Positions 1-64,000 of a DNA stretch of 64,000 nucleotides are shown here, piece by piece (positions within the stretch are counted from its first letter, which is position 1; each line of letters opens with the position of its first letter). The translations under genes were made by a program, and so were the position numbers. The notes under the pieces were generated by a model. That model did no database searches and was not told the origin of the DNA. It saw nothing but the letters and a program-made list of their open reading frames with translations. The stretch is from assembly GCA_046765655.1 (NCBI GenBank), contig JBKPMX010000013.1, positions 1,815-65,814 on the forward strand, given 5' to 3'. Source of the stretch: Acidobacteriota bacterium. GTDB lineage: Bacteria; Acidobacteriota; Blastocatellia; Pyrinomonadales; Pyrinomonadaceae.

Positions 1-1554
1 ATTGTTTGCGCCAATGTAGCCAATCTAATGATGGCGAGGGCTTCTGTCCGTCGTCGAGAGATTGCCATTCGCTTAGCATTGGGTGCTCGTCGGGGCAGGG
101 TTATTCGTCAACTGCTCACGGAGAGTTTGCTCCTGGCCTTCATTGGAGGATCAGTTGGACTACTCGTCACCCAATGGACGTCTCGCTCGTTGACTGCTTT
201 CTTTCCTGCTGACGATGCTGCGGGTCTCGATCTCAGTATTGACTGGCGCGTTCTTGGCTTTAGTTTAGGACTGACACTTTTGACCGGTATTGTTTTTGGA
301 CTTGCCCCCGCACTGCAAAGCACGCGTGCCAGCCTCACAACTTCTTTGAAAGACGAGCCCACACATGGAACGCGACTCAGGAATTTTGGACTCCGCAACG
401 CGTTGGTTGTTTCTCAATTGGCACTGTCTCTCGTTTTATTAATTGGCGCGGCACTGTTTGTCCGAAGCCTGATTAAGGCCGTGTCATTCGATCCGGGTTT
501 TGCCTCACAAAATCTCTTGATTGCTTCCATCGAAACGCGCGGCACCGCTCTAAACAAACAACAGGGCCTGGCGCTCTACGACGAGGCGGTGCGGCGTGTG
601 AGCACAATGTCCGGCGTCCAATCAGTGACAACGACGCGCGTCATTCCGATCAGTGGCGGCGGCCAGAGACGCGGGACCCATTTTGAAGGTTACGAACCTA
701 AACCGAACGAAGATACAGAAACCAATACGAATATCGTTGGGCTGAATTTCTTCAGCACGATGGGTATTCCCATCGTGCAGGGACGCGATTTCAACTCGCA
801 TGACGTTGAGAGTAGTCCGCTGGTGGTCATCGTTAACGAAGAAGTTGCGCGGAGATATTTTGGCGGTCAGAACGCGATCGGAAGGAAAATTCGTTTCGGC
901 GGCGCGGATATTCCGCAGCGAGAGATTGTGGGTATCGCACGCAATGCGAAGTACAGAAACTTGCGCGAGCAACAACTGCCTTTCATCTATATCCCGCTCG
1001 GTCAGGAATACCAACCAGGCATGACGTTGATGGTGCGCACACAAAGTGATCCATCCGCCTTTGTTCCTTCATTGCGCAATGAGATTCGCTCGCTAACCAA
1101 AGACGTCCCGGTGTTCTCAGTGCAAACCATGACAGATCGTATTGGCAGTCAGCTGTCAGCTGAGCGAATGATCGCCGTCTTATTAAGCATCTTTAGTAGC
1201 GTCGCACTGTTGCTTGCAGCCATTGGTGTCTACGGCGTAATCGCTTACTCGGTCGCGCAAAGAACTCGAGAGATCGGAATCAGAATGGCTTTGGGTGCTG
1301 AAGGGAAAGACATTTTGAAGTTGATTGTAAGCCAGGGATTAACGCTCGTAGTGATCGGCGCGGGCATTGGACTGTTGTTATCGCTTGCGTTCACGCGGCT
1401 GTTGCAAACACTGCTCTTCGGCGTCAGCGCAACCGATCCGTTAACGTTCGGAGCAATTGTCGCGCTGTTGATGCTCGTCGGGTTGGTGGCCTGTTATCTG
1501 CCCGCGCGACGCGCGACGAAGGTCGATCCACTGGTGGCGTTGAGATATGAATGA
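1..1554 (+). CDS. ADOP-family duplicated FtsX/MacB-like permease, 5'-truncated by window edge (array member 1)
   Basis: Frame 1 is open from base 1 (IVCANVANLMMARASVRRREIAIRLALGARRGR), so the window starts inside the first FtsX module. Second module [15 protein letters not shown]; tail [17 protein letters not shown] then stop. Confidence 0.88.
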   Translation: MVCANVANLMMARASVRRREIAIRLALGARRGRVIRQLLTESLLLAFIGGSVGLLVTQWTSRSLTAFFPADDAAGLDLSIDWRVLGFSLGLTLLTGIVFGLAPALQSTRASLTTSLKDEPTHGTRLRNFGLRNALVVSQLALSLVLLIGAALFVRSLIKAVSFDPGFASQNLLIASIETRGTALNKQQGLALYDEAVRRVSTMSGVQSVTTTRVIPISGGGQRRGTHFEGYEPKPNEDTETNTNIVGLNFFSTMGIPIVQGRDFNSHDVESSPLVVIVNEEVARRYFGGQNAIGRKIRFGGADIPQREIVGIARNAKYRNLREQQLPFIYIPLGQEYQPGMTLMVRTQSDPSAFVPSLRNEIRSLTKDVPVFSVQTMTDRIGSQLSAERMIAVLLSIFSSVALLLAAIGVYGVIAYSVAQRTREIGIRMALGAEGKDILKLIVSQGLTLVVIGAGIGLLLSLAFTRLLQTLLFGVSATDPLTFGAIVALLMLVGLVACYLPARRATKVDPLVALRYE

Positions 1555-1626
1555 AGATTTGTCGCGACTTTGTTGGTTGGTAGTTAGTTCTTTGTGCTTG
1601 GTAGTTGTCATGATGTCGAACCAACA

Positions 1627-1722
1627 CTCAATTAAGGAACGGCAGCGAAGCGACCGATTTCAAGTTGCATTGAGTGTGGCGTTCGTTGGAATCGGTCGCT
1701 TCGCTCCCGTTCCTTAATTGAG
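1627..1722. repeat. 96-bp palindromic element (33-nt arms) nested inside a heptad-repeat spacer
   Basis: ctcaattaaggaacggcagcgaagcgaccgatt (1627-1659) is the near-perfect reverse complement of aatcggtcgcttcgctcccgttccttaattgag (1690-1722). Confidence 0.85.
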
Positions 1723-1740
1723 CGCACAACACACAAAGTA

Positions 1741-1794
1741 CAAAGCACCAAGGCCAAAGACCAAAGACCGTAGAGACAAGGAACAAGGAAGAAC
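1741..1794 (+). repeat. 7-nt periodic tract running up to the start codon of member 2
   Basis: CAAAGCA CCAAGGC CAAAGAC CAAAGAC CGTAGAG ACAAGGA ACAAGGA AGAAC then ATG 1795. A partly complementary TTTG-type tract lies at about 1560-1610. Confidence 0.75.
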
Positions 1795-4233
1795 ATGGAC
1801 ACATTAATTCAAGACATCCGTTTCGGAATTCGCATGCTGCTGAAGTCGCCGGGGGTTAGCATCATTGCAACGATCGCTCTCGCACTTGGGATTGGTGCCA
1901 ACACCGCCATCTTCAGCGTTGTAAATGCAGTGTTGCTGCGGCCACTGCCATTCCCGAATTCTGAAGCGCTCACTTCTGTATTTGGCACGAACCGAGAGCG
2001 CGGCGTTTTGCACGGCTCGTTTTCATATCCAGATTTTTTCGATCTGCGTGCACAGAACAGCTCGTTTGAGCGCGTGAGTTGTTATCACGACGGTGACTTC
2101 ATTCTGACCCAGCACGGAGAGCCGGCGCGACTAACTGGTGTTATCGCGACGTCAGACCTATTACCACTCCTCGGTGTCGCACCGATGCTCGGACGCGGTT
2201 TCGTACCGGATGAAGATAAACCATCGGCGAGTCGGGTTGTTGTTCTCAGTCATTCCATGTTTGAGAAGTACTTCAATTCTGATGAGAAGATCCTTAACCA
2301 GCCAATCACGCTCGATGGCAAACCCTTCATTGTCGTTGGGGTGATGCCACGTGGATTTCAGTTTCCGATTCAGAATGACTCGGTCGATCTTTGGACCACG
2401 ATCACTGGTGATGCGTCGGGTTCGGACCCGATAACCGCACAGCGTGGAGCGCACTTCTTAAAAGTGATTGGTCGGTTGAAACCTGGTGTAACTGAAGAAA
2501 AAGCCCAGGCGGACGCCGATACCATTGCCGCACGTTTGGCAGAACAGTATCCCGATACTGATTCGCGGCACGGGATGAGTGTTGAGCAAACACTTCGGGC
2601 AATTGTCGGCGATATAAGACCAGCATTACTAATTCTCCTTGGCGCCGTCTCGTTTGTGCTTTTAATCGCGTGCGCGAATGTTGCAAACCTGCTGCTTGCG
2701 CGCGCGATGTCTCGTTACAAAGAGATGGCAATTAGGTCCGCGCTTGGCGCGAGCCGTTGGCGAGTTGTCCGGCAACTATTGATCGAGAGCATACTGCTTT
2801 CTGTGGTCGGTGGCGCAATTGGTTTGCTGTTGGCCGTTTGGTGGTCTGATCTACTCATCGCCTTAGGAAAAGACGATATCCCACGGGCGACACATGTCAG
2901 CCTTGATTGGCGTGTGCTTCTCTACACGTTCGGTATCTCCGTTTTTACGGGAGTTTTATTTGGATTGGCTCCCGCATTCCATTCTGCCAAGAGTGGCCTA
3001 TCCGAGACTTTGAAAGAAGGACGCGGCGCCGGTGCAGGAGCAAGTAAGAACCGACTCCGAGCGAGTCTTGTAGTCAGCGAAGTTGCGATCGCCGTCGTGT
3101 TATTGGTTGGCGCAGGGCTCTTAATTAAGAGCTTGTGGAGGCTTAATACCGTCAACCCTGGCCTGGATCCTAAGAACATTCTCACCTTCAACGTCGCTCT
3201 GCCGGAAGTAAAGTATCCCTCCGAACGGCAGGCCCAATTCTTTAGCACCCTGAAGAAGCAATTGGAATCAATGCCAGGGGTACAGTCGGCGAGTGTCGTC
3301 GATCCGCTGCCCTTGAGTGGCGAGCGATTCAGCCTCTCGTTTGAGATCGACGGCAGGCCTGTCGCCAAAAAAGATCAACCGTCAGCCGATTTCTTCAACG
3401 TCGATCCGGGGTATTTCAAAACCATGAGTATCCCAATGATCAAAGGAAGAGATTTCGACGATCGAGATAAGCACAAATCAGCCCCAGTAATCATAGTCAG
3501 CGAAACGTTTGCGCGGCAGATTTTTCCCGGTGAAGACGTAATCGGGAAAAGAATTAAGCCCGGTATTTCGGTATTCGAAGACGAAGAGACGCCTTGGCGT
3601 GAAATTGTCGGAGTAGTTGGTGACGTTAAGAATCGTGCACTCAATACCGAGCCACGCCCAGTCTATTACGTTCCTCAAGCGCAGGTTCCGTTCAATCAAG
3701 AGATCATTGTGGTGAAAACGACCGGCGATCCACACGCCCTGGTGAAAGCGGCAACGAAAGAGGTCGGAACATTAGACGGAGACCTTGCAGTCTTCGGTGT
3801 GAAGACGATGGAGGAATACATCAGCCGATCCGTTTCCACTCCACGCTTCAATACGACCTTGCTTTCCATCTTCGCAGGAGTTGCGTTGGTGCTGACGGTC
3901 GTTGGCCTTTACGGCGTGATGAGCTATGCGGTGGCCCAACGAACAAACGAAATTGGAATTCGGTTGGCCTTGGGTGCGCAGACCAGAGATGTGCTGTCGT
4001 TGATTATTGGTCAGGGGCTGCGGCTGGTTCTAGTCGGATTAGCAATCGGGCTACTTGGTGCCTTCGCGTTAATGCGCGTGATCTCTGGCCTATTGTTTGG
4101 CGTGACTGCGAAAGATCCAATGACGTTCATCATTGTATCGGTGGTGCTGGCCGTAATCGCATTGCTGGCTTGTTACGTACCCGCACGCCGCGCGACAAGG
4201 GTCGATCCGCTGGAGGCGTTGCGATACGAATAG
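1795..4233 (+). CDS. ADOP-family duplicated orphan permease (member 2)
   Basis: N-term MDTLIQDIRFGIRMLLKSPG and [11 protein letters not shown] (TM1). FtsX hallmarks [15 protein letters not shown] and [15 protein letters not shown]. Tail [17 protein letters not shown]. 812 aa. Confidence 0.9.
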   Translation: MDTLIQDIRFGIRMLLKSPGVSIIATIALALGIGANTAIFSVVNAVLLRPLPFPNSEALTSVFGTNRERGVLHGSFSYPDFFDLRAQNSSFERVSCYHDGDFILTQHGEPARLTGVIATSDLLPLLGVAPMLGRGFVPDEDKPSASRVVVLSHSMFEKYFNSDEKILNQPITLDGKPFIVVGVMPRGFQFPIQNDSVDLWTTITGDASGSDPITAQRGAHFLKVIGRLKPGVTEEKAQADADTIAARLAEQYPDTDSRHGMSVEQTLRAIVGDIRPALLILLGAVSFVLLIACANVANLLLARAMSRYKEMAIRSALGASRWRVVRQLLIESILLSVVGGAIGLLLAVWWSDLLIALGKDDIPRATHVSLDWRVLLYTFGISVFTGVLFGLAPAFHSAKSGLSETLKEGRGAGAGASKNRLRASLVVSEVAIAVVLLVGAGLLIKSLWRLNTVNPGLDPKNILTFNVALPEVKYPSERQAQFFSTLKKQLESMPGVQSASVVDPLPLSGERFSLSFEIDGRPVAKKDQPSADFFNVDPGYFKTMSIPMIKGRDFDDRDKHKSAPVIIVSETFARQIFPGEDVIGKRIKPGISVFEDEETPWREIVGVVGDVKNRALNTEPRPVYYVPQAQVPFNQEIIVVKTTGDPHALVKAATKEVGTLDGDLAVFGVKTMEEYISRSVSTPRFNTTLLSIFAGVALVLTVVGLYGVMSYAVAQRTNEIGIRLALGAQTRDVLSLIIGQGLRLVLVGLAIGLLGAFALMRVISGLLFGVTAKDPMTFIIVSVVLAVIALLACYVPARRATRVDPLEALRYE

Positions 4234-4244
4234 GTTCTCATTCT

Positions 4245-4393
4245 CCCCGGGCTTTAGCCCGGGGTATGGGCCGTTCTAGTTTCGAAACCGTTTCAACGGT
4301 TTCGCAGCAATCGTTCACGAGATGGTCGAGAAACCGTTGAAACGGTTTCCAGAGTTCTCGTATGACGCTTGATCCCCAGGCTAAAGCCTGGGG
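4245..4393. repeat. composite palindromic element: two inverted units, each made of two short hairpins
   Basis: ccccgggctttagcccgggg ... gaaaccgtttcaacggtttc // gaaaccgttgaaacggtttc ... ccccaggctaaagcctgggg. Each quoted block is itself a stem-loop, and the two halves are inverted copies. Confidence 0.85.
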
Positions 4394-4408
4394 TGAATGA
4401 GACAAAAC

Positions 4409-4457
4409 AAAGCGCAAAGACCAAAGACCAATGACCAAAGACCAAAGACTAAAGACC
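4409..4457 (+). repeat. heptanucleotide tandem repeat (AAAGACC type, 7 units) 5 nt upstream of the member 3 start
   Basis: AAAGCGC AAAGACC AAAGACC AATGACC AAAGACC AAAGACT AAAGACC tgacg ATG(4463). Confidence 0.9.
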
Positions 4458-4462
4458 TGACG

Positions 4463-6871
4463 ATGAACACTCTTCTGCGTGACATCCGTTTTGCATTTCG
4501 AAACCTGGCAAAGCGTCCAACGTTTGCAGCGATTGTGATTGTGGTGCTCGGCCTCGGAATCGGATCTACAACGGCCATTTTTTCCATCGTCGATGCACTA
4601 CTGCTGCGGGCGCTGCCTTATCGGAACGCTGATCGCCTCGTCATGCTCCGCGAAGTTGATGCTAAAGGTAATTTGATGCGGATGTCGTCGGCGAATTTTT
4701 CGGATGTCAGCAAACAAAATCGCAGCTTTGATGAAGTCGCATTTTCCGCGGGCAGCTTTCCGCTGGTTATCACAGGTTCTGTAGAACCCGGCCGCGCGAG
4801 AATGTCGTATGGCTCCGCGAGTTTTTTTCGCGCGATGGGAGTCGCACCGATCGTCGGCCGCTCGTTCTTACCGGAGGAGGAAAAATATAAACAGTACGGT
4901 GGGCCAGTTTCAGCTGTCCTGAGCTATGGCTATTGGCAGAAGGCTCTCGCCGGACGATTAGATTTCGCCAATATCAAACTGAATATTGACGGCGTGGACT
5001 GCAACGTCGTCGGAGTAATGCCGCCTTCGTTTGATTATCCCGCGAACACCGAGCTCTGGGTCACGTCAAACGCAGAGCCACCAAACCCTTCACGCACTGC
5101 TCACAACTTTCCCGTCATCGCACTGCTTAAAGAAGGCGTGACGATCGAACAGGCCCAGGCTGATCTGACCCTGATTGCGAAACAGCTAAAGCAGGAGTAT
5201 GGAGAGAAAACAGACGCCGTCGATTTCGGCATCACTCCCCTACAAAGTTTTCTGACGCGAAACGTCAAACAAGGTCTCTGGCTCTTGTTTGGTGCCGTTG
5301 GGCTCTTATTACTTGTCGCCTGCGCTAATTTCTCAAACCTGCTGTTGGGCCAACTGATGTCGCGACAACGCGAGTTCACGCTGCGCATTGCGCTTGGGGC
5401 TTCTCGCGCTCGTCTCATCAGGCAAGTGTTAGTGGAAAACCTGATGCTGACGCTTCCCGCTGCTGCTCTTGGGATTCTGCTGGCAACGTTTGGCGTTCGT
5501 CTTGTCTCAGCTTTGGAAAAAGGAACCCTGCCGAAAATTAACACCATAGGTGTCGATGCGCGGGTTCTTACCTTCGCGTGTGCGCTCAGTGTGTTGATCG
5601 CCGTAGCGTTGAGTTTTTTGCCCGGCTTTAGTTCTCGACGCGATCTAAACGCCGGGTTGAAGGCAGGGACGCGATCACAAACTCGCAGTGGTGGCTATCT
5701 GCGAAGCGGGTTTGTCGTGGGCCAGATTGCATTGACAGTGGTGTTGTTAACAGGCGCGGGCTTGTTGGTGCGCAGCTTTTTGAAGGTGATGGCAGTAAAT
5801 CCGGGCTTCGATTCAAGTGGAGCTTTGGTAATGACCCTGTCGTTGCCCACAACGATAAGTGTCGAAGAGGACGAACGAATCCGACAGTTTTATGTCGGAC
5901 TGCTTGAGCGTGTTGGACAAATACCAGGTGTGACCTCGGTGGGCGGTATAAGCAGCCTGCCTCTTCAAGGTAGCGGCCGAAATGGACAGTTCTTGATCGA
6001 TAACGATCCTAATCAGCCGGGTTACGCCGTTTTTCAAGTTGCGAGCAGCGGATATTTTTCCGCAATGAGAATTCCTCTCCTGCGCGGTCGACTATTCGAC
6101 AGCTCCGACAAAGTAAATGGACAACATGTGGCGGTGATTAGCCAATCGTTGGCTAACCGCTGGCCCAAGGGCGACCCGATTGGACAAAAAATTCAATTCG
6201 GCAACATGGACACTGACAAGCACTTGATGGAAATCGTCGGTGTCGTGGGCGATGTGCATCAATCAAGTCTTGAGGGTGAGGCGCAGCCAACGGTCTATGG
6301 CTTTTCACTTCAGCGACCTCAATGGTGGCAAGTTGCAAGTCTCGAAATCGTTGTTCGTTCGCAGTCTGATCCGAAAGCTTTGATCCCTTCGCTTCGCACA
6401 ACTGTGCAAAGTCTCCGATCCGACGTGCCAATGGATTTCAAAACGCTTCAAGACGTGTATTCGTCGGCGTTCGATGCTCGTCGTCTCACTTTGACATTGT
6501 TTGGTGTGTTTGGCGGAGTCGCGTTGCTAATCGCAATCATCGGCCTGTACGGGATGCTAAGTTTCTCCGTAACCGAAAGAACGCGAGAAATGGGAATCCG
6601 CATCGCGTTAGGTGCTCAGCGGGGTCGTGTGCTTGGTCTGGTGATCACGCAAGGATTGAAGCTCGCGGCCATTGGAGTTGCGATTGGGTTGCTTGGCGCC
6701 TGGGGCGCGACCCGTTTGATGAATGCTTTGTTGTTCGGCGTCACACCTACTGATTCGCTGACGCTTACGATGGTTGTGCTAACGCTCGGCGTGGTCGCGT
6801 TGTTTGCGTGTTATGTGCCTGCACGCCGTGCCACGAAAGTGGATCCTTTGGTGGCGTTGCGAGAGGAATGA
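4463..6871 (+). CDS. ADOP-family duplicated orphan permease (member 3)
   Basis: The ORF opens at 4397, but the first 22 codons only translate the AAAGACC heptad tract. Family-consensus start MNTLLRDIRFAFRNL at ATG 4463. [15 protein letters not shown] / REMGIRIALGAQRGR. Tail [17 protein letters not shown]. Confidence 0.88.
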   Translation: MNTLLRDIRFAFRNLAKRPTFAAIVIVVLGLGIGSTTAIFSIVDALLLRALPYRNADRLVMLREVDAKGNLMRMSSANFSDVSKQNRSFDEVAFSAGSFPLVITGSVEPGRARMSYGSASFFRAMGVAPIVGRSFLPEEEKYKQYGGPVSAVLSYGYWQKALAGRLDFANIKLNIDGVDCNVVGVMPPSFDYPANTELWVTSNAEPPNPSRTAHNFPVIALLKEGVTIEQAQADLTLIAKQLKQEYGEKTDAVDFGITPLQSFLTRNVKQGLWLLFGAVGLLLLVACANFSNLLLGQLMSRQREFTLRIALGASRARLIRQVLVENLMLTLPAAALGILLATFGVRLVSALEKGTLPKINTIGVDARVLTFACALSVLIAVALSFLPGFSSRRDLNAGLKAGTRSQTRSGGYLRSGFVVGQIALTVVLLTGAGLLVRSFLKVMAVNPGFDSSGALVMTLSLPTTISVEEDERIRQFYVGLLERVGQIPGVTSVGGISSLPLQGSGRNGQFLIDNDPNQPGYAVFQVASSGYFSAMRIPLLRGRLFDSSDKVNGQHVAVISQSLANRWPKGDPIGQKIQFGNMDTDKHLMEIVGVVGDVHQSSLEGEAQPTVYGFSLQRPQWWQVASLEIVVRSQSDPKALIPSLRTTVQSLRSDVPMDFKTLQDVYSSAFDARRLTLTLFGVFGGVALLIAIIGLYGMLSFSVTERTREMGIRIALGAQRGRVLGLVITQGLKLAAIGVAIGLLGAWGATRLMNALLFGVTPTDSLTLTMVVLTLGVVALFACYVPARRATKVDPLVALREE

Positions 6872-6896
6872 TGGGTTTTTGTGGGCACTCAATATA

Positions 6897-7010
6897 GTGG
6901 GAAACAGTCAGTACCGAAACGCGGTAGCGGTGGGTCCGCTCTGTTACCGCCCGTTGAGTGTTAGGTGGCGGATCCGACGCTACCGCGTTTCGGTACTGAC
7001 TGTTTCCCAC
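6897..7010. mobile_element. palindromic MITE/REP-like element, family A copy 1
   Basis: gtgggaaacagtcagtaccgaaacgcggtagcg (6897-6929) and its exact reverse complement cgctaccgcgtttcggtactgactgtttcccac (6978-7010). The same arms recur at 23738 and 54766. Confidence 0.85.
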
Positions 7011-7049
7011 TGTGATGACAAATATGAAAGCTCTTAGGAATACAAGCAA

Positions 7050-9473
7050 ATGAATTTACTATTGCAAGACATCCGCTTCGGTTTTCGAATGCTGTTCAAG
7101 AATCCAGTTGTCACCCTAGTAGCGATCTTAGCGCTGACGCTCGGCATTGGTGCGAACACTGCGATCTTCAGCGTCGTGTATGCAGTGATGCTTGGATCGC
7201 TGCCATACAAGAATGCCGATCAAATAGTAGTTGTATGGGAGAAACAGCCGGAAAACGATCAGAACACGATCAACATAGGTAATTTCGCCGACTGGAAGAA
7301 ACAGAACACTGTGTTTTCCGACATGGCTGCATTTTTCGATTACAGAAGTCAGGCGACTGGGGAGGGAGCGCCAGAAGAGATTCCATCCCAACTTGCTACA
7401 CCCAACCTGTTTTCCGTTTTGGGGGTGAGCCCAATCATCGGTCGCGGCTTTACCGAGGAGGATGCAGCGGAGGGTTCTCCCAGCGTCGTTGTAATTAGTT
7501 ATGGACTTTGGCAGCGGCGCTACGGTGCCGACCCAGGAATCGTCGGTCGAAAAATCACACTCAATAGCAATCCGGCAACAGTTGTGGGTGTTATGCCTCG
7601 AGATTTTGGTTGGCATGTTCGCAAAGCATCGCGCACGCGCAAACCGGCGGAACTTTGGGCACCGTGGCGTTTTAGTTCGGGCATGCTCGAGCGCCGTGGC
7701 CGCTTCGCAATGTCAGTCGCTCGGCTGAAACCGGGAGTCACAGTCGAACAAGCACAGAGCGAGATGAACACGATCGCGTCGCGGCTAACCCAGCAATATC
7801 CTGACTTCAACACAAACTGGGGTGTCAATGTTGTACCTGTGCGGACGCAATTCACTGGTGACCTTCGTAAGCCGCTCTGGATTCTACTCGGGGCAGTTGG
7901 GTTTGTTCTGTTGATAGCGTGTGCGAATGTCGCGAATCTTTTACTCGCGCGTGCTACAGCGCGAAGAAAAGAGATCGCAGTGCGTATCGGTCTTGGCGCA
8001 AGTCGGTCGCGTGTTGTGCGTCAGTTGCTAACTGAAAGCTTATTGCTGTCAGCGGTCGGCAGTACGTTAGGTTTGTTAGTAGCTGTCTGGGGAACGAGGG
8101 CGCTAATTGCAATTGGTCCACCCTCGTTGGCAAGCGTCACAGGCGTCGGCGTCAACATTCCCGTGCTTGGCTTCACGCTCGGTGTTGCCTTACTCACGGC
8201 GATCCTTTTCGGACTAGTGCCGGCATTCGAAGCTTCACGTTTCAGCTTCAATGACTCGTTGAAAGAAGGTGGAAAGAATATCGGTGGTAGCGCGGGTAGC
8301 CACCGTTTTCGAAACCTGTTTGTCGTAACGCAAGTGGCGCTTGCCCTGTTGTTACTGGTAGGCGCAGGCTTGTTACTGAAGAGTCTCAATCGCTTGCAAT
8401 CAGTCGATCCGGGGTTCAACGCGAAGAACCTTTTGACCTTGCGAGTTAGTTTGCCTCCTCAAACGCCCGACGGAAAGTGCGTCTCCTTCTTTCAAACTTT
8501 ACTAGAACAAGTACGTGGAATTCCGGGCGTAGAGTCAGCCGGCGCAATCGATACATTGCCCTTCACCTCACAACATTCCGGAACGATCGTGGAGATCGTA
8601 GGAGAGGCGAAACGTCCTGCTGGCCAGGAACTGGAAACCGGCGTTGGCGTCACGGATCAAGATTACTTCAATGCAATGCAGATCCCACTCAAGCGCGGGC
8701 GTCTATACACAAAACAGGAAGCGATCGAAGCCCGGCATGTTGTTGTCGTAAACGAGACCTTCGCTCGAGTGAATTTTCCTGGCCAGGATCCATTGGGTAA
8801 ACGCGTCATCATTTACATGAAAGACGAGAACGTACCTTCTGAAATCATCGGCATTGTCGGCGACAGCAAGCACATGGGCCTCGATAAGATGCCGGACGCA
8901 ATGTCTTACTGGCCTCACGCCGAACTTGCGTATGCGCAAATGACTTTGGCGATCCGCACGAAAGGGGATGCGGCAAGTTTTGCACCGGCCATTAGGGAAC
9001 TGGTTTCGCGAATGGATCCAAACCAGCCCATCAGTGATGTCGCAACAATGGAGCAACTCCTGGCTGTATCAGTGTCACGCTCAAAATTTAATACGAGTTT
9101 GCTCGTAATCTTTGCGATCGTTGCATTGGTCATGGCTGTTGTCGGGATCTACGGCGTGATGTCTTACACGGTAACGCAAAGGACGCACGAGATTGGTGTG
9201 CGCATGGCACTCGGTGCGCAAACGCGTGACGTGATGAAGTTGGTGGTAATGCGCGGCCTCGTTCTTGGACTGATTGGTGTTGCGGTTGGCGTGGCAGCGG
9301 CCTTCGCGCTAACGCGATTGATGACAACGCTATTGTTCGAAGTGACGCCAACGGACGCAACTGTTTTTGCGAGCGTCGCCGTGGGTTCGTTCCTGGTCAC
9401 GTTGCTGGCCTGTTCAATTCCAGCACGACGCGCGACCAAAGTAGATCCACTTAAGGCGCTCAGGTACGAATGA
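7050..9473 (+). CDS. ADOP-family duplicated orphan permease (member 4)
   Basis: [34 protein letters not shown] / [15 protein letters not shown]. Tail [17 protein letters not shown]. Confidence 0.9.
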
Positions 9474-9478
9474 AAGAT

Positions 9479-9570
9479 GGCCTTGGGCCTTCGGCCTTAG
9501 GTCTTTGCGCCTTGCGCGCAACAGGTACCAAGGGCGAAGGCCAAAGAGCAAAGGCCAAAGACCAAGGACC
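9479..9570. repeat. stop-to-start spacer hairpin built from complementary heptad tracts
   Basis: Left GGCCTTG GGCCTTC GGCCTTA GGTCTTT GCGCCTT (9479-9514). Right CAAGGGC GAAGGCC AAAGAGC AAAGGCC AAAGACC AAGGACC (9529-9570). The arms are imperfectly complementary. ATG at 9577. Confidence 0.85.
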
Positions 9571-9576
9571 AGTTTT

Positions 9577-12012
9577 ATGCAGTCAATACTTCAAGACCTT
9601 CGCTACGCGGTGCGGTCGCTTCTGAAGCAGCCGGGTTTCACGATTGTTGCCATCATCACATTGGCGCTTGGTATCGGCGCGAACACCGCAATCTTCAGCG
9701 TGGTTAATTCGGTGCTGTTGCGTCCGTTGCCATTTCCGCAGGCCGATCAACTAATAAAGGTAGCACTGGTCAATACCCGCCTTGGTGAAGATGACGGCGT
9801 GTTGGGCGTCGCCGACTTTCTCGATTGGCGAGACCAGAATCACGTATTCCAGGATGTTGCGGTATTCACTGATAGCTGGTTCAGCATCACCGGTGATCGA
9901 GAGCCAATGCGGGTTCGAGGCGCATGGGTTACAGCCGGTTTCTTCTCAACACTGGAAGCACAGCCGTTACTCGGCCGGACATTTATCCCGGGCGATGATG
10001 TTAAAGATGGTCCATTGCTGGTCATCTTGAGCCACCGCTTGTGGCAACAGCGCTTTAATTCTGATCCTCAGATCATCAATAAAGCTGTCACGCTGAACGG
10101 GAAGAGCCGCACGATTGTCGGCGTGATGCCCCCGTCGTTTAGCTTTCCTCCAGAGAGTGAAAGGTCATTGCCCGGAGAAGTTGAGCTTTGGGTGGTGCAT
10201 CCGCTTGAGCGAACTCAGCACCGTGGACCGTACTACCTTACCGGAATCGCGAGATTAAAACCCGGTGCAACTCTGGACCAAGCGCGATCTGAACTCGGCA
10301 ACATTAGCCTATCGATCCGACAAGCCAATCCTCTAACTAACGCCGACACGATTCTGTCGGCGCGTTCGCTGAAGGAGTCAATGGTCGGAAATGTTCAGCG
10401 CTTGCTGTTTGTCTTGTTAGGTGGCGTAGCGTTTGTGCTGCTGATTGCATCCGTTAACGTCGCAAACCTTTCTTTGTCGCGAGCTGCGCGTCGGGCTCCC
10501 GAAATCGCCATACGTAGGGCGCTCGGTGCAGGGCAGGGACGAATAATCAGACAGTTGCTAACTGAAAGTCTATTGCTCGCAGGCGCAGGTGCGATTGCCG
10601 GCGTGGTGTTGGCATGGTGGGGAATGGATGTGTTGCTGGCAATCGGATCCTCCAACCTTCCGCGACTAGATGAAGTAAAGATCGATAAGAGTGTGCTGGC
10701 CTTCACCACTGTGATTTCTGTGTTGAGCGGTTTGCTTTTTGGTTTGTTTCCGGCGTGGCAAGCATCGCGTGTCAAGGTTAATGACTCTTTGAAGAGCGCA
10801 CGCGGAGGTGGAGAGGGCCGCGGATGGCGTAGGACGAGAAGCCTGCTAGTCGTCACTGAAGTTGCGCTATCGATCGTTTTGCTTGCTGGTGCTGGTCTGA
10901 TGCTCAACAGCTTTCTGCGATTGCGGCGCGTCAGTCCAGGATTTGCACCGGAGAACATTCTGACAACGGAAATCAATCTGCCCGCAGCGCGCTACGAAGA
11001 GTCAAAACAGATTAACAGCTTCTATGAACAATTGATCGAACGTGTAAGCCACCTTCCCGGAGTAGAAGCAGTGGGAGTAGGCATGAGTCTGCCGCCAAAT
11101 CTGCTTTCGATTAGCGACACTTTCACTATTGAGGGTGAACCCGTAACGTCGGGCGTTACTGATCCTTCAGTGCCGGTCCTGGGTGTTAGCTCAGGTTACT
11201 TCAGTGCGTTAGGCGTTCAGTTGCTCGCGGGGCGAAACTTTTCCGATACAGATCGACTAGACGCACCACCGGTCGTCATCATTAACGAGACCTTCGCTCG
11301 TCGCTACTTTCCGAACCAGAACCCGATTGGTCGACGAATGAAGATCGGTGGGCCAGAACGCCCGAAAAATCAGTGGATGCAAATTGTCGGACTCTCTGGT
11401 GATGTAAAGTACGGCGGACTTGAGACTGCTCCGGACCCTGCTTTTTACCAGCCCTACCAGCAAATTCCCTGGAACAATAGCTATCTAGTCGTGCGCGCAC
11501 GCTCAGATCCGCGACAGCTCGCGGGCGCGATCCGCAACGCGGTCTGGTCGATAGACAAAGATTTGCCCGTCGCCAATCTAAAGACGATGGAAGAATTACT
11601 TTCCGAATCCGTCGCGCGTCCTCGTTTTAGAACATTCGCCTTTCTGGTTCTGGGGCTACTTGCTCTTGTGCTTGCGGTGACTGGAATTTACGCCGTGATG
11701 TCGTATCTCGTGACGCAACGCACACGCGAGTTTGGCATTCGCCTCGCACTCGGAGCACAACGAAGTAGCGTACTGCGTTTGGTCATTCGTCAGGGCATGA
11801 GCTTGGCGTTGATAGGAGTAGTCATCGGTTTGATCGCTGCCTGGGCCTTGATGCGACTCATGACCAGCCTGCTTTATGGAATCGAGTCACGTGACCCACT
11901 GACATTCGCTTCGATCACGATCCTGTTATTGGCAGTGGCGCTCGTAGCGTGTTGGCTGCCGGCGCATCGCGCAACGAAAGTCGATCCACTGAAGGCGCTT
12001 CGATACGAGTGA
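9577..12012 (+). CDS. ADOP-family duplicated orphan permease (member 5)
   Basis: The ORF-track start (TTG 9505) runs through the heptad tract. Consensus start [21 protein letters not shown] at ATG 9577 with AAGGA upstream. [15 protein letters not shown] / [15 protein letters not shown]. Tail [17 protein letters not shown]. Confidence 0.88.
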
Positions 12013-12020
12013 AAGGCGCG

Positions 12021-12097
12021 GGCTTAGGCCTTAGACCGTTTGGTCTTTGGCCTTTGGGACGGACGCACCCGCGACCAAGGGAGGAGACCAAAGACCA
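12021..12097. repeat. stop-to-start spacer hairpin built from complementary heptad tracts
   Basis: Left GGCTTAG GCCTTAG ACCGTTT GGTCTTT GGCCTTT. Right CCAAGGG AGGAGAC CAAAGAC CA. ATG at 12102. Confidence 0.8.
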
Positions 12098-12101
12098 CGA
12101 T

Positions 12102-14573
12102 ATGCAGTCCATACTTCAAGATCTCCGTTACGGCCTCCGGATGCTGGTGAAGCAACCGGGCTTCACGATCGTCGCTGTGATCACGCTGGCTCTCGGAGTC
12201 GGAGCAAACACTGCGATCTTCAGTGTCAGTGACAAGTTGCTGTTCAGATCGCTTGCAGTTCACGAGCCTCAGCAACTCGTTTTGATCAATTCAGTCAGTA
12301 CGAACCCATACTTCGTCAGCAACGCGTTTTCATATCCGGTTCTCAACGACTACCGCGCTGATGGAACCGTCTTTTCGGGGTTGATTGGATTCAATCGCAC
12401 GCAGCTGGAATGGCAAAACGGCGATCGTGTGGAGCGAGTGGCGAGTGAGTTTGTGACCGGTAACTACTTCGACGTCCTCGGTGTCAAAGCCGCTCGCGGT
12501 CGGACATTCTCACCGGAAGAGGACCGAACCCCGGGAACGCAACCATTTGTTGTTGTTAGCGAGGCGTTCAGGCAAAAGTATTTTGGAGAAGAGAATCCGA
12601 TCGGAAAAACCCTCACCTTGAATAATAACTCGCTGACTGTGATCGGAGTGGCACCAGCGTCATTCACCGGAATGATACTCGAGCGTCCGACACAGCTGTG
12701 GGTGCCTGTGCTGATGCATCCGCAGTTGGCTCAATCGAAATTCATCGAGAAGCGCACGGATGCTTTTTTGCAACTACTCGGTCGAATCAAGGACGGTCTT
12801 TCCGTGTCGCAGGCGCAAGCCGAATTCGACCTCGTCGCGCAACGAATTACGGAGGCACACACGCCCGCAGGAACGATCACAAAAGGACTTCCGTTCAGTG
12901 AGCGCCACATCCAGTTCGAGCCCGGCGGAAAGGGCGTTTCAATACTTAGAAAAAGATTCTCCTCGCCACTCAAGCTTTTGATGATCGTCGTCTGTCTTGT
13001 TTTGTTTATTGCTTGCGCGAACGTTGCCGGACTGCTTCTCGCTCGAGGTTTGGCGCGTCGCAAAGAGATCGGTATCCGGCTTTCACTCGGTGCTAACCGT
13101 TGGCGCTTAACACGGCAATTAATGACTGAAAGTTTGTTGTTGGCGTTCATCGGCGGTAGTGTCGGACTGCTGATCTCTCCGTGGCTCGTCACGTTGATCG
13201 TTAAGAGCCAATCACGACTCGACATCGCACGCGCGTTGCTCGGTCAAGGTGTCGACCGTCGCGTACTTGCGTTCACCGCTTTGACCACTCTCGTTGCGGG
13301 GCTGATGTTTGGAATTGTTCCCGCATGGCAGAGTACCAGGGCGCATCTCGTTCCAGTGTTGAAGGAACAGGGCGGCGTTTCGAATCAACGCGAACGGCGC
13401 TTCAACGTTCGCAACCTTCTCGTCGTGGGTCAGTTAGCGATCTCTATAGTCGTGCTGATTGCCGCTGGTCTTTCCATACGGAGCCTCCGAAACCTGCTCG
13501 CGATTGATCCCGGATTCAAAGCCGAACATCTGCTCGTCGTCCCGTTTGAGTTGGACGACAAGAAATATGACGAAGCCCGTGGTCAAGCGTTTCAACAGCA
13601 GGTGTTTGAACGACTAGCAAAACTGCCTGGTGTTGAGGCTTCGAGTTATGGGTTGGTAATGCCGTTCAGTGGTAGCAAGTTTATGGGGAGCATCTTCGTC
13701 GAGGGACGGCCGCCTGAACAGAATCAGCAGACCGCGTTTGACGGGAGCGAGGTTGGCCCAGGCTATCACGAAACCATGGGAATCAAGATAACGGCCGGGC
13801 GTGGGTTTACTGAACAAGACACAGCGAACTCGCCAAAAGTGGTTGTGATTAACGAAGCCCTCGCACAACGATTATTCCCCGGGGAAAACGCTCTTGGCCG
13901 CAGACTAATGCGCAACACCAAAGGTCCAGCGCTCGAGATCATAGGCATCACCGCAAACAGTAAATACCACGACCTTACAGAAGAGCCGGTACCGCATTTT
14001 GATCTACCCGCATTGCAAAAAGGCTATGGCAGTTACACCAACATCGTTCTGCGAACCAGGAACGATCCCGCTGATTTGGTCGCAGCGGTTCGCGCGGAGC
14101 TGCTTGGCTTAGATCCATCGATCGATGTAAGTGACACCGCGCCTATGTCCAACCAAATTAGCAATGCGCTGGCAGCGGTTACTCTCGCTTCGACGCTTGT
14201 TGGAGTTTTCGGGTTCCTCGCATTGGTGTTAGCGAGCGTCGGTTTGTACGGCGTCATGACTTGGATCGTCAGTCGTCGCACGCACGAGGTCGGCATTCGG
14301 ATGGCGTTGGGAGCGAAGCCTGCAGACGTGCTGCGACTCGTCCTCCGGCAAGGATTGATACTAACAATCGGAGGATTGTTGATCGGATTGATTGCTGCAC
14401 TGGTCGCGACACGATTCATTGACACGCAACAACTCTACGGCGTCAGTCCAAGGGATGCGTTTACATTCGGAGTCGGCGCTGTGGTGCTTGCGGCTGTATC
14501 GCTGCTGGCCTGTTACATCCCGGCACGAAGAGCAACGAAAGTCGATCCGTTGGTGGCGCTTCGATATGAATGA
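12102..14573 (+). CDS. ADOP-family duplicated orphan permease (member 6)
   Basis: The ORF-track start 11949 lies inside the previous gene. Consensus start [21 protein letters not shown] at ATG 12102. KEIGIRLSLGANRWR / [15 protein letters not shown]. Tail [17 protein letters not shown]. Confidence 0.88.
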   Translation: MQSILQDLRYGLRMLVKQPGFTIVAVITLALGVGANTAIFSVSDKLLFRSLAVHEPQQLVLINSVSTNPYFVSNAFSYPVLNDYRADGTVFSGLIGFNRTQLEWQNGDRVERVASEFVTGNYFDVLGVKAARGRTFSPEEDRTPGTQPFVVVSEAFRQKYFGEENPIGKTLTLNNNSLTVIGVAPASFTGMILERPTQLWVPVLMHPQLAQSKFIEKRTDAFLQLLGRIKDGLSVSQAQAEFDLVAQRITEAHTPAGTITKGLPFSERHIQFEPGGKGVSILRKRFSSPLKLLMIVVCLVLFIACANVAGLLLARGLARRKEIGIRLSLGANRWRLTRQLMTESLLLAFIGGSVGLLISPWLVTLIVKSQSRLDIARALLGQGVDRRVLAFTALTTLVAGLMFGIVPAWQSTRAHLVPVLKEQGGVSNQRERRFNVRNLLVVGQLAISIVVLIAAGLSIRSLRNLLAIDPGFKAEHLLVVPFELDDKKYDEARGQAFQQQVFERLAKLPGVEASSYGLVMPFSGSKFMGSIFVEGRPPEQNQQTAFDGSEVGPGYHETMGIKITAGRGFTEQDTANSPKVVVINEALAQRLFPGENALGRRLMRNTKGPALEIIGITANSKYHDLTEEPVPHFDLPALQKGYGSYTNIVLRTRNDPADLVAAVRAELLGLDPSIDVSDTAPMSNQISNALAAVTLASTLVGVFGFLALVLASVGLYGVMTWIVSRRTHEVGIRMALGAKPADVLRLVLRQGLILTIGGLLIGLIAALVATRFIDTQQLYGVSPRDAFTFGVGAVVLAAVSLLACYIPARRATKVDPLVALRYE

Positions 14574-14620
14574 GCAAAAGGGGAAGAGCAAAGCGCTAAG
14601 AGCAAAGCGCAAAGAGTGCT
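14572..14620 (+). repeat. 7/14-nt periodic tract starting in the stop codon of member 6
   Basis: GAGCAAA AGGGGAA GAGCAAA GCGCTAA GAGCAAA GCGCAAA GAGTGCT. A partial complement cttagcccttcgctcgttgcttc follows at about 14626-14648. Confidence 0.75.
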
Positions 14621-14665
14621 TACCACTTAGCCCTTCGCTCGTTGCTTCAAGATAGGAGAATCGAG

Positions 14666-17167
14666 ATGCTTCACGATTTACGTTACGGCTTGCGAATGTT
14701 GCTTAAGCGACCAAGTGTGACCTTGATCGCCGTATTGTCCCTGGCGCTAGGCATCGGTGCGAACACAGCAATCTTTAGTTTAATTGACGCAGTGATGTTG
14801 AAGTCACTTCCGATACACGAGCCTGACAGATTGGTCCTATTTGGCAACGGTGAGGACGCCGGAGTCTCAAATGGTTTTCCTAGAGAGAAAACTGATTTGT
14901 TTTCGTTCCCGTTTTATCGGGAGGTGCGACAGCGGACACAAACTCTTGAGGGAGTCGGCGCGTTATTGAGTATTCCATGGACCGTACACGGCAGAATCAG
15001 CGCAAACGGCACGACGAGCGACATTGAAAAACTGAATGTGCAACCAGTATCAGGGACCTATTTCCCAGTGCTCGGAGTAAACGCCAGTCTTGGCCGTACA
15101 CTCACCGATGCTGACGATCAAATTGTCGGAAATCATCCTGTAGCAGTCATCAGTCACTCGCTATGGCAGACGAGACTCGGTGGGATCTCGAACGCTGTGG
15201 GGCAAACAATCGCGATCGATCAAGTCGTTTATACGATCGTGGGAGTCGCACCAAAAGAGTTTTTTGGAACGACTGTCGGACAATTGCCGGACGTGTGGAT
15301 ACCGCTCGCAATGCAAAAGAAGCTTCCGCCGGCTTATTGGGATGGTCGCGACGACAACGGGTTTCAATCGATGTATTTGATCGGGCGATTGAAAAGCGGC
15401 GTTACAACTGAACAAGCGCAGGCCGAAGTTAATTTATTCTTCAAGCAGTGGATGCTTTCAGCAGCCGACAATCCACCAAACGCCAGACAGCAGGCTGGCC
15501 TCCAGAATGCCAGCATCGAGCTCACGAGTTTGCGAAGAGGCATATCAGACCTTCGTAAACAATTCTCCGTCTCTTTGAAAATTCTGATGGCGGTCGTGGG
15601 ATTGGTTTTGCTGATCGCGTGTGCGAACGTCGCGAATATTCTGCTAGCCAACGGTGCTGCCAGGCGAAGAGAGTTTGCGGTTCGCATGGCCGTTGGTGCT
15701 GGGCGCATGCGTCTCGTTAGACAGTTGCTGACGGAGAGTCTGCTAATCGCAATCGTCGGCGGTATAGCTGGAGTCATCATCGCCTGGTGGGGAAGCCGAA
15801 CATTGGTGCTGATGGCGTCAGACGGTCCCGATTCGCTGCCGATCGATGTCTCGCCCAACGGTCGAATCCTCGCATTTACAATTGTCGCTTCGTTGTTGTC
15901 GGCGATTGTATTCGGCGTCGCGCCCGCGTTACGAGCTGCGCACGTCGAGCCAAACAAGTCGTTGAAGAGTGGTAGGACAGGAGCAGCGAATGCGTTTCAA
16001 AGTCCACTCGGAAAGCTGCTGGTGATTTCACAGGTAGCACTCTCGTTGGTGCTTCTGGTTGGTGCCGGACTTTTCGTTCGCACACTAATCAATCTCGAAG
16101 GTCTTCCGAGCGGATTCAACGTGCACAATGTGGTTCGGTTCGATGTCGATCCATCTGCAACTGGTTATAAAGAAGACGATCCAAAACTCCCGATACTACT
16201 TCGCGACATTGAAGACAACGTGAAGCGTGTACCAGGCGTCGATTCCGCCGCGTTTTCGTTTTTCGTGTTCCGGCAGGGACAGTGGAGCAGCCTCGCGAGA
16301 GTGAGCGAGGATCTACCCGAGCAGCAGAGAATCATCAGAAACAATGTCGTGGGAATTGATTTCTTTCGCGTGATGGGTCTGCCCTTGATTGCTGGCAGGA
16401 ACTTCACGACTGCCGACACGTTGGAAAGTCCGAAGGTGGCTGTCATCAGCGAACTGATGGCCCAGCGACTGTTTTCGAACAAGAATCCATTGGGCCAAAC
16501 ATTCAGTATTGGCGGCCCCAAAAACGAATCCATTGAGGTCATTGGTGTAGTTAAGGATGCAAAGTATGGATCGCTAACGGAAGAGACGCGCCCGATGGCG
16601 TACTACTCTCACGCGCAAAGGCCTCAGTCTCTCCCTAACTTTATGGTGCGAACGCAGGGCCCACCCGATCAGGTCATTGCGAGCGTGCGGCAGGCCATCA
16701 AACAAGTGAATCCAAATGTTCCAATTGACGAAGTAGTCACCTTGTCGGACCACATCGGTCGTTCACTCGTGCAGCAAAAATTGATTGCGAGGTTGGCGTC
16801 GTTTTTCGGACTGCTTGCGCTGTTACTCGCGTGCATTGGTCTCTACGGCCTGATGTCGTACGCAGTCGCACGAAGAACAAACGAAATTGGTATTCGGATG
16901 GCTTTGGGTGCACGTAGAGGAAACGTCCTGTGGCTGGTCCTGCGTGAGGCAATGATACTTGTAGTGATTGGTCTCGCGTTGGGGTTAGGAGCTGCACTTC
17001 TAACGACGAAAACCGCAGGGTCTCTTTTGTTCGGTCTAAAACCGAATGATCCCTTAACTATTGCGCTCGCCTCGTCGGTGTTGCTGGCGGTGGCGGTATT
17101 TGCAGGCTACCTGCCGGCGCGGCGAGCATCGCGAGTCGATCCGATGACGGCACTGAGAGAGGAATGA
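14666..17167 (+). CDS. ADOP-family duplicated orphan permease (member 7)
   Basis: Consensus start MLHDLRYGLRMLLKRPS at ATG 14666 with AGGAGA just upstream (ORF track uses TTG 14642). REFAVRMAVGAGRMR / [15 protein letters not shown]. Tail PARRASRVDPMTALREE. Confidence 0.88.
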   Translation: MLHDLRYGLRMLLKRPSVTLIAVLSLALGIGANTAIFSLIDAVMLKSLPIHEPDRLVLFGNGEDAGVSNGFPREKTDLFSFPFYREVRQRTQTLEGVGALLSIPWTVHGRISANGTTSDIEKLNVQPVSGTYFPVLGVNASLGRTLTDADDQIVGNHPVAVISHSLWQTRLGGISNAVGQTIAIDQVVYTIVGVAPKEFFGTTVGQLPDVWIPLAMQKKLPPAYWDGRDDNGFQSMYLIGRLKSGVTTEQAQAEVNLFFKQWMLSAADNPPNARQQAGLQNASIELTSLRRGISDLRKQFSVSLKILMAVVGLVLLIACANVANILLANGAARRREFAVRMAVGAGRMRLVRQLLTESLLIAIVGGIAGVIIAWWGSRTLVLMASDGPDSLPIDVSPNGRILAFTIVASLLSAIVFGVAPALRAAHVEPNKSLKSGRTGAANAFQSPLGKLLVISQVALSLVLLVGAGLFVRTLINLEGLPSGFNVHNVVRFDVDPSATGYKEDDPKLPILLRDIEDNVKRVPGVDSAAFSFFVFRQGQWSSLARVSEDLPEQQRIIRNNVVGIDFFRVMGLPLIAGRNFTTADTLESPKVAVISELMAQRLFSNKNPLGQTFSIGGPKNESIEVIGVVKDAKYGSLTEETRPMAYYSHAQRPQSLPNFMVRTQGPPDQVIASVRQAIKQVNPNVPIDEVVTLSDHIGRSLVQQKLIARLASFFGLLALLLACIGLYGLMSYAVARRTNEIGIRMALGARRGNVLWLVLREAMILVVIGLALGLGAALLTTKTAGSLLFGLKPNDPLTIALASSVLLAVAVFAGYLPARRASRVDPMTALREE

Positions 17168-17173
17168 AAGGAG

Positions 17174-17273
17174 TTCGGATTTCGGACTTCGGATATATCG
17201 GATTTTGTCCGGCGCGCAATCGAACTCTTAATCCGCGCCCGCAAAATCTGAAATTCGAATTCCGAAATCCGAA
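17174..17273. repeat. spacer hairpin with TTCGGAT / ATCCGAA heptad arms
   Basis: Left TTCGGAT TTCGGAC TTCGGAT ATATCGG. Inner GC stem ggcgcg..cgcgcc. Right AAATCTG AAATTCG AATTCCG AAATCCG AA. ATG at 17286. Confidence 0.85.
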
Positions 17274-17285
17274 GAGGGAACTGAC

Positions 17286-19718
17286 ATGCTGCATGACATA
17301 CGTTACGGGCTCCGATTGCTACTGAAGAACTTTGGCTTCAGCCTTATCGTGGTGGTAACCCTCGCGCTAGGCATCGGCGCCAACGCCGCATTGTTCTCGG
17401 TCGTGAACGGCGTCTTGTTGAAACCTCTCCCATTCCCCGAGCCCGAACAACTCATCACGATTCATCAAAGCAAACCAAACTTCGACGCCGGCGCGATGCC
17501 GTATCCAAATTTTTTGGACCTACAGCGTGAGAACAAAACGCTGTCAGCCATGGCTATCTCACGCGGTTACGCATACAGCCTGGTCGGTGTGGGTGAAGCT
17601 CAACGTGTTACTGCACGATTGATCTCAGCAGACTACTTCACAGTGCTTGGGGTAAAGCCGCAACTGGGCCGAGCGTTTGTCCCGGCTGACGACAGCAGCG
17701 CCGCTGATCCGGTCGTACTTATTAGCTCGACGTTGTGGTCGGAGAAGTTTGGCTCCGCAAACGATGTTCTCGAGAAAAGTCTCACGCTCGACAACAAAAG
17801 CTACAAAGTGGTCGGTGTTATTCCGGCCACAGTCCCGTTCACACGTGGCGTTGATGTGTTCGTTCCAATTGCTCAATGGAATAGTCCGGCACTGAAGAGT
17901 CGGAGTGCCGCGTTGGGCATACATGGTATCGGTAGACTCAAACCGGGTGTAACCGTTGCGCAAGCGGACTCAGATCTCAATCGAATAATGCAGGCGCTGG
18001 CTGTTGAGTATCCAAATACAAACAAGGGGAACGGCGCGAAGATCATCCCAATGATGGAGCGCGTCGTGGGCTCTGTTCAGGCAACGCTTTGGACGTTACT
18101 TGCAGCGGTAGGTTTTGTGTTGCTGATCGCGTGCGTGAACGTTAGTAATTTGCTGCTCGCAAAATCAACGAGCAGGACGCGTGAATACGCGATTCGTGCC
18201 GCGCTCGGCGCCAGCCGTTGGCGTTTGCTGCGACAGTCACTGACGGAAACAACGCTGCTCGCGCTCCTGGGTGGCGCGTTTGGTCTCGCTGTTGCCGCGT
18301 GGGGAACCTCCCTCGCGCTGAAAGCTCTGCCGACCGCCTTGCCGCGTGCAAATGAGGTGGTACTTGATCGTCGGGTGGTTCTGTTTACCCTGGGTGTGTC
18401 ACTGCTCACTGGCTTACTGGTTGGCCTCATTCCAGCTCTGAAGACTTCACAACGCCGCTTCAGTCAAACGTTGAAAGAAGGTGGACGCTCAGCGAGCGCC
18501 GGGCGCGCGCGCGTGCAAGGCATCTTCGTCGCCGTTGAGATGGCGCTTGCCTTGGTGCTCCTGATTGGCGCCGGCTTGATGATTCGGACATTGAATGCGT
18601 TGTGGAACGTCGATCCAGGCTTTCGTGCAGAGAACGTGATGACGTTCAGCATCAGCTTACCGCCATGGATGGCGAATTCGAGTCCGCAAACCGTCCGGAC
18701 CGCGCTGCGCGAGCTGAATGAAAAGATCAGGACCACGCCGGGAGTCGAAGCTGTGTCGTTGTCAGATGGGGGGCTTCCGATACAAGGTGCAGATGATTTG
18801 TACTTTTGGATCGAGGGTGAGCCGAAACCTACGAGCACAAGTGATATGCACGATGCGTTCGTCTATACGGTCGAACCGAACTACTTGGATGCGATGAGTA
18901 TTCCACTTAAACGTGGTCGTTTCTTTACCGCGACCGACGATGAACGTGCCACACCAGTCGCGGTTATCGATGAGACATTTGCGAACAAACACTTCAAAGA
19001 TAAAGACCCGATAGGTTCTCGAATACTCATCGGTGAAACTCCACTGCAAATCATTGGTGTTGTCGGACATGTGAAGCAGTGGGGTTTAGACGGCGACACG
19101 CCTGACAGATTACAAGCTCAGCTTTATCTATCATTCCGCGGTATGGCTGATAACAACATGCCGGGAGTTATCGGCGCTGTCGTTCGCTTTAAGGGCGAAG
19201 GTAGCGGCACTGAAGCCTCTCCGTTCTTTGCTTCAGTGCGTAGCGCGATCCAGTCTCAGAACGACCAGAACGTAGTGTCGAATGTGCAGACATTGAATCA
19301 GGTGATCTCCGATTCACTGTCGGAACGACGCTTCTCGATGATCGTTCTCGGCGCGTTTGCAACCGTGGCCCTACTGTTGGCGAGCCTGGGAATTTACGGA
19401 GTCATTTCATACCTCGTCGGTCAGCGTACGCATGAACTCGGAATTCGCGTCGCGCTTGGTGCGGGACGAAATGACATCATCCGGCTCGTGTTGAGTCATG
19501 GGATGAAGATGGCGATTGCCGGGGTCGCGGTTGGTTTGGTGGCGGCGTTTGGGTTGACGCGCTTGATGTCCACGATGCTTTTTGGAGTGAAACCGACAGA
19601 CCCTGTGACGTTTGGGATCATCGCGCTGGTTCTGATGATCGTGGCGTTGTTGGCGTGCTATCTACCAGCGCGACGCGCAACGAAGGTGGATCCATTGACC
19701 GCGTTGAGATCTGAATAA
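17286..19718 (+). CDS. ADOP-family duplicated orphan permease (member 8)
   Basis: MLHDIRYGLRLLLKNFGF. REYAIRAALGASRWR / [15 protein letters not shown]. Tail [17 protein letters not shown]. Confidence 0.9.
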   Translation: MLHDIRYGLRLLLKNFGFSLIVVVTLALGIGANAALFSVVNGVLLKPLPFPEPEQLITIHQSKPNFDAGAMPYPNFLDLQRENKTLSAMAISRGYAYSLVGVGEAQRVTARLISADYFTVLGVKPQLGRAFVPADDSSAADPVVLISSTLWSEKFGSANDVLEKSLTLDNKSYKVVGVIPATVPFTRGVDVFVPIAQWNSPALKSRSAALGIHGIGRLKPGVTVAQADSDLNRIMQALAVEYPNTNKGNGAKIIPMMERVVGSVQATLWTLLAAVGFVLLIACVNVSNLLLAKSTSRTREYAIRAALGASRWRLLRQSLTETTLLALLGGAFGLAVAAWGTSLALKALPTALPRANEVVLDRRVVLFTLGVSLLTGLLVGLIPALKTSQRRFSQTLKEGGRSASAGRARVQGIFVAVEMALALVLLIGAGLMIRTLNALWNVDPGFRAENVMTFSISLPPWMANSSPQTVRTALRELNEKIRTTPGVEAVSLSDGGLPIQGADDLYFWIEGEPKPTSTSDMHDAFVYTVEPNYLDAMSIPLKRGRFFTATDDERATPVAVIDETFANKHFKDKDPIGSRILIGETPLQIIGVVGHVKQWGLDGDTPDRLQAQLYLSFRGMADNNMPGVIGAVVRFKGEGSGTEASPFFASVRSAIQSQNDQNVVSNVQTLNQVISDSLSERRFSMIVLGAFATVALLLASLGIYGVISYLVGQRTHELGIRVALGAGRNDIIRLVLSHGMKMAIAGVAVGLVAAFGLTRLMSTMLFGVKPTDPVTFGIIALVLMIVALLACYLPARRATKVDPLTALRSE

Positions 19719-19909
19719 GCCTGCGAAGCAGGCGGACAGCTTAAAGCCTGGGGCGTCAGCCCCAGGAAGGATTGCGGTTCATTCTCGGCAGCCCGTGAAA
19801 CGGGCGACAGAGAATCACAGTTCTTTCGGCTGCTCCGGCTCGGATTTTGAAAACACCACCAACCTGGGTCTGACGCCCCAGGCTTTATGCTCACGCCTGC
19901 TTCGCAGGC
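19719..19909. mobile_element. palindromic MITE-like element, family B copy 1
   Basis: It starts the base after the member 8 stop. Termini gcctgcgaagcaggc...aagcctggggcgtcagccccagg and cctgggtctgacgccccaggctttatgctcacgcctgcttcgcaggc are inverted. Internal hairpin gcccgtgaaacgggc (19791-19805). Alignable end to end with 52059-52255. Confidence 0.85.
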
Positions 19910-19929
19910 TAACAGGAGGGGAAAAAGAA

Positions 19930-21057
19930 ATGAAACTCAGATCAATTCTCACTGTCGTTCTTATTCTGACATTCGCTTCTTTTGCCGCCGGCCAAAAGAC
20001 TGAGGTGAATCAGGACAGATCCACATGGAATTGGGTACAAAGCGACAACAACAAAAAGATCGAAGTGCGCGTCGAGAACAAAGTTGAATTCAACGACGAC
20101 TATTCCGATGTATCAAACATTCCCTCTGACGGTTCGTTGAAGATTATCGACAGTCGTGGCCCACACAGCATTCGATTGCAAGTTACACGCGGCGGCGCCG
20201 GCGAATTAAAGCGCGAATACTCGGTCGATGGCAGAACGCGCGAGTTTGATAATGAAGCTCGCCAATGGTTACGCGGTGTGTTGTTGCAGGCAGCACGCGA
20301 AGGCGGACTGGATGCGCGCAATCGCGTGCAGCGGATTCTGAATAAGCGTGGCGCGCGTGGCCTGGCAGAAGAGTTGACTTACATCAAGGGAGATTACGTC
20401 CGACGCATTTACTTCGAAGCCTTCCTTCAAGCTCCTGGTCTAAACGATGAAGAATTGAAAACGGCGATTCGCAATGCCTCGCAGACAATCGAGAGCGATT
20501 ACGAACGCGCCCAAATGTCACTGCAAGTAGCGCCCATTTTCGTTTCGAAAGATGCCTTGGTCCCTGATTTTTTTGCCTCCCTGGATCGCCTCAGTTCTGA
20601 TTACGAGCGCCGTCGCACGTTGAGCGGCATTCTCAAGAAAGAACAACCGACTAAAAACGCACTCTCAGCGATGGTGCATTCAGCGCGACTGTTGTCGTCG
20701 GATTATGAGAAAGCCGTGTTTCTGATCGAGGCAGCTGATCGATATCAGTCCGATGATGGTTTGCGCGCCGATTGGTTCAATACGTTGAATTCGCTCAGCT
20801 CTGATTACGAGCATCGCCGAGTTCTTTCGAGCCTCTTAAAAGTTCCGAACCTGAATTCAAATGCACTAGTCGATGCGATGCAGTCAGCGTCGCGGATTGG
20901 GTCTGACTATGAGAAGGCCTCGTTCTTGATTGACGCGCTCGATCGATATCAATCCGAACCGCGACTACGCACTGCACTTGTTAATACCGCGAAGACAATC
21001 AACTCGGAATACGAGCGCGGCCGCGTGCAGAAGAGACTGGACCGAGCCGATTACTAA
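19930..21057 (+). CDS. secreted repeat protein of unknown function (SDYE repeats)
   Basis: The ORF opens at 19795 inside a palindromic element. The likely start is ATG 19930, preceded by AGGAGGGG, giving signal peptide MKLRSILTVVLILTFASFAAGQ. The C-terminal half has alternating repeats LSSDYE[RH]RR.LS..LK and SDYEKA.FLI.A.DRYQS. I recognise no family. Confidence 0.6.
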   Translation: MKLRSILTVVLILTFASFAAGQKTEVNQDRSTWNWVQSDNNKKIEVRVENKVEFNDDYSDVSNIPSDGSLKIIDSRGPHSIRLQVTRGGAGELKREYSVDGRTREFDNEARQWLRGVLLQAAREGGLDARNRVQRILNKRGARGLAEELTYIKGDYVRRIYFEAFLQAPGLNDEELKTAIRNASQTIESDYERAQMSLQVAPIFVSKDALVPDFFASLDRLSSDYERRRTLSGILKKEQPTKNALSAMVHSARLLSSDYEKAVFLIEAADRYQSDDGLRADWFNTLNSLSSDYEHRRVLSSLLKVPNLNSNALVDAMQSASRIGSDYEKASFLIDALDRYQSEPRLRTALVNTAKTINSEYERGRVQKRLDRADY

Positions 21058-21061
21058 CCGG

Positions 21062-21224
21062 AATGCTCCGGAGGCGCAACATGTTTATAGCTGGGCGGGC
21101 GAATCGTAAAGCGCTCCAGCGGAGCGCAATATCGGCGGCAATCAAGCTTACATTCCGCTCCTGACGGAGCGGGCGCCGTTCCGTGAATCGCTTGCTATAA
21201 ACATTCTGCTCCTCCGGAGCAAAG
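21062..21224. mobile_element. palindromic MITE-like element, family D
   Basis: aatgctccggaggcgcaacatgtttatagc (21062-21091) versus gctataaacattctgctcctccggagcaaag (21194-21224). Internal hairpins gcgctccagcggagcgc (21111-21127) and ccgctcctgacggagcgg (21155-21172). Confidence 0.8.
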
Positions 21225-21267
21225 ACATATCGATGATCGATCAACTCAGCACCTGAGAGAGGGCTTA

Positions 21268-23667
21268 ATGGGAAACTTGCTCCAGGATCTCATTTACGGT
21301 TTTCGATGGCTACGGACACACCCGGGCTTCACTCTGTTGTCAGTCGCCACACTAGCGGCCGGCATCGGTCTAAACACCGCGATGTTCAGCGTGATTTACA
21401 CGGTTCTGATAAGCCCTCTTCCTTATCCCGAGGCTAATCGGTTGGTGTGGATGAATGAGACCGGCGAGGAAGTCCCGAACCGTTGGGTTTCATATCCTAA
21501 CTTTCAGGATTGGCGAACGCGCAATCAATCGTTTGAAGGCATGTCGCTCTTTCGCGGTTGGTCCGTGAACGTGACCGGCGTTGGTGAGACGGAGAGTCTC
21601 GACGCGCGCATGGTTACGGCGGACTACTTCAGGGTAATGCGCTTCACTCCCGTAATGGGGCGAGACTTTTCTGCTGAAGACGACAAACCGGGTGCAGCGC
21701 CAGTCACGATCATTAGCTACGCATTCTGGCAGGAGCGCTTCGGCGGTGATCCGCAGATCGTCGGTCGCTCAGTAACGCTCGACGATCGACCGTACACGAT
21801 CATCGGCGTGATGAATCCAGAGTTCAAACATCACGGCCCGCCGCCATTGTGGCTCTTAGTTGGACCAATGAACTGGAATAACCGTGACGTGCGAATCGGC
21901 GGCAATGTTATCGCGCGATTAAAGCCAGGCGTGTCGCTTGATCAGGCGCGAACTGACATGAATCGCATTTCGCAGGATCTTGCACGCGAGTATCCCGGCG
22001 AAAACGCGGGTGCAACTAAGATTAACGTTCTCTCGTTGCAAGACAGCATCACCGGTAACGTTCGTTGGGCGTTGCAGATTCTGTTTGGAGCAGTTGCTCT
22101 CGTTTTGTTCATTGCTTGCGCGAACGTCGCGAATCTTCAACTGGCGCGAGCTGCCTCAAGAAGCCGCGAGTTAGCAGTGCGTGCTGCACTCGGCGCGTCG
22201 CGTTGGCGATTAGCAAGACAACTGTTGGTGGAGAGTTTGATGTTGGGACTGGCGGGCGGTTTCGTCGGTCTCCTGTTCGCGTGGTGGGCCATCACCCTGC
22301 TCAGTAAGGTCGAGCACTCCACTGTTCCGCGAATGCAGTTTCTGGAACTGAATTATCAAGTGCTCGCATTCAATCTAGCCATTTCGTTGCTCACGGGAAT
22401 TCTCTTTGGAATGATCCCGGCATTTCGATTTTCCAAAGTCACGCTTCACGACAATCTAAAAGACAACGGCATTACGACGACTGACCGACAAGGGAAGCGC
22501 GTGCGCAGTGCCCTGGTTGTTTCTGAAGTTGCGTTGTCAGTCGCGCTGCTGATCGGTGCGGGTTTGCTCGTCAAAAGTCTATTCCGTCTCGTCAATGCAG
22601 ACCTCGGTTTTAACGCTCAGAACGTACTCACCATGGAGCTCAGACCTTCCCGAAACCGTTATCGAGATAACGCACAATTTTCCGTCGTATTGCATGACAT
22701 CCTTGATCGGCTAAAAGCACATCCTGGCGTTGAAGCTGTTGCGCTCTCAAATACCCTGCCCGGCATCGAGGACGGTTGGCAAAACGATATATTTCCAGAA
22801 GGTCATCCACCGCTGAAACCTGGTGAACAGATCAACGTTGATTGGGGAATAGTCACACCCGATTACTTCCGAACGATGAATGTTCAGTTACTGCGTGGGC
22901 GTTCGTTTACGGAAGATGAAGTTGAGAACAACAGATCGGTTGTGCTGGTTGATGAGAATCTGGCTCGCCGTTTTTGGCCGAATGAGAGTGCAGTTGGCAA
23001 GCGTATTCAATACAACGGTCCAAAGTGGCATGAGATTGTTGGGGTGGTGAAAGAAGTGCGTGCCTTCGGATCCGAAGTAGAGCCTCGGATCAAAATCTAC
23101 ACGCCAATGGGTCCTGCCGGCCAACGAGATCGCCTGCTCTCAATTCGTTCAACCAGCGTGGATCCAAAAACCCTCGCAGCAGGAATCAAACGAGAAATCG
23201 CATCCGTCGATAAGGACATGGCCGTCACCGAGGTCAACACGTTGCCTGACATACTCACGCGTGAAGCTTCTCCCCGACGATTCAATACATTCCTGTTTTC
23301 AATACTTGCGGCGCTGGCACTGGTTCTCGCGCTGACGGGCGTATATGGCGTGATTTCGTATGCGGTAGCTCAGCGAACGCATGAAGTAGGAATACGAATG
23401 GCGCTCGGCGCCGGTCATCAACAGGTCATGCGCCTGTTCGTCAGCCAGGGAATGCAGTTGATTGGCCTTGGTCTCATCATCGGGCTGTTGGGTTCGATAG
23501 TTCTGACCCGGATGATGTCGAGTCTTCTGTTCGGCGTATCAGCCACTGACTTTACAACATTCGGTTTAGTTGCGGTTGGACTGCTCGTCGTTGGTCTGCT
23601 GGCGTCTTACATCCCGGCGCGACGCGCGACGAAGGTCGATCCGCTGGTGGCGCTTCGATATGAATAA
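21268..23667 (+). CDS. ADOP-family duplicated orphan permease (member 9)
   Basis: MGNLLQDLIYGFRWLRTHPGF. RELAVRAALGASRWR / [15 protein letters not shown]. Tail [17 protein letters not shown]. Confidence 0.9.
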   Translation: MGNLLQDLIYGFRWLRTHPGFTLLSVATLAAGIGLNTAMFSVIYTVLISPLPYPEANRLVWMNETGEEVPNRWVSYPNFQDWRTRNQSFEGMSLFRGWSVNVTGVGETESLDARMVTADYFRVMRFTPVMGRDFSAEDDKPGAAPVTIISYAFWQERFGGDPQIVGRSVTLDDRPYTIIGVMNPEFKHHGPPPLWLLVGPMNWNNRDVRIGGNVIARLKPGVSLDQARTDMNRISQDLAREYPGENAGATKINVLSLQDSITGNVRWALQILFGAVALVLFIACANVANLQLARAASRSRELAVRAALGASRWRLARQLLVESLMLGLAGGFVGLLFAWWAITLLSKVEHSTVPRMQFLELNYQVLAFNLAISLLTGILFGMIPAFRFSKVTLHDNLKDNGITTTDRQGKRVRSALVVSEVALSVALLIGAGLLVKSLFRLVNADLGFNAQNVLTMELRPSRNRYRDNAQFSVVLHDILDRLKAHPGVEAVALSNTLPGIEDGWQNDIFPEGHPPLKPGEQINVDWGIVTPDYFRTMNVQLLRGRSFTEDEVENNRSVVLVDENLARRFWPNESAVGKRIQYNGPKWHEIVGVVKEVRAFGSEVEPRIKIYTPMGPAGQRDRLLSIRSTSVDPKTLAAGIKREIASVDKDMAVTEVNTLPDILTREASPRRFNTFLFSILAALALVLALTGVYGVISYAVAQRTHEVGIRMALGAGHQQVMRLFVSQGMQLIGLGLIIGLLGSIVLTRMMSSLLFGVSATDFTTFGLVAVGLLVVGLLASYIPARRATKVDPLVALRYE

Positions 23668-23905
23668 CCAGTTGGTACTTTTGAGCTTTGTTCTTTGAGC
23701 TTTGGTACTTGGCATGTCCACGGTGCAACACAACGTAGTGGGAAACAGTCAGTACCGAAACGCGGTAGCGTCGGGTCTTCGTTCCATTAGAGGCCCTGTA
23801 ATCGGAAGACGACCCGACGCTACCGCGTTTCGGTACTGACTGTTTCCCACTACGTTGAAGCAAAGGACAAAGAACAAGGCCAAAGTCCTAAGGCCAAAGA
23901 CCAGG
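23668..23905. repeat. heptad-arm spacer hairpin enclosing a family A element
   Basis: Left arm GGTACTT TTGAGCT TTGTTCT TTGAGCT TTGGTAC (23668-23712). Right arm CAAAGGA CAAAGAA CAAGGCC AAAGTCC TAAGGCC AAAGACC (23857-23905). Element A copy 2 sits between them. Confidence 0.75.
23738..23850. mobile_element. palindromic MITE/REP-like element, family A copy 2
   Basis: Same 33-nt terminal arms as 6897-7010. The stem extends inward (gtcgggtcttc / gaagacgacccgac). Confidence 0.85.
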
Positions 23906-23918
23906 AGCAGGCAGGCAA

Positions 23919-26363
23919 ATGAACATCTTCAAGGACATCCAATACGCGATTCGTCTCTGGCTGAAGCGACCAACTTTTGCGATCGCTGTTGTTCTGACGC
24001 TGGCCCTTGGGATAGGTGCGAACACCGCGATGTTCAGCATTGTTCAGTCGCTACTTCTAAGTCCTCTACCACTACCCGAGTCAGATCGTCTCGTCACCCT
24101 TTGGCTTTCAGCACCCAGCAAGAAACTTCATGAAGTAAATCTCACACCTGGCATCTTCTTCGCAGTTAAAGATCGGACGAAGACTCTTGAGAGTCTCGCA
24201 GCTTACGAAACTGGCACTCTGTCGTTTACCGGCTGGGGTGATCCGGAACAATTAGGTGCCGCTGCGGTCACTGCAGATTACTTCAACGTTCTTCGGTTGA
24301 ATGCACTGACGGGCCGCACGTTTCGTCAAGGCGAAGACACTGAGGGGAATGCGAACGTCGTCATTCTTAGCTACGAACTATGGCAACGACGTTTTGGCGG
24401 CGCTCCAATCGTCGGACAAGCAATCAATCTCGACACTAAGCCTTACGTTGTGGTCGGCGTTATGCCGCAAGCTACCAACTTTCCCAACCAAGCTGAACAG
24501 CCGAACTTTCCTTCGCATATCGATCTCTGGGTTCCTCTTGCGCTGGACCGCAACAACATCGGTTACTGGAACTATTCGGTTGTCGGTCGAACCAGAGATG
24601 GCTATCGACTTGAAGATGTGAAGAGTGAATTCGGTGCGATTTGGTCCGATTTTTACCGGCAAAATGAGTCACAACTTGGTATCGGGGCGTTGGGCTCTGA
24701 CCCCTTTGCGGTGGCAGTTCCGTTGAAGGATCGAATCGTAGGGAACGTGAAAGTCCCTCTTGTTGTGTTACTAGCGGCAGTCGGCCTGGTCCTTTTAATA
24801 GCCTGCGCAAACATCGCGAACCTGCTGTTAGCCCGCTCAACTCTTCGCACTCGAGAGATGGCTGTGCGGCGTTGTCTCGGTGCTTCGCGCGTTCGCCTCG
24901 TGCGGCAACTCCTCGTCGAGAGTTTGCTTGTTGCGCTCGTGGGAGGAATGCTCGGTCTCCTGGTGGCAGCCTGGTCCATCAAACTCTTAAAGACTGGCCT
25001 GGCTGAACAGATTCCTTTGATCGAATCAGCACACCTACGACCCGAAGTGCTCTTGTTTACGATCGCGTTAACAATACTCACTGGATTGTTATTCGGGCTC
25101 GCGCCCGCGTTGCAAGGCGTGCGTGGTAGTTTGCACGACCGGATAAAACAAGGCGGTCGTGTGTCGATCTCAAAAGGATCACGACGCCTGGGCGATGCAC
25201 TTGTCGCCGTACAGATCGCGCTGTCGCTCATCCTGCTGACCGGCGCAATGCTCCTGGTTCGTAGCTTTAAAAATCTGACTTCAGTTGATCCAGGGTTTGT
25301 TGCGGACAGGGTTCTCTCAGCCACGATCTCTCTTCCGGAATCGCGATACGTTGACGATAACCAGACCCGCGCGTTTTTCAGCGAATTGCTTGAACGTGTA
25401 GCACAGACGCCCGGCGTCGAATCAGCATCGCTGTGTCAGGTTGTGCCTTTTAGCGGTGGCGGTGGCGGTTACGCATTTACGGCAGAAGGCTACGTTCCCG
25501 CTGCCGGCGAACCTGCGCGCGACGCATGGCGACGAAGCGTCACACCGAATTACTTCGACACAATGGGAATCAAGCTGCTCCGTGGACGCCCGTTCGAATC
25601 AAGCGATACGCCGAATACGCAGCTGGTGACGATTGTGGATGAGAAGCTCGCTCATCACTATTGGGCCAATGGTGATCCGATCGGTAAACGAATCAAGTTG
25701 GGCGGCCAAACAAGTAATGCTCCGTGGCTGACAATTGTTGGCATCGTAAGAAGCGTCAAGAACCGGCAGCTCGATGAAGATGCAAAGTTCTACATCTATC
25801 AGCCGTATTCGCAATGGCCGCAACGTGAAACCTCGCTCGTCGTACGCACATCGGTGCAGCCTACCGCAGTTGTTTCTGCACTTCGGAACGATCTGGCAGC
25901 ACTAGATCCCCAGTTACCGCTTTACGACGTTCAGACTGTGGAGGAAACGGTGCGCCGATCTGTCAGTACGAAGCTGCTGGCGAGTTCGTTGTTAACGATC
26001 TTTGCGATCACGGCACTAGTGTTGGCTGTGATTGGGATCTATGGAGTGATATCACTCAACGTCAATAATCGCATCAACGAATTTGGTATTCGCATGGCCC
26101 TGGGAGCCCAGCCTTCAAACATTCATTTACTTGTGATGCGTGACGGATTGCTTGTCGCACTGATCGGAGTTGGTGCTGGACTGTTCATTGCGTTCTTGCT
26201 GACACGTTTGCTCGCGAATCTCCTTTATGGAATTTCACCAACCGATCCGTTCACGTTTGCGACTGTCAGTGTTGTGCTGAGTCTCGCTGCGTTATCGGCG
26301 ACGTATGTTCCAGCGAGACGGGCGACGAAGGTCGATCCGCTGGTGGCGTTGCGGTACGAATAA
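23919..26363 (+). CDS. ADOP-family duplicated orphan permease (member 10)
   Basis: MNIFKDIQYAIRLWLKRPTF. REMAVRRCLGASRVR / [15 protein letters not shown]. Tail [17 protein letters not shown]. Confidence 0.9.
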   Translation: MNIFKDIQYAIRLWLKRPTFAIAVVLTLALGIGANTAMFSIVQSLLLSPLPLPESDRLVTLWLSAPSKKLHEVNLTPGIFFAVKDRTKTLESLAAYETGTLSFTGWGDPEQLGAAAVTADYFNVLRLNALTGRTFRQGEDTEGNANVVILSYELWQRRFGGAPIVGQAINLDTKPYVVVGVMPQATNFPNQAEQPNFPSHIDLWVPLALDRNNIGYWNYSVVGRTRDGYRLEDVKSEFGAIWSDFYRQNESQLGIGALGSDPFAVAVPLKDRIVGNVKVPLVVLLAAVGLVLLIACANIANLLLARSTLRTREMAVRRCLGASRVRLVRQLLVESLLVALVGGMLGLLVAAWSIKLLKTGLAEQIPLIESAHLRPEVLLFTIALTILTGLLFGLAPALQGVRGSLHDRIKQGGRVSISKGSRRLGDALVAVQIALSLILLTGAMLLVRSFKNLTSVDPGFVADRVLSATISLPESRYVDDNQTRAFFSELLERVAQTPGVESASLCQVVPFSGGGGGYAFTAEGYVPAAGEPARDAWRRSVTPNYFDTMGIKLLRGRPFESSDTPNTQLVTIVDEKLAHHYWANGDPIGKRIKLGGQTSNAPWLTIVGIVRSVKNRQLDEDAKFYIYQPYSQWPQRETSLVVRTSVQPTAVVSALRNDLAALDPQLPLYDVQTVEETVRRSVSTKLLASSLLTIFAITALVLAVIGIYGVISLNVNNRINEFGIRMALGAQPSNIHLLVMRDGLLVALIGVGAGLFIAFLLTRLLANLLYGISPTDPFTFATVSVVLSLAALSATYVPARRATKVDPLVALRYE

Positions 26364-26366
26364 GAG

Positions 26367-26409
26367 CGCTTTGTTTTGGTCCAAAGTCAAAAGTCCAAAC
26401 TCGAAAGTC
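26367..26409. repeat. short heptad tract/hairpin upstream of member 11
   Basis: gctttgttttggtc followed by CAAAGTC AAAAGTC CAAACTC GAAAGTC. ATG at 26424. Confidence 0.7.
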
Positions 26410-26423
26410 AGAGATTTTTAGAA

Positions 26424-28865
26424 ATGATTAGAGAGACAATTCAAGATCTCCGTTATGCGTTGCGTATGTTGCGGAAGAATCCGGCATTTACTTTTATTGC
26501 TGTTTTGACTTTGGCGCTCGGCATCGGGGCAAACAGCGCGATCTTTTCTGTTGCCAACGCTGTAATCATTCAACCTCTTCCGTTCAAAGACCCTTCACGT
26601 CTCGTCACTGTTCTCGAAACAAAAGCTAGTCAGAATCTCGATTGGCTGTTTGTTACAGGCCACAACTTCCTCGAGTGGCAAGAACGAACGACTTCTTTCG
26701 AGCATCTCGCCGGTATGCAGGGATGTGGTTATCGATTGGCCCAGGAAGGTGAGCCGCAATTAATTCCCGGTAACTGTGTCTCGTCGAGTTTCTTTCCGAT
26801 GCTTGGCGTGGAACCGATAGCCGGTCGCTTCTGGACCAGCGAGGAAGATCAACCTGGGCGCGATCGAGTTGCCGTCCTGAGTTACGAGTTTTGGCAAAAC
26901 CAATTTGCTGGCGATCCGAATGCGATTGGCAAAACTATTTGGCGAGCACAGGACCGCGAGCCATTTACCATCATCGGGATACTGCCCAAAGACTTCCAGT
27001 TTGCCCGCGACAACATTTCAGTTTGGACTCCGCTCGCGCTCGACAAAGCATCCCCGCTGCAACGGGCGCACATATTAATGGTTTTTGCTCGACTCAAACC
27101 TGATGTCACGATCGCCCAAGCGCAATCGTCGATGGATACTCTGGCCCGTCAACTCGAACAAGAGTCTCCAGCAACGAATTCAGGTTGGGGAGTAACCGTC
27201 GGATCACTGCAACGTTTCTATTCCGATCAGGGAAACACGAGGACGACGCTATTGGTTCTGCTTGGCGCGGTTGGCCTTCTACTTTTGATCGCTTGCGCCA
27301 ATATCGCGAATCTGTTGCTGGCAAGAGCCACAGCAAGAGAGAGAGAAATAGCCGTGAGGGTTGCTATTGGAGCTACCCGCGGGCGTTTGCTCAGGCAGTT
27401 CTTGACGGAGAGTGTCGTGCTCGGCCTATTCGGTGGTCTCGCTGGCTTCCTGCTTGCATGGCTTTCATTTGGACCACTCCTCAGTTTGACGCCAAGAATT
27501 CCGTCGTTTCGACCTCAAGCATTACGAATTGATTCTCAAGTGTTTCTGTTTTCGATGGGTGTGTCGCTCTTTGCCAGCGTGCTGTTTGGATTGGCTCCCG
27601 CGTTGCGAGTTTCGAGAAAAGACCTGCACTCATGGCTACGTGAAGCCGGGCGAGGTGCGAAAGGTACGGTTCGCAATCGCGTGACCAGGGATGCGCTGGT
27701 GGTGGTCGAGATTGGTTTGGCGATCGTGTTACTCGTTGGCACCGGTTTGCTGGTTAAGACGCTTCAGAATCTAAAAAATGATCGCCTTGGTTTTGATTCG
27801 AGCCGCATCAATACGGTGGCGATGTGTTGTCTGGATAACACCAAATACCCAACGCCGAAAGAGGTCGGTGGGTTTTTCCAGAAGCTTATCGACCAACTGC
27901 AGACTATTCCGGATGCTGAATCAGTAGCGATCAGCAACGGTCTACCACAAAGACAATTTGATGGCGCGGGTTCCGTCGTTCGACTCCGTGATCTTCCACC
28001 CCCACAACCCGGCAATGAACGCCTGGCCGATCTGCGGTTTATTTCGCCAAACTACTTTGACACGATGCGAATCCCGTTACGCAAGGGCCGCGCTCTCACA
28101 ATGCAGGATGACGTTGATCATCCACCTGCGGCGGTAGTCAACGAAGCGTTCGTGCGAAAGTACTTTCCCGATCAGGATCCGCTCGGCAAGCAGTTTCAGT
28201 TGGTAGTCCTGCAGCCAGCAGAACGCTGGTTCACCATCGTCGGCGTCGCAGCTGACTCCCGCGATCGTGGACTCGGACGCGACACACGCGCCACGTTATA
28301 TATGAGTTATTTGCAGAATCAGATTCGAGGGGCAGTAATTCTCGCTCGCGCTAAACCAGGCGCTCAGTCAATAACATCACAGATACAAGCCGCCGTTCGG
28401 ACGTTGAATCAGGATGTCAGTTTAAATAATCCGAGAACGTTAGAAGACAGCATGGCCGAGTCGCTCTCACCGGAGCGCTTTTCGGCAACTCTGTTGACGC
28501 TCTTTGCGATTCTTGCACTCACACTCGCGTCCGTAGGTGTTTATGGAGTTGTTTCGTATGTAGCTAACCAGCGCACGCACGAGATTGGCGTACGCATGGC
28601 TCTTGGCGCACAGCGAACCGATGTAATGAAGTTGGTGTTGGGCCATGGCGTCCGCTTAGCAATAGCTGGCGTTGTGCTTGGCGTGATCGGGTCGCTCGCG
28701 GCGTCACGATTGCTGAGCACGCTCCTCTTTGGAGTAACCGCAAGAGACCCTTTCACGATAGTGGTTGTTAGTTTGGTGCTGACCTTCGTCGCGTTGTTGG
28801 CTTGTTACATCCCGGCGAGGCGAGCGGCGAAGGTCGATCCGCTTGTTGCATTGCGGTACGAATAG
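26424..28865 (+). CDS. ADOP-family duplicated orphan permease (member 11)
   Basis: Consensus start [22 protein letters not shown] at ATG 26424 (ORF-track start 26376 reads through the CAAAGTC tract). [15 protein letters not shown] / [15 protein letters not shown]. Tail [17 protein letters not shown]. Confidence 0.88.
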
Positions 28866-28877
28866 AACCTACGACCT

Positions 28878-31343
28878 ATGATAGACCCACTTATCAAAGA
28901 TCTTCGCTACGCAGCCCGCAATCTGGCGAAACGTCCAGGCTTTACTCTCGTCGTTGTACTCACGCTCGCGTTGGGAATCGGCATTAACACAACTGTTTTT
29001 AGCCTGGCGAATTCGGTGTTTCTACGACAGCTGCCGGTGGCTTCTCCGCAAAATCTCGTCTGGATATTCTCAAATGATCAGAATCCAAGTTCCTATCCGG
29101 AGTATGTGGAGTATCAGCAGGAAACGGACCTCTTCGATGGGGTGCTGGCTTACGAATGGGTGGCCTTGAATCTCGGAACCAACTATCAAGCTGAACGCGT
29201 TGAAGGCGCACTCGTCTCGGGCAATTATTTCGATGTTTTAGGCGTGAAAGCCGAATTGGGCCGCACATTCCTGCCAGACGAAGATAAGACTCCGGGTGCC
29301 TTCCCGGTTGCCGTCATTAGTCATAACTTGTGGCAACGGCGATTGAACGGCGACGCAAATGTGGTTGGCAAGTCGTTGGTACTTAACGGACACACATTCA
29401 CGATTGTGGGTGTTACACAAGGGGATTTTGTCGGCGCTGAAGAAGCTTTCCCACGGCAGATCTGGATTCCCCTCATGATGCGGTCGACTGTTAGGCCAGG
29501 TCCCGCCAATGTAAGTAATGCCCCAAACCCTCTCGCCAATAGAAACGCACGCACACTCGATGTTATGGCGCGCTTGAAACACGGCGTAACGTTACGCCAA
29601 GCGCAAGTGAAGATGAGTGTAGTGGCAAGTCGACTCGCGCAGAGTTATCCCGACTCGAATCGTAACTTCCAAATTGCTCTCTATGCAGCAGGCAATGGCC
29701 GGCCAGCTTTTCGAGCAATGTTAAAGCCGGTCACTCAAATACTGCTCGCAGTCGTCGGACTGGTGTTGTTGATTGCGTGCGCAAACGTCGCGAACCTTTT
29801 GCTTGCGCGTGCCACTCGACGCCGCAAGGAAGTTGCGATTCGCTTGTCTCTTGGAGCCACTCGGACTCGCTTAATAAGGCAACTACTCACCGAGAGTATT
29901 TTGCTTGCGTTGGCGGGTGGCCTAGTGGGTTTGATTCTCAACCTGCAGCTCATCAATTTGTTAACAGCACTCAAGCCGGCGGTTCCGTTACCTGTCAATG
30001 TTGAGTTTCACTTTGATTGGCGTGTGCTGAGTTTCACACTGCTAGTTTCGGTTGTTGCAGGAATTATTTTCGGACTCGTTCCCGCACTGCAGGCTTCAAA
30101 GCATGAACTGGTGCCGGCGCTAAAGGATCAATCACGACACCTTGGCGATCGGCGCAGTATTTTTACATTGCGTAATGCGCTCGTGATTGGTCAGGTATCG
30201 CTGTCCATAGTCGTTCTGATCGGCGCGGGACTGTTTCTGCGCAGCCTGAATCATGCCCGAGCAATCAATCCAGGCTTTGATGCAGAACATATCCTTACGC
30301 TGTCGTTCAACACAGCCGCGCAAAAGTACGATGCGACTAAGGCCAGCCAGTTCTATCAGCAATTAACTGGTCGAGTTCAAGCGCTACCAGGTGTTCAGAA
30401 CGTCAGCATCGCGCAGTCGGCGCCACTTAGCTATTTCTATTCGCCCGCATTTGCATCTCCCGTTGTTGTAGAAGGGTACGAACCACCTGCCGGAGAAAAC
30501 CTACCGCCGGTCGGCAACAACACTATTGGACCAAACTTTTTTAGAACCCTGGGTGTTCCGATGCTCAGTGGCCGCGAGTTTACCGATCAAGATCGTGAAG
30601 GTGCGCCTCGGGTAGCAATCGTCAACGAAACTCTGGTGCGCAATCTCTTTCCAAATAGAAACCCAATCGGACAGCGGCTGCGCGTGCTAACCAGGCAGCC
30701 GTCATCCTGGGAGATCATTGGGGTGGTTAAAGACAGTAAGTACAGGTCCTTGGGTGAAGACCCGACGCCCTACATCTTCCTGCCTTACTCGCAAAATCCA
30801 CAGCCGGTAATGTCCCTTCACGTGCGCACTAATGGAAATCCAAAAGATCTAGCCGCAGCAGTTCGCCAAGAAGTGCATGCGCTTGATCCGAATCTTCCAG
30901 CGTTCAACGTCATGTCGCTTGCTGAAAACATCGACATCTCTTTGTTTCCAGCTCGTTTTGGCGCGGTGCTGCTTGGTGTTTTCGGTTCTCTGGCATTGTT
31001 GATTGCGAGTATCGGCATCTACGGCGTCATGAGTTACGGAGTAAGCGAGCGGACTCATGAAATGGGAATTCGCATGGCACTTGGAGCCCGAATGAGCGAC
31101 GTCTTGCGGTTGGTGATTTCTCAGGGAATGTGGCTCGCGACTATCGGTGTCGTCATCGGGGCCGGATTGGCACTGGTGGCAACTCGTGTTGTGAAGAGCT
31201 ATCTCTACGACGTCAGTCCCACTGATCCACTGACGTTTGCCGGCATTGCAATTCTTTTGATTGGTGTCGCGCTGTTGGCTTGTTACATCCCGGCACGACG
31301 AGCAACGAAAGTCGATCCGCTCGTGGCGCTTCGATACGAATGA
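28878..31343 (+). CDS. ADOP-family duplicated orphan permease (member 12)
   Basis: [22 protein letters not shown], starting only 12 nt after the previous stop. KEVAIRLSLGATRTR / [15 protein letters not shown]. Tail [17 protein letters not shown]. Confidence 0.88.
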   Translation: MIDPLIKDLRYAARNLAKRPGFTLVVVLTLALGIGINTTVFSLANSVFLRQLPVASPQNLVWIFSNDQNPSSYPEYVEYQQETDLFDGVLAYEWVALNLGTNYQAERVEGALVSGNYFDVLGVKAELGRTFLPDEDKTPGAFPVAVISHNLWQRRLNGDANVVGKSLVLNGHTFTIVGVTQGDFVGAEEAFPRQIWIPLMMRSTVRPGPANVSNAPNPLANRNARTLDVMARLKHGVTLRQAQVKMSVVASRLAQSYPDSNRNFQIALYAAGNGRPAFRAMLKPVTQILLAVVGLVLLIACANVANLLLARATRRRKEVAIRLSLGATRTRLIRQLLTESILLALAGGLVGLILNLQLINLLTALKPAVPLPVNVEFHFDWRVLSFTLLVSVVAGIIFGLVPALQASKHELVPALKDQSRHLGDRRSIFTLRNALVIGQVSLSIVVLIGAGLFLRSLNHARAINPGFDAEHILTLSFNTAAQKYDATKASQFYQQLTGRVQALPGVQNVSIAQSAPLSYFYSPAFASPVVVEGYEPPAGENLPPVGNNTIGPNFFRTLGVPMLSGREFTDQDREGAPRVAIVNETLVRNLFPNRNPIGQRLRVLTRQPSSWEIIGVVKDSKYRSLGEDPTPYIFLPYSQNPQPVMSLHVRTNGNPKDLAAAVRQEVHALDPNLPAFNVMSLAENIDISLFPARFGAVLLGVFGSLALLIASIGIYGVMSYGVSERTHEMGIRMALGARMSDVLRLVISQGMWLATIGVVIGAGLALVATRVVKSYLYDVSPTDPLTFAGIAILLIGVALLACYIPARRATKVDPLVALRYE

Positions 31344-31368
31344 TGATTTCAGGCGCTGGTTGAAAAAG

Positions 31369-31475
31369 AATCATTGGTCATTTGAGATTTGATAATTCAG
31401 ATTTGAGATTTGCCGCTGGCAATGAGAGACGTAAATCTCAAATCTCAAATGTCAAATCTCCAATCACCAATGATT
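31369..31475. repeat. spacer hairpin, family F copy 1 (ATTTGAG / CTCAAAT heptad arms)
   Basis: aatcattggtcatttgagatttgataattcagatttgagatttg ... aaatctcaaatctcaaatgtcaaatctccaatcaccaatgatt. The termini aatcattgg / ccaatgatt are shared with 33996-34152. Confidence 0.85.
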
Positions 31476-31500
31476 GCAACCGGACCAAAGGCCAAGGATC

Positions 31501-33966
31501 ATGGACGCAATACTTAAAGATCTTCGCTACGCAGCGCGAACCCTTTTAAAGAGTCCGGGGTTCACACTCGTCGCAGTGATCACGCTTGCGCTTGGTATCG
31601 GCGCCAACACCGCCATCTTCAGCGTGCTCAATGGGGTGTTGCTTCGTCCACTACCGTATCCAAAATCTGACGATCTCGTGTTCTTAAGTGAACGAGACCA
31701 ACAGATGAAGCGCCTCTTCATTGCGTGGCCCAACTATCTCGATTGGCGTGCACAGAATCAGGTTTTTGAAAGCATCGGTGCCTACAATCGCGATAGCTAC
31801 AACCTCGTAGGCGCAGGCGAGGCGCAACGTCTGTTAGCGGGCCAGGTTTCAGCCGACCTGTTTCCTACACTTCGAGTCAATCCTGTGTTGGGCCGTCTCT
31901 TTCATCATGATGAAGATCAGCCTGGTGGTCCACTCGTTGTAATTTTGAGTTATGGGTTGTGGCAACGAACGTTTGGCGGCGACGAAAGCATTATCAATCG
32001 AGCAATAACTCTTAACAACCAACCTTACTCGGTTATCGGCGTGATGCCACCGGGTTTCGACTTTCCCGCGCGCGCCGATATCTGGGTTTCGGCAGGTCAG
32101 TTGAGTGCGAGTTGGCAGCATCGAAATAATCATCCTGGCCTATATGCTGTTGCTCGACTGAAGCAAGGCGCAACAATCGCACAAGCACGAGCAGACTTGG
32201 ATAGAATTGCCGCCTCTCTTGAAACTGAATACCAGGAAACGAATCGTGGACACGGCGTCGCCGTAACCGCTCTGCTGGAAAATACAGTAGGTGATGTCGG
32301 TAGATCCCTCTGGATCTTATTTGGCGCGGCCTTATTCGTACTGGCGGTTGCATGCACGAATGTAGCTAACCTCATGCTCATCCGCGCGGCAGCGCGCGCG
32401 CGTGAGTTCACGATTCGAACTGCTCTTGGTGCCAGCCGAGCGCGTGTTGCACGTCAACTCCTTGTCGAGAGTCTGTTGATCTCTCTAGTCGGAGGCGTGG
32501 CAGGGTTGCTAGTTGCTCGCTGGTTAACATCAGCGTTGGTTGCGTCGGCGGCGACCACCTTACCGCGCGCCGCGGAGATCGATGTCGATGGACGCGTATT
32601 GCTCTTCACCGCAGCGTGTGTGGGCATCACCGGCCTGTCGTTCGGTCTGCTCCCAGCATGGCGCGCTGGGCGATCGATTCCTCAACAGGCTCTTACAGAA
32701 TCTGGCCGCGGCTCTGGTTCTCCGAAGAGACGAGCACAAAACGTGTTCGCCATCTGCCAGATGGCTTTGGCCCTGATTCTTCTGGTAGGTGCTGGATTGC
32801 TACTGCGGAGTTTTTATCAGCTCAGTCAGGTTAATCCAGGCTTCGGTCACCACAACGTGCTTTCGTTTACTGTCTCGCTTCCACAATCGAAGTATCGAAC
32901 CATTGAACAGCGCATAGACTTTTATAGCCGGTTGCTCGAGAAGTTGAATGCGTCGCCAGGTATCAACTCAGCAAGTGTGACTTCCGGTCTTCCATTTGGC
33001 GGAAGTAGTTGGCGCACCGGTTTTGTAGCTGAAGGCCAACCATTACCAGCGCCGAATGACACGCCACAACTCGAGGCTTACGCAGTTAGTCCTGATTACT
33101 TTCGGACGATGGAGATTCCGCTTCGTGCGGGCCGGTTCTTCACTGAGCAGGACAATCGTCAGCATCTTGCAGGTCGCGACCTCAGCAAGTTCGATGACGG
33201 CGCGCGGCAAGTACTCGGCCTCAACGCGATCATTATCGACGAAGAGTTTGCAAGACGTTATTGGCCGAATGAAAACGCCGTAGGGAAACGGATACGACTC
33301 GCGCCAGTCGACCAGGGATCTCCATTCTTGACTGTGGTGGGTGTGGTTGGTCGAGTGAACATGGACCGCCTCAACGTCGCATCGAACCGTGTACAGGGCT
33401 ATCTGTCTTATCTTCAGTTTCCACTGCCGAACACAGCCGTGGTGATCAAGTCGCCGATGGACGTCACGCAGCTCGCGGCTTTGGCGCGCGCTGAAGTACA
33501 AGCTGTCGATCCACAGCAGCCGATCTTCAACATTCGTACACTGGATCGAATTCGTTATGAGTCAGTCGCACCAGAGCGTTTGAACATGATGCTCGTTAGC
33601 TCGTTTGCATTGCTGGCGCTGGTGCTGGCAGCGGTCGGTATTTACGGTGTGATCTCTTACACAGCGACGCAAAGAACGCATGAGATTGGTATTCGAATGG
33701 CGCTTGGCGCGCGCCCGCGGGATGTTTTGAATCTGGTAGCGCGGCAGGGAATCACGCTCGCGGTGATAGGCATAGGAGCTGGCCTGATTGGAGCGTTTCT
33801 GCTAACGCGAGTGATGTCTCAAATGTTGTTTCGCGTGAGCACAACTGACGCCATCACGTTTATCTCCGTCTCGTTGTTCCTGGTTCTGATTGCCGCCATT
33901 GCGTGTTACATCCCGGCACGGCGAGCAACGAAGGTCGATCCGTTGGAAGCGCTTCGATACGAATAA
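31501..33966 (+). CDS. ADOP-family duplicated orphan permease (member 13, insert-bearing subtype)
   Basis: Consensus start [21 protein letters not shown] at ATG 31501. [15 protein letters not shown] / [15 protein letters not shown]. Tail [17 protein letters not shown]. Extra segment [25 protein letters not shown] in the second periplasmic domain. Confidence 0.88.
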
Positions 33967-33995
33967 GCGTAGCTGACGATTGTAGATTGAAAATA

Positions 33996-34152
33996 AATCA
34001 TTGGTCATTTGAGATTTGAAAATTGACATTCGAGATTTATCCCAGCTTCGACGCCGCTCTGTACCAAGTGGCTCTTGACACTCTGGAGTAGAAAACGAAG
34101 TTGGCTCACACGGGACAAATCTCAAATCTTAAATATCAAATGACAAATGATT
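33996..34152. repeat. spacer hairpin, family F copy 2 with a larger central insert
   Basis: aatcattggtcatttgagatttgaaaattgacattcgagattt ... caaatctcaaatcttaaatatcaaatgacaaatgatt. ATG at 34181. Confidence 0.8.
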
Positions 34153-34180
34153 AGTTTGACGAAATCCAAGGAATTCAATA

Positions 34181-36652
34181 ATGAACACTCTTCAAGATCT
34201 TCGCTACGCCTTCAGAAGCCTTGTTAACCGTCCTGGCTTTACATTGATTGCCGTCTTAACTCTCAGCCTCGGTATCGGCGCTAACACAGCGATCTTCAGT
34301 GTCGTAAATGCGGTTGTGCTTCGGCCTCTACCGTTTCCGAAACCCGAACAGATCGTAATTATTCGAGACGATTTAACGGGCCGGCAAATTGAAGACGTGG
34401 GTTTATCGGTTGATGAATTACACGATCTGCAGCAGCGAGCAGGAGTGTTCGAGCAAGTGTCGGCAGTTTGGCCAGTGGACGCGAATCTGACGGGATCTGA
34501 TCGGCCTGAGCGAATTGAATTGCTGGGAGTCAGCCCGAATTATTTCCGCTTACTCGGAGCGAACGCTCAACTCGGTCGCGTGTTCGGAGCAGAAGAAGAA
34601 CCGGCGAAAGGTTTTGCCGAGGGTGTCGTGATTAGCGATGGCCTTTGGAAGCGACTCTTCGCCAGCGATCCGAACATCCTTGGCCGGAAGGTTTATGCCG
34701 ATACCGACCTTTACACCATCATTGGTGTGATGCCTCCGGAATTTCGGCATCCAGGTAAAACGCTGCGTAATGACGTCGACATGTGGGCGAGTGCAGGTTA
34801 CTCAGCGAATCCGTTTGGTCCGCCGGTGCGCGCGCAACGACTTCTTCCAGGCGCCATTGGCCGTCTCAAAGACGGCGTTGACCTGAAACAAGCGCAGGCA
34901 AAGATAGATGCCCTGGTGGCGAATCTCCACAGCGAATTCCCTAAAGAATATCCAGCCGCGGCGGGTTGGTCAGTTCGTGTGTTGTCGGCTCATGAGCAGT
35001 TGGTCGGTAACGTGCAAACTATTTTATATGTAGTTCTCGGTGTTGTAGGGTTGGTATTACTCATCGCCTGCGTAAACCTGGCGAACCTCATGCTCGCGCG
35101 TTCGTCGGCGCGTCGTCGTGAAATGGCCATTCGTCTCGCGGTAGGCGCGCGTCGAGGCCGGCTGATTGCGCAGTTGCTCACAGAAAGTCTCTTGCTTGCA
35201 TTTCTTGGCGGCGCAGTGGCGTTGGCGATCATTGCCCTCACCACCGAACTAATTGTGAAGTTCTTACCATCAGACATTCCGCGTTTGAATGAAGTGGGAG
35301 TGAGTCCAGGAGTCCTGGGTTTTGTCTTTGCTGTCTCAACGATCACCGGTTTGCTCTTTGGTATTGTTCCCGCGTTGCAATCCTCTAATCCGGACGTCAT
35401 CGCTAACCTCAAAGAAGGCACACAAGGTTCTGGGTTCGGCATCCGAACCAACCGCTTTCGCAGCGGGCTCGTCATTGTTGAGTTTGCGTTGTCGTTAATA
35501 CTTATGATCGGCGCAGGCTTGCTGCTTAAGAGTTTTGCTCGCGTACTTGAAGTTGATCCGGGATTTAATCCTCAGAATGTTCTGCTCGCACGCCTGTGGT
35601 TACCCGTACCTAATAATCCAGAACTTGATCCATATAGAGATCCCGTAAAGCGAGCAGGTCTTGTAAAGGAACTGGTGCGCCGCGCCGGTGAGATTCCCGG
35701 TGTGCAGTACGCCGCCATTGGCGGAGGAAACGCTGTACCCCTGGTGGGCTCGCATAACTCTGGTGGTTTTACGATTGAAGGCGAGGCGGCAACAAACACT
35801 TCGATCCCGACCGCAAGAATTAACGTCGTATCACCTAATTACTTTCGCGCCCTGGAGACACCCCTGATCCGTGGTCGATTCTTTAATGATGGGGACGATC
35901 GCCAAGGCTCTCAGGTGGTGATCGTTGATTCAGCACTTGCGGAGCGCTACTTCGGCGCTCGTGATCCCGTGGGCTTACGAATGAAACGCGGCGGTCCCTC
36001 TGCGGACACACCCTGGATGACCGTCGTTGGAGTTGTCGGAAACATTAAGACTGATGGTTTCGACCAACCCGCTCAACCTCATCTTTATCTTCCGGCCTTT
36101 CAAAATCCTCCTTACGCAATGGCTTTGTATCTACGCGCAGATGCCGCGCCTTTGAATCTGACCGCCGCATTAAGAGAGCAGGTTAAGGCTGTTGATAAAG
36201 ATTTGCCGCTTTTCGGCGCAACAACGATGGAACATGTAGTTCGCGAATCCGTAAGCAGACGCAGATTCGCGATGCAGGTGGTGGGACTATTCGGCATCCT
36301 CGCGTTATTGCTCGCTGCTGTTGGCATCTACGGTGTCATTGCGTATTCGGTAACTCAGCGTACACGCGAGATAGGAATCCGAGTAGCGCTGGGTGCGAGC
36401 AGAACAGCGATCCTGCATTGGGTCCTTAAGCAGGGAATTTATTTGATTGCGGGTGGCATCGCTTTCGGTCTGCTGGGCGCCCTCATACTGACTCGTTTGC
36501 TAAGGACATTACTGTTTGGAGTTGGACCAACTGACGTCATGACCTATATCGCGCTTTCGGTGGTATTGACGATGGTCGCCCTGGTGGCTTGCTACATACC
36601 GGCCCGCCGGGCGACGAAAGTCGATCCGTTGGTGGCGCTTCGCTATGAATGA
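34181..36652 (+). CDS. ADOP-family duplicated orphan permease (member 14)
   Basis: [35 protein letters not shown] / [15 protein letters not shown]. Tail [17 protein letters not shown]. Confidence 0.9.
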
Positions 36653-36654
36653 TT

Positions 36655-36780
36655 GGCCTTACGTCTTTGGTCGTAGGCCTTTGATCGCAGACCGAAGATG
36701 AAGGCCTAAGGATCAAAGACCACAAAGACCAAAGACTAAAGACTAAAAACTAAAGACTAAAGACTAAAGACTAAAGACTA
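36655..36780. repeat. spacer hairpin plus extended TAAAGAC heptad run
   Basis: Left ggccttacgtctttggtcgtaggcctttgatc. Right CAAAGAC ca CAAAGAC CAAAGAC TAAAGAC TAAAAAC TAAAGAC TAAAGAC TAAAGAC TAAAGAC (36714-36778). ATG at 36800. Confidence 0.88.
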
Positions 36781-36799
36781 TTAGCGCTCGAGGTTTGTT

Positions 36800-39250
36800 A
36801 TGTATAGCTTACTAAAAGACATTCAGTTCGCATTCCGTGGTCTGGTCAAGCGACCAGCCTTCGCCATTATCGGCGTTGTTAGTCTCGCGTTGGGCATTGG
36901 CGCCAACACCGCGATCTTCAGTCTTGTTAACACGGTCCTCTTGCGATCATTGCTCGTCGATCGCCCGGAAGAAGTCGTGGCTGTACACCTGCGAGGAAAG
37001 AACGACTCGATGGGCGCTTTCTCTTATCCGAATTACAAAGACATTCGTGATCAGAACGACGTGTTGTCTGGTGTTGTCGCCTATCGCTTCATTCCTTTGA
37101 GCGTTTCGCGTGGTGGTAACAACGAGAGAGTCTGGGGCTATCTCGTTTCCGGCAACTATTTTGATGTACTAGGTGTTCGTCCGGTTAAAGGTCGAACGTT
37201 CCAACCAGAAGAAGATCTAACTCGCAATACACATCCAGTAGCAGTGGTTAGTTACGAGTCGTGGCAAAGGAGATTCGGCGGTGATCCCAATCTCGTCGGC
37301 AGTGATGTTCTCCTCAACAGTCACCAATTCAGAGTTATTGGCATTGCTCCACCGAATTTCAAAGGAACTGAATTCATCTACACGCCCGAGATCTGGGTGC
37401 CTAGTTCGATGGCTCAATGGGCCGAGCCTGGATCGACTTATATCGACAGACGAGATTCCGGTAACTTCTTCCTCGCGGGTCGACTAAAGGCAGGTATTGG
37501 AGCAACTCAAGCTCAAGCCTCACTCAACCTCCTTGTTAACCAACTCGCCGCACAATATCCCGATTCGAATGAGGGCCAGTCGATCAAAATTGGACCAGCG
37601 GGCTTCATCATGCCCGACATCAGAAACGCTGTAGTTAGCTTCACCGCGATCCTGATGGCAGCCGTAATTTTGGTTTTGCTCGTTACGTGCGCCAACATCG
37701 CCGGTCTCATGCTCGCGCGGGCCACCGATCGGCGTCGGGAGATTGCGATTCGCCTCGCTATGGGGGCGAATCGACGTCAACTAGTTCGCCAACTGCTAAC
37801 CGAAAGCATCCTGCTCTCGTGCATTGGAGGTGCGTTGGGATTGCTGTTGGCGATTTGGATGCTCAGGTTGTTGGTTGCGTTCAAGCCCGGTGCTGAATTC
37901 CCGCTGACCCTGGATGTTCCAGTCGATTGGCGAGTGCTTCTGTTCTCAGTCGTGGTATCTGTTGTTACCGGAGCGGTCTTCGGGCTCGCGCCTGCTTTGC
38001 AAGCAACACGTCCAGGTTTGGTAACAGCTTTAAAAGAGAGCGCGGCGCAAGGCGGTGCGCGTCGGAGTCGACTCAGAAGTGTGCTCGTCGTTGTGCAAAT
38101 TGCTTTATCGCTCGTGGTGTTGATCGGCGGCGGTTTGCTTGTTCGCACACTGCAGCGCCTACAGTCAATGAATCCCGGCTTCGATCCCAGCAATGCACTG
38201 ATGATGTCGTTCGACGTGGGATTGCAGGGATACGACCAGGCACGCGGCGAACAGTTTTACCAGCAAGTGTTGGATCGAATGAATGGCCTGCCAGGTATTA
38301 AGTCTGCGGCGATCACGAGTTATGTCCCGCTAACTGTGAACTACAGCAGCAATGGTGTTTACCTCGAAGGCCAACCATCGGAACGCGGGGCCAACGTGCC
38401 GACCGCCATGGTCGGTTCGGTTGGCGCTAATTATTTTCAGACGCTCAGCACTCCGATCGTCGAAGGCCGCGAGTTCACGCCGCACGACACCCAAAAAACC
38501 GACAAGGTAGCAGTCGTTAACCAAACCTTTATTCGGCGATTCATGCCGTTCCTGCAAAACAATCGCGACGCAATTGGCCGGCGGATAAGTTTTAAGAGTG
38601 CGCAAGGTCCCTTTCTGCAGATAATCGGCATTGCTCAGGACGGTAAGTATTTCAACATTGCTGAAGACCCGCGGGCGTTTGTTTGGACACCGCTGCTCCA
38701 GGATTATTCAAACAGTGCGACGCTTGTCGTTCGCACCGATCGCGATCCGTTGTCGATGATCACAGCTGTTCGAAACGAAGTGCAGGCAATCGATCCGAAT
38801 CTGCCGATCTTTGAGGTTAAAACATTCGAAGAACACATGCGCTTCGCCCTGTTTCCGTCCCGGGTTGCGGCATCAGTGTTGGGAATATTTGGAATGATCG
38901 CGTTGCTGCTAGCGGCGATGGGAATCTACGGCATCACGTCGTACGCCGTGGCGCAGCGAACGCACGAAATTGGTATTCGGATGGCGCTGGGCGCTACGGT
39001 CAGAGACGTGTTGAAGCTGATGTTGAGTCACGGCCTGAAGCTGACGGTCATAGGAGTTTGTTTCGGATTGATTGGAGCGTACGTGGTTACTGGAGCAATC
39101 ACGAGTCTGCTCTACGGCGTGAGCGCAACTGATCCCCTGACGTTCGTCTTCGTGTCATTGATGTTGATTGGGGTTGCGCTGCTTGCGTGTTATCTGCCCG
39201 CGCGGCGCGCAACGAGAGTAGATCCGTTGGTGGCGCTCAGGTACGAGTGA
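36800..39250 (+). CDS. ADOP-family duplicated orphan permease (member 15)
   Basis: MYSLLKDIQFAFRGLVKRPAF. REIAIRLAMGANRRQ / [15 protein letters not shown]. Tail [17 protein letters not shown]. Confidence 0.9.
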   Translation: MYSLLKDIQFAFRGLVKRPAFAIIGVVSLALGIGANTAIFSLVNTVLLRSLLVDRPEEVVAVHLRGKNDSMGAFSYPNYKDIRDQNDVLSGVVAYRFIPLSVSRGGNNERVWGYLVSGNYFDVLGVRPVKGRTFQPEEDLTRNTHPVAVVSYESWQRRFGGDPNLVGSDVLLNSHQFRVIGIAPPNFKGTEFIYTPEIWVPSSMAQWAEPGSTYIDRRDSGNFFLAGRLKAGIGATQAQASLNLLVNQLAAQYPDSNEGQSIKIGPAGFIMPDIRNAVVSFTAILMAAVILVLLVTCANIAGLMLARATDRRREIAIRLAMGANRRQLVRQLLTESILLSCIGGALGLLLAIWMLRLLVAFKPGAEFPLTLDVPVDWRVLLFSVVVSVVTGAVFGLAPALQATRPGLVTALKESAAQGGARRSRLRSVLVVVQIALSLVVLIGGGLLVRTLQRLQSMNPGFDPSNALMMSFDVGLQGYDQARGEQFYQQVLDRMNGLPGIKSAAITSYVPLTVNYSSNGVYLEGQPSERGANVPTAMVGSVGANYFQTLSTPIVEGREFTPHDTQKTDKVAVVNQTFIRRFMPFLQNNRDAIGRRISFKSAQGPFLQIIGIAQDGKYFNIAEDPRAFVWTPLLQDYSNSATLVVRTDRDPLSMITAVRNEVQAIDPNLPIFEVKTFEEHMRFALFPSRVAASVLGIFGMIALLLAAMGIYGITSYAVAQRTHEIGIRMALGATVRDVLKLMLSHGLKLTVIGVCFGLIGAYVVTGAITSLLYGVSATDPLTFVFVSLMLIGVALLACYLPARRATRVDPLVALRYE

Positions 39251-39360
39251 AATCATTGTCGATTGTTGATTGCCGATTGCAAACGCCAAGCCCAAAGGGC
39301 AAAGGGCCAGAAGCTCTTGGCTCTTGCCACTTTGCTCTCAAACGGCAATCGGCAAATAAC
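39251..39360. repeat. nested spacer hairpin with heptad arms
   Basis: Outer CATTGTC GATTGTT GATTGCC GATTGC versus gcaatcggcaaataac. Inner caaagggcaaagggccagaagc versus gctcttggctcttgccactttg. ATG at 39376. Confidence 0.78.
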
Positions 39361-39375
39361 TAGAAAGGCCCTGCC

Positions 39376-41835
39376 ATGTACACGCTCCTTCAAGACCTTC
39401 GTTACGGTGTTCGCACTTTAGGCAAAAACCTGGGCGTCACGATCGTTGCAGTTATCACTCTGGCGCTCGGTATTGGTGCGAACACCGCGATCTTCAGCGG
39501 CGTGAGTGCCTTCGTCTTCAGGCCACTGCCGGTGCCACACCCTGAACAGTTAGTGCGACCAATGGAGTTAACTGAGGACCGTGGATTGGCAGACGAGTTC
39601 TCTTATCCCGATTTCGTTGAATATCGAAATCAGGAGTCAGTGTTCTCTGGAATGTTTGCCGAGAACATGGTCCAAGCAGCAATTGGAACCGAAACTGAAA
39701 ACGATGTGATCTGGGGACAGGTGGTGAGCGGCAACTATTTCGATGTACTCCAGGTAACCCCAATGATGGGTCGCGCGTTTTTGCCTGACGAGGACAGCGC
39801 ACCGGGCTCTCATCCAGTTGTTGTCGTGAGTCATAGCCTGTGGCAACGCCGGCTGGGTGCTGATTCGCACATCGTCGGGAAGACTGTCGAACTCAACGGA
39901 AAACCATACAACGTCATTGGCGTTGCGCCGCCGACATTCAAAGGCAGCAAGTTTGCTTTGGCCCTCGACTTCTGGATACCGATGGCCATGGTTGAGGAAC
40001 TGCAACGCAATCCCGGTCTGCTGAAGGACCGCGGTAGTAATTGGATGAACATCGTGGCGCGATTGAAGCCCGGTGTTTCGCTGGACCAGGCGTCGGCAAA
40101 CATGTCGATGATTGCCAAACGTTTGAATCAGACTTATCCAGATGATCGCGCCAGTAGCACCGATGGACTTGTAAAGACGGAACTCGAAGGACGATTTGAA
40201 GAAGCAGCGGCAATGATGAAAACAGGCGCGGCGATCGCGATGTCGATCGTAGGCCTCGTTCTTCTCATCGCGTGTGCGAACGTTGCTAATCTTTTGCTGG
40301 CGCGCGCAGCTGCTCGCAGAAAAGAGATTGGGATACGTCTTGCGCTCGGTGCGAGCCGCGCGCGTTTGATCCGGCAGTTGCTCACAGAAAACATTCTTCT
40401 CTCATTGCTCGGCGGCGGAATGGGTCTGTTGCTCGCTTACTGGCTGACGTATCTGATGCAGGGGTTTATTCCAGTCATTGAATACAACGTTCTCAACGAC
40501 TTCTTCGGCATTGACTCTCGTGTGCTGATATTCACCCTTGTTATTTCACTACTCACCGGAGTGTTGTTTGGTCTTGCGCCCGCATGGCACGCCTCAAAAC
40601 CTGAGCTAGTCCCGGTTCTAAAAGGAGAGATCACTACACAGTCTGGAAAACGACGTCGGCTCACGCTGCGCAACTCTTTAGTGGTCGCGCAAGTAGCGCT
40701 GTCGCTTGTGGTACTCGTATGCGCTGGTTTGTTTGTTCAAAGCTTTCGTTATGCCCAGCGAATGGATCCGGGATTTGGCGCGCAGAACGTACTGCTCATG
40801 ACTATCAATCCGCAGTTAATTGGTTACGACGAAACACAGAATAAAGATTTTTTTGCTCGCACAGTCGAAGGGGTGAAGGCGCTACCAGGGGTAGAAGCTG
40901 CCAGTGTCACCCGATTGGCGCCTCTCGGTGACAGCTCAAACTCGAGTGGACCAATACTGCGAGAGGGAGAAACACTCGCGCGGGGAAGCGCTGGCCGCGT
41001 GATCATGAATACCTCAGTTAGTCCGGGCTACTTTCAAACGATGCAGATACCGATCCTGGAAGGTCGCGACTTTGATGACCGCGATCGGAAAGGATCACAA
41101 CAAACGGTAATCGTGAATGACCGCATGGCTGAAATGATGTGGCCGGGGCAGAGCGCTGTCGGCAAACGAATTCTGGTTGGAACGGACAGTCATGATCCAC
41201 TCGAAGTGGTCGCCGTAGTGAAGACTGGCAAGTATCGATCTTTGAGCGAAGATCCGAAACCGTTTTATTACTACCCAATGCGTCAGCGTAGACCCGCCGG
41301 CATGACGTTACTCGTGCGAACGAGCGGAGATCCGCACGCATTGATTAACGCAGTACGCACGCACATTCAATCACTCGACCGGCGCATGCCTGTCTTTGCA
41401 GTGAAAACTTTGCCCGAACACATGACGTGGGCGCTATGGGCTCCGAGGATGGCAGCGTCGCTATCACTTGCATTCGGATTAGTGGCGTTGTTGTTGAGTG
41501 CTGTTGGACTCTACAGCGTCATGGCCTACGTCGTGTCGCAGCGAACGCGTGAGGTTGGCATTCGGATGGCTCTCGGTGCGCAGCGTCGAGACGTTCTGAG
41601 GTTGATGGCCGCTTATGGAATGAGCTTGGCCTTTATTGGTTTAGCCATTGGGCTCGGCCTGGCATTCGTGTTAGCTCGAGCTCTATCGGCTGTGTTGATT
41701 GGCGTCAGCGTCTATGACCTGACGATATTTTTAGCAGTTCCTGTGTTGCTAACTGTTGTGGCTGCTGCTGCGTGTGTCTTTCCGGCGCGCCGCGCCACAA
41801 AAGTCGATCCGTTGGTAGCCCTCAGGTACGAGTGA
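39376..41835 (+). CDS. ADOP-family duplicated orphan permease (member 16)
   Basis: [35 protein letters not shown] / [15 protein letters not shown]. Tail [17 protein letters not shown]. Confidence 0.9.
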   Translation: MYTLLQDLRYGVRTLGKNLGVTIVAVITLALGIGANTAIFSGVSAFVFRPLPVPHPEQLVRPMELTEDRGLADEFSYPDFVEYRNQESVFSGMFAENMVQAAIGTETENDVIWGQVVSGNYFDVLQVTPMMGRAFLPDEDSAPGSHPVVVVSHSLWQRRLGADSHIVGKTVELNGKPYNVIGVAPPTFKGSKFALALDFWIPMAMVEELQRNPGLLKDRGSNWMNIVARLKPGVSLDQASANMSMIAKRLNQTYPDDRASSTDGLVKTELEGRFEEAAAMMKTGAAIAMSIVGLVLLIACANVANLLLARAAARRKEIGIRLALGASRARLIRQLLTENILLSLLGGGMGLLLAYWLTYLMQGFIPVIEYNVLNDFFGIDSRVLIFTLVISLLTGVLFGLAPAWHASKPELVPVLKGEITTQSGKRRRLTLRNSLVVAQVALSLVVLVCAGLFVQSFRYAQRMDPGFGAQNVLLMTINPQLIGYDETQNKDFFARTVEGVKALPGVEAASVTRLAPLGDSSNSSGPILREGETLARGSAGRVIMNTSVSPGYFQTMQIPILEGRDFDDRDRKGSQQTVIVNDRMAEMMWPGQSAVGKRILVGTDSHDPLEVVAVVKTGKYRSLSEDPKPFYYYPMRQRRPAGMTLLVRTSGDPHALINAVRTHIQSLDRRMPVFAVKTLPEHMTWALWAPRMAASLSLAFGLVALLLSAVGLYSVMAYVVSQRTREVGIRMALGAQRRDVLRLMAAYGMSLAFIGLAIGLGLAFVLARALSAVLIGVSVYDLTIFLAVPVLLTVVAAAACVFPARRATKVDPLVALRYE

Positions 41836-41840
41836 GCGAG

Positions 41841-41938
41841 CTAAGAGCTAAGAGCTAAGAGCTAAGAGCTAAGAGCTAAGAGCTAAGAGCTAAGAGCGAA
41901 GAGCGAAGAGCCAAGAGCCAAGAGCCAAGAGCCAAGAG
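41841..41938 (+). repeat. perfect 14-unit heptanucleotide array (CTAAGAG)8(CGAAGAG)2(CCAAGAG)4
   Basis: Counted base by base: eight CTAAGAG units from 41841, two CGAAGAG units from 41897, four CCAAGAG units from 41911, with no interruption. It begins 5 nt after the member 16 stop and ends 61 nt before ATG 42000. It is followed by the closing stem aagagc-gatgt-gctctt. Confidence 0.95.
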
Positions 41939-41999
41939 CGATGTGCTCTTACCACTTTGCCCTTTGCCGCATCGATCTAGCTTACGCGGAGGTCTATTC

Positions 42000-44408
42000 A
42001 TGCAAACACTGATTCAGGACATTCGATACGCTGTTCGGAGCTTATTGAAGCGGCCAGGCTTCGTCGTCATCGCCATTACTACGCTCGCACTTGGTATTGG
42101 CGCTACTACCGCAATCTTCACCGTCGTGAATTCGGTGCTGCTTCGCCCTCTGTCCTTTCCTCAATCAGAGGCGATTGTCGCATTTGACGGTATTAATCCC
42201 GGCAAGGGCTTTACTGAGGGCCCCATGTCCGTACCCGACTTCGCCGATTGGAGAAATCAAAGCCAGTCGTTCGAGCAGATGGCGGCCTTCGTTCCTATTG
42301 GTGCAATTCTGGCTAGCAACGATGGGCCCGAACGTGTCCATACAACACTGGTGACAACTGATTTCTTTCCGTTGTTACGCACTGCGCCATTCAGGGGACG
42401 CGCGTTTCAACCGGACGATTACCGGAAGGGCACTGAATTTGTCGCTATGGTGAGTTACGGGCTGTGGCAACGTCGGTTTGCTGGCAGCGAAAGCCTGGTT
42501 GGTCAGAAAGTGCTGTTGGATTCCTGGCCCTTCACTATTATCGGTGTGATGCCTCGTGGTTTCGATTATCCGGAACAGTCAGAGATTTGGCTTCCATACG
42601 CTCCGAATCCAGCGAAGCAGCCGCGCGATAACCGTTTCATAAATGTCATCGGTCGTCTGAAATCCGGAGTAACGATTCAACAGGCTCAAGTGGAAATGAC
42701 CCTGCTGAATGAACGTTTGGCCCAAAGTTACACCGAGACGAATTATGGTCAGAACGTTAAGCTCTCAACTCTTCAAGATAAGCTGGTTGGAAATTTGCGC
42801 ACTGCGCTGCTTGTTTTGTTGGGCGCCGTAGTTTTTGTGCTGCTCATCGCGTGCGCGAATGTAGCAAACCTCCAGCTCTCGCGGGCGACTTACAGAGAAC
42901 GTGAGATAGCAGTACGCACAGCTCTCGGCGCAAGCCGACTGAGAATTATTCGACAGCTATTGACCGAGAGTGTGCTCCTGGCGATTGTCAGCGGCATTGC
43001 AGGTATTGGTCTGAGTGTTTGGCTAACCAAACTACTAATTGCCATTAGCCCGCCAAATAGTCCTCGATTTGAAGAGATTGCTATCGATGCCCGGGTGTTT
43101 GTCTTTGCTCTTGCACTCGCTGTGATCACCGGTGTCGTTTTTGGTCTCGCTCCTGCACTTAAAGCGTCGCGAACAGATATCAACGAAACTCTGAAGGACG
43201 TTGGTCGCGCTGGATTGCACGGTCGTCGTAACCGAATCGGTGGCTGGTTAATGATCTCGGAGATCGCACTCTCGTTTATGTTGCTCGTTGGTGCAGGGTT
43301 ATTGATTAAGAGCTTCGTCCGGCTGTTAGACGTGAAACCCGGATTTGAACCTGCAAACACACTAACGATGCGTTTACAGCTTCCATCGGGAAAATACATA
43401 GACGCTAAGGAAAACCAACAGATCTACCGACAGATTGTCGAGCGCGTTGGCGCGTTGCCAGGAGTTGCATCAGCGGGTGCGATTCTGAGTCTCCCACTTC
43501 GCGGCAGCGAATTTAATCTCGGGCGAGGTTATGTTCTTGAGGGGCGGCCACTGACACCTGAAGAATCAGGCAGTGCATTCTATCTAGCCATCACGCCGGG
43601 GTACTTTCAAACTGCCGGAATTCCACTAAAGAGCGGTCGCATCTTTGACGATCACGACACGAGTGACACACCGATGGTCGCAGTCATCAATGAGACGATG
43701 GCTCGTAAATTGTGGCCTGGAGAGAACCCTATCGGTCGAAAGTTCATCTTCTGGCGTGACGAAAAGTTTTCTCGCGAAATAGTAGGTGTGGTAGGCGACA
43801 CACGTGTCTCACTTGATACTCAAGCAGAGGACCAGGTGTATGTTCCTGACGCGCAGAGCGGGTCGTGGAGCAATACTTCGCTGGTAGTTAAGACCAACTC
43901 AGAACCGACGGCTCTTGCATCCGCCATACGTAACGAAATCCTCGCGACCGATCGCGGCATTGCCATCTACAACGTCAAGACGCTGGAAGATCTGGTTATC
44001 ACTTCCGCGGCACCGCGCAAGACACCGATGCTGTTGCTGGCCTCGTTCGCTGGCGCCGCGATGATGCTGGCGATGCTCGGAATTTATGGTGTCACTGCTT
44101 ACTACGTAACGCAGCACACACATGAAATCGGTTTGCGGATGGCACTGGGCGCACAAGTGAAGGACGTGCTGAAGCTTGTACTCAGACGCGGAATTCTGCT
44201 TGCCCTTGTTGGTATCGGCATCGGAGTAGTAGCTGCCTTGGGTCTTACTCGGTATTTGTCGACGCTATTGTTCGAAGTGCGGCCGATAGATGTGCCGACG
44301 TTCTTAATTGTTGCGGGGGTATTGATCTTGGTCGCACTGCTTGCCTGCGTGATACCCGCGCGACGTGCGGCGAAAGTCGATCCACTCGTGGCGCTCCGGT
44401 ACGAGTAG
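42000..44408 (+). CDS. ADOP-family duplicated orphan permease (member 17)
   Basis: Consensus start [21 protein letters not shown] at ATG 42000 with GGAGG upstream (ORF-track start 41943 is a non-conserved extension). [15 protein letters not shown] / HEIGLRMALGAQVKD. Tail [17 protein letters not shown]. Confidence 0.88.
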   Translation: MQTLIQDIRYAVRSLLKRPGFVVIAITTLALGIGATTAIFTVVNSVLLRPLSFPQSEAIVAFDGINPGKGFTEGPMSVPDFADWRNQSQSFEQMAAFVPIGAILASNDGPERVHTTLVTTDFFPLLRTAPFRGRAFQPDDYRKGTEFVAMVSYGLWQRRFAGSESLVGQKVLLDSWPFTIIGVMPRGFDYPEQSEIWLPYAPNPAKQPRDNRFINVIGRLKSGVTIQQAQVEMTLLNERLAQSYTETNYGQNVKLSTLQDKLVGNLRTALLVLLGAVVFVLLIACANVANLQLSRATYREREIAVRTALGASRLRIIRQLLTESVLLAIVSGIAGIGLSVWLTKLLIAISPPNSPRFEEIAIDARVFVFALALAVITGVVFGLAPALKASRTDINETLKDVGRAGLHGRRNRIGGWLMISEIALSFMLLVGAGLLIKSFVRLLDVKPGFEPANTLTMRLQLPSGKYIDAKENQQIYRQIVERVGALPGVASAGAILSLPLRGSEFNLGRGYVLEGRPLTPEESGSAFYLAITPGYFQTAGIPLKSGRIFDDHDTSDTPMVAVINETMARKLWPGENPIGRKFIFWRDEKFSREIVGVVGDTRVSLDTQAEDQVYVPDAQSGSWSNTSLVVKTNSEPTALASAIRNEILATDRGIAIYNVKTLEDLVITSAAPRKTPMLLLASFAGAAMMLAMLGIYGVTAYYVTQHTHEIGLRMALGAQVKDVLKLVLRRGILLALVGIGIGVVAALGLTRYLSTLLFEVRPIDVPTFLIVAGVLILVALLACVIPARRAAKVDPLVALRYE

Positions 44409-44447
44409 AAATGAAGACCGTAAGCAAAACGTAGATTGGAGACTGTC

Positions 44448-46886
44448 ATGCAATCGCTTCTTCAAGACATACGCTACGGAGTTCGAAGCCTGAGCAAGCG
44501 GCCGAGTTTCGTTGTGATTGCCGTAATCACGCTCGGTCTCGGAATAGGCGCCAACACCGCGATCTTCAGCGTCGTGAATGCAGTTCTGCTCAAGCCGTTG
44601 CCGTTCAACGATCCGGAACGGATCGTGATGCTTTGGGGCGTTCTGCCGCAGTACGCAGGAGCGAGTCTTCCCGCATCGGCCGGCAACTATCTTGACTTCG
44701 CTAAAGAGAGCAAGTCGTTCGAACATGTCTCGGCGTTCCGTCAATGGTCCTGGCAACTCACTGGCGGCCTTGAGCCTGAACAACTGCAAGGCGCTCGAGT
44801 GTCAGCCAGTTTCTTTGACACTATCGGAGCGAGTCCGATGCTGGGCCGGCCCTTCACCGCTGAGGAAGACAAGCCAAACGGTACACGAGTAGCAGTCATA
44901 AGTTACGGATTGTGGCAACGACACTTTGGTTTAGACCAGAACATTGTTGGCCGCTCCATCACCTTGTCGGGCCAAACTGTGACCATCGTTGGTGTGATGC
45001 CACCGGGATTTCGTTTTCCTGGCGGGGCGAATCTGATTCCAGGTTTACAGTTTGCCTTTCAAAACGATATTTGGGTTCCGTTGGCTTTAACAGATGATGA
45101 GATTTCTCGACAGGGAAATCTCAATCTTGCGCTCGCAGGTCGATTAAGAGCTGGCGTATCGATAGCACAGGCCAAGCTCGAAACAGATTCGATTCAAAGC
45201 GGTTTACCTTTAGGAAAGATTGGTTACACGTTCAATCTCGTACCGCTCTATCAGCAGATGGCAGGCGGGGTAAGAAGGCTGATGCTGGTGTTGTTTGCGA
45301 CTGTGGCATTCGTTCTTCTGATTGCCTGCGCTAATGTCGCCAATCTGTTACTAACACGAGCGACTTCACGGCAGCGTGAGGTGGCAATTCGTGTTGCTCT
45401 CGGTGCGGGACGGCTCCGTGTCGTGAGGCAACTCCTAACCGAGAGTGTGCTGCTTTCATTGTTGGGTGGAACAGTGGGAATCATTCTCGCTTCCTGGGGA
45501 ATAAGTTTTCTTGTTTCGTTGATTCCAAGAGACGTTCCGCGCATTCAGGACGTGGGGATCGACGTTCGCATTCTCACGTTTGGCCTCGCAATTTCCTTTA
45601 TCACTGGAATCGTCTTTGGTTTGGTCCCCGCGCTACAAAGTTCCAAAGTTGATTTACAGGAGTCGCTGAAAGAAGGTTCGCGAGGAGTTTCTTCTGGAAC
45701 TCGACAAAACAGAATTCGCAGTGTTCTGGTCATATCAGAAGTAAGCCTTGCTGTCGTTCTTCTTATCGGTGCGACACTTCTTACTCGAAGCTTCATTCAA
45801 CTGCTCGATAGGAATCCCGGATTGGACACCTCGCATGTACTGAAGCTCGAAGTAGCGTTACCCAACGTTCCACCTTCTCGTTATGCGAATACGTCGGAAC
45901 AGGTGTCGTTCTTTCGTCAGTTGATTGATCGAATCGTTACTGTTCCAGGAGTCGAGTCGGCCGCCGGCGTCGTGACATTGCCACTTACTGGCGGGTTTGA
46001 AAGTACCGAAGTGATCATCGATGGACGTGAATCATCGGCGGGTAACCGACCTGAGGCGAATTACAACACCATTACTCCGGGATTCTTCAAGGTGTTCAGA
46101 ATTCCACTTTTGAAGGGTAGGGATTTCACGGCGCAAGACAATGCCGATTCCGCGCGCGTACTGATCGTCAATGATGTTTTCGCCCAGCGTTTATGGCCAA
46201 ACGAGGAGGCCATTGGAAAACAACTTCGCGTTGGTTTCGAAAAAGAACCTCGAGAGATCGTTGGTGTGGTTGGCGGCTCCAGACGGGCGGATTTGACCTC
46301 CGAACCGCGACCGGAGATGTATCTGCCGCATTCACAGTTTTCAAATGGAACTCTGATACTCCTAGTCAGAACTCAAGGCGATCCTCTCGCAATGGCGCCG
46401 GTGATTCGGGAGCACGTCCGACTGCAAGACCAGGACATTCCAGTGTCACGAATCGGCACCATGGATCAGGTATTGGCTACTTCTGTCGCTCAGCAGCGAT
46501 TCACGATGTTGTTAATGGGATTGTTTGCCGCGTTGGCCCTGGTTCTCGCACTCGTAGGAATCTATGCGGTGATGGCCTATCTGGTGACACAACGATCGCA
46601 TGAGATCGGAATCCGACTGGCGCTCGGTGCGACTGGATCTGACGTTCTGCAGCTAGTGTTGAAAACGGGTATGACGTTAACGCTGGTAGGTGTCGGAATT
46701 GGATTGGCCGTTGCGTGGGGTTTGACACGTTTCATGTCGAGCTTGCTGTTTGGCGTCACTACAACGGATGCGCTGACTTTCGCCGCCGTACCTCTGCTAC
46801 TTCTGATCGTGTCGTTGGTTGCCTGTTACGTCCCTGCGCGCCGTGCGACAAAAGTGGATCCGCTTGTGGCGCTTCGATATGAATAA
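44448..46886 (+). CDS. ADOP-family duplicated orphan permease (member 18)
   Basis: [21 protein letters not shown] at ATG 44448 (TTG 44436 is the alternative). [15 protein letters not shown] / [15 protein letters not shown]. Tail [17 protein letters not shown]. Confidence 0.88.
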
Positions 46887-46892
46887 AACGAA

Positions 46893-46997
46893 CATTTGCC
46901 ATTTGTCGTTTGCCATTCTTCATTTGCCATTTACACGCCGCGTCGCGTTGTTTTCTAAGTGGCAAATGAAAAATGGCAAATGACATACGGCAAATGG
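46893..46997. repeat. spacer hairpin with CATTTGC / GGCAAAT heptad arms
   Basis: Left CATTTGC CATTTGT CGTTTGC CATTCTT CATTTGC CATTTA. Right GTGGCAA ATGAAAA ATGGCAA ATGACAT ACGGCAA ATGG. Confidence 0.85.
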
Positions 46998-47085
46998 CTT
47001 GGTCTTTTCCAGCACAAGTCGGTTACGGGCGGTGTTTACCCGTTAGACAGTCGTAATCCAAATTTCCAACAGCTCAGGGTGCATC

Positions 47086-49542
47086 ATGCAAAAGCTCCTG
47101 CAAGACATGCGTTTCGGCATCCGAATGCTCTTGAAGAATCCGGGCGTGTCGTTGGTTGCCATCCTTACGCTCGCCGTCGGAATTGGCGCGAACGCCGCCA
47201 TCTTCAGCGTCGTCAACACTGTTCTCCTCCGTCCACTTCCATATAAAGATCCCGGGCGGCTGGTGGCGATTTGGGAAAACCAGCCAAGCCAAGGTCAAAC
47301 GCGCGTATCACCGGCAAACTTCTTCGATTGGAAGAAACAAAGCACGTCGTTTGAGGACATGTCGGCATATGGCGGCTCCGCGATGACGCTCACTGGTGAT
47401 GGTGAACCCGAGCAGCTGTCTGGGACACGCGTGAGTTCTGGGTATTTCGACGTCGTCGGAATTAGGCCGATGTTGGGTCGCGCGTTTCTTGCTGACGAAT
47501 ATGAGGTCGGAAAAGGACAAGTCGTAATCCTCGGCCATGGTCTTTGGCGACGTCGTTTTGGATCAGACGAAAACATCGTGAATAAGAGTGTGACGCTTGA
47601 CGGTCAACCGTACACGGTTGTTGGTGTCATGCCGCCAGGTTTGTACCCAGTTCGTCCCACGACCTCCGGTCACCTGGCATTCGGCGAAGAGCAACAACAC
47701 TTCTGGATACCAATGTCGTTTGCTGCGCAGTGGGCAGCCGTACGCACGGCGCATGTGCTCGGCGTAGTTGGCAGACTCAAACAGGGGGTCACACTTGAGC
47801 AGGCACGCAACGAGATGAACACGATCGGTGCGCGACTCGCGCAACAGTATCCGGCGAATATGGGCGAAGGCATTCTTGTAAACCCGTTCATGAATGAAAT
47901 GGTCGGTGATGTTCGTCCAGCACTGCTGATACTTTTCCTCGCCGTCGGACTCGTGTTGTTGATTGCCTGCGCCAACATCGCCGGCCTCCGACTCGCACAA
48001 CACTCCGCACGTAGTAAGGAGATCGCAATTCGTGCAGCCTTGGGTGCGCCTCGCCGGCGGCTCATCACGCAGTTCTTTGTCGAAGGATTATTGCTGTCGT
48101 TAATCGGGGCTATCGTCGGCTTAGCAGTTGCCGTCCTTGCAATGAAGACGTTGATCAGCTTCGTGCCGCAAGACATTCCACGCCTGGCAGACGTTGGACT
48201 CGACTGGAGAGTCCTGGGTTTTACGCTGCTTCTGTCAGTCGGGAGTTGCGTGTTATTTGGGTTGATTCCCGCGTGGCACGCCTCACAACCGGATCTGCAT
48301 ACCGCACTCGAACAGGCAGGCCGCAGTTCTGGTCCGGGTTCGTACAGATTGCGCTTCCGCCAATCACTCGTTGTCTTTCAGGTGAGCATCGCAGTGATGC
48401 TAGTCATTGGTGCCGGCCTATTAATAAGGAGCTTCTGGCTCTTGCAGCGGGTTGATCCTGGATTCCAACCACAGCGTGTGTTGTCGGTCGGTATAACGCT
48501 ACCGTTCAGCAAATACACCGACCCAGTGCGAATCAACCAGTTCTTCAATGGAATCCAAGATCGCATCGCTGGCGTGCCGGCTGTTCAATCAGCCGCGATC
48601 GGATACGACCATCCTTTACAAACAAACTGGACCGAATCTTTTGAGATTGAAGGACATGTTATTCCTTCGGATCAGCGGGCCCCGGTGGCTAATTTCAATC
48701 CTGTGTCACCTGACTATTTCAAAACAGTCGGAGTCCAGTTGGTTACGGGGCGGCATTTCACCGCCGACGATAACCACGATCACCCGGGTGTCGCTATCGT
48801 TAATGAAGCTTTTGTGCACAAGTATTTAGCCGGCGATAAAGTCATCGGCACACGGATAAAGACGCAACAGGCGCCGCGAATTTGGAAAGACAATCGCTTC
48901 GCCTGGTTCGAGATCGTTGGCGTTGTGCGCGACGTTAAATCAGGTGGACTAAAAGAGGCAGCTGAGCCGACTTACTATCTTCCCGCAGCACAAGTTCCTT
49001 TGCAGGACATGGTGTTGCTCGTCCGAACGTCGGGTGAACCGTCGACGCTCGTGTCAGCTATTCAGCGCGCCGTGTGGGCGATCGATCCTGACCAGCCAAT
49101 CGCGGATGTGAAGACTCTCGAGCAGGTGATTTCAGATAGCGTGGCCCAACCTCGATTCAACATGTTTCTGATGGGGATGTTTGGCGTGCTTGCGCTGTTG
49201 TTGGCGGTGATCGGAATCTACGCGCTCCTGTCGTACGCAGTCACGCAACGTAAACAGGAACTGGGAATTCGGATGGCACTCGGCGCAAATCGTGGCGATG
49301 TATTGAAACTTGTGTTGCGCCAGGGAATGACATTGGCTTTGTTGGGAGAAGTGGTTGGTTTAATTGGAGCTGTCGCATTAACGCGAGTGATGCGTGGGCT
49401 GTTGTTCGGGATTGGACCACTTGATGTAACCACATTCGCGAGTGTCGTAATTGGATCGACGTTTGTTGCTGTCGTGGCGTGTTACATCCCAGCGCGACGC
49501 GCAACGAAAGTCGACCCGTTGGTGGCGCTTCGATATGAATGA
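47086..49542 (+). CDS. ADOP-family duplicated orphan permease (member 19)
   Basis: MQKLLQDMRFGIRMLLKNPGV. KEIAIRAALGAPRRR / [15 protein letters not shown]. Tail [17 protein letters not shown]. Confidence 0.9.
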   Translation: MQKLLQDMRFGIRMLLKNPGVSLVAILTLAVGIGANAAIFSVVNTVLLRPLPYKDPGRLVAIWENQPSQGQTRVSPANFFDWKKQSTSFEDMSAYGGSAMTLTGDGEPEQLSGTRVSSGYFDVVGIRPMLGRAFLADEYEVGKGQVVILGHGLWRRRFGSDENIVNKSVTLDGQPYTVVGVMPPGLYPVRPTTSGHLAFGEEQQHFWIPMSFAAQWAAVRTAHVLGVVGRLKQGVTLEQARNEMNTIGARLAQQYPANMGEGILVNPFMNEMVGDVRPALLILFLAVGLVLLIACANIAGLRLAQHSARSKEIAIRAALGAPRRRLITQFFVEGLLLSLIGAIVGLAVAVLAMKTLISFVPQDIPRLADVGLDWRVLGFTLLLSVGSCVLFGLIPAWHASQPDLHTALEQAGRSSGPGSYRLRFRQSLVVFQVSIAVMLVIGAGLLIRSFWLLQRVDPGFQPQRVLSVGITLPFSKYTDPVRINQFFNGIQDRIAGVPAVQSAAIGYDHPLQTNWTESFEIEGHVIPSDQRAPVANFNPVSPDYFKTVGVQLVTGRHFTADDNHDHPGVAIVNEAFVHKYLAGDKVIGTRIKTQQAPRIWKDNRFAWFEIVGVVRDVKSGGLKEAAEPTYYLPAAQVPLQDMVLLVRTSGEPSTLVSAIQRAVWAIDPDQPIADVKTLEQVISDSVAQPRFNMFLMGMFGVLALLLAVIGIYALLSYAVTQRKQELGIRMALGANRGDVLKLVLRQGMTLALLGEVVGLIGAVALTRVMRGLLFGIGPLDVTTFASVVIGSTFVAVVACYIPARRATKVDPLVALRYE

Positions 49543-49563
49543 GAACAAGAGGAGACGATCAGC

Positions 49564-52032
49564 ATGGGAACCTTATGGCAAGACATCCGTTACGGCGTGC
49601 GCATGTTAAGGAAGACGCCGAGCGTTAGCATTATCGTCGTCATCGCACTCGCCCTCGGCATTGGTGCGAACACTGCAATCTTCAGCGTCGTTAATGCTGT
49701 GCTTCTGCGCCCGCTGCCATACGAGGAAGCGGATCGACTTCTGTTTTTGAACGAGAAGAGCCAGGCGCTTGATGAGATGTCGATCTCGTATCCGAATTAT
49801 CAGGATTGGAAAGCGCAGAACCATGTCTTCGAAGCCATCGGCGTTTATAACCGCCAAAGTTATAACCTCACGGGCGTCGGCGAAGCGGAACGAATTGTCA
49901 CAGGTCAAGTGTCCGCTGATCTTTTCACCGTTTTGCGTGCGCGTCCGGAACTCGGACGTGTCTTCACCAATGATGAAGATAAACCCGGTACTGCCCCTGT
50001 CGTCGTTCTGAGTTATGGCCTGTGGCAACGTCGATTCGGCGGAGACAAAGGCATTCTTAATCAACCGATCAACCTTAACGGAAAAAGCTACACCGTGATT
50101 GGCATCATGCCGGCAAGTTATTTATATCCGAGCCGCGTAGAGATGTGGGTACCAGTGGGCCAGTTATCCGATTCGGCAGCTTGGAAAGAGCGGGGAAATC
50201 ATCCTGGTCTGTATGGAGTTGCGCGCCTGAAACCCGGGATCACTCAGGATCAGGCACAGGCCGATATGGACTTGATTGCAGGAAATCTTGAGAAACAATA
50301 CCCAAACTCAAACCAGGGCACACGAGTTAGGATTCGGCAGATGCTCGAGATCTTTATAAGTGACGTGCGCAGGCCGTTGTGGGTGATCTTTGGAGCTGTC
50401 GGATTTGTATTGCTGATCGCTTGCGCCAACATCGCCAACCTCTTGCTGGCCAGAGCCACAGCGCGGAGAAAAGAAATGGCCATTCGCTCGGCAATGGGCG
50501 CGGGCCGTTGGCGGATTGTGCGCCAGCTTCTTACCGAAAGCATCTTGTTATCGCTTGTCGGCGGCATTATCGGATTGGCACTCGCACGCTTTGGGATCGA
50601 TTTCATACTGAAGATAAGTCCAACGGCAATCCCACGGTCCAGGGAGATTGGACTGGACTGGACCGTCCTTGCATTTACGATCGGCGTGGCGTTCATTACC
50701 GGGATACTTTTCGGAATAATCCCGGCGTTGCAAGCAGGAGAAGTTGACGTCAACGAAACGTTGAAAGAAACAGGCCGCGGCACAAGTGGCCGGCATTGGC
50801 TGCGCAGTTCGCTCGTGGTGGTGGAAGTTGGGACCACGCTAGTCCTCTTGATCGGGGCTGGTTTAATGATCCGAAGTTTCTACAAACTGCAGCAGGTCCA
50901 TCCCGGCTTCTCCTACGAGAATCTGGCTAGCTTCAGCGTGTCGTTACCTGAGAAGAAGTATGTGACTCAAGATCAGCAGGGGGCGTTCTTTAATCGGTTG
51001 TTGGAGGACATTCGAGCAATGCCGGGTGTTGAATCTGCCGCCGTCGCATCTGGCTTACCTCTGGGAAACAATGGTTGGCAAACAGGATTTACTATCGAAG
51101 GTCGTCCGGCACCGGATCCGAAAGACACGCCGCTGATGGAAGCTTGCCTTGTTAGCCCCGATTATTTTCGTGCAATGCAGATTCCTGTGCTGCGTGGTCG
51201 CGTCTTTACTGATCAAGATAATAGAGCGCATGTGAATCCTGAGGCAGAGAAGAAGCTACCGGAAGAAAGACGACCGATGGCGGGCCTGCAGTACCTTGTG
51301 ATTGATGAGTTATTCGCTAAGCGATACTGGCCCAATGAAGATCCGATCGGCAAACGGATCATACTCGGTGGCGCGGATCCTGACAGTCTGAGACTGGAGG
51401 TGATTGGTGTCGTCGGAAGAGTGAAGATGGAAAGTTTGGGTACGGATGACAACCGAGTACAGGGTTATTTTCCGTTTTTGCAGATGCCTGACAATTCAAT
51501 GACCGCGATCATCAAAGCCAGCTCGGATCCAAATCAACTGATCACTTCTGTCAGACAGGCGGTTAAGTCAATCGATCCCGATCAGCCGATCTATAACCCT
51601 CGAACAATGGGAGACATCCGCGCCGAATCGGTCGCGCCGGAACGGTTGAATCTAACGCTACTCGGAATCTTCGCAGGCATCGCGCTAGTCCTGGCGATTG
51701 TTGGTATCTACGGCGTCATGTCTTACTCAGTTACACAACGCACTCACGAAATTGGCATTCGCATGGCCATTGGTGCGCAGCGACGGGATGTGTTCAAGAT
51801 GATCCTGGGGCAGGGAATGAAACTCGCGCTAATTGGGATCGGGATTGGTCTCGTCGGTGCGTTTGCCTTGACGCGATTGATGGCGTCAATGCTCTTCGGA
51901 GTGGAGCCGACCGATGCAACGACCTTTGGGGCTATCTCTGTACTGCTTACCGTTGTTGCGCTGTTAGCGTGCTTTTTGCCGGGTCGCCGCGCGACAAAGG
52001 TCGAGCCAACAGTGTCGTTGCGATACGAGTAG
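49564..52032 (+). CDS. ADOP-family duplicated orphan permease (member 20, insert-bearing subtype)
   Basis: [21 protein letters not shown] with AGGAGA upstream, 21 nt after the previous stop. [15 protein letters not shown] / [15 protein letters not shown]. Divergent tail [17 protein letters not shown]. Extra segment [24 protein letters not shown]. Confidence 0.88.
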
Positions 52033-52058
52033 GGAGTTGGACTTTGATCTTGGTACAA

Positions 52059-52255
52059 GCCTGCGAAGCAGGCGGGAGCATAAAGCCTGGGGCGTGAGCC
52101 CCAGGAAAACTGCGCCTCATTCTCACGAGCCCGTGAAACGGGCGGCAGCGGAAAATCTATCGATCTTTCGCCCGCTCCGCGGGCTCGGCATTCAAAAACG
52201 GTAGACTCCCTGGGGCTGACGCCCCAGGCTTTATGCTCACGCCTGCTTCGCAGGC
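52059..52255. mobile_element. palindromic MITE-like element, family B copy 2
   Basis: Same termini as 19719-19909. The right-hand ~41 nt ctgacgccccaggctttatgctcacgcctgcttcgcaggct are identical in both copies. Internal hairpin gcccgtgaaacgggc at 52129-52143. Confidence 0.85.
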
Positions 52256-52257
52256 TA

Positions 52258-52290
52258 GGAAACACCGCCATCTTCAGTTTAGTCGATGCG
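52258..52290 (+). pseudogene. 33-nt relic of an ADOP 5' coding region
   Basis: gga aac acc gcc atc ttc agt tta gtc gat gcg translates to GNTAIFSLVDA, the family TM1 box ([24 protein letters not shown]). It is out of frame with ATG 52329, has no start codon, and directly abuts element B copy 2. Confidence 0.55.
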
Positions 52291-52328
52291 AATCAACAAT
52301 CATCAATATTAATGCCTAGGAGCTCGCG

Positions 52329-54755
52329 ATGGATACGTTTCTTCAAGACATTCGCTATGGTATACGTTCGTTGTTGAAGCAACCTGCCTTCACAGCGATC
52401 GCAATCATAACCATCGCACTCGGAATCGGAGCTAACACCGCGATCTTCAGTGTCGTCAATGCAGTGATCCTTCGCCCGCTTCCTTACCCTGATGCCGACA
52501 AACTCGTGATGCTGTGGAGCACGACACCAAAGGATGGAAACCAGGAACAGCCATTCTCATTTGCCGACTTCAACGATGTGCGAGCTCAAGCAAAATCTTT
52601 TTCGAACATCGCCGCCGCGTCTCCACTCTGGAATTTCACTTTGACTGGCGGCGGCGAACCAGAACCCATTCAGGGACTCTTCGTGTCGCAGAATCTCTTC
52701 GAAATGTTAGGTGCACGACCGGCAATCGGCCGCACCTTTCTCCCGGATGATGATCGACAGGGCGCGAATCCGGTCGTAGTCATTAGTCACGCTTTGTGGC
52801 AAAGGCGATTCGGTGGCGATTCAAATGTGCTCGGACGTCCGCTGAACGTTAGCGGCGTGAACGCCAGCATCGTCGGAGTTATGCCTGAGGACTTTTATTT
52901 TCTCGAATCCGCCGCGGAACTCTGGGCTCCCCTTTCGCAGAATCAGTTCGCCGGCAGTGCCCGGAACGTCCGACTGCTTTCCGTTGTAGGCCGATTGCAT
53001 GATCGCGTTCCGCTGACGCAGGCCAACGCAGAACTCTCTGCGATTAGCGGCCAACTAGCAGCTCAGTATCCGGATACGAATTCAGGATTCGGCTTGCGCG
53101 CCCTTTCATTGCACCAACAGGTAACTGGCAAAGTGCGCGGGGCGTTGTTGTTGCTTCTCGGCGCAGTCGGGCTAGTTCTCCTGATCGCGTGCGTCAACGT
53201 TGTGAATTTGATGTTGGTGCGCAGCGCGGGCCGAAGCAGAGAGATTGCAGTCCGTGCTGCAGTTGGCGCAGGTCGATTCCGTTTGCTTCGGCAATTGCTT
53301 ACCGAGAGCATTACGTTATCGGTGTTCGGTGGTGCCGCAGGAGCTTTGGTTGCGACTTGGGGCGTGAAACTCCTGCTTACGCTTAATCCCATCGCGCTGC
53401 CTCGCTATAACAAAATCGGAGTTGATTCGACGGTGCTGCTGTTCACGCTGGCGGCGTCAGTGATCACTGGGATCGTCTTTGGCTTAGCACCGGCATGGCG
53501 AATGTTCAAGTTCGATTTAAATTCGGTTCTCAAAGAGGGTGGACGCGGGACCGTCGATACAAGTCAACATCGACTGAGCAGTGCACTCGTTAGTCTGGAG
53601 ATAGCGACGGCGTTTGTGTTGCTGATTGGTGCTGGACTCTTGATTCGAAGTTTTGCACGACTCGTCGACGTAAATCCGGGTTTCGAAACTCAGCACACTC
53701 TTACGATGCAGGTAGGACTTCCGAACGCGAGTTACGGTGAACCGCAAAAGCGAATTGGGTTTGTGCAACAGTTGGAAGCGAATTTGAAAGGGATCCCTGA
53801 TGTCACGTCAGTGGGAATCGTAACCCGTCTGCCCTTGTTAAGCGCTCTTAATAACGTCACGACGTTCCTCACAATCGAAGGCCGGCAGATGCAACCCGGT
53901 GAAAGACCCGAAATTGATTTTCGACGGGCGAGTACGGGTTATTTCGAAGCGATGAACATACCGCTGATCGCCGGGCGATTGGTGACAGAGCAGGATGTTA
54001 CAAACAACACGCATTCGGTTGTTATCAATGAAGCGATGGCCAAGCGTTTTTGGCCGGGCGAAGATCCGATAGGGAAGCATATCAGCACCGCGACAGCCAC
54101 GGGTCAGCAAACTCAGTGGCAAACGATTGTTGGCATCGTCGGAAACGTTCGCCATCTCGGTTTGGATACTGAACCACGTCCTGAACTTTACTATCACTCG
54201 AATACGTCTCCGCCATTCGGGCCAGTGCTGGTGATCCGATCGAAAGGCGATCCGAAGGCACTGATTTCGCTGGCTCGCGCGAAGGTACGAGAGCTTGATG
54301 GCGATGTGCCGGTTTCGAATGTCAACACAATGGATCAACTGGTGGCGCAGTCAGTCGCGCAACGTCGCTTCGGAATGTTTTTGTTGACGGGTTTTGCAGC
54401 GTTGGCGCTGCTGCTTGCAGCTATTGGGATTTATGGTGTCATCAGTTATTCAGTAGCGCAGCGTACGCAGGAGATAGGAGTGCGCATGGCGTTGGGTGCG
54501 CGCACTGCAGACGTACTCAAACTCGTAATGACGAATGGTTTGAAACTGGCCGCGATGGGGTTAGCAATTGGCCTCGTTGGAGCATTTTTATTGACCCGAC
54601 TAATGGCGCGTTTGCTGTTCCACGTTGGACCAACCGACGCGGTTACGTTTGCGAGTGTCTCCGTCGGCTTGTTGCTGGTAGCATTTCTCGCCTGCTATCT
54701 TCCGGCACGCCGCGCCACGAAAGTGGATCCTTTGGTGGCGCTGCGGTGCGAATGA
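52329..54755 (+). CDS. ADOP-family duplicated orphan permease (member 21, last of array)
   Basis: [21 protein letters not shown] with AGGAG upstream. [15 protein letters not shown] / [15 protein letters not shown]. Tail [17 protein letters not shown]. Confidence 0.9.
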
Positions 54756-54765
54756 CGTCAATCGC

Positions 54766-54881
54766 GTGATCAAACAGTCAACACCGAAACGCGGTAGCGT
54801 CGCGTCTCCGTTACCACCAGATCGCGCGAGAAAGTAACGAAGACCCGACGCTACCGCGTTTCGGTACTGACTGTTTGCCAC
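54766..54881. mobile_element. palindromic MITE/REP-like element, family A copy 3 (degenerate left arm)
   Basis: The right arm cgctaccgcgtttcggtactgactgtttgccac has one mismatch to copies 1 and 2. Left arm gtgatcaaacagtcaacaccgaaacgcggtagcg. It lies between the last ADOP gene and the response regulator. Confidence 0.8.
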
Positions 54882-54910
54882 TCAGAACCTAATGCTGCAA
54901 TATTCTCCCC

Positions 54911-56287
54911 ATGCCTCGTATCCTTGTTGCAGATGATCAAGCTGATGTTCTGGCGGCGCTGCGACTGCTGCTCAAAGGTGAAGGGTTCAATATTGAAACC
55001 GTATCCTCTCCGGCAGCGGTCCTCAAAGCCATTGACTCACGCGATCTGGATGTCGCTCTCCTGGATCTCAATTACGCGCGCGACACCACTTCCGGCAGCG
55101 AAGGCCTCGACCTGATCACGCGCATTAGAGACAAAGATCCCGCGTTGCCGATAATAGTAATGACTGCTTGGGGCAGCGTTGATCTAGCGGTCGAAGCAAT
55201 GCGTCGTGGCGCACGTGACTTTATTCAGAAGCCCTGGGATAACCAACGGCTGTTGACAGTCTTGCGCACCCAGCTCGAGCTATCGAAGGCGCTTCGTCGA
55301 GGTGAACAACTCGAAGCTGAAAACCTTGCGCTGCGCGACAGCGCCGACGGCGGCAACGGAAAAGCCATCCGTTTGATCGCCGAATCGCCGGCGATGAAAT
55401 CCGTCATGAACCTGGTAACGCGCATTGGACCAGCCGATGCAAACGTTCTGATCACCGGTGAGCATGGCACTGGCAAGGAAGTGATTGCGCGCACGCTCCA
55501 CAGCCTGTCGCAAAGAGCTAGTAAACCGATGGTCTCGGTGAATGCAGGCGCGCTTGCTGAAGGAGTTTTTGAGAGCGAGTTGTTTGGCCACGTGCGCGGC
55601 GCATTCACCGACGCGCGCGCCGATCGTGTTGGTCGCTTCGAATTGGCTGATCGCGGAACATTGTTTCTTGATGAGATTGCGAACGTACCTCCGAATCTTC
55701 AGGCAAAGCTCCTGCGTGTATTGGAGACCGGTGAGTTTGAGCGCGTCGGATCTTCAAAGACGCATCGCGTGAATACGCGCGTGTTGTCTGCAACCAATGC
55801 TGATCTTTCGCAGAAAGCGGAGGCGGGGGAGTTCAGGCAAGACTTGTTGTTCCGTCTGAACACCGTAGAAATTCATTTGCCGCCTTTGCGCGAACGACCG
55901 GAAGACATCCGGTCACTTGCCGAACATTTTCTACAGCAACATTCCGGTCGTTACCATCACTCCTTACAAGGCTTCACCACCGAAGCGTTGGACGCGATGA
56001 TGCGATATTCCTGGCCCGGCAATGTGCGCGAGCTTGATCACGTGATTGAACGCGCAGTGCTAATGTCGACGAGTGCTGTAGTGACGGCTTTCGATCTGGC
56101 CCTGCAATCGGGACGCGAGCCAGGTGTGTCGGCGAAGATTGATGAAATGAGTTTGGAGGAAGTCGAACGACTGCTGATCAGCAAAGCGCTGGCGCGATTT
56201 AGTGGCAATGCGAATCGCGCTGCGGAGGCGCTCGGTCTCAGTCGTAGTGCACTGTACCGAAGACTCCAGAAGTATGGCCTGTCCTAA
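54911..56287 (+). CDS. sigma-54-dependent response regulator (NtrC family: REC + AAA+ + Fis-type HTH)
   Basis: REC domain MPRILVADDQ...ALLDLNY...IIVMTAWG. Walker A GEHGTGKE. ESELFGH and GAFTDA (variant of the GAFTGA sigma-54 contact loop). C-terminal HTH NRAAEALGLSRSALYRRLQKYGL. Confidence 0.9.
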   Translation: MPRILVADDQADVLAALRLLLKGEGFNIETVSSPAAVLKAIDSRDLDVALLDLNYARDTTSGSEGLDLITRIRDKDPALPIIVMTAWGSVDLAVEAMRRGARDFIQKPWDNQRLLTVLRTQLELSKALRRGEQLEAENLALRDSADGGNGKAIRLIAESPAMKSVMNLVTRIGPADANVLITGEHGTGKEVIARTLHSLSQRASKPMVSVNAGALAEGVFESELFGHVRGAFTDARADRVGRFELADRGTLFLDEIANVPPNLQAKLLRVLETGEFERVGSSKTHRVNTRVLSATNADLSQKAEAGEFRQDLLFRLNTVEIHLPPLRERPEDIRSLAEHFLQQHSGRYHHSLQGFTTEALDAMMRYSWPGNVRELDHVIERAVLMSTSAVVTAFDLALQSGREPGVSAKIDEMSLEEVERLLISKALARFSGNANRAAEALGLSRSALYRRLQKYGLS

Positions 56288-56296
56288 CCACACTCT

Positions 56297-56383
56297 GACA
56301 GGATACCAGGATTACAAGATGACTCGAAAATTGCGAGAGTTCTAGTTCGTCATCATGTAATCGTGCAATCCTGTAATCCTGTC
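56297..56383. repeat. imperfect long hairpin in the regulator-kinase spacer
   Basis: gacaggataccaggattacaagatgac versus gtcatcatgtaatcgtgcaatcctgtaatcctgtc. The arms contain short tandem words (aatcctgt aatcctgt). Confidence 0.7.
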
Positions 56384-56403
56384 AAGTTAGATAGAATGGC
56401 TTC

Positions 56404-57789
56404 GTGAGTACCCCGCAGAAAAAAGCTACGACAACTTTCCATTCTCTCGATCCGTCGTTTCGTCGCCCGGAACGTATAAAGTTCGAGCGTCGAGTTACGC
56501 TGCTGGCTCTGGCTGCGGGGTTTCCGCCGGTTGCACTGTCGGCGCTGCTCTTGTGGCTCAACGGTTATTCCGCGCAGATTCAGTGGACCGTCGATCTACT
56601 GCTCGCACTGCTTTGGCTTGGCGTTTCCTTCAATCTCAAACAACGCGTCGTCCGACCCTTACAAACACTCTCGAACATACTGGCGGCGATCAGAGAAGGC
56701 GACTATTCGATCCGCGGCCGGCGCGCGATTTCAGGCGACGCATTGGGCGAAGTCATGCTCGAGGTCAACGACCTTGGTCAAACATTACGCGAGCAACGTA
56801 TCGGCGCCATGGAAGCGACAGCGCTGCTCCGAACCGTGATGTCGGAGATCGACGTTGCAGTCTTTGCTTTTGATGGAGAACAGCGACTCCGTTTGGTTAA
56901 TCGCGCGGGTGAAAGGCTATTGGCCCAGCCCGCAGCGCGACTGCTTGGACGTACGAGTGCTGAGTTGGGACTCCTCGCTTGTTTCAGCCGGCCCGAAGGA
57001 CCGGGCCCGTACACGATGCAGTTGGTTTTTCCGGGTGGAGTGGGGAAGTGGGATATCCGGCGCAGCACATTTCGAGAAGGTGGCGTGCAGCATCACCTGC
57101 TTGTGCTGACGGATTTGAGTCAGACCCTACGCGAAGAAGAGCGAACCGCATGGCAGCGCCTGCTTCGTGTGCTGGGACATGAGCTAAACAATTCACTTGC
57201 TCCCATAAAATCGGTCGCAGGAAGTCTCGGCGATTTGTTAGGCCGAACTCCGCCACCTGCGGATTGGCGCGACGACATGCAGCGCGGTTTAGAAGTGATC
57301 TCCTCCAGGGCCGATTCACTCGCGCGATTTGTCGAATCGTATTCGAAACTCGCGCGTTTGCCGCAACCCCGTTTCGAGCCGCTGAACATCGGCGCACTTG
57401 TATCGCGCGTGGCCACTCTGGAAACGAGATTGCCGGTCAATGTTGTTGCCGGACCCGAAGTATCAGTTCAGGGAGACGATGCGCAACTTGAACAATTGCT
57501 GATCAATCTTGTTCGCAATGCAGTCGACGCATCGCTCGAAACGCACGGCGGCGTAGAGATGGGTTGGCGACAACGGAATGGGCATGTTGAAGTTTGGATA
57601 GACGACGAAGGGCCAGGTCTCGCCAATACTACGAACCTGTTCGTTCCGTTCTTCACGACAAAGGCGGGCGGCTCTGGAATCGGTTTGGTGTTGTCGCGTC
57701 AAATCGCCGAAGCACACGGTGGTACGTTGACTCTCGAGAATCGATCGAGAGTTCGCGGATGTGAAGCACGACTGCGGTTGCCGTTGTAA
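56404..57789 (+). CDS. membrane sensor histidine kinase (2 TM, HAMP, PAS-like, HisKA, HATPase_c)
   Basis: GTG start. TM segments VTLLALAAGFPPVALSALLLWL and VDLLLALLWLGVSF. HAMP-like RPLQTLSNILAAIREGDYSIR. H-box LGHELNNSLAPI, N-box LINLVRNAVDA, G-boxes DDEGPG and GGSGIGL. Confidence 0.88.
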   Translation: MSTPQKKATTTFHSLDPSFRRPERIKFERRVTLLALAAGFPPVALSALLLWLNGYSAQIQWTVDLLLALLWLGVSFNLKQRVVRPLQTLSNILAAIREGDYSIRGRRAISGDALGEVMLEVNDLGQTLREQRIGAMEATALLRTVMSEIDVAVFAFDGEQRLRLVNRAGERLLAQPAARLLGRTSAELGLLACFSRPEGPGPYTMQLVFPGGVGKWDIRRSTFREGGVQHHLLVLTDLSQTLREEERTAWQRLLRVLGHELNNSLAPIKSVAGSLGDLLGRTPPPADWRDDMQRGLEVISSRADSLARFVESYSKLARLPQPRFEPLNIGALVSRVATLETRLPVNVVAGPEVSVQGDDAQLEQLLINLVRNAVDASLETHGGVEMGWRQRNGHVEVWIDDEGPGLANTTNLFVPFFTTKAGGSGIGLVLSRQIAEAHGGTLTLENRSRVRGCEARLRLPL

Positions 57790-58081
57790 GTGTTCAATAG
57801 ACTCCTCAATCTTAGACCTTCGCCGCCTGAAGACTCAAAGCGTTAAGTAAGAAAAATTAACGTGCTTGGCTAGGATGAACACTGGATGAAGATTGAAAGA
57901 CGAACCGAACTATATTCATTTCTTGTTCGTCCTTGATCACCGAAAACTCGTTTAAGCAGCTCAAGTTCACCGTAATGTTGTGTTTGGTGGGGATTCTAAA
58001 ATAAGGACATCACTCATGAACCATGCGTCGTCGATTTTTGGCGGGACTAGATCGTTTATGCGCTATTTCGCCGGAGGAGAT

Positions 58082-59275
58082 ATGAACACTCGATCGAGAA
58101 TGATGATCGGTTTTTTCGCTGTTCTGATCCTGAGTGGATCCGTGAGGTCACAAAGTCCTCTGTTGACCAATCCATCAAGTCTTGGTCAGTTTCCGACAGT
58201 CGAACAAATCAGAGCTGCAACTAAAGGGACGGATGAGGTCGACAGTCATGCTCGCTTTATGGCTGCTCTTTATCTAATAAACTCGATGATCATTAACGAT
58301 CTTGTAACGGCGCCAAATGGCGGTCGGTACGATATTCCTCCCGCGGCTGAGAGAGTTCAGTCAAGGTATTCGAATGCGATCACGAGATTGAGTATCGATG
58401 AAATCCCGGCTGCGGCGCGCGATCCCCGATACAGAGCGCTCGAGGATAAATACGAAAAAGATCCGGCCTTTCTGGACGGCGTGCTCACACAGTTTTTTAC
58501 ACCCGAGTTTCGCACCGCCTATTACGCTTGGGTTCGAAAACCCGTACCACAGTCCACGACGCATGTTGCAGTCGGACCGAGCAAAGCGGTCATATCCAAT
58601 CCGGCTGTCGTTGTCCAGTGTCCGAAGGTGGAGATCTCCAGTCCCTCGGAAGTCGATGCAGGACAGTCGATAACCTTTAGCGTGTCTGTCACCGGTGGCG
58701 ATCGCGACACAACCCCAACTTTCAACTGGACCGTTTCAGCCGGTACGATTTCAAGCGGACAGGGCACTTCGACGATCACAGTTGACACGACCAATGTCGG
58801 TGGACAGAGCTCCACTGCGACAGTCAATATCGGTGGTTATGACCGGGAATGTAAGACGAGTCAGAGCGGTACCACTGCTATAAAACCCAAACCTCAGCCA
58901 GCGCGGGAGATCGACGAATACGGCACGCTGAGACTGAACGACCGTAATGCGCGTCTCGATAATTACGCCATCGAACTGCAGAACGACCCAACGGCCACCG
59001 GGTATGTCATCGCTTACGCGGGACGAAAGAGTACTCCGGGCACCGCGACGTCTTTGATGAATGCGGCTAAGAAGTATCTGGTTGAAACCCGGGGCATCGA
59101 CGGAAGCCGCATCGTTACTGTCAATGGAGGCTATCGCGAAGAAACGACCACCGAGCTTTGGATCGTTCCACAAGGCGGTAGGCCGCCGCAGGTAAATCCG
59201 ACCGTCGATCCATCGGAGATCAAAGCTCCGATAAAAAAGAAACCGGTCCCCAAACGGACCACTAAGCCGACTTAA
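58082..59275 (+). CDS. exported protein of unknown function
   Basis: ATG 58082 is preceded by GGAGGAG and gives signal peptide MNTRSRMMIGFFAVLILSGSVRSQ (ORF-track start 57980 is less likely). The middle has a Thr/Ser-rich beta-type segment (ITFSVSVTGG..FNWTVSAGTISSG). No recognisable catalytic motif. Confidence 0.55.
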   Translation: MNTRSRMMIGFFAVLILSGSVRSQSPLLTNPSSLGQFPTVEQIRAATKGTDEVDSHARFMAALYLINSMIINDLVTAPNGGRYDIPPAAERVQSRYSNAITRLSIDEIPAAARDPRYRALEDKYEKDPAFLDGVLTQFFTPEFRTAYYAWVRKPVPQSTTHVAVGPSKAVISNPAVVVQCPKVEISSPSEVDAGQSITFSVSVTGGDRDTTPTFNWTVSAGTISSGQGTSTITVDTTNVGGQSSTATVNIGGYDRECKTSQSGTTAIKPKPQPAREIDEYGTLRLNDRNARLDNYAIELQNDPTATGYVIAYAGRKSTPGTATSLMNAAKKYLVETRGIDGSRIVTVNGGYREETTTELWIVPQGGRPPQVNPTVDPSEIKAPIKKKPVPKRTTKPT

Positions 59276-59743
59276 ATGCGGTTCATTCCTCTTCTCTTGG
59301 TGTGCGGGTCGCTGCTGACGTATGCGGCGTGTCAATCGACACATAATTCTCCTGCGGTTGATCGTCGCGATCCTGAAGCGGTTCTGCGCGCGTACTTCAC
59401 TGCCTGGTCCAATAACGACACCGCGACTCAAAAATCATTGATGACTCAAAAATACTCTAACCTGGCTTACGAACCCGTAAATTCACTACGCGTACTGACA
59501 ATCGCACCGGCGGATGTCGCCTCGCCAACGGAACGCGTATATGCAGTCTCATTCGAGGTAACGTTCAAAGGTGGTCGCAGCATCAGCATGGAGAATGGCC
59601 GGTACAGTTGGACCTATACTCTTACGTGGGACGCCACGCGTGACTCCTGGCTGATCTCAAATTACGGTGCTGGTGAAGAGGGACGGTTGAAACTTCGTCG
59701 GATCTTTTATTCATCCTTCATCCCTCATCCTCCGATTATCTGA
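59276..59743 (+). CDS. putative lipoprotein of unknown function
   Basis: The ATG directly abuts the previous stop (TAAATG). The N-terminus MRFIPLLLVCGSLLTYAAC has a lipobox-like cysteine. Function unknown. Confidence 0.5.
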   Translation: MRFIPLLLVCGSLLTYAACQSTHNSPAVDRRDPEAVLRAYFTAWSNNDTATQKSLMTQKYSNLAYEPVNSLRVLTIAPADVASPTERVYAVSFEVTFKGGRSISMENGRYSWTYTLTWDATRDSWLISNYGAGEEGRLKLRRIFYSSFIPHPPII

Positions 59744-59780
59744 ACGGTCGGGATCGTGCAATGGAAGCGATTATTGGTCA

Positions 59781-60227
59781 GTGAGACCGGAGCAACGCGT
59801 GCTTCGAGCCGCACAAGATTCAGATTTCACCTTTCTGCGAGAGTTCTCGAGCGGACCTCGTGATGAGCGACTCCGTGCGCAGATCCAAGACGGTCGATTA
59901 TTGATCATCGAGTCTCTCGAAGTTCCGGTGGGCTTTATCAAGTTCTATGTTCTTTGGGAGCTTCTGCCCTTCATGGAAGTCATCGTAATCCGAGACGATC
60001 ATCGTGGGTGCGGGATTGGCAGACGCGCGGTGCGTGAGTGGGAAGAACAGATGGCCGCGAGGTCGTTTAAGCTCACAATCGTGTCAACTCAGGCCGATGA
60101 GACAGCAAAAGACTTCTGGCATCGGGTAGGGTATCAGGACTGCGGCTCCCTTGCGCTACCTGGTCGGCCACTCGAGCTGTTTATGTATCGCGACATCTCG
60201 ACTGCGGTTGACCCCACAAATCGTTGA
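59781..60227 (+). CDS. GNAT-family N-acetyltransferase
   Basis: 148 aa, GTG start. Acetyl-CoA binding motif VIRDDHRGCGIGRRAV (R/Q-x-x-G-x-G/A) followed by the FW..GY motif typical of GNAT. Confidence 0.7.
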   Translation: MRPEQRVLRAAQDSDFTFLREFSSGPRDERLRAQIQDGRLLIIESLEVPVGFIKFYVLWELLPFMEVIVIRDDHRGCGIGRRAVREWEEQMAARSFKLTIVSTQADETAKDFWHRVGYQDCGSLALPGRPLELFMYRDISTAVDPTNR

Positions 60228-60269
60228 AAGCGACAAGAGCAAGGATGAAGGAAACATCAGATCAAGGTT

Positions 60270-60680
60270 TCATCTTTCATCGTTATCATCATCCGAATTC
60301 ATCTCAATTCTTTCGTAGGAAAGCACCAACTCCTCAATCGCGACATCGTTACCCTTTGCATTTAAGGGCGGGCCGGTGTATTTGACGATTCTTGAGCCCA
60401 CCAATGTCCATGTTTGGACCACGTTATTTCTTTCGTCTTTGAGAGTTACCCTCACCTTACGTTTCGCTCGTTTGTGCTTCTTGCGTATATCGTCGAGCCA
60501 ATCCTGCAAAGTTGACGACGAAATCACGCCGCGCTTCATTATCACGTCGATTGCTTTGTTTAGGCCGGTAAACTTGTCGATGTGGCTGAACTCCTGAAAG
60601 CCCCCGTGTGGACCGTCTGCCGTTCCGAAATCTACCAGAAAATTGAATTGCGAATAGGGTCGCAGGGTTGCGTTTGCCAT
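60270..60680 (-). CDS. phage/contractile-injection-system tail tube-like protein (T4 gp19 / PF06841, TIGR02241-like)
   Basis: Start MANATL at ATG 60680 with GGAGG 8 nt upstream (ORF-track start 60719 is less likely). Family landmarks: FNFLVDFG, GGFQEFS (cf. GFQEVSG), VIMKRG, VQTWTLVGSRIVKYTGPPLNAKGNDVAIEELVLSYERIE. Confidence 0.7.
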   Translation of the reverse strand: MANATLRPYSQFNFLVDFGTADGPHGGFQEFSHIDKFTGLNKAIDVIMKRGVISSSTLQDWLDDIRKKHKRAKRKVRVTLKDERNNVVQTWTLVGSRIVKYTGPPLNAKGNDVAIEELVLSYERIEMNSDDDNDER

Positions 60681-60969
60681 GGAAATTTCCTCCGCCGGTG
60701 AGATAGCCAAAGTATACAACTGTGTATATTGTGAATCGCGAATGAAAAAGAAAGCTTATCGCTTCGTCGATTTTCTAGTATCCGCGGTCAAACGCTCTGG
60801 TAAATTCTGCCGCTTGGTCCAACCGGTCATGGCAATTCTCCATACTCCTGGTCGTTGACTTCGTGGATCGTTTTTGATTGGGTGAGGAAGCGAGAACGAT
60901 CCACGAAATCACCGAATCAAACACGAACAAACACACTTGACTCGGGCTAGATTTACTTTTGCGCTGCCA

Positions 60970-62106
60970 TTACCTGCGAATTAGGAAGTGATAGATCGTT
61001 GTTGATGTGTACGTAGCGCCTTTGCGCAGCGTCGTTGTGGGAAACTTAGGTTCATTCGGTGAGTCGGGATAGTGTTGAGTCTCCAGACAAAAACCGGAAC
61101 GACGTTGATAAGGTTTGCCGCTCTTGCCAGTCAACGTCCCATCTAGAAAATTGCCTGTGTAGAACTGAATCCCAGGCTCTGTGGTCCAAACCTGCATCAA
61201 TCGACCACTCGTCGGCTCATACACTTCCGCCGCGACCCTCAGCCGGCCTGGTTTACCGTTAACGACCCAATTGTGATCATAGCCGTTGCCAAACTGCAGC
61301 TGCTGGTCATTTTGATTAATACGTTCGCCGATCCCGTGTGCGGTCACAAAATCAAATGGGCTTCCGCCTACGCTGCGGAGTTCTCCCGTCGGAATAGAGG
61401 TCGCATCAGTTGGCAAAAATCGATTTGATTTCAATGTCAGTTGGTGATTGAGAATGTCGCCATTTCCTTCACCGGCGAGATTGAAATACGAGTGATGCGT
61501 GAGATTAATGACCGTGTCTTTGTCGGTCGTGGCTGAATAGTCGATGCGTAGTTCATTATTATTGGTGAGCGTGTAAACAACTTTCACATTCAGATTTCCC
61601 GGATAGCCTTCTTCGCCATCCGTACTCAGATAAGTTAACGACAGCGAAGCCGCATTCCGTGTCGTTGTGGGAGCCGGCGTCCAGACAACTTTGTCGAAAC
61701 CTTTGATTCCACCGTGAAGATGGTTCGGTCCGTTGTTGACAGCGAGTTTGTATTCGACACCGTCGAGTGAAAAATGACCTTTCGCAATACGATTACCGTA
61801 ACGACCAATGATGCTGCCGAAGTACGGATGACCTTTTAGGTAGCTCTCCAGGTCATTAAATCCCAGCACCACATCTGCGAATTTTCTGGTGCGGTCGGGT
61901 ACGCTCAGTGAAACGACAATGCCGCCGTAATTGGTGATCTTCGCTTCCGTTCCCATTGCATTGGTTAGCGTAAACAATTCGACACTCTGGCCATCAGGCG
62001 TCTTGCCGAAATCCGCTCGTGTGATCTTTTGAGCGTACGCTGCGGTGAGGCAAAGTAGCAGGCAAACACAACTGAAGAGAATCGAACAGGCACGTGTAAG
62101 TTTCAT
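60970..62106 (-). CDS. galM: aldose 1-epimerase (galactose mutarotase), exported
   Basis: Mutarotase landmarks IGRYGNRIAKG, NHLHGG, HSYFNL, CLETQHYPDSPN. N-terminal signal peptide MKLTRACSILFSCVCLLLCLTAAYAQ. Confidence 0.85.
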   Translation of the reverse strand: MKLTRACSILFSCVCLLLCLTAAYAQKITRADFGKTPDGQSVELFTLTNAMGTEAKITNYGGIVVSLSVPDRTRKFADVVLGFNDLESYLKGHPYFGSIIGRYGNRIAKGHFSLDGVEYKLAVNNGPNHLHGGIKGFDKVVWTPAPTTTRNAASLSLTYLSTDGEEGYPGNLNVKVVYTLTNNNELRIDYSATTDKDTVINLTHHSYFNLAGEGNGDILNHQLTLKSNRFLPTDATSIPTGELRSVGGSPFDFVTAHGIGERINQNDQQLQFGNGYDHNWVVNGKPGRLRVAAEVYEPTSGRLMQVWTTEPGIQFYTGNFLDGTLTGKSGKPYQRRSGFCLETQHYPDSPNEPKFPTTTLRKGATYTSTTIYHFLIRR

Positions 62107-63566
62107 AGAGTGTTATCCTCGATGATTGTTCTAGGTTCCTTCTGCATGAGACTGATTTCACTTCGATTCACTAATACATGACCAAACGTTGATGCGCCTG
62201 GTGAAGAGCCAGAGAAGATCGCTGGCTTGTAACCAGTTTGATCTTCAAATCTATTCGCGATGCTTTCAATTGCCGGCCGCGCTGAACTCCGACCAAGCAC
62301 CGCTACAGTGCCACCACTTCCTCCACCAGTGATTCGTGCGCCATACAAGCCGTCAGCAAGTGAATCACGCACAAGTCCGACAATTAGATCGGTTGCTTCC
62401 GATCCGAGTCCACAGTCTGAATAACTCTGGTGCGACTGAAACATCAGTTCACCAAGTGGAGATGCTTGCTCAAGACCCTGCCACTCTTTCAGCGCAGCGG
62501 CGAACGCTTGAACACGACTGTTCTCGTAAATCGCATGACTGGCAGACTGCCGCACCGGATAGTCGACGGACGGGTGGACGCGGGTTACGGTATCAGTGAT
62601 CCCGTGGTAATGCGAAAGAAACTCGGCGCCTTTGATGGTTGATGGCAACGCTTGCAGGTAAGTAGCTTCGAATTCAGCCGGTGAGATATTCGCCAGATAG
62701 CCTTTCCACTTCGAATCGTCTCTTGACACTGTTCGCTGATCGCTAGTCGTACTTAGACCCGCAACATCAGCGATCATTCGATAACCCATGAATGCTGCTG
62801 TACGGACTGTCGTGTAGTCTGAACCACTGACTGCATGACGCACGCCGGAGTCGATGCCCCACAAACCGAGTTCATCCGGAATGCGCAAGGTGCCTCGCAG
62901 TTGATCCGGTTGGCACAGCAACTCGAGCAGGCGGTTTTCTTCTCCGCAGGACGATGTCATCTGGTCCATGATTCCACACGGAGCACCGGCAACCAGATTC
63001 TCAACCTTCTGACAGAGCGTAGCCAATTCTCGACAATTCATTTCGACGCCGAAAGCGCAAGTTGCGGCTTGCATGACCGCAACTTCGAGGGCCGCTGAAG
63101 AAGATACCCCTTTGCCTTCGGGAACGTTCGAACTAATCAGAATGGACGCGCCTTGATCGAAGGACACGCTTCTCTCGCGCATTAGGACCAGAAAAACACC
63201 GGCGACGTAAGCTGCCCAATGATTATCGGAGTTGGCGAAGAGTTCACGTCCAGTTTCGTATGCAATGGGCCCGTCGAAATTTGCCAGCTCAAACTCGAAA
63301 GTACGATCCGGCTGACTCACAATGCGAAGCGACCGTGAATCAGACTTTTGCAGCGCGACGTACGTCGCGTTCGCGATCGGCAGTTGAAGCACAAGTGAAC
63401 CGGAGTAGTCCGCAATACCGCCCATCACGTCGAGTCGACCAGGTGCTCGCGCAATCACGACCGGTTCAGCGTCATCGAAAAGATCAGACGAAGAAACGTC
63501 CTGGATAAATGCCAACGTTTCTTCGTGGGCATTCGCTAACTCTTTGACCGCTCTAAATCTGGTCAT
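62103..63566 (-). CDS. GHMP-family sugar 1-kinase (galactokinase / L-arabinokinase-like)
   Basis: N-terminal APGRLDVMGGIADYSGSLVLQLPI (the arabinokinase-type version of the galactokinase signature). GHMP motif II PEGKGVSSSAALEVA. Motif III ITGGGSGGT. ATGA overlap with galM implies translational coupling. Confidence 0.8.
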   Translation of the reverse strand: MTRFRAVKELANAHEETLAFIQDVSSSDLFDDAEPVVIARAPGRLDVMGGIADYSGSLVLQLPIANATYVALQKSDSRSLRIVSQPDRTFEFELANFDGPIAYETGRELFANSDNHWAAYVAGVFLVLMRERSVSFDQGASILISSNVPEGKGVSSSAALEVAVMQAATCAFGVEMNCRELATLCQKVENLVAGAPCGIMDQMTSSCGEENRLLELLCQPDQLRGTLRIPDELGLWGIDSGVRHAVSGSDYTTVRTAAFMGYRMIADVAGLSTTSDQRTVSRDDSKWKGYLANISPAEFEATYLQALPSTIKGAEFLSHYHGITDTVTRVHPSVDYPVRQSASHAIYENSRVQAFAAALKEWQGLEQASPLGELMFQSHQSYSDCGLGSEATDLIVGLVRDSLADGLYGARITGGGSGGTVAVLGRSSARPAIESIANRFEDQTGYKPAIFSGSSPGASTFGHVLVNRSEISLMQKEPRTIIEDNTL

Positions 63567-63636
63567 GGGGTGACAATTGTTCGACGCACAGAACGTCAGC
63601 GCTCAATTTTATCGACATAAATCAAGCTGAAATAAT

Positions 63637-63737
63637 TGCAGGTTGGGAAAGGTGGCTTGTCCCCGCTCAATGTCCTGTTCATTCAACGTTGAGAGTAAGG
63701 CACGTTGAGCGGGGGCAGCCACCCTTCCCAACTTGCA
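63637..63737. repeat. palindromic element (about 33-nt arms) between the IMPase-like gene and the kinase gene
   Basis: tgcaggttgggaaaggtggcttgtccccgctcaa versus ttgagcgggggcagccacccttcccaacttgca. Confidence 0.8.
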
Positions 63738-63810
63738 TATATCGGTGTTTGAGCTGTTTCAATGCGGCTTGCGTGTCGCTTCTTCTGTACGCAGAACATA
63801 CCCCTGATCG

Positions 63811-64000
63811 TTAATTATCTGGGTACAACAATCCACGACGTTGCAGTGCCGTCATCAACAGCGGTTCCATCTGTTTGCGTATTGCCTCGTTAGCGTAACC
63901 GATCCATGAAACGTCAGGTTCGACAGACAACATCGCATCTAACTGTTGGCCGCGGGCGTTGGTCACTATCACGCCAGCTTCTCTGGCAATCAATTCCGTA
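63811..64000 (-). CDS. inositol monophosphatase-family protein, 3' end only (continues beyond window)
   Basis: The reading frame is open to base 64000. [19 protein letters not shown] matches the C-terminal A-x-x-I-x-x-EAGG-x-V-T-x-x-x-G motif of IMPase/CysQ/FBPase-like enzymes. Confidence 0.5.

Follow-up and report, generated by a model that had tools for sequence, protein, structure and literature searches.

The curated description of the ADOP gene family (TIGR03434) rests on the absence of an adjacent ATPase. A published ADOP cluster, in Psychroflexus torquis, comprises 10 paralogs in 42 kb; it is highly translated and is interleaved with transporters having ATP-binding regions and with a thioesterase (PMC3914696). 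The nearest described structure is that of Escherichia coli YbbAP(-TesA) (PDB 9GE6), in which YbbP, an FtsX-type permease of about 800 aa, forms a pseudo-dimer in a single chain and binds one ATPase subunit at each of its two coupling helices (PMC12646458). Here, we analyzed 64,000 nucleotides (the window) from an uncultured, Pyrinomonadaceae-like soil acidobacterium and compared its ADOP array with these systems.

RESULTS

The window is part of an array of at least 28 ADOP genes

By ORF listing and start refinement, we found 21 ADOP open reading frames (ORFs), every one on the + strand; 20 are complete, and one (1-1554) is truncated at its 5' end. This agrees with the original prediction. All 20 complete ORFs are intact, and in each ADOP ORF an in-frame ATG lies directly 5' of an L(L/I)QD(I/L)RY box. 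The proteins are 799 to 833 aa long, rather than 802 to 833 aa as first stated. We searched the ORFs with TIGR03434 (curated cutoff, 622.3 bits), PF02687 (FtsX), and PF12704 (MacB_PCD). All 21 scored above the TIGR03434 cutoff (838 to 1026 bits for the complete members and 646 bits for the truncated one) and matched both Pfam models, and the predicted assignment to ADOP holds for every ORF.

The truncated ORF is the 3' 517 codons of an 815-aa gene that is full length on overlapping contigs. The next seven genes, all on the + strand, could be compared with the array of a sister species. The genes at 1795-4233 (812 aa, 1025 bits against TIGR03434), 4463-6871 (802 aa, 838.6 bits), and 14666-17167 (833 aa, 926 bits) have sister orthologs that are 83%, 81%, and 70% identical, respectively, and that of 17286-19718 (810 aa, 908 bits) is 84% identical over its visible part. 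The ortholog of 7050-9473 (807 aa, 984 bits) is split by a frameshift, that of 9577-12012 (811 aa, 998 bits) is absent from the sister array, and only a 179-aa remnant corresponds to 12102-14573 (823 aa, 892 bits). Further along the + strand are genes at 21268-23667 (799 aa, 967 bits), 23919-26363 (814 aa, 911 bits), 26424-28865 (813 aa, 944 bits), and 28878-31343 (821 aa, 974 bits), the last of which starts 12 nt past the preceding stop codon. These are followed by 31501-33966 (821 aa, 968 bits), 34181-36652 (823 aa, 923 bits), 36800-39250 (816 aa, 957 bits), 39376-41835 (819 aa, 943 bits), 42000-44408 (802 aa, 970 bits), 44448-46886 (812 aa, 987 bits), 47086-49542 (818 aa, 1000 bits), 49564-52032 (822 aa, 1026 bits), and the final array member, 52329-54755 (808 aa, 1021 bits).

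The array had been described as 21 same-strand paralogs over about 55 kb. The genes do share one strand, but the run is broken at 19930-21057 by one non-ADOP gene and continues upstream of the window, where we found seven further ADOP genes on overlapping contigs from the same population. The full array has at least 28 ADOP genes on one strand over at least 73 kb, with its 5' end beyond the sequence covered, and the window holds its 3' three quarters.

We also found that long ADOP arrays are routine in the Pyrinomonadaceae-like clade. In three other genomes, every 22-kb view around orthologs was packed edge to edge with ADOPs. The same was true of at least 12 of 160 loci in our survey, which took the 80 top-scoring matches out of at least 597 and the 80 top-scoring out of at least 593, each with 10 kb on either side. 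The size of the array had been thought unusual unless long arrays proved common elsewhere, and for this clade that is largely what we found. The array is an extreme case within a known gene family.

ADOPs have the fold of a duplicated MacB membrane component

Each ADOP has two MacB_PCD and two FtsX domains. Hydropathy and an AF2 model of the 1795-4233 protein (pLDDT, 81) gave eight TM helices (4+4), with a periplasmic domain after TM1 and another after TM5. The best full-length PDB fold match for the model was YbbP in YbbAP (9ge6_A; E = 4.5e-19), and each half matched the MacB fold. The ADOP profile matched the TMD and periplasmic domain of MacB with an E value of 2e-40. In HMM alignments, the conserved ADOP coupling-helix segment paired with MacB ERTKEIGVRMAIGA and the ADOP tail paired with the MacB C terminus. 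These MacB segments are the NBD-contacting major and minor coupling helices (PMC5985334; for YbbP, PMC12646458). The pattern [KR]E[IM][AG][IV]R.ALGA had been reported twice in each protein; taken literally, it matches 0 to 2 times per protein, and it is E-x3-R-x3-GA that is invariant in both halves. The ADOP product is best read as a single-chain, internally duplicated membrane component of a Type VII (MacB-fold) ABC transporter, in effect a MacB dimer or LolCE pair joined covalently, and resembling YbbP.

The paralogs are old and their periplasmic domains are maintained

In an all-vs-all identity matrix of the window members, pairwise identity was 32 to 53% (median, 39%), and no member had its nearest relative as its neighbor. 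As predicted, the closest pair was 31501 and 49564, at 53%. The sister-species orthologs, by comparison, are 70 to 87% identical and largely collinear, which bears out the view of an old, maintained array. Orthologs of single members at 60 to 80% identity occur on many Pyrinomonadaceae contigs.

Conservation differed between the parts of the protein. Among the 20 paralogs, identity was 61% in coupling helix 1, 74% in coupling helix 2, and 86% in the C-terminal helix, compared with 30% in the periplasmic domains, consistent with the proposed pattern of variable periplasmic domains on a constant scaffold. Between orthologs, the periplasmic domains are 74 to 76% identical, which indicates that each copy retains its own version, and the segments homologous to the MacB coupling helices are 86 to 97% identical.

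Two strains could also be compared. We found a dN/dS of about 0.13 in gene 49564, and 17 synonymous changes versus 1 nonsynonymous change in gene 52329. The 3' half of gene 49564 diverged by 8.9% from a sibling-strain contig, against a background of 0 to 0.4%, and this hot spot was concentrated in periplasmic domain 2. Because the changes are mostly synonymous, the hot spot resembles DNA imported by recombination or the end of a chimeric contig. In the sister array, some ADOP copies are frameshifted or fragmentary; some of these frameshifts may be errors, since the sister contig is a long-read assembly.

Many related arrays are headed by ATPase and adaptor genes

The original prediction saw neither ABC signature motifs nor HlyD-type, TolC, or PadR features among the ORFs. 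Consistent with this, neither the window nor the sequence extended to 80 kb gave a tblastn match to example ATPase, HlyD, PadR, or YceI proteins, and Pfam found no outer-membrane factor among the seven non-ADOP ORFs of the window. ATPase, adaptor, and outer-membrane factor genes were likewise absent from the 43-kb sister array, as from the 80 kb here, which does not reach the array head.

We then looked at the other arrays with at least four ADOPs and a visible 5' end, detecting ATPases by a Walker A plus LSGGQ pattern. In 8 of 16, an ABC ATPase lay directly upstream, usually with an HlyD adaptor before it; the other 8, and most singletons, had no adjoining ATPase, and some ADOP units without an ATPase were headed by PadR. 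A Pfam check of ten neighboring ORFs returned five ATPases and five HlyD adaptors, with HlyD followed by ABC_tran at the heads of loci L023, L028, L073, and L075. Many related arrays open with genes for an ATPase and an adaptor, partners that the ADOP family was thought to lack. The term "orphan" is apt only in part: no ATPase or adaptor was found in the sequence covered here, but the term is not general for ADOPs, because many arrays are headed by HlyD and ATPase genes.

The array ATPases fall into two families, A (67 to 92% identity across the phylum) and B (62 to 88%), which recur both at array heads and within arrays. One member of each was placed by NCBIfam in the DarD/LolD/MacB/FtsE/YbbA class. 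The median identity of ATPase A is 74%, versus 42% for the ADOP behind it, which is no better than for random paralogs. This contrast would fit one constant motor with exchangeable permeases, but it is only suggestive, because in ABC systems the NBDs are always better conserved than the TMDs.

Other genes and repeats in and beside the array

The gene that breaks the array (19930-21057, + strand) encodes a secreted protein of 375 aa with a signal peptide, a beta domain at the N terminus, and, at the C terminus, helical repeats in which the motif SDYE[KR] recurs. The protein had no sequence match in Pfam, NCBIfam, or the PDB, and its AF2 C-terminal solenoid (pLDDT, 80 to 94) matched only generic TPR or helical-repeat folds. 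Homologs at 32 to 40% identity lie inside the ADOP arrays of loci L030, L120, and L010. The sister array contains a gene for a YceI lipid-binding protein.

A sigma-54 two-component system begins 156 nt past the last ADOP. It consists of a sigma-54-dependent response regulator (54911-56287, + strand) with receiver, AAA+, and Fis-type HTH domains (Pfam Response_reg, Sigma54_activat, and HTH_8) and its partner sensor histidine kinase (56404-57789, + strand; PAS and HATPase_c domains in Pfam and NCBIfam). The regulator has AtoC/NtrC/ZraR-like matches in NCBIfam, below equivalog cutoffs. The claim that the array has no regulator partner therefore needs amending as far as position goes: this system adjoins its 3' end, and we found no functional tie between the two.

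The spacer at 9474-9576 (+ strand) folds into a single long hairpin with tandem heptamers (GGCCTTn/AAAGRCC) as its arms. Spacers of the same design lie at 17168-17285, 31344-31500, 36653-36799, 39251-39375, 41836-41999, and 46887-47085, and also in the sister array and further arrays. Their fold z-scores are -5 to -9, and their self-identity at 7 nt is 0.43 to 0.73, versus about 0.3 at periods 6 and 8. A palindromic MITE- or REP-like element, about 130 nt long and with GTGGGAAACAGTCAGTACCGAAACGCGGTAGCG and its inverse as arms, occurs at 6872-7049 (no strand assigned), 23668-23918, and 54756-54910 (fold z = -14.7, -12.8, and -7.7).

DISCUSSION

We infer that ADOPs are single-chain permeases of the Type VII ABC kind that resemble YbbP, have in common a conserved ATPase encoded in trans, and carry periplasmic domains that form a specificity repertoire; we give this reading a probability of about 55%. 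According to this model, the docking partner of each ADOP would be a small MacB/LolD-class ATPase that is highly conserved; as a dimer, it would bind the two major coupling helices and the C-terminal minor coupling helix of the permease. When ATP binds, the stalk helices would zip together and so move the periplasmic domains (mechanotransmission), and substrate would be expelled or extracted either from the periplasm or from the outer leaflet of the inner membrane, entering a tripartite duct where an HlyD-type adaptor is present. The ATPase, with the adaptor where there is one, would be encoded once, at the array head or elsewhere in the genome, and would serve many alternative permeases. The periplasmic domains, which diverge between copies but are conserved in each orthologous line, would supply a repertoire of specificities for substrates or partners. 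The array itself may have arisen by ancient duplications followed by birth and death (gain, loss, pseudogenes, and local reshuffling).

ADOPs might instead use an ATPase without pumping, as mechanotransducers acting on periplasmic proteins or lipids, with one partner per paralog. Models for this are FtsEX, which activates a hydrolase; LolCDE, which extracts lipoproteins; YbbAP-TesA, which feeds a lipid hydrolase; and the sensor BceAB. Several Type VII members are non-efflux (PMC5985334; PMC12646458), the best fold match, YbbP, works with a periplasmic hydrolase, and the P. torquis cluster includes a TesA-like thioesterase (PMC3914696). Periplasmic accessory genes also lie inside arrays (the helical-repeat protein, with homologs in three arrays, and YceI in the sister array), and many arrays have no HlyD adaptor. 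On the other hand, 28 permeases face only one or two accessory genes, and the HlyD adaptors heading several arrays point to tripartite efflux at least there. We consider this an unlikely, if serious, alternative. Somewhat less probable is that ADOPs are true orphans without any ABC ATPase, as PMF-driven or passive devices, receptors, or structural envelope proteins; their conserved cytoplasmic helices would then serve another partner or folding. This would match the family definition, the lack of an ATPase in 80 kb here and 43 kb of the sister array, and the PadR-headed units, roughly half of the multi-gene arrays, and most of the singletons, which have none adjoining. However, the MacB coupling-helix homologs are the best-conserved parts of ADOPs (61 to 86% among paralogs and 86 to 97% between orthologs), ATPases of two families are found repeatedly, both heading arrays and within them, and all characterized FtsX-fold proteins act with an NBD (PMC5985334).

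The spacers raise the idea of a contingency locus, in which one or a few members would be expressed at once, varying an exposed envelope component across the population, and the heptamer hairpins would act as switches (by slippage, RNA processing, or termination). Nearly all spacers consist of a long heptamer hairpin that runs from the stop codon to a few nucleotides before the next start, the design is repeated in other arrays, and heptamer tracts are enriched beside ADOP ORFs; gene content varies between sister species, and one member has a strain-level hot spot in periplasmic domain 2. We nevertheless think this improbable. Repeat number was constant between strains in the single spacer pair available (52033-52328; 1 difference), the hot spot is mostly synonymous, and in a diderm the ADOP periplasmic domains are not surface exposed. 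The frameshifted or fragmentary copies in the sister array could suggest that runaway tandem duplication left the array as a neutral or decaying by-product without a repertoire function, but some of the frameshifts may be long-read assembly errors. All 20 complete copies here are intact at 32 to 53% identity, strain-to-strain changes are mostly synonymous, and ortholog conservation (60 to 87% across a family-level clade) largely refutes this last view, which we hold to be very improbable.

Comparison with known systems

Like other members of TIGR03434, the genes here encode two MacB_PCD-FtsX modules per chain, belong to a large acidobacterial paralog expansion, and have no adjacent ATPase in the sequence covered; the locus differs in its scale, at least 28 genes in one same-strand run, and in having no PadR neighbor. 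The ADOP cluster on genomic island 43 of P. torquis (PMC3914696) is likewise tandem (about 10 paralogs in 42 kb), but it is about a third of the size and lies on a horizontally acquired island in a member of the Bacteroidota. The sole interruption of the array here, unlike in P. torquis, is one secreted repeat protein. YbbP shares the single-chain architecture and the paired coupling helices but has 10 TM helices (4+2+4) versus 8 in ADOPs, and ybbP is a single gene beside ybbA and tesA. ADOPs are not YbbP orthologs, because the NCBIfam YbbP model gave 33 bits against a cutoff of 999.

The coupling-helix and C-terminal motifs of MacB are near-identical to those of ADOPs, and related ADOP arrays, as in MacAB-TolC, have HlyD-type adaptors and MacB-class ATPases at their heads. 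In contrast, MacB forms homodimers and carries its NBD fused at the N terminus, whereas ADOPs are fused dimers without an NBD, and adaptor and TolC genes are absent from the window. The DarB permease model matched 19 of the 21 ADOPs and the array-head ATPases scored best against DarD, but all scores were far below the equivalog cutoffs (e.g., DarB, 35 bits versus 700). DarBCD (the darobactin exporter), DevBCA, and LolCDE resemble the ADOP systems in that the ATPase is a separate polypeptide; they differ in having one permease gene or pair per ATPase, as opposed to dozens of ADOPs.

At least 28 ADOP genes lie in one same-strand array

A six-frame ORF listing of the window showed ORFs of about 800 codons running on the + strand through bases 1-54755. 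In each, an in-frame ATG stands right ahead of the conserved L(L/I)QD(I/L)RY box. After refinement of the starts, we counted 20 complete ADOP genes of 799 to 833 aa and one edge-cut gene at 1-1554. All 21 ORFs passed the TIGR03434 (ADOP) cut-off of 622.3 bits (complete ORFs, 838 to 1026 bits; cut ORF, 646 bits), and all 21 matched PF12704 (MacB_PCD) and PF02687 (FtsX), with two stretches of each in member 1, one of the window's ADOPs. The original prediction of 20 complete ORFs and one cut ORF was right in both number and family. The proteins missed the equivalog cut-offs for MacB (125 bits versus 966), DarB (35 versus 700), and LolC (19 versus 473); LolE was likewise far below its cut-off, and the YbbP model NF041854 gave 32.8 bits versus a cut-off of 999. 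We therefore rejected their assignment as ordinary LolC or MacB permeases. The literal FtsX motif, said to occur twice in each protein, was found zero to two times per protein; what is invariant in both halves of every window ADOP is E-x3-R-x3-GA.

The array is bigger than the window. L084, an ENA contig of the same population, shares window bases 1-1394 (3 mismatches) and brings six further upstream ADOP genes, and a JGI contig supplies a seventh, of 808 aa. The total is at least 28 ADOP genes across at least 73 kb, and the sequence still ends in ADOPs on the 5' side. This size is a lower bound, as the head of the array lies beyond the 80-kb extended sequence. If the genome is sized like the related 4.7- and 6.1-Mb contigs, these genes make up about 1 to 2% of it. 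On a 26,952-bp contig of JGI 3300041967, what comes after the 812-aa gene of window 1795-4233 is not the next ADOP but three ORFs (510, 296, and 357 aa) that lack Pfam matches; this arrangement is either a strain variant with other array content or a misassembly.

The size had been considered unusual, a view that our survey weakened. We viewed 160 ADOP loci found by family-wide pattern matches, with 10 kb on either side of each: the best-scoring 80 of at least 597 from GTDB and the best-scoring 80 of at least 593 from metagenomes. The metagenome loci came from a scan in which the sister-species gene farthest upstream was the seed; it returned only generic ADOP loci at no more than 50% identity (its pattern HEIGIRMA is family-wide), and these served as a second survey sample. 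Same-strand ADOP arrays were common among the 160 loci, and at least 12 loci consisted of ADOPs throughout, such as L016 (8 genes), L020 (10), and L091 (9). Similarly, when we viewed 22 kb around orthologs from three other genomes (the sister species and two represented by 4.68- and 6.14-Mb contigs), ADOPs filled every view from edge to edge, at 9 to 10 per view; in the latter two genomes, ADOPs alone surround the 854-aa ortholog. Long arrays are thus routine in the clade. Elsewhere, Psychroflexus torquis has a 42-kb, highly translated cluster of about 10 ADOP paralogs (PMC3914696), and Dyadobacter genomes have 28 to 33 ADOP copies (PMC11573002). The array described here is the largest documented in this analysis, in which surveyed loci were viewed within 10 kb, and equally long arrays likely occur elsewhere. 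We concluded that the locus is an extreme case within a family that is already known but functionally unexplained.

The array appears to be old and maintained

An all-versus-all matrix of the window ADOPs gave pairwise identities of 32 to 53% (median, 39%). The closest pair was 31501 and 49564 (genes are named by start coordinate), as had been predicted, and the nearest relative was never the neighboring gene for any member. In a sister species, an array that is largely collinear with this one lies on ENA contig_26877 (419 kb), and its ortholog of 1795 is 83% identical. Three views of the contig were merged into a 43-kb stretch, which holds one YceI gene and no fewer than 18 ORFs or fragments of ADOPs; both ends are open, and on the upstream side the stretch continues for about 31 kb past the 1795 ortholog, still ending in ADOPs. 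The YceI-family gene (periplasmic lipid/polyisoprenoid-binding) lies between sister-array ADOPs at 4276-4851 of locus L086, and the corresponding part of the window organism has none.

Eleven genes of the window organism have sister orthologs at 70 to 87% identity, versus no more than 53% in any paralog comparison, which supports the view of an old, maintained array. Recent amplification was rejected; the paralog identities are too low for it and the orthologs too well conserved. The nearest named homologs are proteins of Pyrinomonadaceae and Blastocatellia metagenome-assembled genomes at 70 to 80% identity. These comparisons indicate that the duplications long predate the radiation of the clade, because single-member orthologs at 60 to 80% identity occur on many Pyrinomonadaceae contigs. 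The array itself appears to have evolved by birth and death: between the window organism and the sister species, we found ortholog-less members both ways, one neighbor-gene swap, two frameshifted copies, and one fragment. Part of the frameshifts in the sister array may be long-read assembly errors.

We also compared the window with L001, a sibling-strain contig that overlaps its 3' side. Background divergence was 0 to 0.4% (regulator, kinase, and gal genes were 99.6 to 100% identical), and gene 52329 had 17 synonymous changes and 1 nonsynonymous change. The 3' half of gene 49564 (window 50566-52032 versus L001 1-1467) was 8.9% divergent; we counted 95 synonymous changes and 36 nonsynonymous ones, and 31 of the nonsynonymous changes lie in periplasmic domain 2. 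The spacer at 54756-54910 differed by 5%. The hot spot in gene 49564 reflects either recombination that brought in sequence from another strain or a chimera at the contig end.

Variable periplasmic domains sit on conserved coupling segments

Hydropathy and an AF2 model (pLDDT, 81) gave a layout of two halves. The first half has an N-terminal amphipathic helix, TM1, periplasmic domain 1, TM2, a coupling helix, TM3, and TM4; a short cytoplasmic linker leads to TM5, periplasmic domain 2, TM6, a coupling helix, TM7, TM8, and a C-terminal helix. This is the Type VII ABC fold, in which the 4-TM unit carries a large extracytoplasmic domain after TM1 and a cytoplasmic coupling helix after TM2. The best full-length fold match in the PDB was YbbP of Escherichia coli YbbAP, and the halves matched MacB, LolE, and related folds, BceB included. 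A profile search against the PDB matched MacB (5lil; E = 1.9e-40), with the coupling helix within the alignment.

The prediction of variable periplasmic domains on a constant scaffold held. Among the 20 paralogs, the periplasmic domains are 30% identical, versus 61% for coupling helix 1, 74% for coupling helix 2, and 86% for the C-terminal helix. Between orthologs, the periplasmic domains are 74 to 76% identical (86, 95, and 97% for the three helices, respectively), so that each copy's own version is kept. The conserved segments match, residue for residue, the major coupling helix of MacB (ERTKEIGVRMAIGA) and its C-terminal minor coupling helix, both of which touch the nucleotide-binding domain (NBD) in MacB (PMC5985334).

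ABC ATPases and HlyD adaptors head related arrays

The array had been described as lacking an ATPase, adaptor, or regulator partner, and no ATPase or adaptor gene appeared in the sequence covered. We found no ORF with Walker A and LSGGQ motifs, and no tblastn match to the two ABC ATPase families described below, in the window, the 80-kb extension, or the 43-kb sister stretch. Neither a HlyD adaptor nor an outer-membrane factor is present in the window, and tblastn with HlyD examples was blank across the 80-kb extended sequence. The absence of a PadR regulator was likewise confirmed by tblastn in the window and the extension. There is no ybbA or tesA gene in the window.

The head of this array is unseen, however, and related arrays are headed by HlyD and ATPase genes, which weakens the claim that there is no partner. 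We detected ATPases in the 160 loci as ORFs with Walker A followed by LSGGQ. At many surveyed arrays, an ABC ATPase gene of about 240 aa lies directly 5' on the same strand; among the 16 arrays of at least 4 ADOPs with a visible 5' end, it is immediately upstream in 8, a HlyD adaptor starts two more (L004 and L138), and PadR starts one (L162). HlyD adaptors stand at the heads of L004, L023, L025, L028, L073, L075, and L138. Pfam confirmed HlyD followed by ABC_tran at L023, L028, L073, and L075, ABC_tran at L027, and HlyD at L025. ATPase/adaptor sites include L023 4294-5079, L027 1146-1886, L028 6769-7512, L073 1840-2577 and 12427-13152, L075 3493-4299 and 11892-12605, and L025 8408-9900. Because 8 of 16 arrays have an ATPase directly upstream, "orphan" is not a property of the family; it fits the 80-kb stretch here and perhaps half of arrays. 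In other loci, PadR (TIGR03433; 134 to 138 bits versus a cut-off of 101.8) adjoins mostly ADOP singletons and short arrays.

The ATPases fall into two families. ATPase A (signature FYTDEVETHAL), with identities of 67 to 92% throughout the phylum, is usually found at the head of an array, preceded by a HlyD adaptor; ATPase B (signature VLRRINLDI; 62 to 88% identical) typically lies inside or 3' of arrays. The best NCBIfam scores of both were to DarD, LolD, the MacB NBD, FtsE, and YbbA, the Type VII class. Median identity is 74% for ATPase A and 42% for the ADOP next in line, which is no better than that of random paralogs.

Spacers carry heptamer hairpins, and one gap holds a secreted repeat protein gene

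Spacers between ADOPs are 12 to 296 nt long, except for a 1.5-kb gap at 19719-21267 occupied by a non-ADOP gene. This gene (19930-21057, + strand) encodes a protein of 375 aa that bears a signal peptide and helical repeats in which SDYE[KR] recurs; this secreted protein had no sequence match in Pfam, NCBIfam, or the PDB. Single-sequence AF2 gave a confident C-terminal alpha-solenoid that matches generic TPR/helical-repeat folds only. Homologs at 32 to 40% identity lie inside other ADOP arrays (L030 2933-4117, L120 7585-8763, and L010 3550-4512), and the protein could be an accessory to ADOP systems in the periplasm.

Most spacers of at least 89 nt form one long hairpin that spans from immediately after the stop codon to a few nucleotides short of the next ATG, with z-scores of -5 to -15 versus shuffles. 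In many, the arms are tandem heptamers, such as (AAAGACC)n, (CTAAAGA)~10, (GAGCTAA)8, and (AAATGGC)n, with a 7-nt self-identity of 0.4 to 0.73 versus about 0.3 at periods 6 and 8. Heptamer-hairpin spacers lie at 9474-9576, 12013-12101, 14574-14665, 17168-17285, 31344-31500, 33967-34180, 36653-36799, 39251-39375, 41836-41999, and 46887-47085. The sister array and other Blastocatellia ADOP arrays have the same design with other heptamers, and the spacers recall the STRR repeats of cyanobacteria. The density of heptamer tracts was 333 per Mb in DNA no more than 250 nt from an ADOP ORF and 10 per Mb elsewhere; since most of the latter DNA is coding, the true enrichment relative to intergenic DNA may be nearer 4-fold. 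In the spacers, neither sigma-70-like promoters nor intrinsic terminators exceeded shuffle expectation, and no canonical ones were found.

Some spacers hold nested palindromic elements, MITE- or REP-like, of several families. One family of about 130 nt has three copies (6872-7049, 23668-23918, and 54756-54910); other sites are 19719-19929, 52033-52328, 4234-4400, 21058-21267, and 63642-63732. A second family has GCCTGCGAAGCAGGC termini and CCTGGGGC-loop-GCCCCAGG hairpins and gave paired matches to Rfam Acido-Lenti-1 at 33 to 35 bits versus a gathering score of 37. These subthreshold matches were the only Rfam matches in the window apart from "miRNA" families, which we dismissed as spurious products of the palindromes.

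A sigma-54-dependent response regulator gene (54911-56287, + strand) starts 156 nt past the last ADOP and is followed by a PAS histidine kinase gene (56404-57789, + strand). The best promoter-like site here, and the only well-placed one, sits before the regulator at 54875-54904 (TTGCCA-18-AATATT, preceded by a TG). Sigma-54 -24/-12 sites (TGGCAC-N5-TTGC, up to 2 mismatches) numbered 65 versus 69 expected, none plausibly in a spacer, and we found no evidence that the adjacent regulator drives the array. GAFTGA-type activators were near ADOPs in just 3 of 160 loci, with no general association, and the pairing may be coincidental. Farther downstream, 57980-59743 holds two secreted or lipoprotein-like ORFs of 431 aa (weak PKD-like/choice-of-anchor V match) and 155 aa (DUF4829 match). 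Precomputed annotation of L001 places a GNAT acetyltransferase gene (about 59798-60226, + strand) and an isolated Phage_T4_gp19 gene (contractile tail-tube-like, PF06841; about 60269-60679, - strand) past the array-side genes and ahead of the galM-galK-galT cluster.

Many permeases may compete for few ATPases

Few gene families of soil Acidobacteriota are as expanded as the ADOPs, whose supposedly missing ATPase has been the main puzzle. In the simplest reading, each ADOP would dock a MacB-class ATPase dimer and act by mechanotransmission. The periplasmic domains, which differ among paralogs yet are kept within orthologous lines, would supply distinct specificities, and the ATPase, at times with the adaptor, would be common to many ADOPs. 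We infer ATPase docking, ATPase sharing, and substrate identity here. A more novel and tentative hypothesis (probability, roughly 0.35) is a combinatorial Type VII system in which at least 28 permease modules with their own periplasmic specificities compete for the few near-invariant ATPases A and B and adaptors, present once per array or genome, and in which the spacer hairpins may tune the choice of heads that are made.

ADOPs might instead use ATP for work other than efflux, acting on periplasmic partners as FtsEX, LolCDE, and YbbAP-TesA do; the embedded repeat protein and the YceI gene fit such a role, which we consider rather unlikely overall. We give somewhat less credence to ADOPs functioning wholly without an ATPase, and the conservation of the coupling helices speaks against it. 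The spacer hairpins prompted the idea of a contingency locus, but this lacks support and is improbable. Neutral amplification is contradicted by the conservation of orthologs, and we give it very little credence. Comparison of this locus with other arrays makes the question of the missing ATPase testable: it gave two conserved candidate ATPase families, a recurrent HlyD-ATPase-ADOP run architecture at array heads, and predicted docking segments that are the best-conserved parts of the ADOPs. Should many permeases be driven by one ATPase, ABC systems would have a new form of organization, one that would probably help determine how dominant soil bacteria withstand antimicrobial or lipophilic compounds.

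Among known systems, MacAB-TolC has an adjoining HlyD adaptor and an outer-membrane factor, whereas the window has neither. YbbP is a pseudosymmetric fused permease whose two coupling helices bind two YbbA ATPase subunits (PMC12646458). Its likeness to ADOPs is one of fold only: YbbP has 10 TM helices and ADOPs have 8, and the ybbA/tesA neighborhood is absent at this locus. If the combinatorial hypothesis is true, the array would serve to clear the envelope with a repertoire of the kind "one motor, many heads," for which no precedent among ABC transporters has been described.

Follow-up and report, generated by a model that had tools for sequence, protein, structure and literature searches.

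The question raised by this locus is why the spacers between a run of paralogous genes should fold, almost from stop codon to start codon, as long hairpins built of short repeats. The window, by which we mean the whole stretch of 64,000 nucleotides that was analysed, has a G+C content of 52-54%, and its closest public relatives are Pyrinomonadaceae/Blastocatellia soil MAGs. Some 20 paralogs of the ADOP duplicated permease family (TIGR03434, E 3e-300) are arranged in tandem along it, and the genes of a sigma-54 regulator and a kinase come after them. An earlier note on this DNA had described complementary heptad tracts at 9479-9570 and in eight further spacers, and had proposed for them a role as terminators or insulators, as elements of mRNA processing or stability, or as gates over the next ribosome-binding site. 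We find that the hairpin at 9479-9570 and its eight siblings are ordinary members of a class of periodic-arm hairpins that extends over the whole genome.

The sequence at 9479-9570 is as it was first described. A (GGCCTTN)x5 tract lies opposite an (AAGGCC/AAGACC)x5-6 tract and 92 of the 103 nt of the spacer are covered, so that the arms nearly fill it. The 5' arm (9479-9514) consists of five G/T-rich heptads (GGCCTTN), found by TRF as period 7 with 5.0 copies of GGCCTTG and paired in the minimum-energy fold. It is followed by an inner GC-rich stem extension and loop (9515-9536), placed by the fold and carrying SNPs in near-identical strains, and then by the 3' arm (9537-9571) of C/A-rich heptads (AAGGCC/AAGACC; TRF period 7 with 5.0 copies of AAGACCA). 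The AAGGA that had been noticed in this arm near the ATG at 9577 is located at 9564-9568, that is, at -13 to -9 relative to the start, and falls within the predicted stem base.

The folding energy of each spacer was compared with those of 100 dinucleotide shuffles on the + and - strands. All nine spacers fold far better than the shuffled controls (z from -2.8 to -16) and do so about equally well on the two strands. The outcome for folding that the earlier note had named as refuting did not occur, and all nine loci are therefore real. The z-scores at 9479 are -4.8 (+) and -4.3 (-). The weakest of the nine is the GGTCTTT/AAAGACC-type hairpin at 12021-12097 (-2.8/-3.5), which shows ~5 changes per 89 nt in the allele of contigs L166 and L167. 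The hairpin at 17174-17273 (-7.2/-6.3) is of the CGGATTT/AAATCCG family with arms at 17174-17215 and 17235-17273, and that at 31369-31475 (-9.7/-8.6) is of the GAGATTT/AAATCTC family with arms at 31370-31411 and 31433-31474. A second member of the AAATCTC family, with a unique 68-nt loop, is found at 33996-34152 (-3.8/-4.6), and its 5' arm is nearer to the 5' arm of the 31369 hairpin than to its own 3' arm. At 36655-36780 (-4.0/-7.3) the arms are GGCCTTA/GGTCTTT and the 3' arm has overgrown to (AAAGACT)x8 (TRF, 8.1 copies at 36724-36780), the pairing being that of the fold. The CATTTGC/GCAAATG-type hairpin at 46893-46997 (-9.2/-11.9) has arms at 46893-46933 and 46956-46996. Two of the nine are nested: at 39251-39360 (-5.1/-3.8) outer ATTGCCG/CGGCAAT arms enclose inner CAAAGGG/CTCTTGC arms, and at 23668-23905 (-16.1/-15.0) outer heptad arms at 23680-23704 and 23861-23884 enclose a long family-A palindromic element, to which the z-score is mostly owed. 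The loops of the nine span 20-160 nt and contain no ORF.

Three further spacers in the window belong here. At 1555-1794 (z = -7.0) TTTG-type and CAAAG-type heptad arms enclose an unrelated 96-bp palindrome; at 41838-41999 a single overgrown arm (GAGCTAA x14.6 by TRF) is followed in the sequence by a short complementary tract; and at 56297-56383, between the sigma-54 regulator and kinase genes, the arms have a period of 8/9 bases (ACAGGATT/AATCCTGT; TRF period 8 at 56352-56382). A scan of the window at the Rfam gathering thresholds gave zero families; there is thus no rRNA in it, and the hairpins sit between protein genes.

The hairpins are long and fill their spacers, which sets them apart from ordinary intrinsic terminators, and most of them lack a clear T-run, both as the earlier note had said. 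Genome-wide, TTTT occurs within 10 nt downstream of 6 out of 197 hairpins, equal to the background of 3%, and a terminator scan of positions 1-20000 of the window gave no match at any hairpin (24 found, 24.5 expected). The reading as intrinsic (Rho-independent) terminators, one of the roles first proposed, is therefore rejected.

In the assembly of 4.39 Mb, which represents a genome 82% complete, tandem tracts number 680 at period 7, 129 at period 6 and 239 at period 8, and 75% of the period-7 tracts are intergenic. Within 450 nt, an inverted partner is present for 422-480 of the 715 merged tracts and a direct one for 27-57; genome-wide, the inverted and direct partners number 110 and 11 for period-8 tracts and 47 and 16 for period-9 tracts. 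On the basis of crude long-ORF gene calls and of arm borders taken from local alignments, the genome contains about 189-235 hairpins, whose arms and loops have median lengths of 28 and 37 nt respectively, the 5' arm being a short array with a median of 4 units. More than 50 unit families occur side by side. A reading as integron attC sites, in which every cassette gene is followed directly by a hairpin, was set aside on the ground of gene context, since the class is present in every such context genome-wide. In a genus-mate (G010), the hairpins have 9-mer instead of 7-mer arms.

The arms have a fixed polarity: in 160 hairpins G exceeds C in the 5' arm, and in 19 the reverse holds (53 and 12 when counted per family). 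The composition of this arm is 12% C, 27% G and 37% T. As a hairpin reads alike from either strand, this G-rich 5' polarity is a property of the element rather than of transcription or replication; in a small sample from two other genomes the rule is mixed. Stop codons explain the C-poor 5' arm at most in part: their density of 0.077 there compares with 0.032 for the 3' arm and with 0.061 after composition-matched shuffling, and 57 of 189 arms have none.

The position of the hairpins with respect to genes is equally regular. The base is found at a median distance of 9 nt from the stop codon that ends the gene reading into the hairpin, and in 145 of 197 cases it lies within -16 to +30 of that codon; in 42 it overlaps the last codons. 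The number of hairpins per kb of spacer is 0.44 between tandem and 0.39 between convergent genes, twice that between divergent genes (0.18), which fits a tolerated insertion and also a role at gene 3' ends.

The arms of a family keep one order of variant units across dispersed copies, for example GATTTCGGATTTCGGAATGCGGATTTCGGATTT, and a 23-mer of this arm has exact matches in more than 120 metagenome contigs. The GAGATTT/AAATCTC family has 19 genomic copies with conserved arms of ~45 nt and unrelated loops, and within the genome as a whole 110 of 133 loops are unique. A shared loop motif was sought, and only weak k-mer enrichments of 2-3x were seen, mostly from one MITE-like core. This core of ~175 nt inside GTGAATC arms, with 8-10 copies, is the exception to loop uniqueness; a MITE-like class would have a conserved interior, and for the hairpins in general this reading fails. 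Loops may also contain other hairpins, MITE-like palindromes or a gene. The hairpins thus have a definite architecture, with a polarity, a position at stop codons and families of arms, and, as described below, they turn over among strains.

The gene that can occupy a loop links the hairpins to a known protein family. The genome has two PF05635 (IVS-protein, Avd-like) genes, on contigs C191 (3765-4079) and C5 (11885-12202); their best solved relative is Xanthomonas XCC0516 (2GSC), and the family shares homology with the Avd protein known from diversity-generating retroelements. Inverted periodic arms flank each of the two genes, (GTGAATA)n at C191 and 8-mers of the GGGGACNC type at C5; of the period-7 and period-8 arm families of the gene-less hairpins, these are the commonest. 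Across 30 PF05635 loci drawn from about 28 genomes of the class Blastocatellia, inverted arms surround the gene in 29, compared with 1 of 30 displaced controls; the arm period at the 29 bracketed loci is 7 in 25, 9 in 3 and 8 in 1. The same bracketing is seen for 7 of 8 PF05635 genes on annotated plasmids from five phyla, and in every case the G-rich arm is the 5' one, the hosts being Nostoc punctiforme, two Calothrix, Picosynechococcus, Gemmatirosa, Azospirillum and Riemerella. No homology was seen outside the arms between the interior of the PF05635 cassettes and the MITE-like core. Conserved untranslated motifs were likewise not seen in the cassettes, in a comparison where about half of the ORF lines are unreliable as all loci were taken as +. 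In the literature searched we found no published link between heptamer-repeat hairpins in general and PF05635 genes.

Two plasmid and genomic arrangements deserve separate mention. In plasmid NZ_CP016476.1 of Picosynechococcus sp. PCC 7003 (L301, 126152-127281) a type III-B CRISPR operon is interrupted between cas10 and cmr3 by a PF05635 gene, for a 'four helix bundle protein', that has inverted heptad-like arms. At two other loci (L233, 1120-2013, and L298 on the Gemmatirosa plasmid, 227-788) the order is 5' arm, 3' arm, gene, 3' arm, so that the 5' arm can find its pairing partner on either side of the gene; were the two direct 3' arrays to recombine, the PF05635 gene would be lost and an empty hairpin would remain.

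Orthologous junctions in related genomes have different occupants. The aldolase|AcrB junction that holds the C191 cassette has four in four relatives, namely the PF05635 cassette, a nested gene-less hairpin, a single array of 43 nt and a further nested hairpin. Next to it, at the isochorismatase>NAPRTase junction, three relatives differ as well: the first carries a PF05635 cassette, the second retains nothing but a solo 3' array from that unit family, and in the third the spacer is 38 nt long and its short heptad array belongs to another family. PF05635 cassettes are therefore gained and lost, and the gene-bearing and gene-less forms share the same sites. We infer that the gene-less hairpins derive from, or spread with, the PF05635 cassettes.

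Several repeat systems in the literature resemble these hairpins in part. The closest is that of Xanthomonas campestris and X. axonopodis, where 70-75 pairs of GGGAATC arrays, always convergent, are found per genome (Rehm et al. 2015, PMC4692102). Those arrays are intergenic tandem heptads, typically of 4 units; their G-rich strand is found no more than 50 bp downstream of stop codons, the repeats are depleted between divergent ORFs and in coding DNA, and their lengths are unconserved between sister species (PMC4692102). Here too tandem units of period 7 (at least 2-3 copies) are over-represented, the paired arrays are convergent with the G-rich strand 5', and they are intergenic, near stop codons and depleted between divergent ORFs. 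The GGGAATC repeats, however, are of one unit type and were interpreted as G-quadruplex-forming (PMC4692102), whereas more than 50 unit families occur here and GGCCTTN, GAGATTT, GTACTTT, CGGATTT and GTGAATC have no run of three or more G. Since most units lack G-tracts, quadruplexes cannot be the common principle. Rehm et al. (PMC4692102) draw no link from the GGGAATC repeats to PF05635 genes.

The second likeness is to the ORF-bearing 23S intervening sequences of Coxiella burnetii and Leptospira, which sit in helix 25 or 45 and for which experiments have demonstrated excision by RNase III (PMC4990558). That of C. burnetii has a 28-bp terminal stem with GACAGAT heptads 5', in a copy number that varies among strains, and an S23p (PF05635) ORF in the loop, and RNase III cuts in its stem have been mapped experimentally (PMC4990558). 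The window hairpins have the same complementary termini, with a stem of at least 20 bp made of heptameric repeats, and the full plan including the PF05635 ORF is that of both PF05635 genes of the genome and of 29 of the 30 in the class. Unlike the intervening sequences, the window hairpins lie between protein genes, not in 23S rRNA, and have no PF05635 ORF in the loop.

The STRRs of heterocystous cyanobacteria are tandem heptanucleotide arrays of several families (Mazel et al. 1990, as cited in PMC4692102). As far as that citing account describes them, they share with the present class their several families, intergenic position and abundance but are presented as tandem arrays and not as hairpin pairs; among the GGGGAYT repeats of Nostoc PCC 7120 there are only few inverted pairs (Rehm et al., PMC4692102). 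In Nostoc and Calothrix, plasmid PF05635 genes are bracketed by inverted heptad arms.

REP, BIME and REPIN sequences of enterobacteria and pseudomonads are abundant extragenic palindromes at gene 3' ends, variable among strains and with secondary effects on mRNA. A REP measures ~35 nt, is fixed in sequence, lacks internal periodicity and is spread by RAYT transposases. The hairpins share with them the extragenic palindromic form, the 3'-end position, the rarity between divergent genes and the strain variability, and differ from them in having microsatellite-like arms of many sequence families. Foldback (FB) transposons of Drosophila have long inverted termini of short tandem subrepeats in variable number around a variable centre; they are eukaryotic, of kilobase scale and without homology, and the analogy is one of architecture only.

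Contigs from closely related populations allow the evolution of single hairpins to be followed; identity is 96.6-97.6% in the flanking genes, and divergence at 4-fold sites amounts to 7.5-10.7%. Three alleles of the 9479 hairpin are found: the 5' arm always has five units and the 3' arm six, five or four, two 3'-arm units having been lost in the allele of six related strains. Whole heptads are gained or lost in one arm only, including a one-sided indel of 14 nt. There are 8 substitutions per 89 aligned bases (9%), close to the 7.5% at 4-fold sites, and among these 8 none is compensating in the near-identical strains. The predicted stability of the alleles is -49.9, -43.6 and -31.7 kcal/mol, and the weakest is the commonest. 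The hairpin therefore changes at roughly the neutral rate and by slippage of whole units, which is what the earlier note had said would refute a conserved structure. The orthologous spacer of the closest species representative (82% nucleotide identity) is unrelated and hence of no use for covariation.

These data bear on the proposal that the hairpins are selected RNA elements of the permease array, which by intercistronic RNase III processing, by stabilising 3' ends or by insulation would determine how each paralog is expressed. In its favour are the very stable stems directly after stop codons, their depletion between divergent genes, the presence of a gene for RNase III in the genome, the cutting by this enzyme of heptad-bearing stems in intervening sequences (PMC4990558) and the transcription of most Xanthomonas repeats (PMC4692102). 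Processing of the hairpins by RNase III is, by analogy, plausible. Against selection for such a role are the fall in stability from -49.9 to -31.7 kcal/mol in the commonest 9479 allele, the lack of compensatory changes, the near-neutral substitution rate, the equal folding of both strands, the occurrence of the class in every gene context and, as shown below, unrelated occupants of one junction in 97%-identical strains. Mismatches in the stems, scored relative to the direction of the flanking genes, are G-T in 109 cases and A-C in 102, so there is no G-U bias of the kind left by RNA-level selection. The signatures of RNA-level selection are absent, there is no sign of a function selected at each locus, and we consider this proposal unlikely.

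Whole spacers are replaced as well. At the junction 6872-7049 a long palindromic element is present in the window, while eight strains whose flanking genes are 94-97% identical in nucleotides have an AAATCCG-family heptad hairpin. Homology ends exactly at the stop codon and resumes ~8 nt ahead of the start codon; there is no clear target duplication at the breaks between the different occupants, and the arm edges are fuzzy. Two hairpin alleles at this junction have nearly identical arms and a loop that is ~27% diverged with indels. For this single pair of alleles, the arms differ by ~6% and 4-fold sites by 9.9%, and the faster divergence of loop than of arm in the pair could explain why loops look unique within families. 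In relatives at ~84% nucleotide identity, (TAGGACCTA)n arrays take the place of the 9479 spacer; more widely in these relatives (L163, L165, L170 and G015 (L002)), ADOP junctions are filled by direct arrays of this nearly palindromic 9-mer. The relatives compared are a small sample, and heptad hairpins are patchy among them.

Other palindromes in the window are also of note. A long near-perfect palindrome (GTGGGAAACAGTCAGTACCGAAACGCGGTAGCG...) is present in three copies, at 6872-7049, 23738-23850 and 54756-54910. Another of ~66 nt (TCGAAACCGTTTCAACGGTTTCG...CGAAACCGTTGAAACGGTT), at ~4281-4346, forms the apex of an outer hairpin (4234-4462) and is missing at that exact point in contig L166, giving a filled/empty pair at a hairpin apex. 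The gene content and order of the ADOP array itself (1-54755) vary among close strains, contig L170 having a different upstream paralog and L166 stopping two genes further on. The array therefore rearranges quickly, perhaps via conserved gene ends and repeat-filled spacers.

A second proposal is that the hairpins are plain microsatellites, produced by slippage that favours 7-nt units and by local template-switch inversion, with no mobile element involved and with a link to PF05635 that is not causal. An excess of heptanucleotides is widespread in bacteria and, in the accounts that cite the original work, is ascribed to slippage (Mrazek 2007, cited in PMC4679880 and PMC4692102), and indels of whole units are observed at the hairpins. 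Within a family, moreover, an arm resembles the arms of other hairpins almost as much as its own partner, which is the best match in only 22 of 108 hairpins; the covariation of arms within families shows a weak excess (0.77 compared with 0.64) that is biased by the delimitation of the arms. Slippage of this kind does not account for an order of variant units that recurs at dispersed loci and in metagenome contigs, for the polarity of 160 to 19, for a ratio of inverted to direct partners of 10:1, for arms that bracket 29/30 and 7/8 PF05635 genes, or for the gain and loss of cassettes at orthologous sites. We regard it as quite unlikely.

The third proposal, that the hairpins are translational gates in which the 3' arm hides the next ribosome-binding site until the stem opens, stood at 9577, where the AAGGA is paired in the stem base, and in part at 23919, where an AGGAG is partly paired, and fell as a general rule over the ~11 hairpin junctions, as the Shine-Dalgarno sequence is 3' of the main stem or absent at 1795, 17286, 31501, 34181, 39376, 42000 and 47086, as hairpins are equally common between convergent genes, where no start codon follows, and as the six-strain allele has dispensed with two 3'-arm units, so that we hold it very improbable. 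Membership of the RNA thermometer/translational gate class is rejected for the same failure to sequester the binding site at most junctions.

We therefore favour, as the probable explanation, that the hairpins are a near-neutral or selfish, fast-turnover class of repeats, gene-less relatives of the PF05635 cassettes and not regulators tuned to their locus. Such an element consists of a G/T-rich heptad array 5', its C/A-rich complement 3' and a unique, quickly changing loop, with versions of period 8 or 9 as well. It sits directly after stop codons, would settle at gene 3' ends as the place where harm is least, and evolves by slippage of whole units and by replacement of the whole spacer. In the PF05635 cassette the same kind of arms is placed around the gene of the 23S-rRNA intervening-sequence protein, an Avd-like four-helix bundle. 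If the permease array is transcribed, the 25-45 bp stems would be expected to form double-stranded RNA, which RNase III would cut as it does in the Coxiella intervening sequence, separating the cistrons as a side effect.

Some observations do not sit easily with this explanation. As no transposase, target-site duplication or defined element end was found for the hairpins, mobility is deduced from presence and absence. The mostly unique loops are not what a simple copy-and-paste element predicts. The genome has 2 PF05635 genes to ~200 hairpins, and most arm families are without a gene-bearing copy. PF05635 genes might instead insert preferentially into pre-existing hairpins, which would reverse the derivation.

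A more far-reaching version of the favoured explanation is possible, and we offer it tentatively. The periodic-arm hairpins may be the non-autonomous, gene-less form of a widespread and undescribed mobile cassette whose only gene, an Avd-like PF05635 pentamer, recognises or maintains the heptad arms, and which inserts at stop codons and hairpin apices. Such a cassette would unite the STRRs, the Xanthomonas GGGAATC repeats, the 23S intervening sequences and the acidobacterial spacer hairpins.

The hairpins also affect the annotation of the genes. ORF callers read upstream through the 3' arms, with the result that several ADOP starts, those called at 4397, 9505, 11949 and 31474, are over-extended; the conserved MxxLLQDLRY N-terminus places them at 4463, 9577, 12102 and 31501. 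In another locus (L306, 926-1433) the upstream gene ends inside the 5' arm, which supplies the TGA.

To our knowledge, reports of bacterial tandem heptanucleotide repeats go back to 1990, and no origin or function has been generally accepted for them. Here one genome displays the whole architecture: the arms are paired, the G-rich arm has its fixed place on the 5' side and the hairpins are anchored at stop codons. Across phyla this architecture is tied to PF05635 cassettes, and such cassettes are gained and lost at orthologous sites. The spacers of the permease array should accordingly not be taken as conserved regulators. The tie to PF05635 makes the old question testable, namely whether an Avd-like protein binds or moves these hairpins.

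Follow-up and report, generated by a model that had tools for sequence, protein, structure and literature searches.

The ~195-bp element that occurs twice in the DNA analysed here is, with a probability that we put at about 80%, a non-autonomous, internally deleted derivative of a ~690-bp IS200-type transposase unit, its terminal inverted repeats (TIRs) being of the Acido-Lenti-1 type with their 3' ends pointing outward. The window, by which we mean the whole stretch of 64,000 nucleotides that was analysed, lies on contig C13 of a 4.39-Mb Pyrinomonadaceae assembly that consists of 203 contigs and is estimated to be 82% complete. As for a mobile element, copies are dispersed to unrelated intergenic sites, are present at some orthologous sites and absent from others, and lack a target-site duplication.

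An earlier, sequence-only reading of the window had reported that two stretches align end to end, share an identical right terminus, contain three kinds of small hairpin and each start at or shortly after the stop codon of an ADOP gene, and all of this holds for the limits given in Table 1. The two copies are 81% identical over the element alone (BLAST), or 86% by mean column identity in an alignment of 19700-19930 with 52040-52275 that includes some flank, and their right-end 42 nt are the same. The first base of copy 1 is the final A in the TAA stop codon of ORF 17286-19718, and copy 2 starts 25 nt past the stop of ORF 49564-52032. The limits of copy 1 are fixed, since soil metagenome contigs that carry other copies diverge from it exactly at 19718 and 19910. 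The key structural fact, which the sequence-only reading left unstated, is that the left and right ends of each copy are reverse complements of one another; in copy 2 this inverted repeat covers 48 nt at 96% complementarity, and copy 1 has it as 17 + 29 nt. Each such TIR, with the sequence GGGGCGTN, consists of hairpin 1 and hairpin 2 (general form CCTGGGGC-GTNA-GCCCCAGG) joined by the conserved linker AGCATAAAG. With the inner hairpin 3 added on either side, the layout of the element is a mirrored set of three hairpins about a short centre.

Table 1. Positions in the window of the two copies of the element, their ends and their hairpins
Feature	Position	Strand	Basis or remark
Element copy 1 (193 bp)	19718..19910	.	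contigs of other copies diverge at both limits; ortholog in G015:C528
Copy 1, left TIR (Acido-Lenti-1-type double hairpin)	19718..19766	-	RF01687, 27.2 bits at 19730-19766 (-); TIR profile match (nhmmer)
Copy 1, right TIR	19863..19910	+	RF01687, 24.2 bits at 19863-19910 (+); terminator-like hairpin, then CTTTATGCT
Copy 1, hairpins 1 and 1', GCCTGC-GAA-GCAGGC	19719-19733 and 19895-19909		
Copy 1, hairpins 2 and 2', CCTGGGGC-GTCA-GCCCCAGG	19747-19766 and 19863-19882		one mismatch in 2'
Copy 1, inner hairpin 3, GCCCG-TGAAA-CGGGC, then GACAG	19791..19805	.	in full units just upstream of the transposase start codon
Copy 1, inner hairpin 3' (right-hand), decayed	19826..19843	.	intact in the G015 ortholog and in copy 2
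Element copy 2 (199 bp), orientation as copy 1	52058..52256	.	alignment and inverted repeat
Copy 2, left TIR	52058..52105	-	RF01687, 34.6 bits (L002 1500-1547); 48-nt inverted repeat, 96%
Copy 2, right TIR	52209..52256	+	RF01687, 33.4 bits (L002 1651-1698); terminator-like hairpin
Copy 2, inner hairpin 3, GCCCG-TGAAA-CGGGC	52129..52143	.	
Copy 2, inner hairpin 3', GCCCGC-TCC-GCGGGC	52170..52184	.	

Two ORF calls touch the copies. A mechanical call places a 420-aa ORF at 19795-21057 (+) with its GTG start inside copy 1; just past copy 1 there is a ribosome-binding site, AGGAGGGG, at 19914-19921, followed by an ATG at 19930. On the minus strand a 175-aa ORF (51744-52271) runs across copy 2. Both calls look like annotation artefacts of the repeat.

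Which structure of the element is conserved? Folded as single strands, copy 1 and copy 2 alike give z = -13 against shuffles, and together with the 53 matches that a profile of the 48-nt end (nhmmer) finds in the genome this argues that the hairpin structure is not due to chance. In the minimum-free-energy fold both TIRs pair into a single long hairpin. What is conserved, as the sequence-only reading had supposed from the two copies, is each local hairpin and not this long-range pairing. In a set of 119 distinct ends from many genomes, 97.7% of the stem cells are paired, and changes on both sides are found in 7 of 14 pairs, a level reached by none of 500 shuffles; the stem variants include GCCTGC/GCAGGC, GCCCGC/GCGGGC, GTCCGC/GCGGAC and GCGTGC/GCACGC. 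The two arms of 46 elements differ at 4.3% of stem positions, with 1.3% of local pairs broken, and half of the stem pairs that differ between arms (18/36) are compensated within each arm. Loops and linker show 13.8% differences between arms.

The ends are related to a family that is already on file. Both ends of both copies match Acido-Lenti-1 (Rfam RF01687) over the whole model (positions 1-46), and the 3' end of the motif always faces outward. The gathering score of RF01687 is 37 bits. The window copies, with 24.2-34.6 bits, fall below it, a sister copy in the same genome (C134:4518-4565) lies above it with 39.2 bits, and sister and transposase-flanking copies score 38-51 bits, so that the window copies are sub-threshold homologues of RF01687 members. 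The two share an 8-bp stem with a 4-nt loop, a linker of ~12 nt and a 5-bp stem with a 3-nt loop, as well as the phylum, and some of the Rfam seed sequences also occur in (-,+) pairs 185-198 bp apart. They differ in the part assigned to the motif, since RF01687 is filed as an sRNA of function not known, whereas here the motif makes up the ends of a DNA element linked to a transposase. Acido-Lenti-1 was described from 89 sequences, rated 'COV' for covariation and given no function, the one association noted being that some Lentisphaerae examples are close to group II introns (Weinberg et al. 2010, PMC2864571). The Rfam entry is of type 'Gene; sRNA' and in 2026 still reads 'of unknown function'. 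Our literature search, an incomplete one, found no paper that links Acido-Lenti-1 to a transposase, and two pattern scans with Lentisphaera seeds returned nothing in the genome collection. Of the two outcomes that the sequence-only reading counted against itself, a repeat already catalogued and stems free of compensatory changes, the first applies to the terminal module; the second does not, since the stems covary and compensated changes are present.

The 53 matches in the genome, collected as that reading had proposed, form 24 inward-facing TIR pairs, 19 of them 193-204 bp and five 216-391 bp long, and a few further matches are solo ends or lie at contig breaks; no pair longer than 391 bp occurs in the genome. 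The other copies are ~70-83% alike to the two in the window, and near-identical pairs of copies were not found in the genome. All 24 paired copies lie between called ORFs at unrelated loci, with three of them overlapping an ORF end by 1-22 nt. Their flanks have a slight bias, mirrored on the two sides, towards C-T-K ahead of the element and its complement behind it. Y1 transposition makes no target-site duplication, and the finding that no direct repeat of at least 3 bp flanks the element at 23 copies matches this mode of movement. An apparent TA target duplication (5 cases versus 1.4 expected) was rejected, because an inverted repeat that continues one base outward explains the excess.

One might instead take the element for an ordinary MITE with TIRs and a target-site duplication, whose parent was a DDE-type insertion sequence. 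The 48-bp TIRs, the small size, the many dispersed copies and the lack of coding capacity would all suit such an origin. The missing duplication does not, nor does the size of the largest TIR pair in the genome, 391 bp, and between these TIRs no gene was found other than that for a Y1/HUH transposase, described below. We give the DDE origin next to no probability.

About ten copies in the genome, including C134:7626-7987, C185:15415-15654 and C152:13515-13751, carry an extra outer inverted module of ~21 bp, GCTTTGCACAAAAAGTCGCTG, which lengthens the inverted ends to ~70 bp. It was considered whether the module is an independent palindromic target that was split by insertion; this idea was dropped, since the module almost never occurs apart from the element. 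It accompanies only 2 of 174 TIR flanks in other genomes, and we read it as a lineage-specific extension of the ends.

What gene would such ends belong to? A Pfam Y1_Tnp search of the genome gave a weak match inside the 391-bp pair (C158:17878-18268), which is a frameshifted C-terminal remnant of a Y1 transposase. The 82%-complete assembly holds no intact cognate transposase gene, only remnants, on C158 and C107. Full units are found in other assemblies. In a Pyrinomonadaceae MAG (L088) a 148-aa ORF, P0002, lies between inward-facing ends in a unit of 676 bp, and two further loci (L084 and L085) have intact genes between TIRs, similar to L088. Such a unit starts with the 48-bp double-hairpin TIR, continues with ~90 bp that hold a third hairpin and with the 148-aa Y1/HUH gene, and ends with ~60 bp that hold the mirror image of the third hairpin and with the inverted TIR, for a total of ~690 bp. 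The left ~105 bp and the right ~105 bp of L088 carry hairpins 1, 2 and 3 and the feet GACAGC / GCTGTC, and their order is the one seen in the two halves of the element. The element is thus the unit minus its gene.

The pairing of gene and ends extends to many genomes. A scan of species-representative genomes returned 382 stretches with relatives of P0002, and the best 80 loci were examined. Among these best 80 of 382, inward-facing TIRs lie within 400 bp on both sides of the gene in 50, on one side in 22 and on neither side in 8, and in most of the 80 these TIRs are the sole TIR matches in 3.4 kb. Nearly all of these 80 loci are labelled Blastocatellia or Acidobacteriota MAG, and four are labelled Heliomicrobium/Heliobacteriaceae. 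The motifs flanking the gene exceed the RF01687 gathering score at L271 (50.7/51.2 bits), L249 (39.6/41.2 bits) and L095 (39.8/39.6 bits). A 21-mer from the Koribacter-type hairpin in the Rfam seed alignment served as an independent seed. Of the 80 loci that it returned, six have a Y1 gene beside the motif, in five cases 45-80 bp away; at L202, one of the six, a truncated Y1 gene lies ~400 bp from the motif. A Planctomycetaceae MAG (L253) has a full motif(-)-gene-motif(+) unit, whose protein is 51% identical to P0002, and the same MAG has eight gene-less (-,+) doublets too.

Across 60 genomes of the genus, which are related to one another and incomplete, the link between a close cognate gene and a high number of copies is loose. 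Among the matches listed, such a gene is found in about 9 of 18 high-copy genomes, and several of the 60 have the gene with few detectable copies among the matches listed. The number of close cognate copies per genome runs from 0 to 3, and multiple copies within one genome differ markedly in sequence. G048 and G054, both flagged as unpublished, enter genome tallies only, and no individual claim rests on either. Two other Y1_Tnp genes of our genome were considered as cognates and rejected, having no RF01687 match beside them and being only ~34% identical to the cognate protein; one (G000:C193:17271-17756; L051 1372-1860, -) encodes 162 aa and the other (G000:C42:3238-3897; L052 1381-2040, +) 219 aa. 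They may serve other palindromic repeat families of the genome.

P0002 itself matches Pfam Y1_Tnp (PF01797) with 89.8 bits, and no other domain was found in its 148 aa. It passes the NCBIfam IS200 model NF033573 (72 bits, cut-off 55) and fails the NCBIfam RAYT model NF047646 (20.3 bits, cut-off 80). Its closest solved structures are ISDra2 TnpA (2xm3) and IS608 TnpA, with whose residues the HUH motif DHIHLL (D54-H55-I56-H57) and Y115 of RYIARQ align. The protein has the Y-motif Y---Q--HH (RYIARQKEHH) and a conserved C-terminal tail, and by printed signature alone it would fit subclass 1.2 of Quentin et al. (2018, PMC6006769), which is close to the IS200 transposases and generally without structured ends. 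Relatives of P0002 go by the public names 'IS200/IS605 family transposase' and 'REP element-mobilizing transposase RayT'.

How does this system compare with those already described? In its working it resembles REPIN/RAYT systems and TIRtrons. With the REPIN/RAYT system it shares two inverted hairpin modules that fold, with their spacer, into one long hairpin (Bertels and Rainey 2011, PMC3116915; E. coli TnpA-REP), a Y1 gene flanked by the same modules in inverted orientation (here in relatives, our own genome having only a remnant inside a TIR pair), many gene-less doublets with few genes, intergenic location, and the persistence of some copies at orthologous sites of different species. It departs from REPIN/RAYT in having an IS200-type protein, two or three hairpins over 48-105 bp per end in place of a single REP of ~25 bp, and an element of ~195 bp; GTAG / CTAC is absent from the 48-nt consensus. 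By these two tests, the RAYT profile, which P0002 fails, and the GTAG tag, which is lacking, the system falls outside the RAYT family.

The TIRtrons, or TIRYTs, are similar in that a Y1 gene lies between long, partly self-complementary TIRs of a repeated family that also occurs as dimers (PMC3733652). Such Y1 genes with repeated TIRs were described in Koribacter versatilis and Rhodopirellula baltica (Di Nocera et al. 2013, PMC3733652), and both organisms also supply seed sequences of Acido-Lenti-1. Every one of the 26 described TIRYTs belongs to a subclass of class 2, and 20 are placed in 2.1, which has a helix-turn-helix tail (Quentin et al. 2018, PMC6006769). Unlike that main group, the present family has no GGGGWSAS in its TIR, and its 148-aa protein has the Y---Q--HH signature of subclass 1.2. 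With the IS200 group of IS200/IS605 and with PATEs it has in common a single Y1/HUH transposase of ~150 aa, subterminal hairpins, a unit of ~700 bp, the lack of a target-site duplication and the existence of gene-less derivatives. The canonical IS200/IS605 ends, however, differ between left and right on one strand and form no TIRs, whereas here there are 48-bp TIRs with 96% complementarity. The Y-motif, the short core and the conserved, family-specific C-terminal tail are as in subclass 1.2. Members of that subclass are mostly without terminal secondary structures and come mostly from Cyanobacteria and Bacteroidetes (Quentin et al. 2018, PMC6006769); in contrast to that description, the present system has structured inverted ends and a repeat population, and belongs to Acidobacteriota and Planctomycetota.

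Could the motif nevertheless be, in the first place, a structured RNA, that is, an sRNA gene or a cis-acting RNA for which the repetition at the DNA level is secondary? Both stems covary in our ends and in the Rfam seed alignment, and the motif was rated 'COV' by Weinberg et al. (2010, PMC2864571), but hairpin covariation is expected equally for single-stranded DNA hairpins that a Y1 transposase reads. There is a slight excess of would-be G-U mismatches in the Rfam orientation, 20 versus 11, a bias too weak for deciding the strand. The motif occurs in inverted pairs, so that each strand has one 'sense' copy, and it flanks the transposase gene in fixed orientation. At neither window copy was a promoter-like site found. 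The only RNA-library contig found, from a soil metatranscriptome, covers 19956-20107 with 1 mismatch in 152 nt, which is the start of the gene downstream of copy 1 and not the element; as the one sign that the copy 1 locus is expressed it is a hint, and DNA carry-over is possible. We consider a primary RNA role improbable.

Rather, we lean towards the broader proposal that the whole Acido-Lenti-1 family is a DNA end-recognition module of an IS200-like Y1 clade (fitting subclass 1.2) and not primarily an RNA, and that its gene-less doublets form long-lived, REPIN-like populations in Acidobacteriota and Planctomycetota, in which single copies are under purifying selection in place. If so, an abundant orphan Rfam family would gain a testable identity, and its 'sRNA' annotations would be marking the termini of a DNA element, either mobile or domesticated. 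The REPIN/RAYT concept of few genes that maintain many gene-less doublets would be extended to an IS200-type enzyme and to soil phyla that are hardly studied. A 148-aa protein and a 48-nt end would also make a simple system for how a Y1 enzyme reads multi-hairpin inverted ends.

Enzymes of the Y1/HUH family recognise DNA hairpins in single-stranded DNA. The sequence-only reading had offered either a structured RNA or a protein-bound DNA element, and the second option agrees best with the finding that, in relatives, a Y1/HUH transposase gene lies between the hairpin ends. By analogy with the IS200/IS605 TnpA proteins and the REP-associated transposases, the transposase would bind the hairpins in single-stranded DNA, for example in the lagging-strand template, its catalytic tyrosine would cut beside them, and the segment would move without target duplication. 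The gene-less ~195-bp copies retain both hairpin sets and so could be mobilised in trans. The population in the present genome looks old, or else its gene lies in the unassembled part.

Do inserted copies stay where they are? In another species of the genus (G015), two of five compared sites are filled and three are not. The filled ones are those of window copy 1 (G015:C528) and of the copy at C35:6854 (G015:C318); the copies on C37, C200 and C66 were not found at the orthologous G015 sites. The C35 site appears empty in three further genomes (G046, G047 and G042), to judge from a shorter gap between matching flanks, which was aligned for G047 only. Intergenic DNA at the empty sites is too diverged to define a clean empty site, and neither a junction left by excision or insertion nor a cleavage site came to light. 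At the empty site of C37:15809-16002 (G015:C132; L188 ~2990-3027) there are 37 bp with AGCCT-N9-AGGCT, which resembles the outermost bases of the two ends of the element and could be a footprint, a relic or chance. The G015 site of C66:7464-7662 (G015:C67; L322 ~416-872) holds a stretch of similar length that is rich in short repeats of the CAGAGAC/GCAGAGA type.

Where a copy has stayed in place, its ends can be strongly conserved. Copy 1 and its G015 ortholog are identical at 49 of 49 positions in the left TIR and at 47 of 48 in the right TIR, and an unusual linker variant is common to both; in the same pair identity is lower elsewhere, at 80% in the core, 71-77% in the flanking coding DNA, and 42% and 56% at third codon positions. 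The C35 copy and its ortholog differ at more positions, with compensatory changes in hairpins 1, 2 and 3. Retention of 96 of 97 TIR bases in place is more than a passive selfish remnant predicts. Conservation of this kind suggests that the hairpins are under selection or that the copies have been homogenised, two explanations that two ortholog pairs cannot separate. That one inserted copy has been kept almost unchanged across species hints at a host-level role.

What might such a role be? The hairpin ends might be kept by selection for a REP-like host function, such as transcription termination, protection of mRNA 3' ends or binding of a nucleoid protein, a proposal that is compatible with descent from the transposase unit. 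A crude ORF map puts about 22 of the 24 copies no more than ~100 nt away from a flanking ORF's 3' end; a single copy has divergent genes on its two sides. Copy 1 occupies the gap from a stop codon to the ribosome-binding site of the next gene. A loose terminator scan finds hairpin 2 with CTTTATGCT terminator-like, facing outward on both strands, but the T-tract is weak (3 T), and one soil metatranscriptome gave no transcript ends or RNA coverage. The contrast between the TIRs and their surroundings also favours a host function, yet it comes from one ortholog pair, the second pair having many, though compensated, changes, and gene conversion among copies could equally keep the ends alike. We regard selection for a host function as possible though doubtful, and a putative REP-like side function at 3' ends as plausible.

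The sequence-only reading had gone further and suggested that the element takes part in rearrangement of the ADOP permease array, for instance by providing recombination sites. Two direct copies, 32 kb apart, with 42 nt of identical end and each following an ADOP stop codon, would seem to invite this idea. The array, however, fills the window, so that any intergenic insertion there adjoins ADOP genes, and of the 24 copies, at unrelated loci, the two in the window are the only ones with ADOP neighbours. In another species the site of copy 1 is syntenic and occupied, which leaves no rearrangement tied to copy 1. Nor were array breakpoints or deletions bounded by copies seen in the genomes compared, a check that the reading had proposed, and the supposed ADOP relic after copy 2 is a full-length ADOP-like ORF of 808 aa (52329-54755). 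A role in rearranging the array is highly improbable, and for the window this means that the repeat is no longer suggested as something special to the ADOP permeases.

The genome contains other palindromic sequence as well. An AT-rich, near-perfect hairpin of ~106 nt (L016 597-702; G000:C35:895-1000) gave a spurious, sub-threshold match to MIR9560, a plant microRNA (40.9 bits versus 74), and is probably another palindromic repeat.

Follow-up and report, generated by a model that had tools for sequence, protein, structure and literature searches.

A hypervariable heptamer array, probably one arm of an intergenic hairpin, between two ADOP permease genes of an acidobacterium

The 64,000-nucleotide stretch of acidobacterial DNA that we analyzed, called the window below, carries about 21 co-oriented ADOP genes. 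Between two of them, at 41841-41938, lies the tandem array (CTAAGAG)8(CGAAGAG)2(CCAAGAG)4, which can be read directly from the letters as 98 uninterrupted nucleotides. Both flanking ORFs are full-length ADOP permeases, scoring 943 bits (upstream) and 970 bits (downstream) against the NCBIfam model TIGR03434, "ADOP family duplicated permease", for which the cut-off is 622 bits; exact-protein lookups for these two window proteins and for P0125 gave no match. The upstream ORF (39376-41835) ends in a TGA at 41833-41835, the array begins 5 nt downstream of it, and the array stops 61 nt upstream of the ATG at 42000 of the downstream ADOP gene. The two genes and the parts of the gap between them (41836-41999) are as follows.

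39376-41835, + strand: upstream ADOP permease gene, 819 aa; the array travels with its 3′ end in 8/8 assemblies
41836-41840, + strand: GCGAG, an incomplete, degenerate unit that separates the array from the stop codon and, together with that codon, makes up the predicted base of the hairpin
41841-41896, + strand: (CTAAGAG)8, the longest perfect tract at 56 nt, with AGCU cores able to self-pair
41897-41910, + strand: (CGAAGAG)2, a variant block confined to the window allele, as judged by allele comparison
41911-41938, + strand: (CCAAGAG)4, a variant block whose CCAAGAG unit occurs also in the L007, L010, and L012 alleles
41939-41944, + strand: CGATGT, the loop or spacer between the arms, kept in 7/8 alleles
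41945-41968, + strand: the 3′ arm GCTCTTA CCACTTT GCCCTTT GCC, with three inverted heptamers that complement AAGAG-type units
41971-41981, + strand: ATCGATCTAGC, an 11-nt segment that allele comparison finds missing from the L010 and L012 alleles
41985-41999, + strand: CGCGGAGGTCTATTC, the conserved translation-initiation region, outside the hairpin, with the RBS GGAGG at 41988-41992
42000-44408, + strand: downstream ADOP permease gene, 802 aa

TRF places the array at 41838-41939 with a period of 7, 14.6 copies, 97% matches, and a score of 162, compared with a top score of 62 in 30 composition-preserving shuffles of the window. The array has the properties of a long simple-sequence repeat (LSSR), with a tandem unit in the 5-11 nt range that is repeated 14 times in perfect register, beyond what composition would lead one to expect, and, as befits a unit whose length is not a multiple of 3, it is non-coding, lying between the stop at 41835 and the ATG at 42000. 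The direct reading and TRF bear out an earlier note on this DNA, which had described 14 perfect units in this block structure, and the coordinates agree with the spacings that it gave, 5 nt from one ADOP stop and 61 nt to the next ADOP ATG. The same note had argued that the CTAAGAG tract is non-coding from stops in the three + frames; we find stop codons in 3/3 + frames and also in 3/3 − frames, which extends the argument to all six. Downstream of the loop, the 3′ arm is followed by GCCGCAUCG and has paralogous copies elsewhere in the window, at 39313-39342 and 14617-14641, within the gap segments 39290-39342 and 14574-14641. The initiation region CGCGGAGGTCTATTC is retained even where the remaining leader is swapped out.

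The target array is the longest of 23 period-7 arrays that TRF finds in the window, where shuffles give a mean of 1.0 and a maximum of 4. Nineteen of the 23 fall in the non-coding share of the window, which is only ~8% of it. In pooled intergenic DNA the identity is 0.38 at lag 7, 0.35 at lag 14, and 0.31 at lag 21, compared with ~0.25 in coding DNA, and the lag-7 value is still 0.365 after the target gap is left out. Nearly all gaps of >40 nt fold as one hairpin that spans most of the gap, with z between −2.4 and −17. A common design recurs in these gaps: a heptamer arm after the stop codon leads into a center, which sometimes holds a long perfect palindrome, and a reverse-complement arm follows shortly 5′ of the next RBS. 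Four arm pairs and three sister elements of the target illustrate it.

9474-9575: arm pair GGCCTTG/CAAGGCC
14574-14641, + strand: small sister hairpin with AAGAGCA/AAGCGC units and the arm GTGCTTACCACTTAGCCCTTCGC, in the orientation of the target (z = −4.1)
17168-17285: arm pair GGATTTC/GAAATCC
31344-31473: arm pair ATTTGAG/CTCAAAT
36653-36799, + strand: sister gap hairpin with an overgrown 3′ arm (AAAGACT x8 at 36724-36780), the mirror case of the target
39251-39375, + strand: sister element of nested hairpins, the outer with arms GATTGCC/GGCAATC, the inner with arms CAAAGGG.../GCTCTTGGCTCTTGCCACTTTGC, paralogous to the 3′ arm of the target
46887-47085: arm pair CATTTGC/GCAAATG

The REPIN-like perfect palindromes seen in the window are separate elements, nested within the heptamer arms.

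Among 20 arm pairs whose unit sequences differ, complementarity is 0.54 for arms of the same gap versus 0.21 for arms taken across gaps (p = 1.4e-10). That the pairing is kept while the unit sequence varies argues against an array of sites for a sequence-specific DNA- or RNA-binding protein, such as an ADOP regulator or an S1/Csp/CsrA-type factor, a reading that we regard as very unlikely. A CAAAG/CAAAT/CNAAG-like core is common to most units in the window, many of the arrays end near start codons, and an S1/Csp/CsrA-type factor has been proposed for the TAACTGA repeats of Beggiatoaceae (PMC4679880). However, the units vary widely by gap and by lineage (GATTGCC, GGATTTC, CAGGATT, GAATGAT, TATCAGC; 9-mers in the related genome L001), the property that is conserved is the complementarity of the arms within a gap, and the common core in the window can be explained by shared descent of duplicated gene-plus-gap units.

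The arms of the target are unequal, with 14 units on the 5′ side versus 3 on the 3′ side. Its 3′ arm consists of three inverted units complementary to AAGAG-type units, and the target is thus a member of the gap-hairpin class. The window allele folds weakly, not better than its shuffles (z = −1.0 to −2.5), and the shorter natural alleles fold better, with z = −3.55 (L006), −2.47 (L012), and −1.8 (L007, a symmetric 3+3 hairpin); because the window allele alone folds at z = −1.0, the case for a hairpin rests on the class and on these other alleles. The 3′ arm is predicted to pair with three units in every allele; in the folds of L006, L012, and L007 these are the units proximal to the stop codon, and surplus units loop out. 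This anatomy recalls the hmw1A/hmw2A genes of nontypeable Haemophilus influenzae, where (ATCTTTC)n is transcribed in the 5′-UTR and forms the left arm of a long hairpin that is cleaved by RNase III (PMC12721329). The target repeat is likewise one arm with a complementary downstream segment, at modest z values of −1.8 to −3.55 and with an arm that spans 3 units, not 10. No compensatory changes were seen among the alleles of the target locus. In a synthetic series of unit numbers, pairing with the 3′ arm saturates at about 3 units, the surplus CUAAGAG units are predicted to pair with one another through their AGCU cores, and the predicted RBS accessibility is 0.27-0.38, flat over 6-24 units. In these models, then, access to the RBS would not change with length, and nothing in the sequence predicts a graded response. 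We take the 3-unit allele, with its predicted symmetric 3+3 hairpin, as the putative base state.

Further assemblies of the target locus came from database relatives of the downstream gene and from scanning metagenome contigs at the DNA level. In eight independent assemblies, the array has 3, 3, 3, 5, 10, 11, 14, and 16 units between conserved flanks, counts that come from short-read metagenome assemblies and may be slightly off for the longest alleles.

Window allele: 14 units, (CTAAGAG)8(CGAAGAG)2(CCAAGAG)4
L006 (JGI 3300015373): 5 units, (CTAAGAG)4 CCAAGGG
L007, L008, and L011 (three other JGI samples): 3 units, CTAAAAG CTAAGAG CCAAGAG
L012 (metagenome contig): 11 units, CTAAGAG and CCAAGAG mixed
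L010 (ENA): 16 units, mixed, with a duplicated 21-nt block and one 6-nt unit
L013 (ENA): 10 units, all perfect CTAAGAG, preceded by three degenerate units

Unit number varies in 7-nt steps, block order also varies among the alleles, and the L010 allele carries a 21-nt higher-order duplication. The fine-scale picture comes from four contigs that are ~99.7% identical over 12.4 kb. They differ by about 36 SNPs and two 1-nt indels, and the sole multi-base indel is a 14-nt difference within the target array; 2 of the ~36 SNPs fall inside the 35 nt of the array, and the shorter imperfect arrays in the same stretch are constant in length. As is characteristic of contingency loci, length change is far commoner here than point mutation, with the evidence lying between samples and not within a clone. 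The target tract is a real mutational hotspot. The earlier note had suggested a site of slipped-strand mispairing, and the 3-16 units in 7-nt steps between conserved flanks agree with it; its proposed comparison among related strains turned up 3 to 16 units in the eight assemblies. Its further suggestion of repeated expansion after point mutation fits the differences in block order and the 21-nt duplication in L010. Mis-assembly of short reads could in principle have produced the repeat number or the array itself, given that every sequence is a metagenome or MAG assembly and that several contigs end near gaps (L008, L011, and the contig of P0247, the closest ortholog of the upstream gene). We consider this extremely improbable: eight assemblies from different projects each yielded the array independently, with identical flanks; the perfect tract of 56 nt and the short alleles of 21-35 nt fall below typical read and k-mer lengths; and the variant units serve as internal landmarks.

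The second-longest array of the window, in the 36653-36799 gap, is also polymorphic. In L015, a contig with a 98% ortholog, this gap measures 81 nt versus 147 nt in the window; its (TAAAGAC)6 run is absent, and both arms are shorter. In L016, where the ortholog is 95% identical, the whole gap is replaced by a different heptamer-armed hairpin. On a larger scale, synteny breaks between relatives fall exactly at gaps. Relatives differ by the presence or absence of a 1.39-kb ORF and of a 259-bp composite hairpin, and in ADOP gene content, with one gene missing in L010 and L012 and one extra in L013. The inserted 451-aa ORF was considered as a transposase and rejected, having only sub-threshold similarity to amidohydrolases; no relation was found between it and a 420-aa orphan ORF. 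These observations bear on whether the element acts at the level of DNA. Arms extruding as hairpins or cruciforms at replication would create hotspots of breakage and recombination that shuffle ADOP cassettes, and complementarity would be maintained by template-switch (quasipalindrome) correction, not by selection. The coincidence of the breaks in close relatives (the 1.39-kb ORF, the 259-bp hairpin, the gain and loss of ADOP genes) with gaps, the exchange of entire gaps between 95-98% orthologs, and the joint change of both arms between L015 and the window are all in keeping with such a mechanism, as is the lack of a clear RNA-strand bias in single mismatches (16 G.T vs 12 A.C, p = 0.57, in Watson-Crick-only folds of 30 gaps). 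Selection against disrupted genes, however, would also place breakpoints at gaps, the coordinated change of the two arms rests on one comparison, and neither target-site duplications nor recombinase genes were seen, the inserted 451-aa ORF being no transposase. We therefore hold a DNA-level element to be rather improbable.

The array keeps company with the gene that precedes it. In L013 it lies behind the ortholog of the upstream gene and is followed by a different paralog of 801 aa; only after that paralog comes the downstream-gene ortholog, behind a (GATTGCC)n...(CAATCGG)n hairpin with z = −10.2. The downstream-gene ortholog has other leaders in L013, L014, L001, and L009, and only about 15-25 nt around the RBS (CGCGGAGGTCTAT) stay with it. 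The closest reference-genome relative, L001, is an Acidobacteriota MAG in which this ortholog is 92% identical; its locus is without a heptamer array, and its ADOP gaps carry 9-nt ATAGGACCT repeats. The arrangement in L013 ties the array to the 3′ end of the upstream gene at least as much as to the downstream gene. The earlier note had assigned the array to the leader of the downstream gene, its "member 17". This assignment is not supported, since in L013 the array stays with the upstream ortholog and the downstream ortholog has an unrelated leader. Nor is the array peculiar to that leader, since heptamer arrays occur in almost every gap of the cluster, the target being the 5′ arm of a stop-to-RBS hairpin. 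As far as sequence comparison can tell, the array behaves less like the leader of "member 17" than like part of the 3′ flank of the upstream gene, or like a gap module in its own right.

A scan of 39000-44600 for sigma-70 promoters and intrinsic terminators returned none in the gap, and the overall counts were at or below shuffle level. No site in 41836-41999 combines a G+C-rich stem-loop with a U-tract as an intrinsic terminator would. The target resembles a terminator less than do its sister elements in L001 (U7) and L013 (U4). Two patterns were tried for defining transcription units and dropped: GGCGGTGTTTAC, a promoter-like module of three leaders, shows no enrichment, with a single exact copy in the window, and the sigma-54 −24/−12 pattern occurs at chance frequency. 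Rfam gave 0 matches at the gathering threshold in the whole window. With only 5 nt between the previous stop and the array, any promoter upstream of the array would sit inside the upstream gene. In L010 and L012, the 11-nt indel at 41971-41981 takes away most of the interval between hairpin and RBS in which a promoter could sit, and it argues against a conserved one. On the simplest reading, the gap would be transcribed together with the upstream gene.

These results weigh on an hmw-type contingency locus or rheostat, the volume-knob role that the earlier note had suggested. The array would then be transcribed in the leader of the downstream ADOP gene and make up the left arm of a hairpin open to processing, by RNase III for instance, and unit number would set the level of this paralog and so create a spread of permease repertoires. 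In hmw, the promoter, the transcribed 5′-UTR, cleavage by RNase III, and an inverse relation between length and expression have been shown experimentally, additional units hardly alter the predicted fold, and no natural allele has <11 repeats (PMC12721329). The target shares with hmw a 7-nt unit in a 5′ hairpin arm with a complementary segment just upstream of the RBS (PMC12721329), the locus is highly polymorphic in 7-nt steps, and in silico insensitivity to length is reported for hmw as well. The ADOP family, moreover, is huge, paralogous, and membrane-located, and its gene content differs between strains. Nevertheless, we judge a rheostat unlikely. We could not place a promoter on either side of the array or within it, and the association of the hmw arrays with a downstream regulated gene is not found for the target, which lies 5 nt past the previous stop and stays with the upstream gene in L013, where the downstream gene differs. 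In addition, 3-unit alleles exist, whereas hmw alleles never fall below 11; similar arrays occupy nearly all gaps, those beside non-ADOP genes included; and the variation was seen between populations, not within a clone.

The hairpin class extends beyond the window. L003, a Blastocatellia MAG contig with an ADOP gene 43% identical, has the heptamer-armed design between ADOP genes, in one case with a (GAATGAT)n array that begins inside the stop codon TGA, and also beside non-ADOP genes, at a Clp-type AAA+ ATPase near an M50 peptidase. The design is present in L013 and L009 as well. Within the window, the gap at 56288-56403, between genes for a sigma-54-type response regulator and a histidine kinase, has inverted arms of period 7-8. 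On the strength of this gap and the non-ADOP examples in L003, we rejected an ADOP-specific reading, although the signal in the window is still concentrated in ADOP gaps, with a lag-7 identity of 0.40 versus 0.27 in non-ADOP spacers, a set that probably consists in part of small genes. Given this concentration, the lineage-wide distribution rests on few non-ADOP examples. Nothing similar was found in contigs of Gemmatimonadaceae and Solibacteraceae with ADOP genes. We conclude with moderate confidence that heptamer-armed hairpins are a feature of the lineage, especially dense in ADOP arrays. In the literature that we searched, no paper reports such repeats from Acidobacteria, and, to the best of our knowledge, heptamer repeats of this kind have not previously been described in Acidobacteriota.

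Taken together, we favor, at a probability of roughly 60%, the reading that the array is the slippage-prone, overgrown 5′ arm of a generic intercistronic hairpin with simple-sequence arms. The stem-loop would span the gap from the stop codon of the upstream ADOP gene to just 5′ of the downstream RBS, with the three-unit 3′ arm (GCTCTTA CCACTTT GCCCTTT, 41945-41968) as the predicted partner of the array. It would belong to a class of intergenic hairpins, apparently common in this lineage of Blastocatellia-type acidobacteria, that have tandem 7-nt units in both arms; from gap to gap the units would change in sequence, with the two arms within one gap remaining complementary. Because the arms are simple-sequence repeats, they can gain and lose units by slipped-strand mispairing, and the long perfect tract would make the target a local hotspot, hence the 3 to 16 units in related populations. 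Beyond its anatomy, its class, its hypervariability, and its linkage to the upstream gene, which are directly observed, the gap is probably transcribed within a multi-gene or 3′-UTR transcript, and the hairpin may act as RNA, affecting processing or stability or insulating one paralog from the next, although the numbers of G.T and A.C mismatches do not differ significantly. The one-sided overgrowth would be mostly a tolerated by-product and not a dedicated switch, because surplus units would simply loop out. A quantitative side effect on the neighboring genes is possible. By analogy, tolerance of 3-16 units need not amount to neutrality, for the folds of hmw are also insensitive to length and its expression is not (PMC12721329). 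A bolder proposal, to which we give little credence, is that the stop-to-RBS hairpins with SSR arms in Blastocatellia-type Acidobacteria are tunable insulators between tandem paralogs. Slippage in the arms would then alter transcript processing, read-through, or stability, populations would carry a reshuffled expression pattern across dozens of ADOP permeases, and complementarity would be restored by hairpin-templated repair. If true, a free-living soil bacterium would possess a contingency system.

Hypervariation driven by repeats has been studied extensively in host-adapted pathogens but scarcely in soil bacteria. The target offers natural heptamer variation of 3-16 units in an uncultured acidobacterium, within a 21-gene array of a permease family. 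Should the hairpins influence expression, they would offer a simple and testable way into the control of large paralog families in acidobacteria; should they not, they would still illustrate clearly, in nature, what slippage and hairpin formation do to the intergenic DNA of bacteria. There is also a practical warning, in that heptamer-armed hairpins break assemblies and make gene callers over-extend N-termini.

Among known systems, hmw resembles the target in having a polymorphic 7-nt non-coding tract upstream of a paralogous envelope-protein gene, with the SSR as the left hairpin arm, the right arm just 5′ of the coding sequence, and predicted folds that are insensitive to length. Unlike hmw, the target is without an identifiable promoter, starts 5 nt past the preceding stop, follows the upstream gene, has alleles down to 3 units, has a right arm that is itself made of inverted units, and is one of many similar loci in a free-living soil lineage. 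The TAACTGA repeats of marine Beggiatoaceae and of some Cyanobacteria and Bacteroidetes consist of one unit genome-wide, hardly ever occur inverted (a single indirect set in 170), and are seldom followed by a canonical RBS (PMC4679880). They share with the arrays described here an abundance of 7-nt direct repeats in intergenic DNA, many just 5′ of start codons, and long arrays in some genomes; here, in contrast, many different units occur, they are normally paired as inverted arms, and the RBS downstream is a strong GGAGG. REP/BIME elements, which have roles in mRNA stability, and REPINs are likewise hairpins between co-oriented genes at many loci, fast-evolving, and sites of insertion and rearrangement. 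The REPIN elements of Proteobacteria have a conserved palindromic sequence that is spread by a RAYT transposase (PMC3116915). The arms described here are instead locally evolving tandem repeats of gap-specific sequence, and their units differ between gaps, so that the conserved multi-copy sequence of a REP, REPIN, or MITE is not found.

Genome-wide intergenic heptamer SSRs, to which the STRR of cyanobacteria also belong, are the closest known kind to the target. Among SSRs with longer units, heptamers are the over-represented class (Mrazek 2007, as cited in PMC4679880). The GGGAATC heptamers of Xanthomonas and the GGGGAYT heptamers of Nostoc sit mostly between co-oriented genes, nearer to the upstream ORF (28 nt on average) than to the downstream one (160 nt). 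Most are transcribed, their length varies widely among close relatives, and inverted copies can form stem-loops; no regulatory role emerged from that study, whose authors thought phase variation improbable (PMC4692102). Enrichment in non-coding DNA, a position near the 3′ end of the upstream ORF, co-oriented neighbors, and fast variation of length and sequence are common to those SSRs and to ours. They differ in that Xanthomonas and Nostoc have one dominant G-rich motif that could form quadruplexes and is found preferentially in four copies, whereas here, in the phylum Acidobacteriota, many unrelated, A/T-richer units form paired inverted arms that fill the stop-to-RBS gap. Intergenic hairpins with complementary tandem-repeat arms that turn over much faster than the genes thus make up a wider and apparently undescribed design. 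What is new here is an intergenic heptamer SSR in a new lineage, together with its two-arm hairpin architecture.

The (GAATGAT)n array of a distant Blastocatellia contig (L003, 1960-2045) starts within the TGA stop codon of the upstream ADOP gene, which suggests that the conserved gene end ...TACGA(A/G)TGA can seed arrays. The closest reference-genome relative, the MAG L001, contains an ortholog of the gene downstream of the heptamer array that is 92% identical, and its ADOP gaps hold 9-nt ATAGGACCT repeats in place of heptamers (2325-2362, 4851-4869, 7343-7384, 9854-9880). These repeats overlap the TAG stop codon, and one of them, with a U7 run after it, looks like a terminator.

Close relatives vary in gene content, with breakpoints that fall in gaps (window 44432 and 44436-46886; JGI assembly L006, 5270-6625; ENA assembly L013, 1142-3547). 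One ADOP gene is absent from L010 (ENA) and L012 (a metagenome contig), L013 carries an additional 801-aa ADOP, and the insertion in four JGI contigs is an ORF of 451 aa. This ORF is not a transposase; its only similarity, to amidohydrolases, is sub-threshold.

Some ADOP leaders share a conserved module, which may be a promoter or operator:

Window 47000-47050; L001 9885-9935; L013 1030-1080: GGCAYAAGTCGG...CGGTGTTTAC...GTTGAGTA

Only one exact copy is present in the window, and the gap holding the heptamer array has none.

Arrays also affect annotation. Both the longest-ORF rule and gene callers stretch ADOP N-termini across stop-free arrays such as (CAAAGAC)n, as when TTG or GTG "starts" are called inside arrays or one gene is called at 847 aa versus 822 aa:

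Window 4397, 9505, 11949, 26376 and 31474; L006 12000-14543: sites of N-terminal over-extension through arrays

Genes other than ADOPs lie in and beside the cluster:

Window 19795-21057: 420-aa ORF breaking the run of ADOP genes, without a Pfam or NCBIfam match
Window 54911-57789: sigma-54-dependent response regulator and histidine kinase, immediately past the last ADOP gene

The predicted N-terminus of the 420-aa ORF overlaps a palindrome, and its true start is therefore probably further downstream. A hairpin with inverted arms of period 7-8 stands between the regulator and the kinase; the sigma-54 promoter motif is not enriched in the ADOP cluster of the window.

Palindromes are nested in the gap hairpins, the intercistronic stem-loops with arms of tandem 7-nt units:

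Window 6897-7010, 23738-23850 and 54849-54881: long, nearly perfect palindromes with arm GTGGGAAACAGTCAGTACCGAAACGCGGTAGCG, at the centre of gap hairpins
Window 19719-19909, 52059-52255 and 4245-4393; L006 11800-12058: two other families, the first of GCCTGCGAAGCAGGCGG with AAAGCCTGGGGCGTGAGCCCCAGG, the second of CCCCGGGCTTTAGCCCGGGG with GAAACCGTTTCAACGGTTTC

The latter two families combine with heptamer arms in a 259-bp composite found in L006, L007 (JGI) and L010 and missing at window 49548. At window 23668-23918, heptamer arms enclose a palindrome of the GTGGGAAACAGTCAGTACCGAAACGCGGTAGCG family, which is REPIN- or MITE-like.
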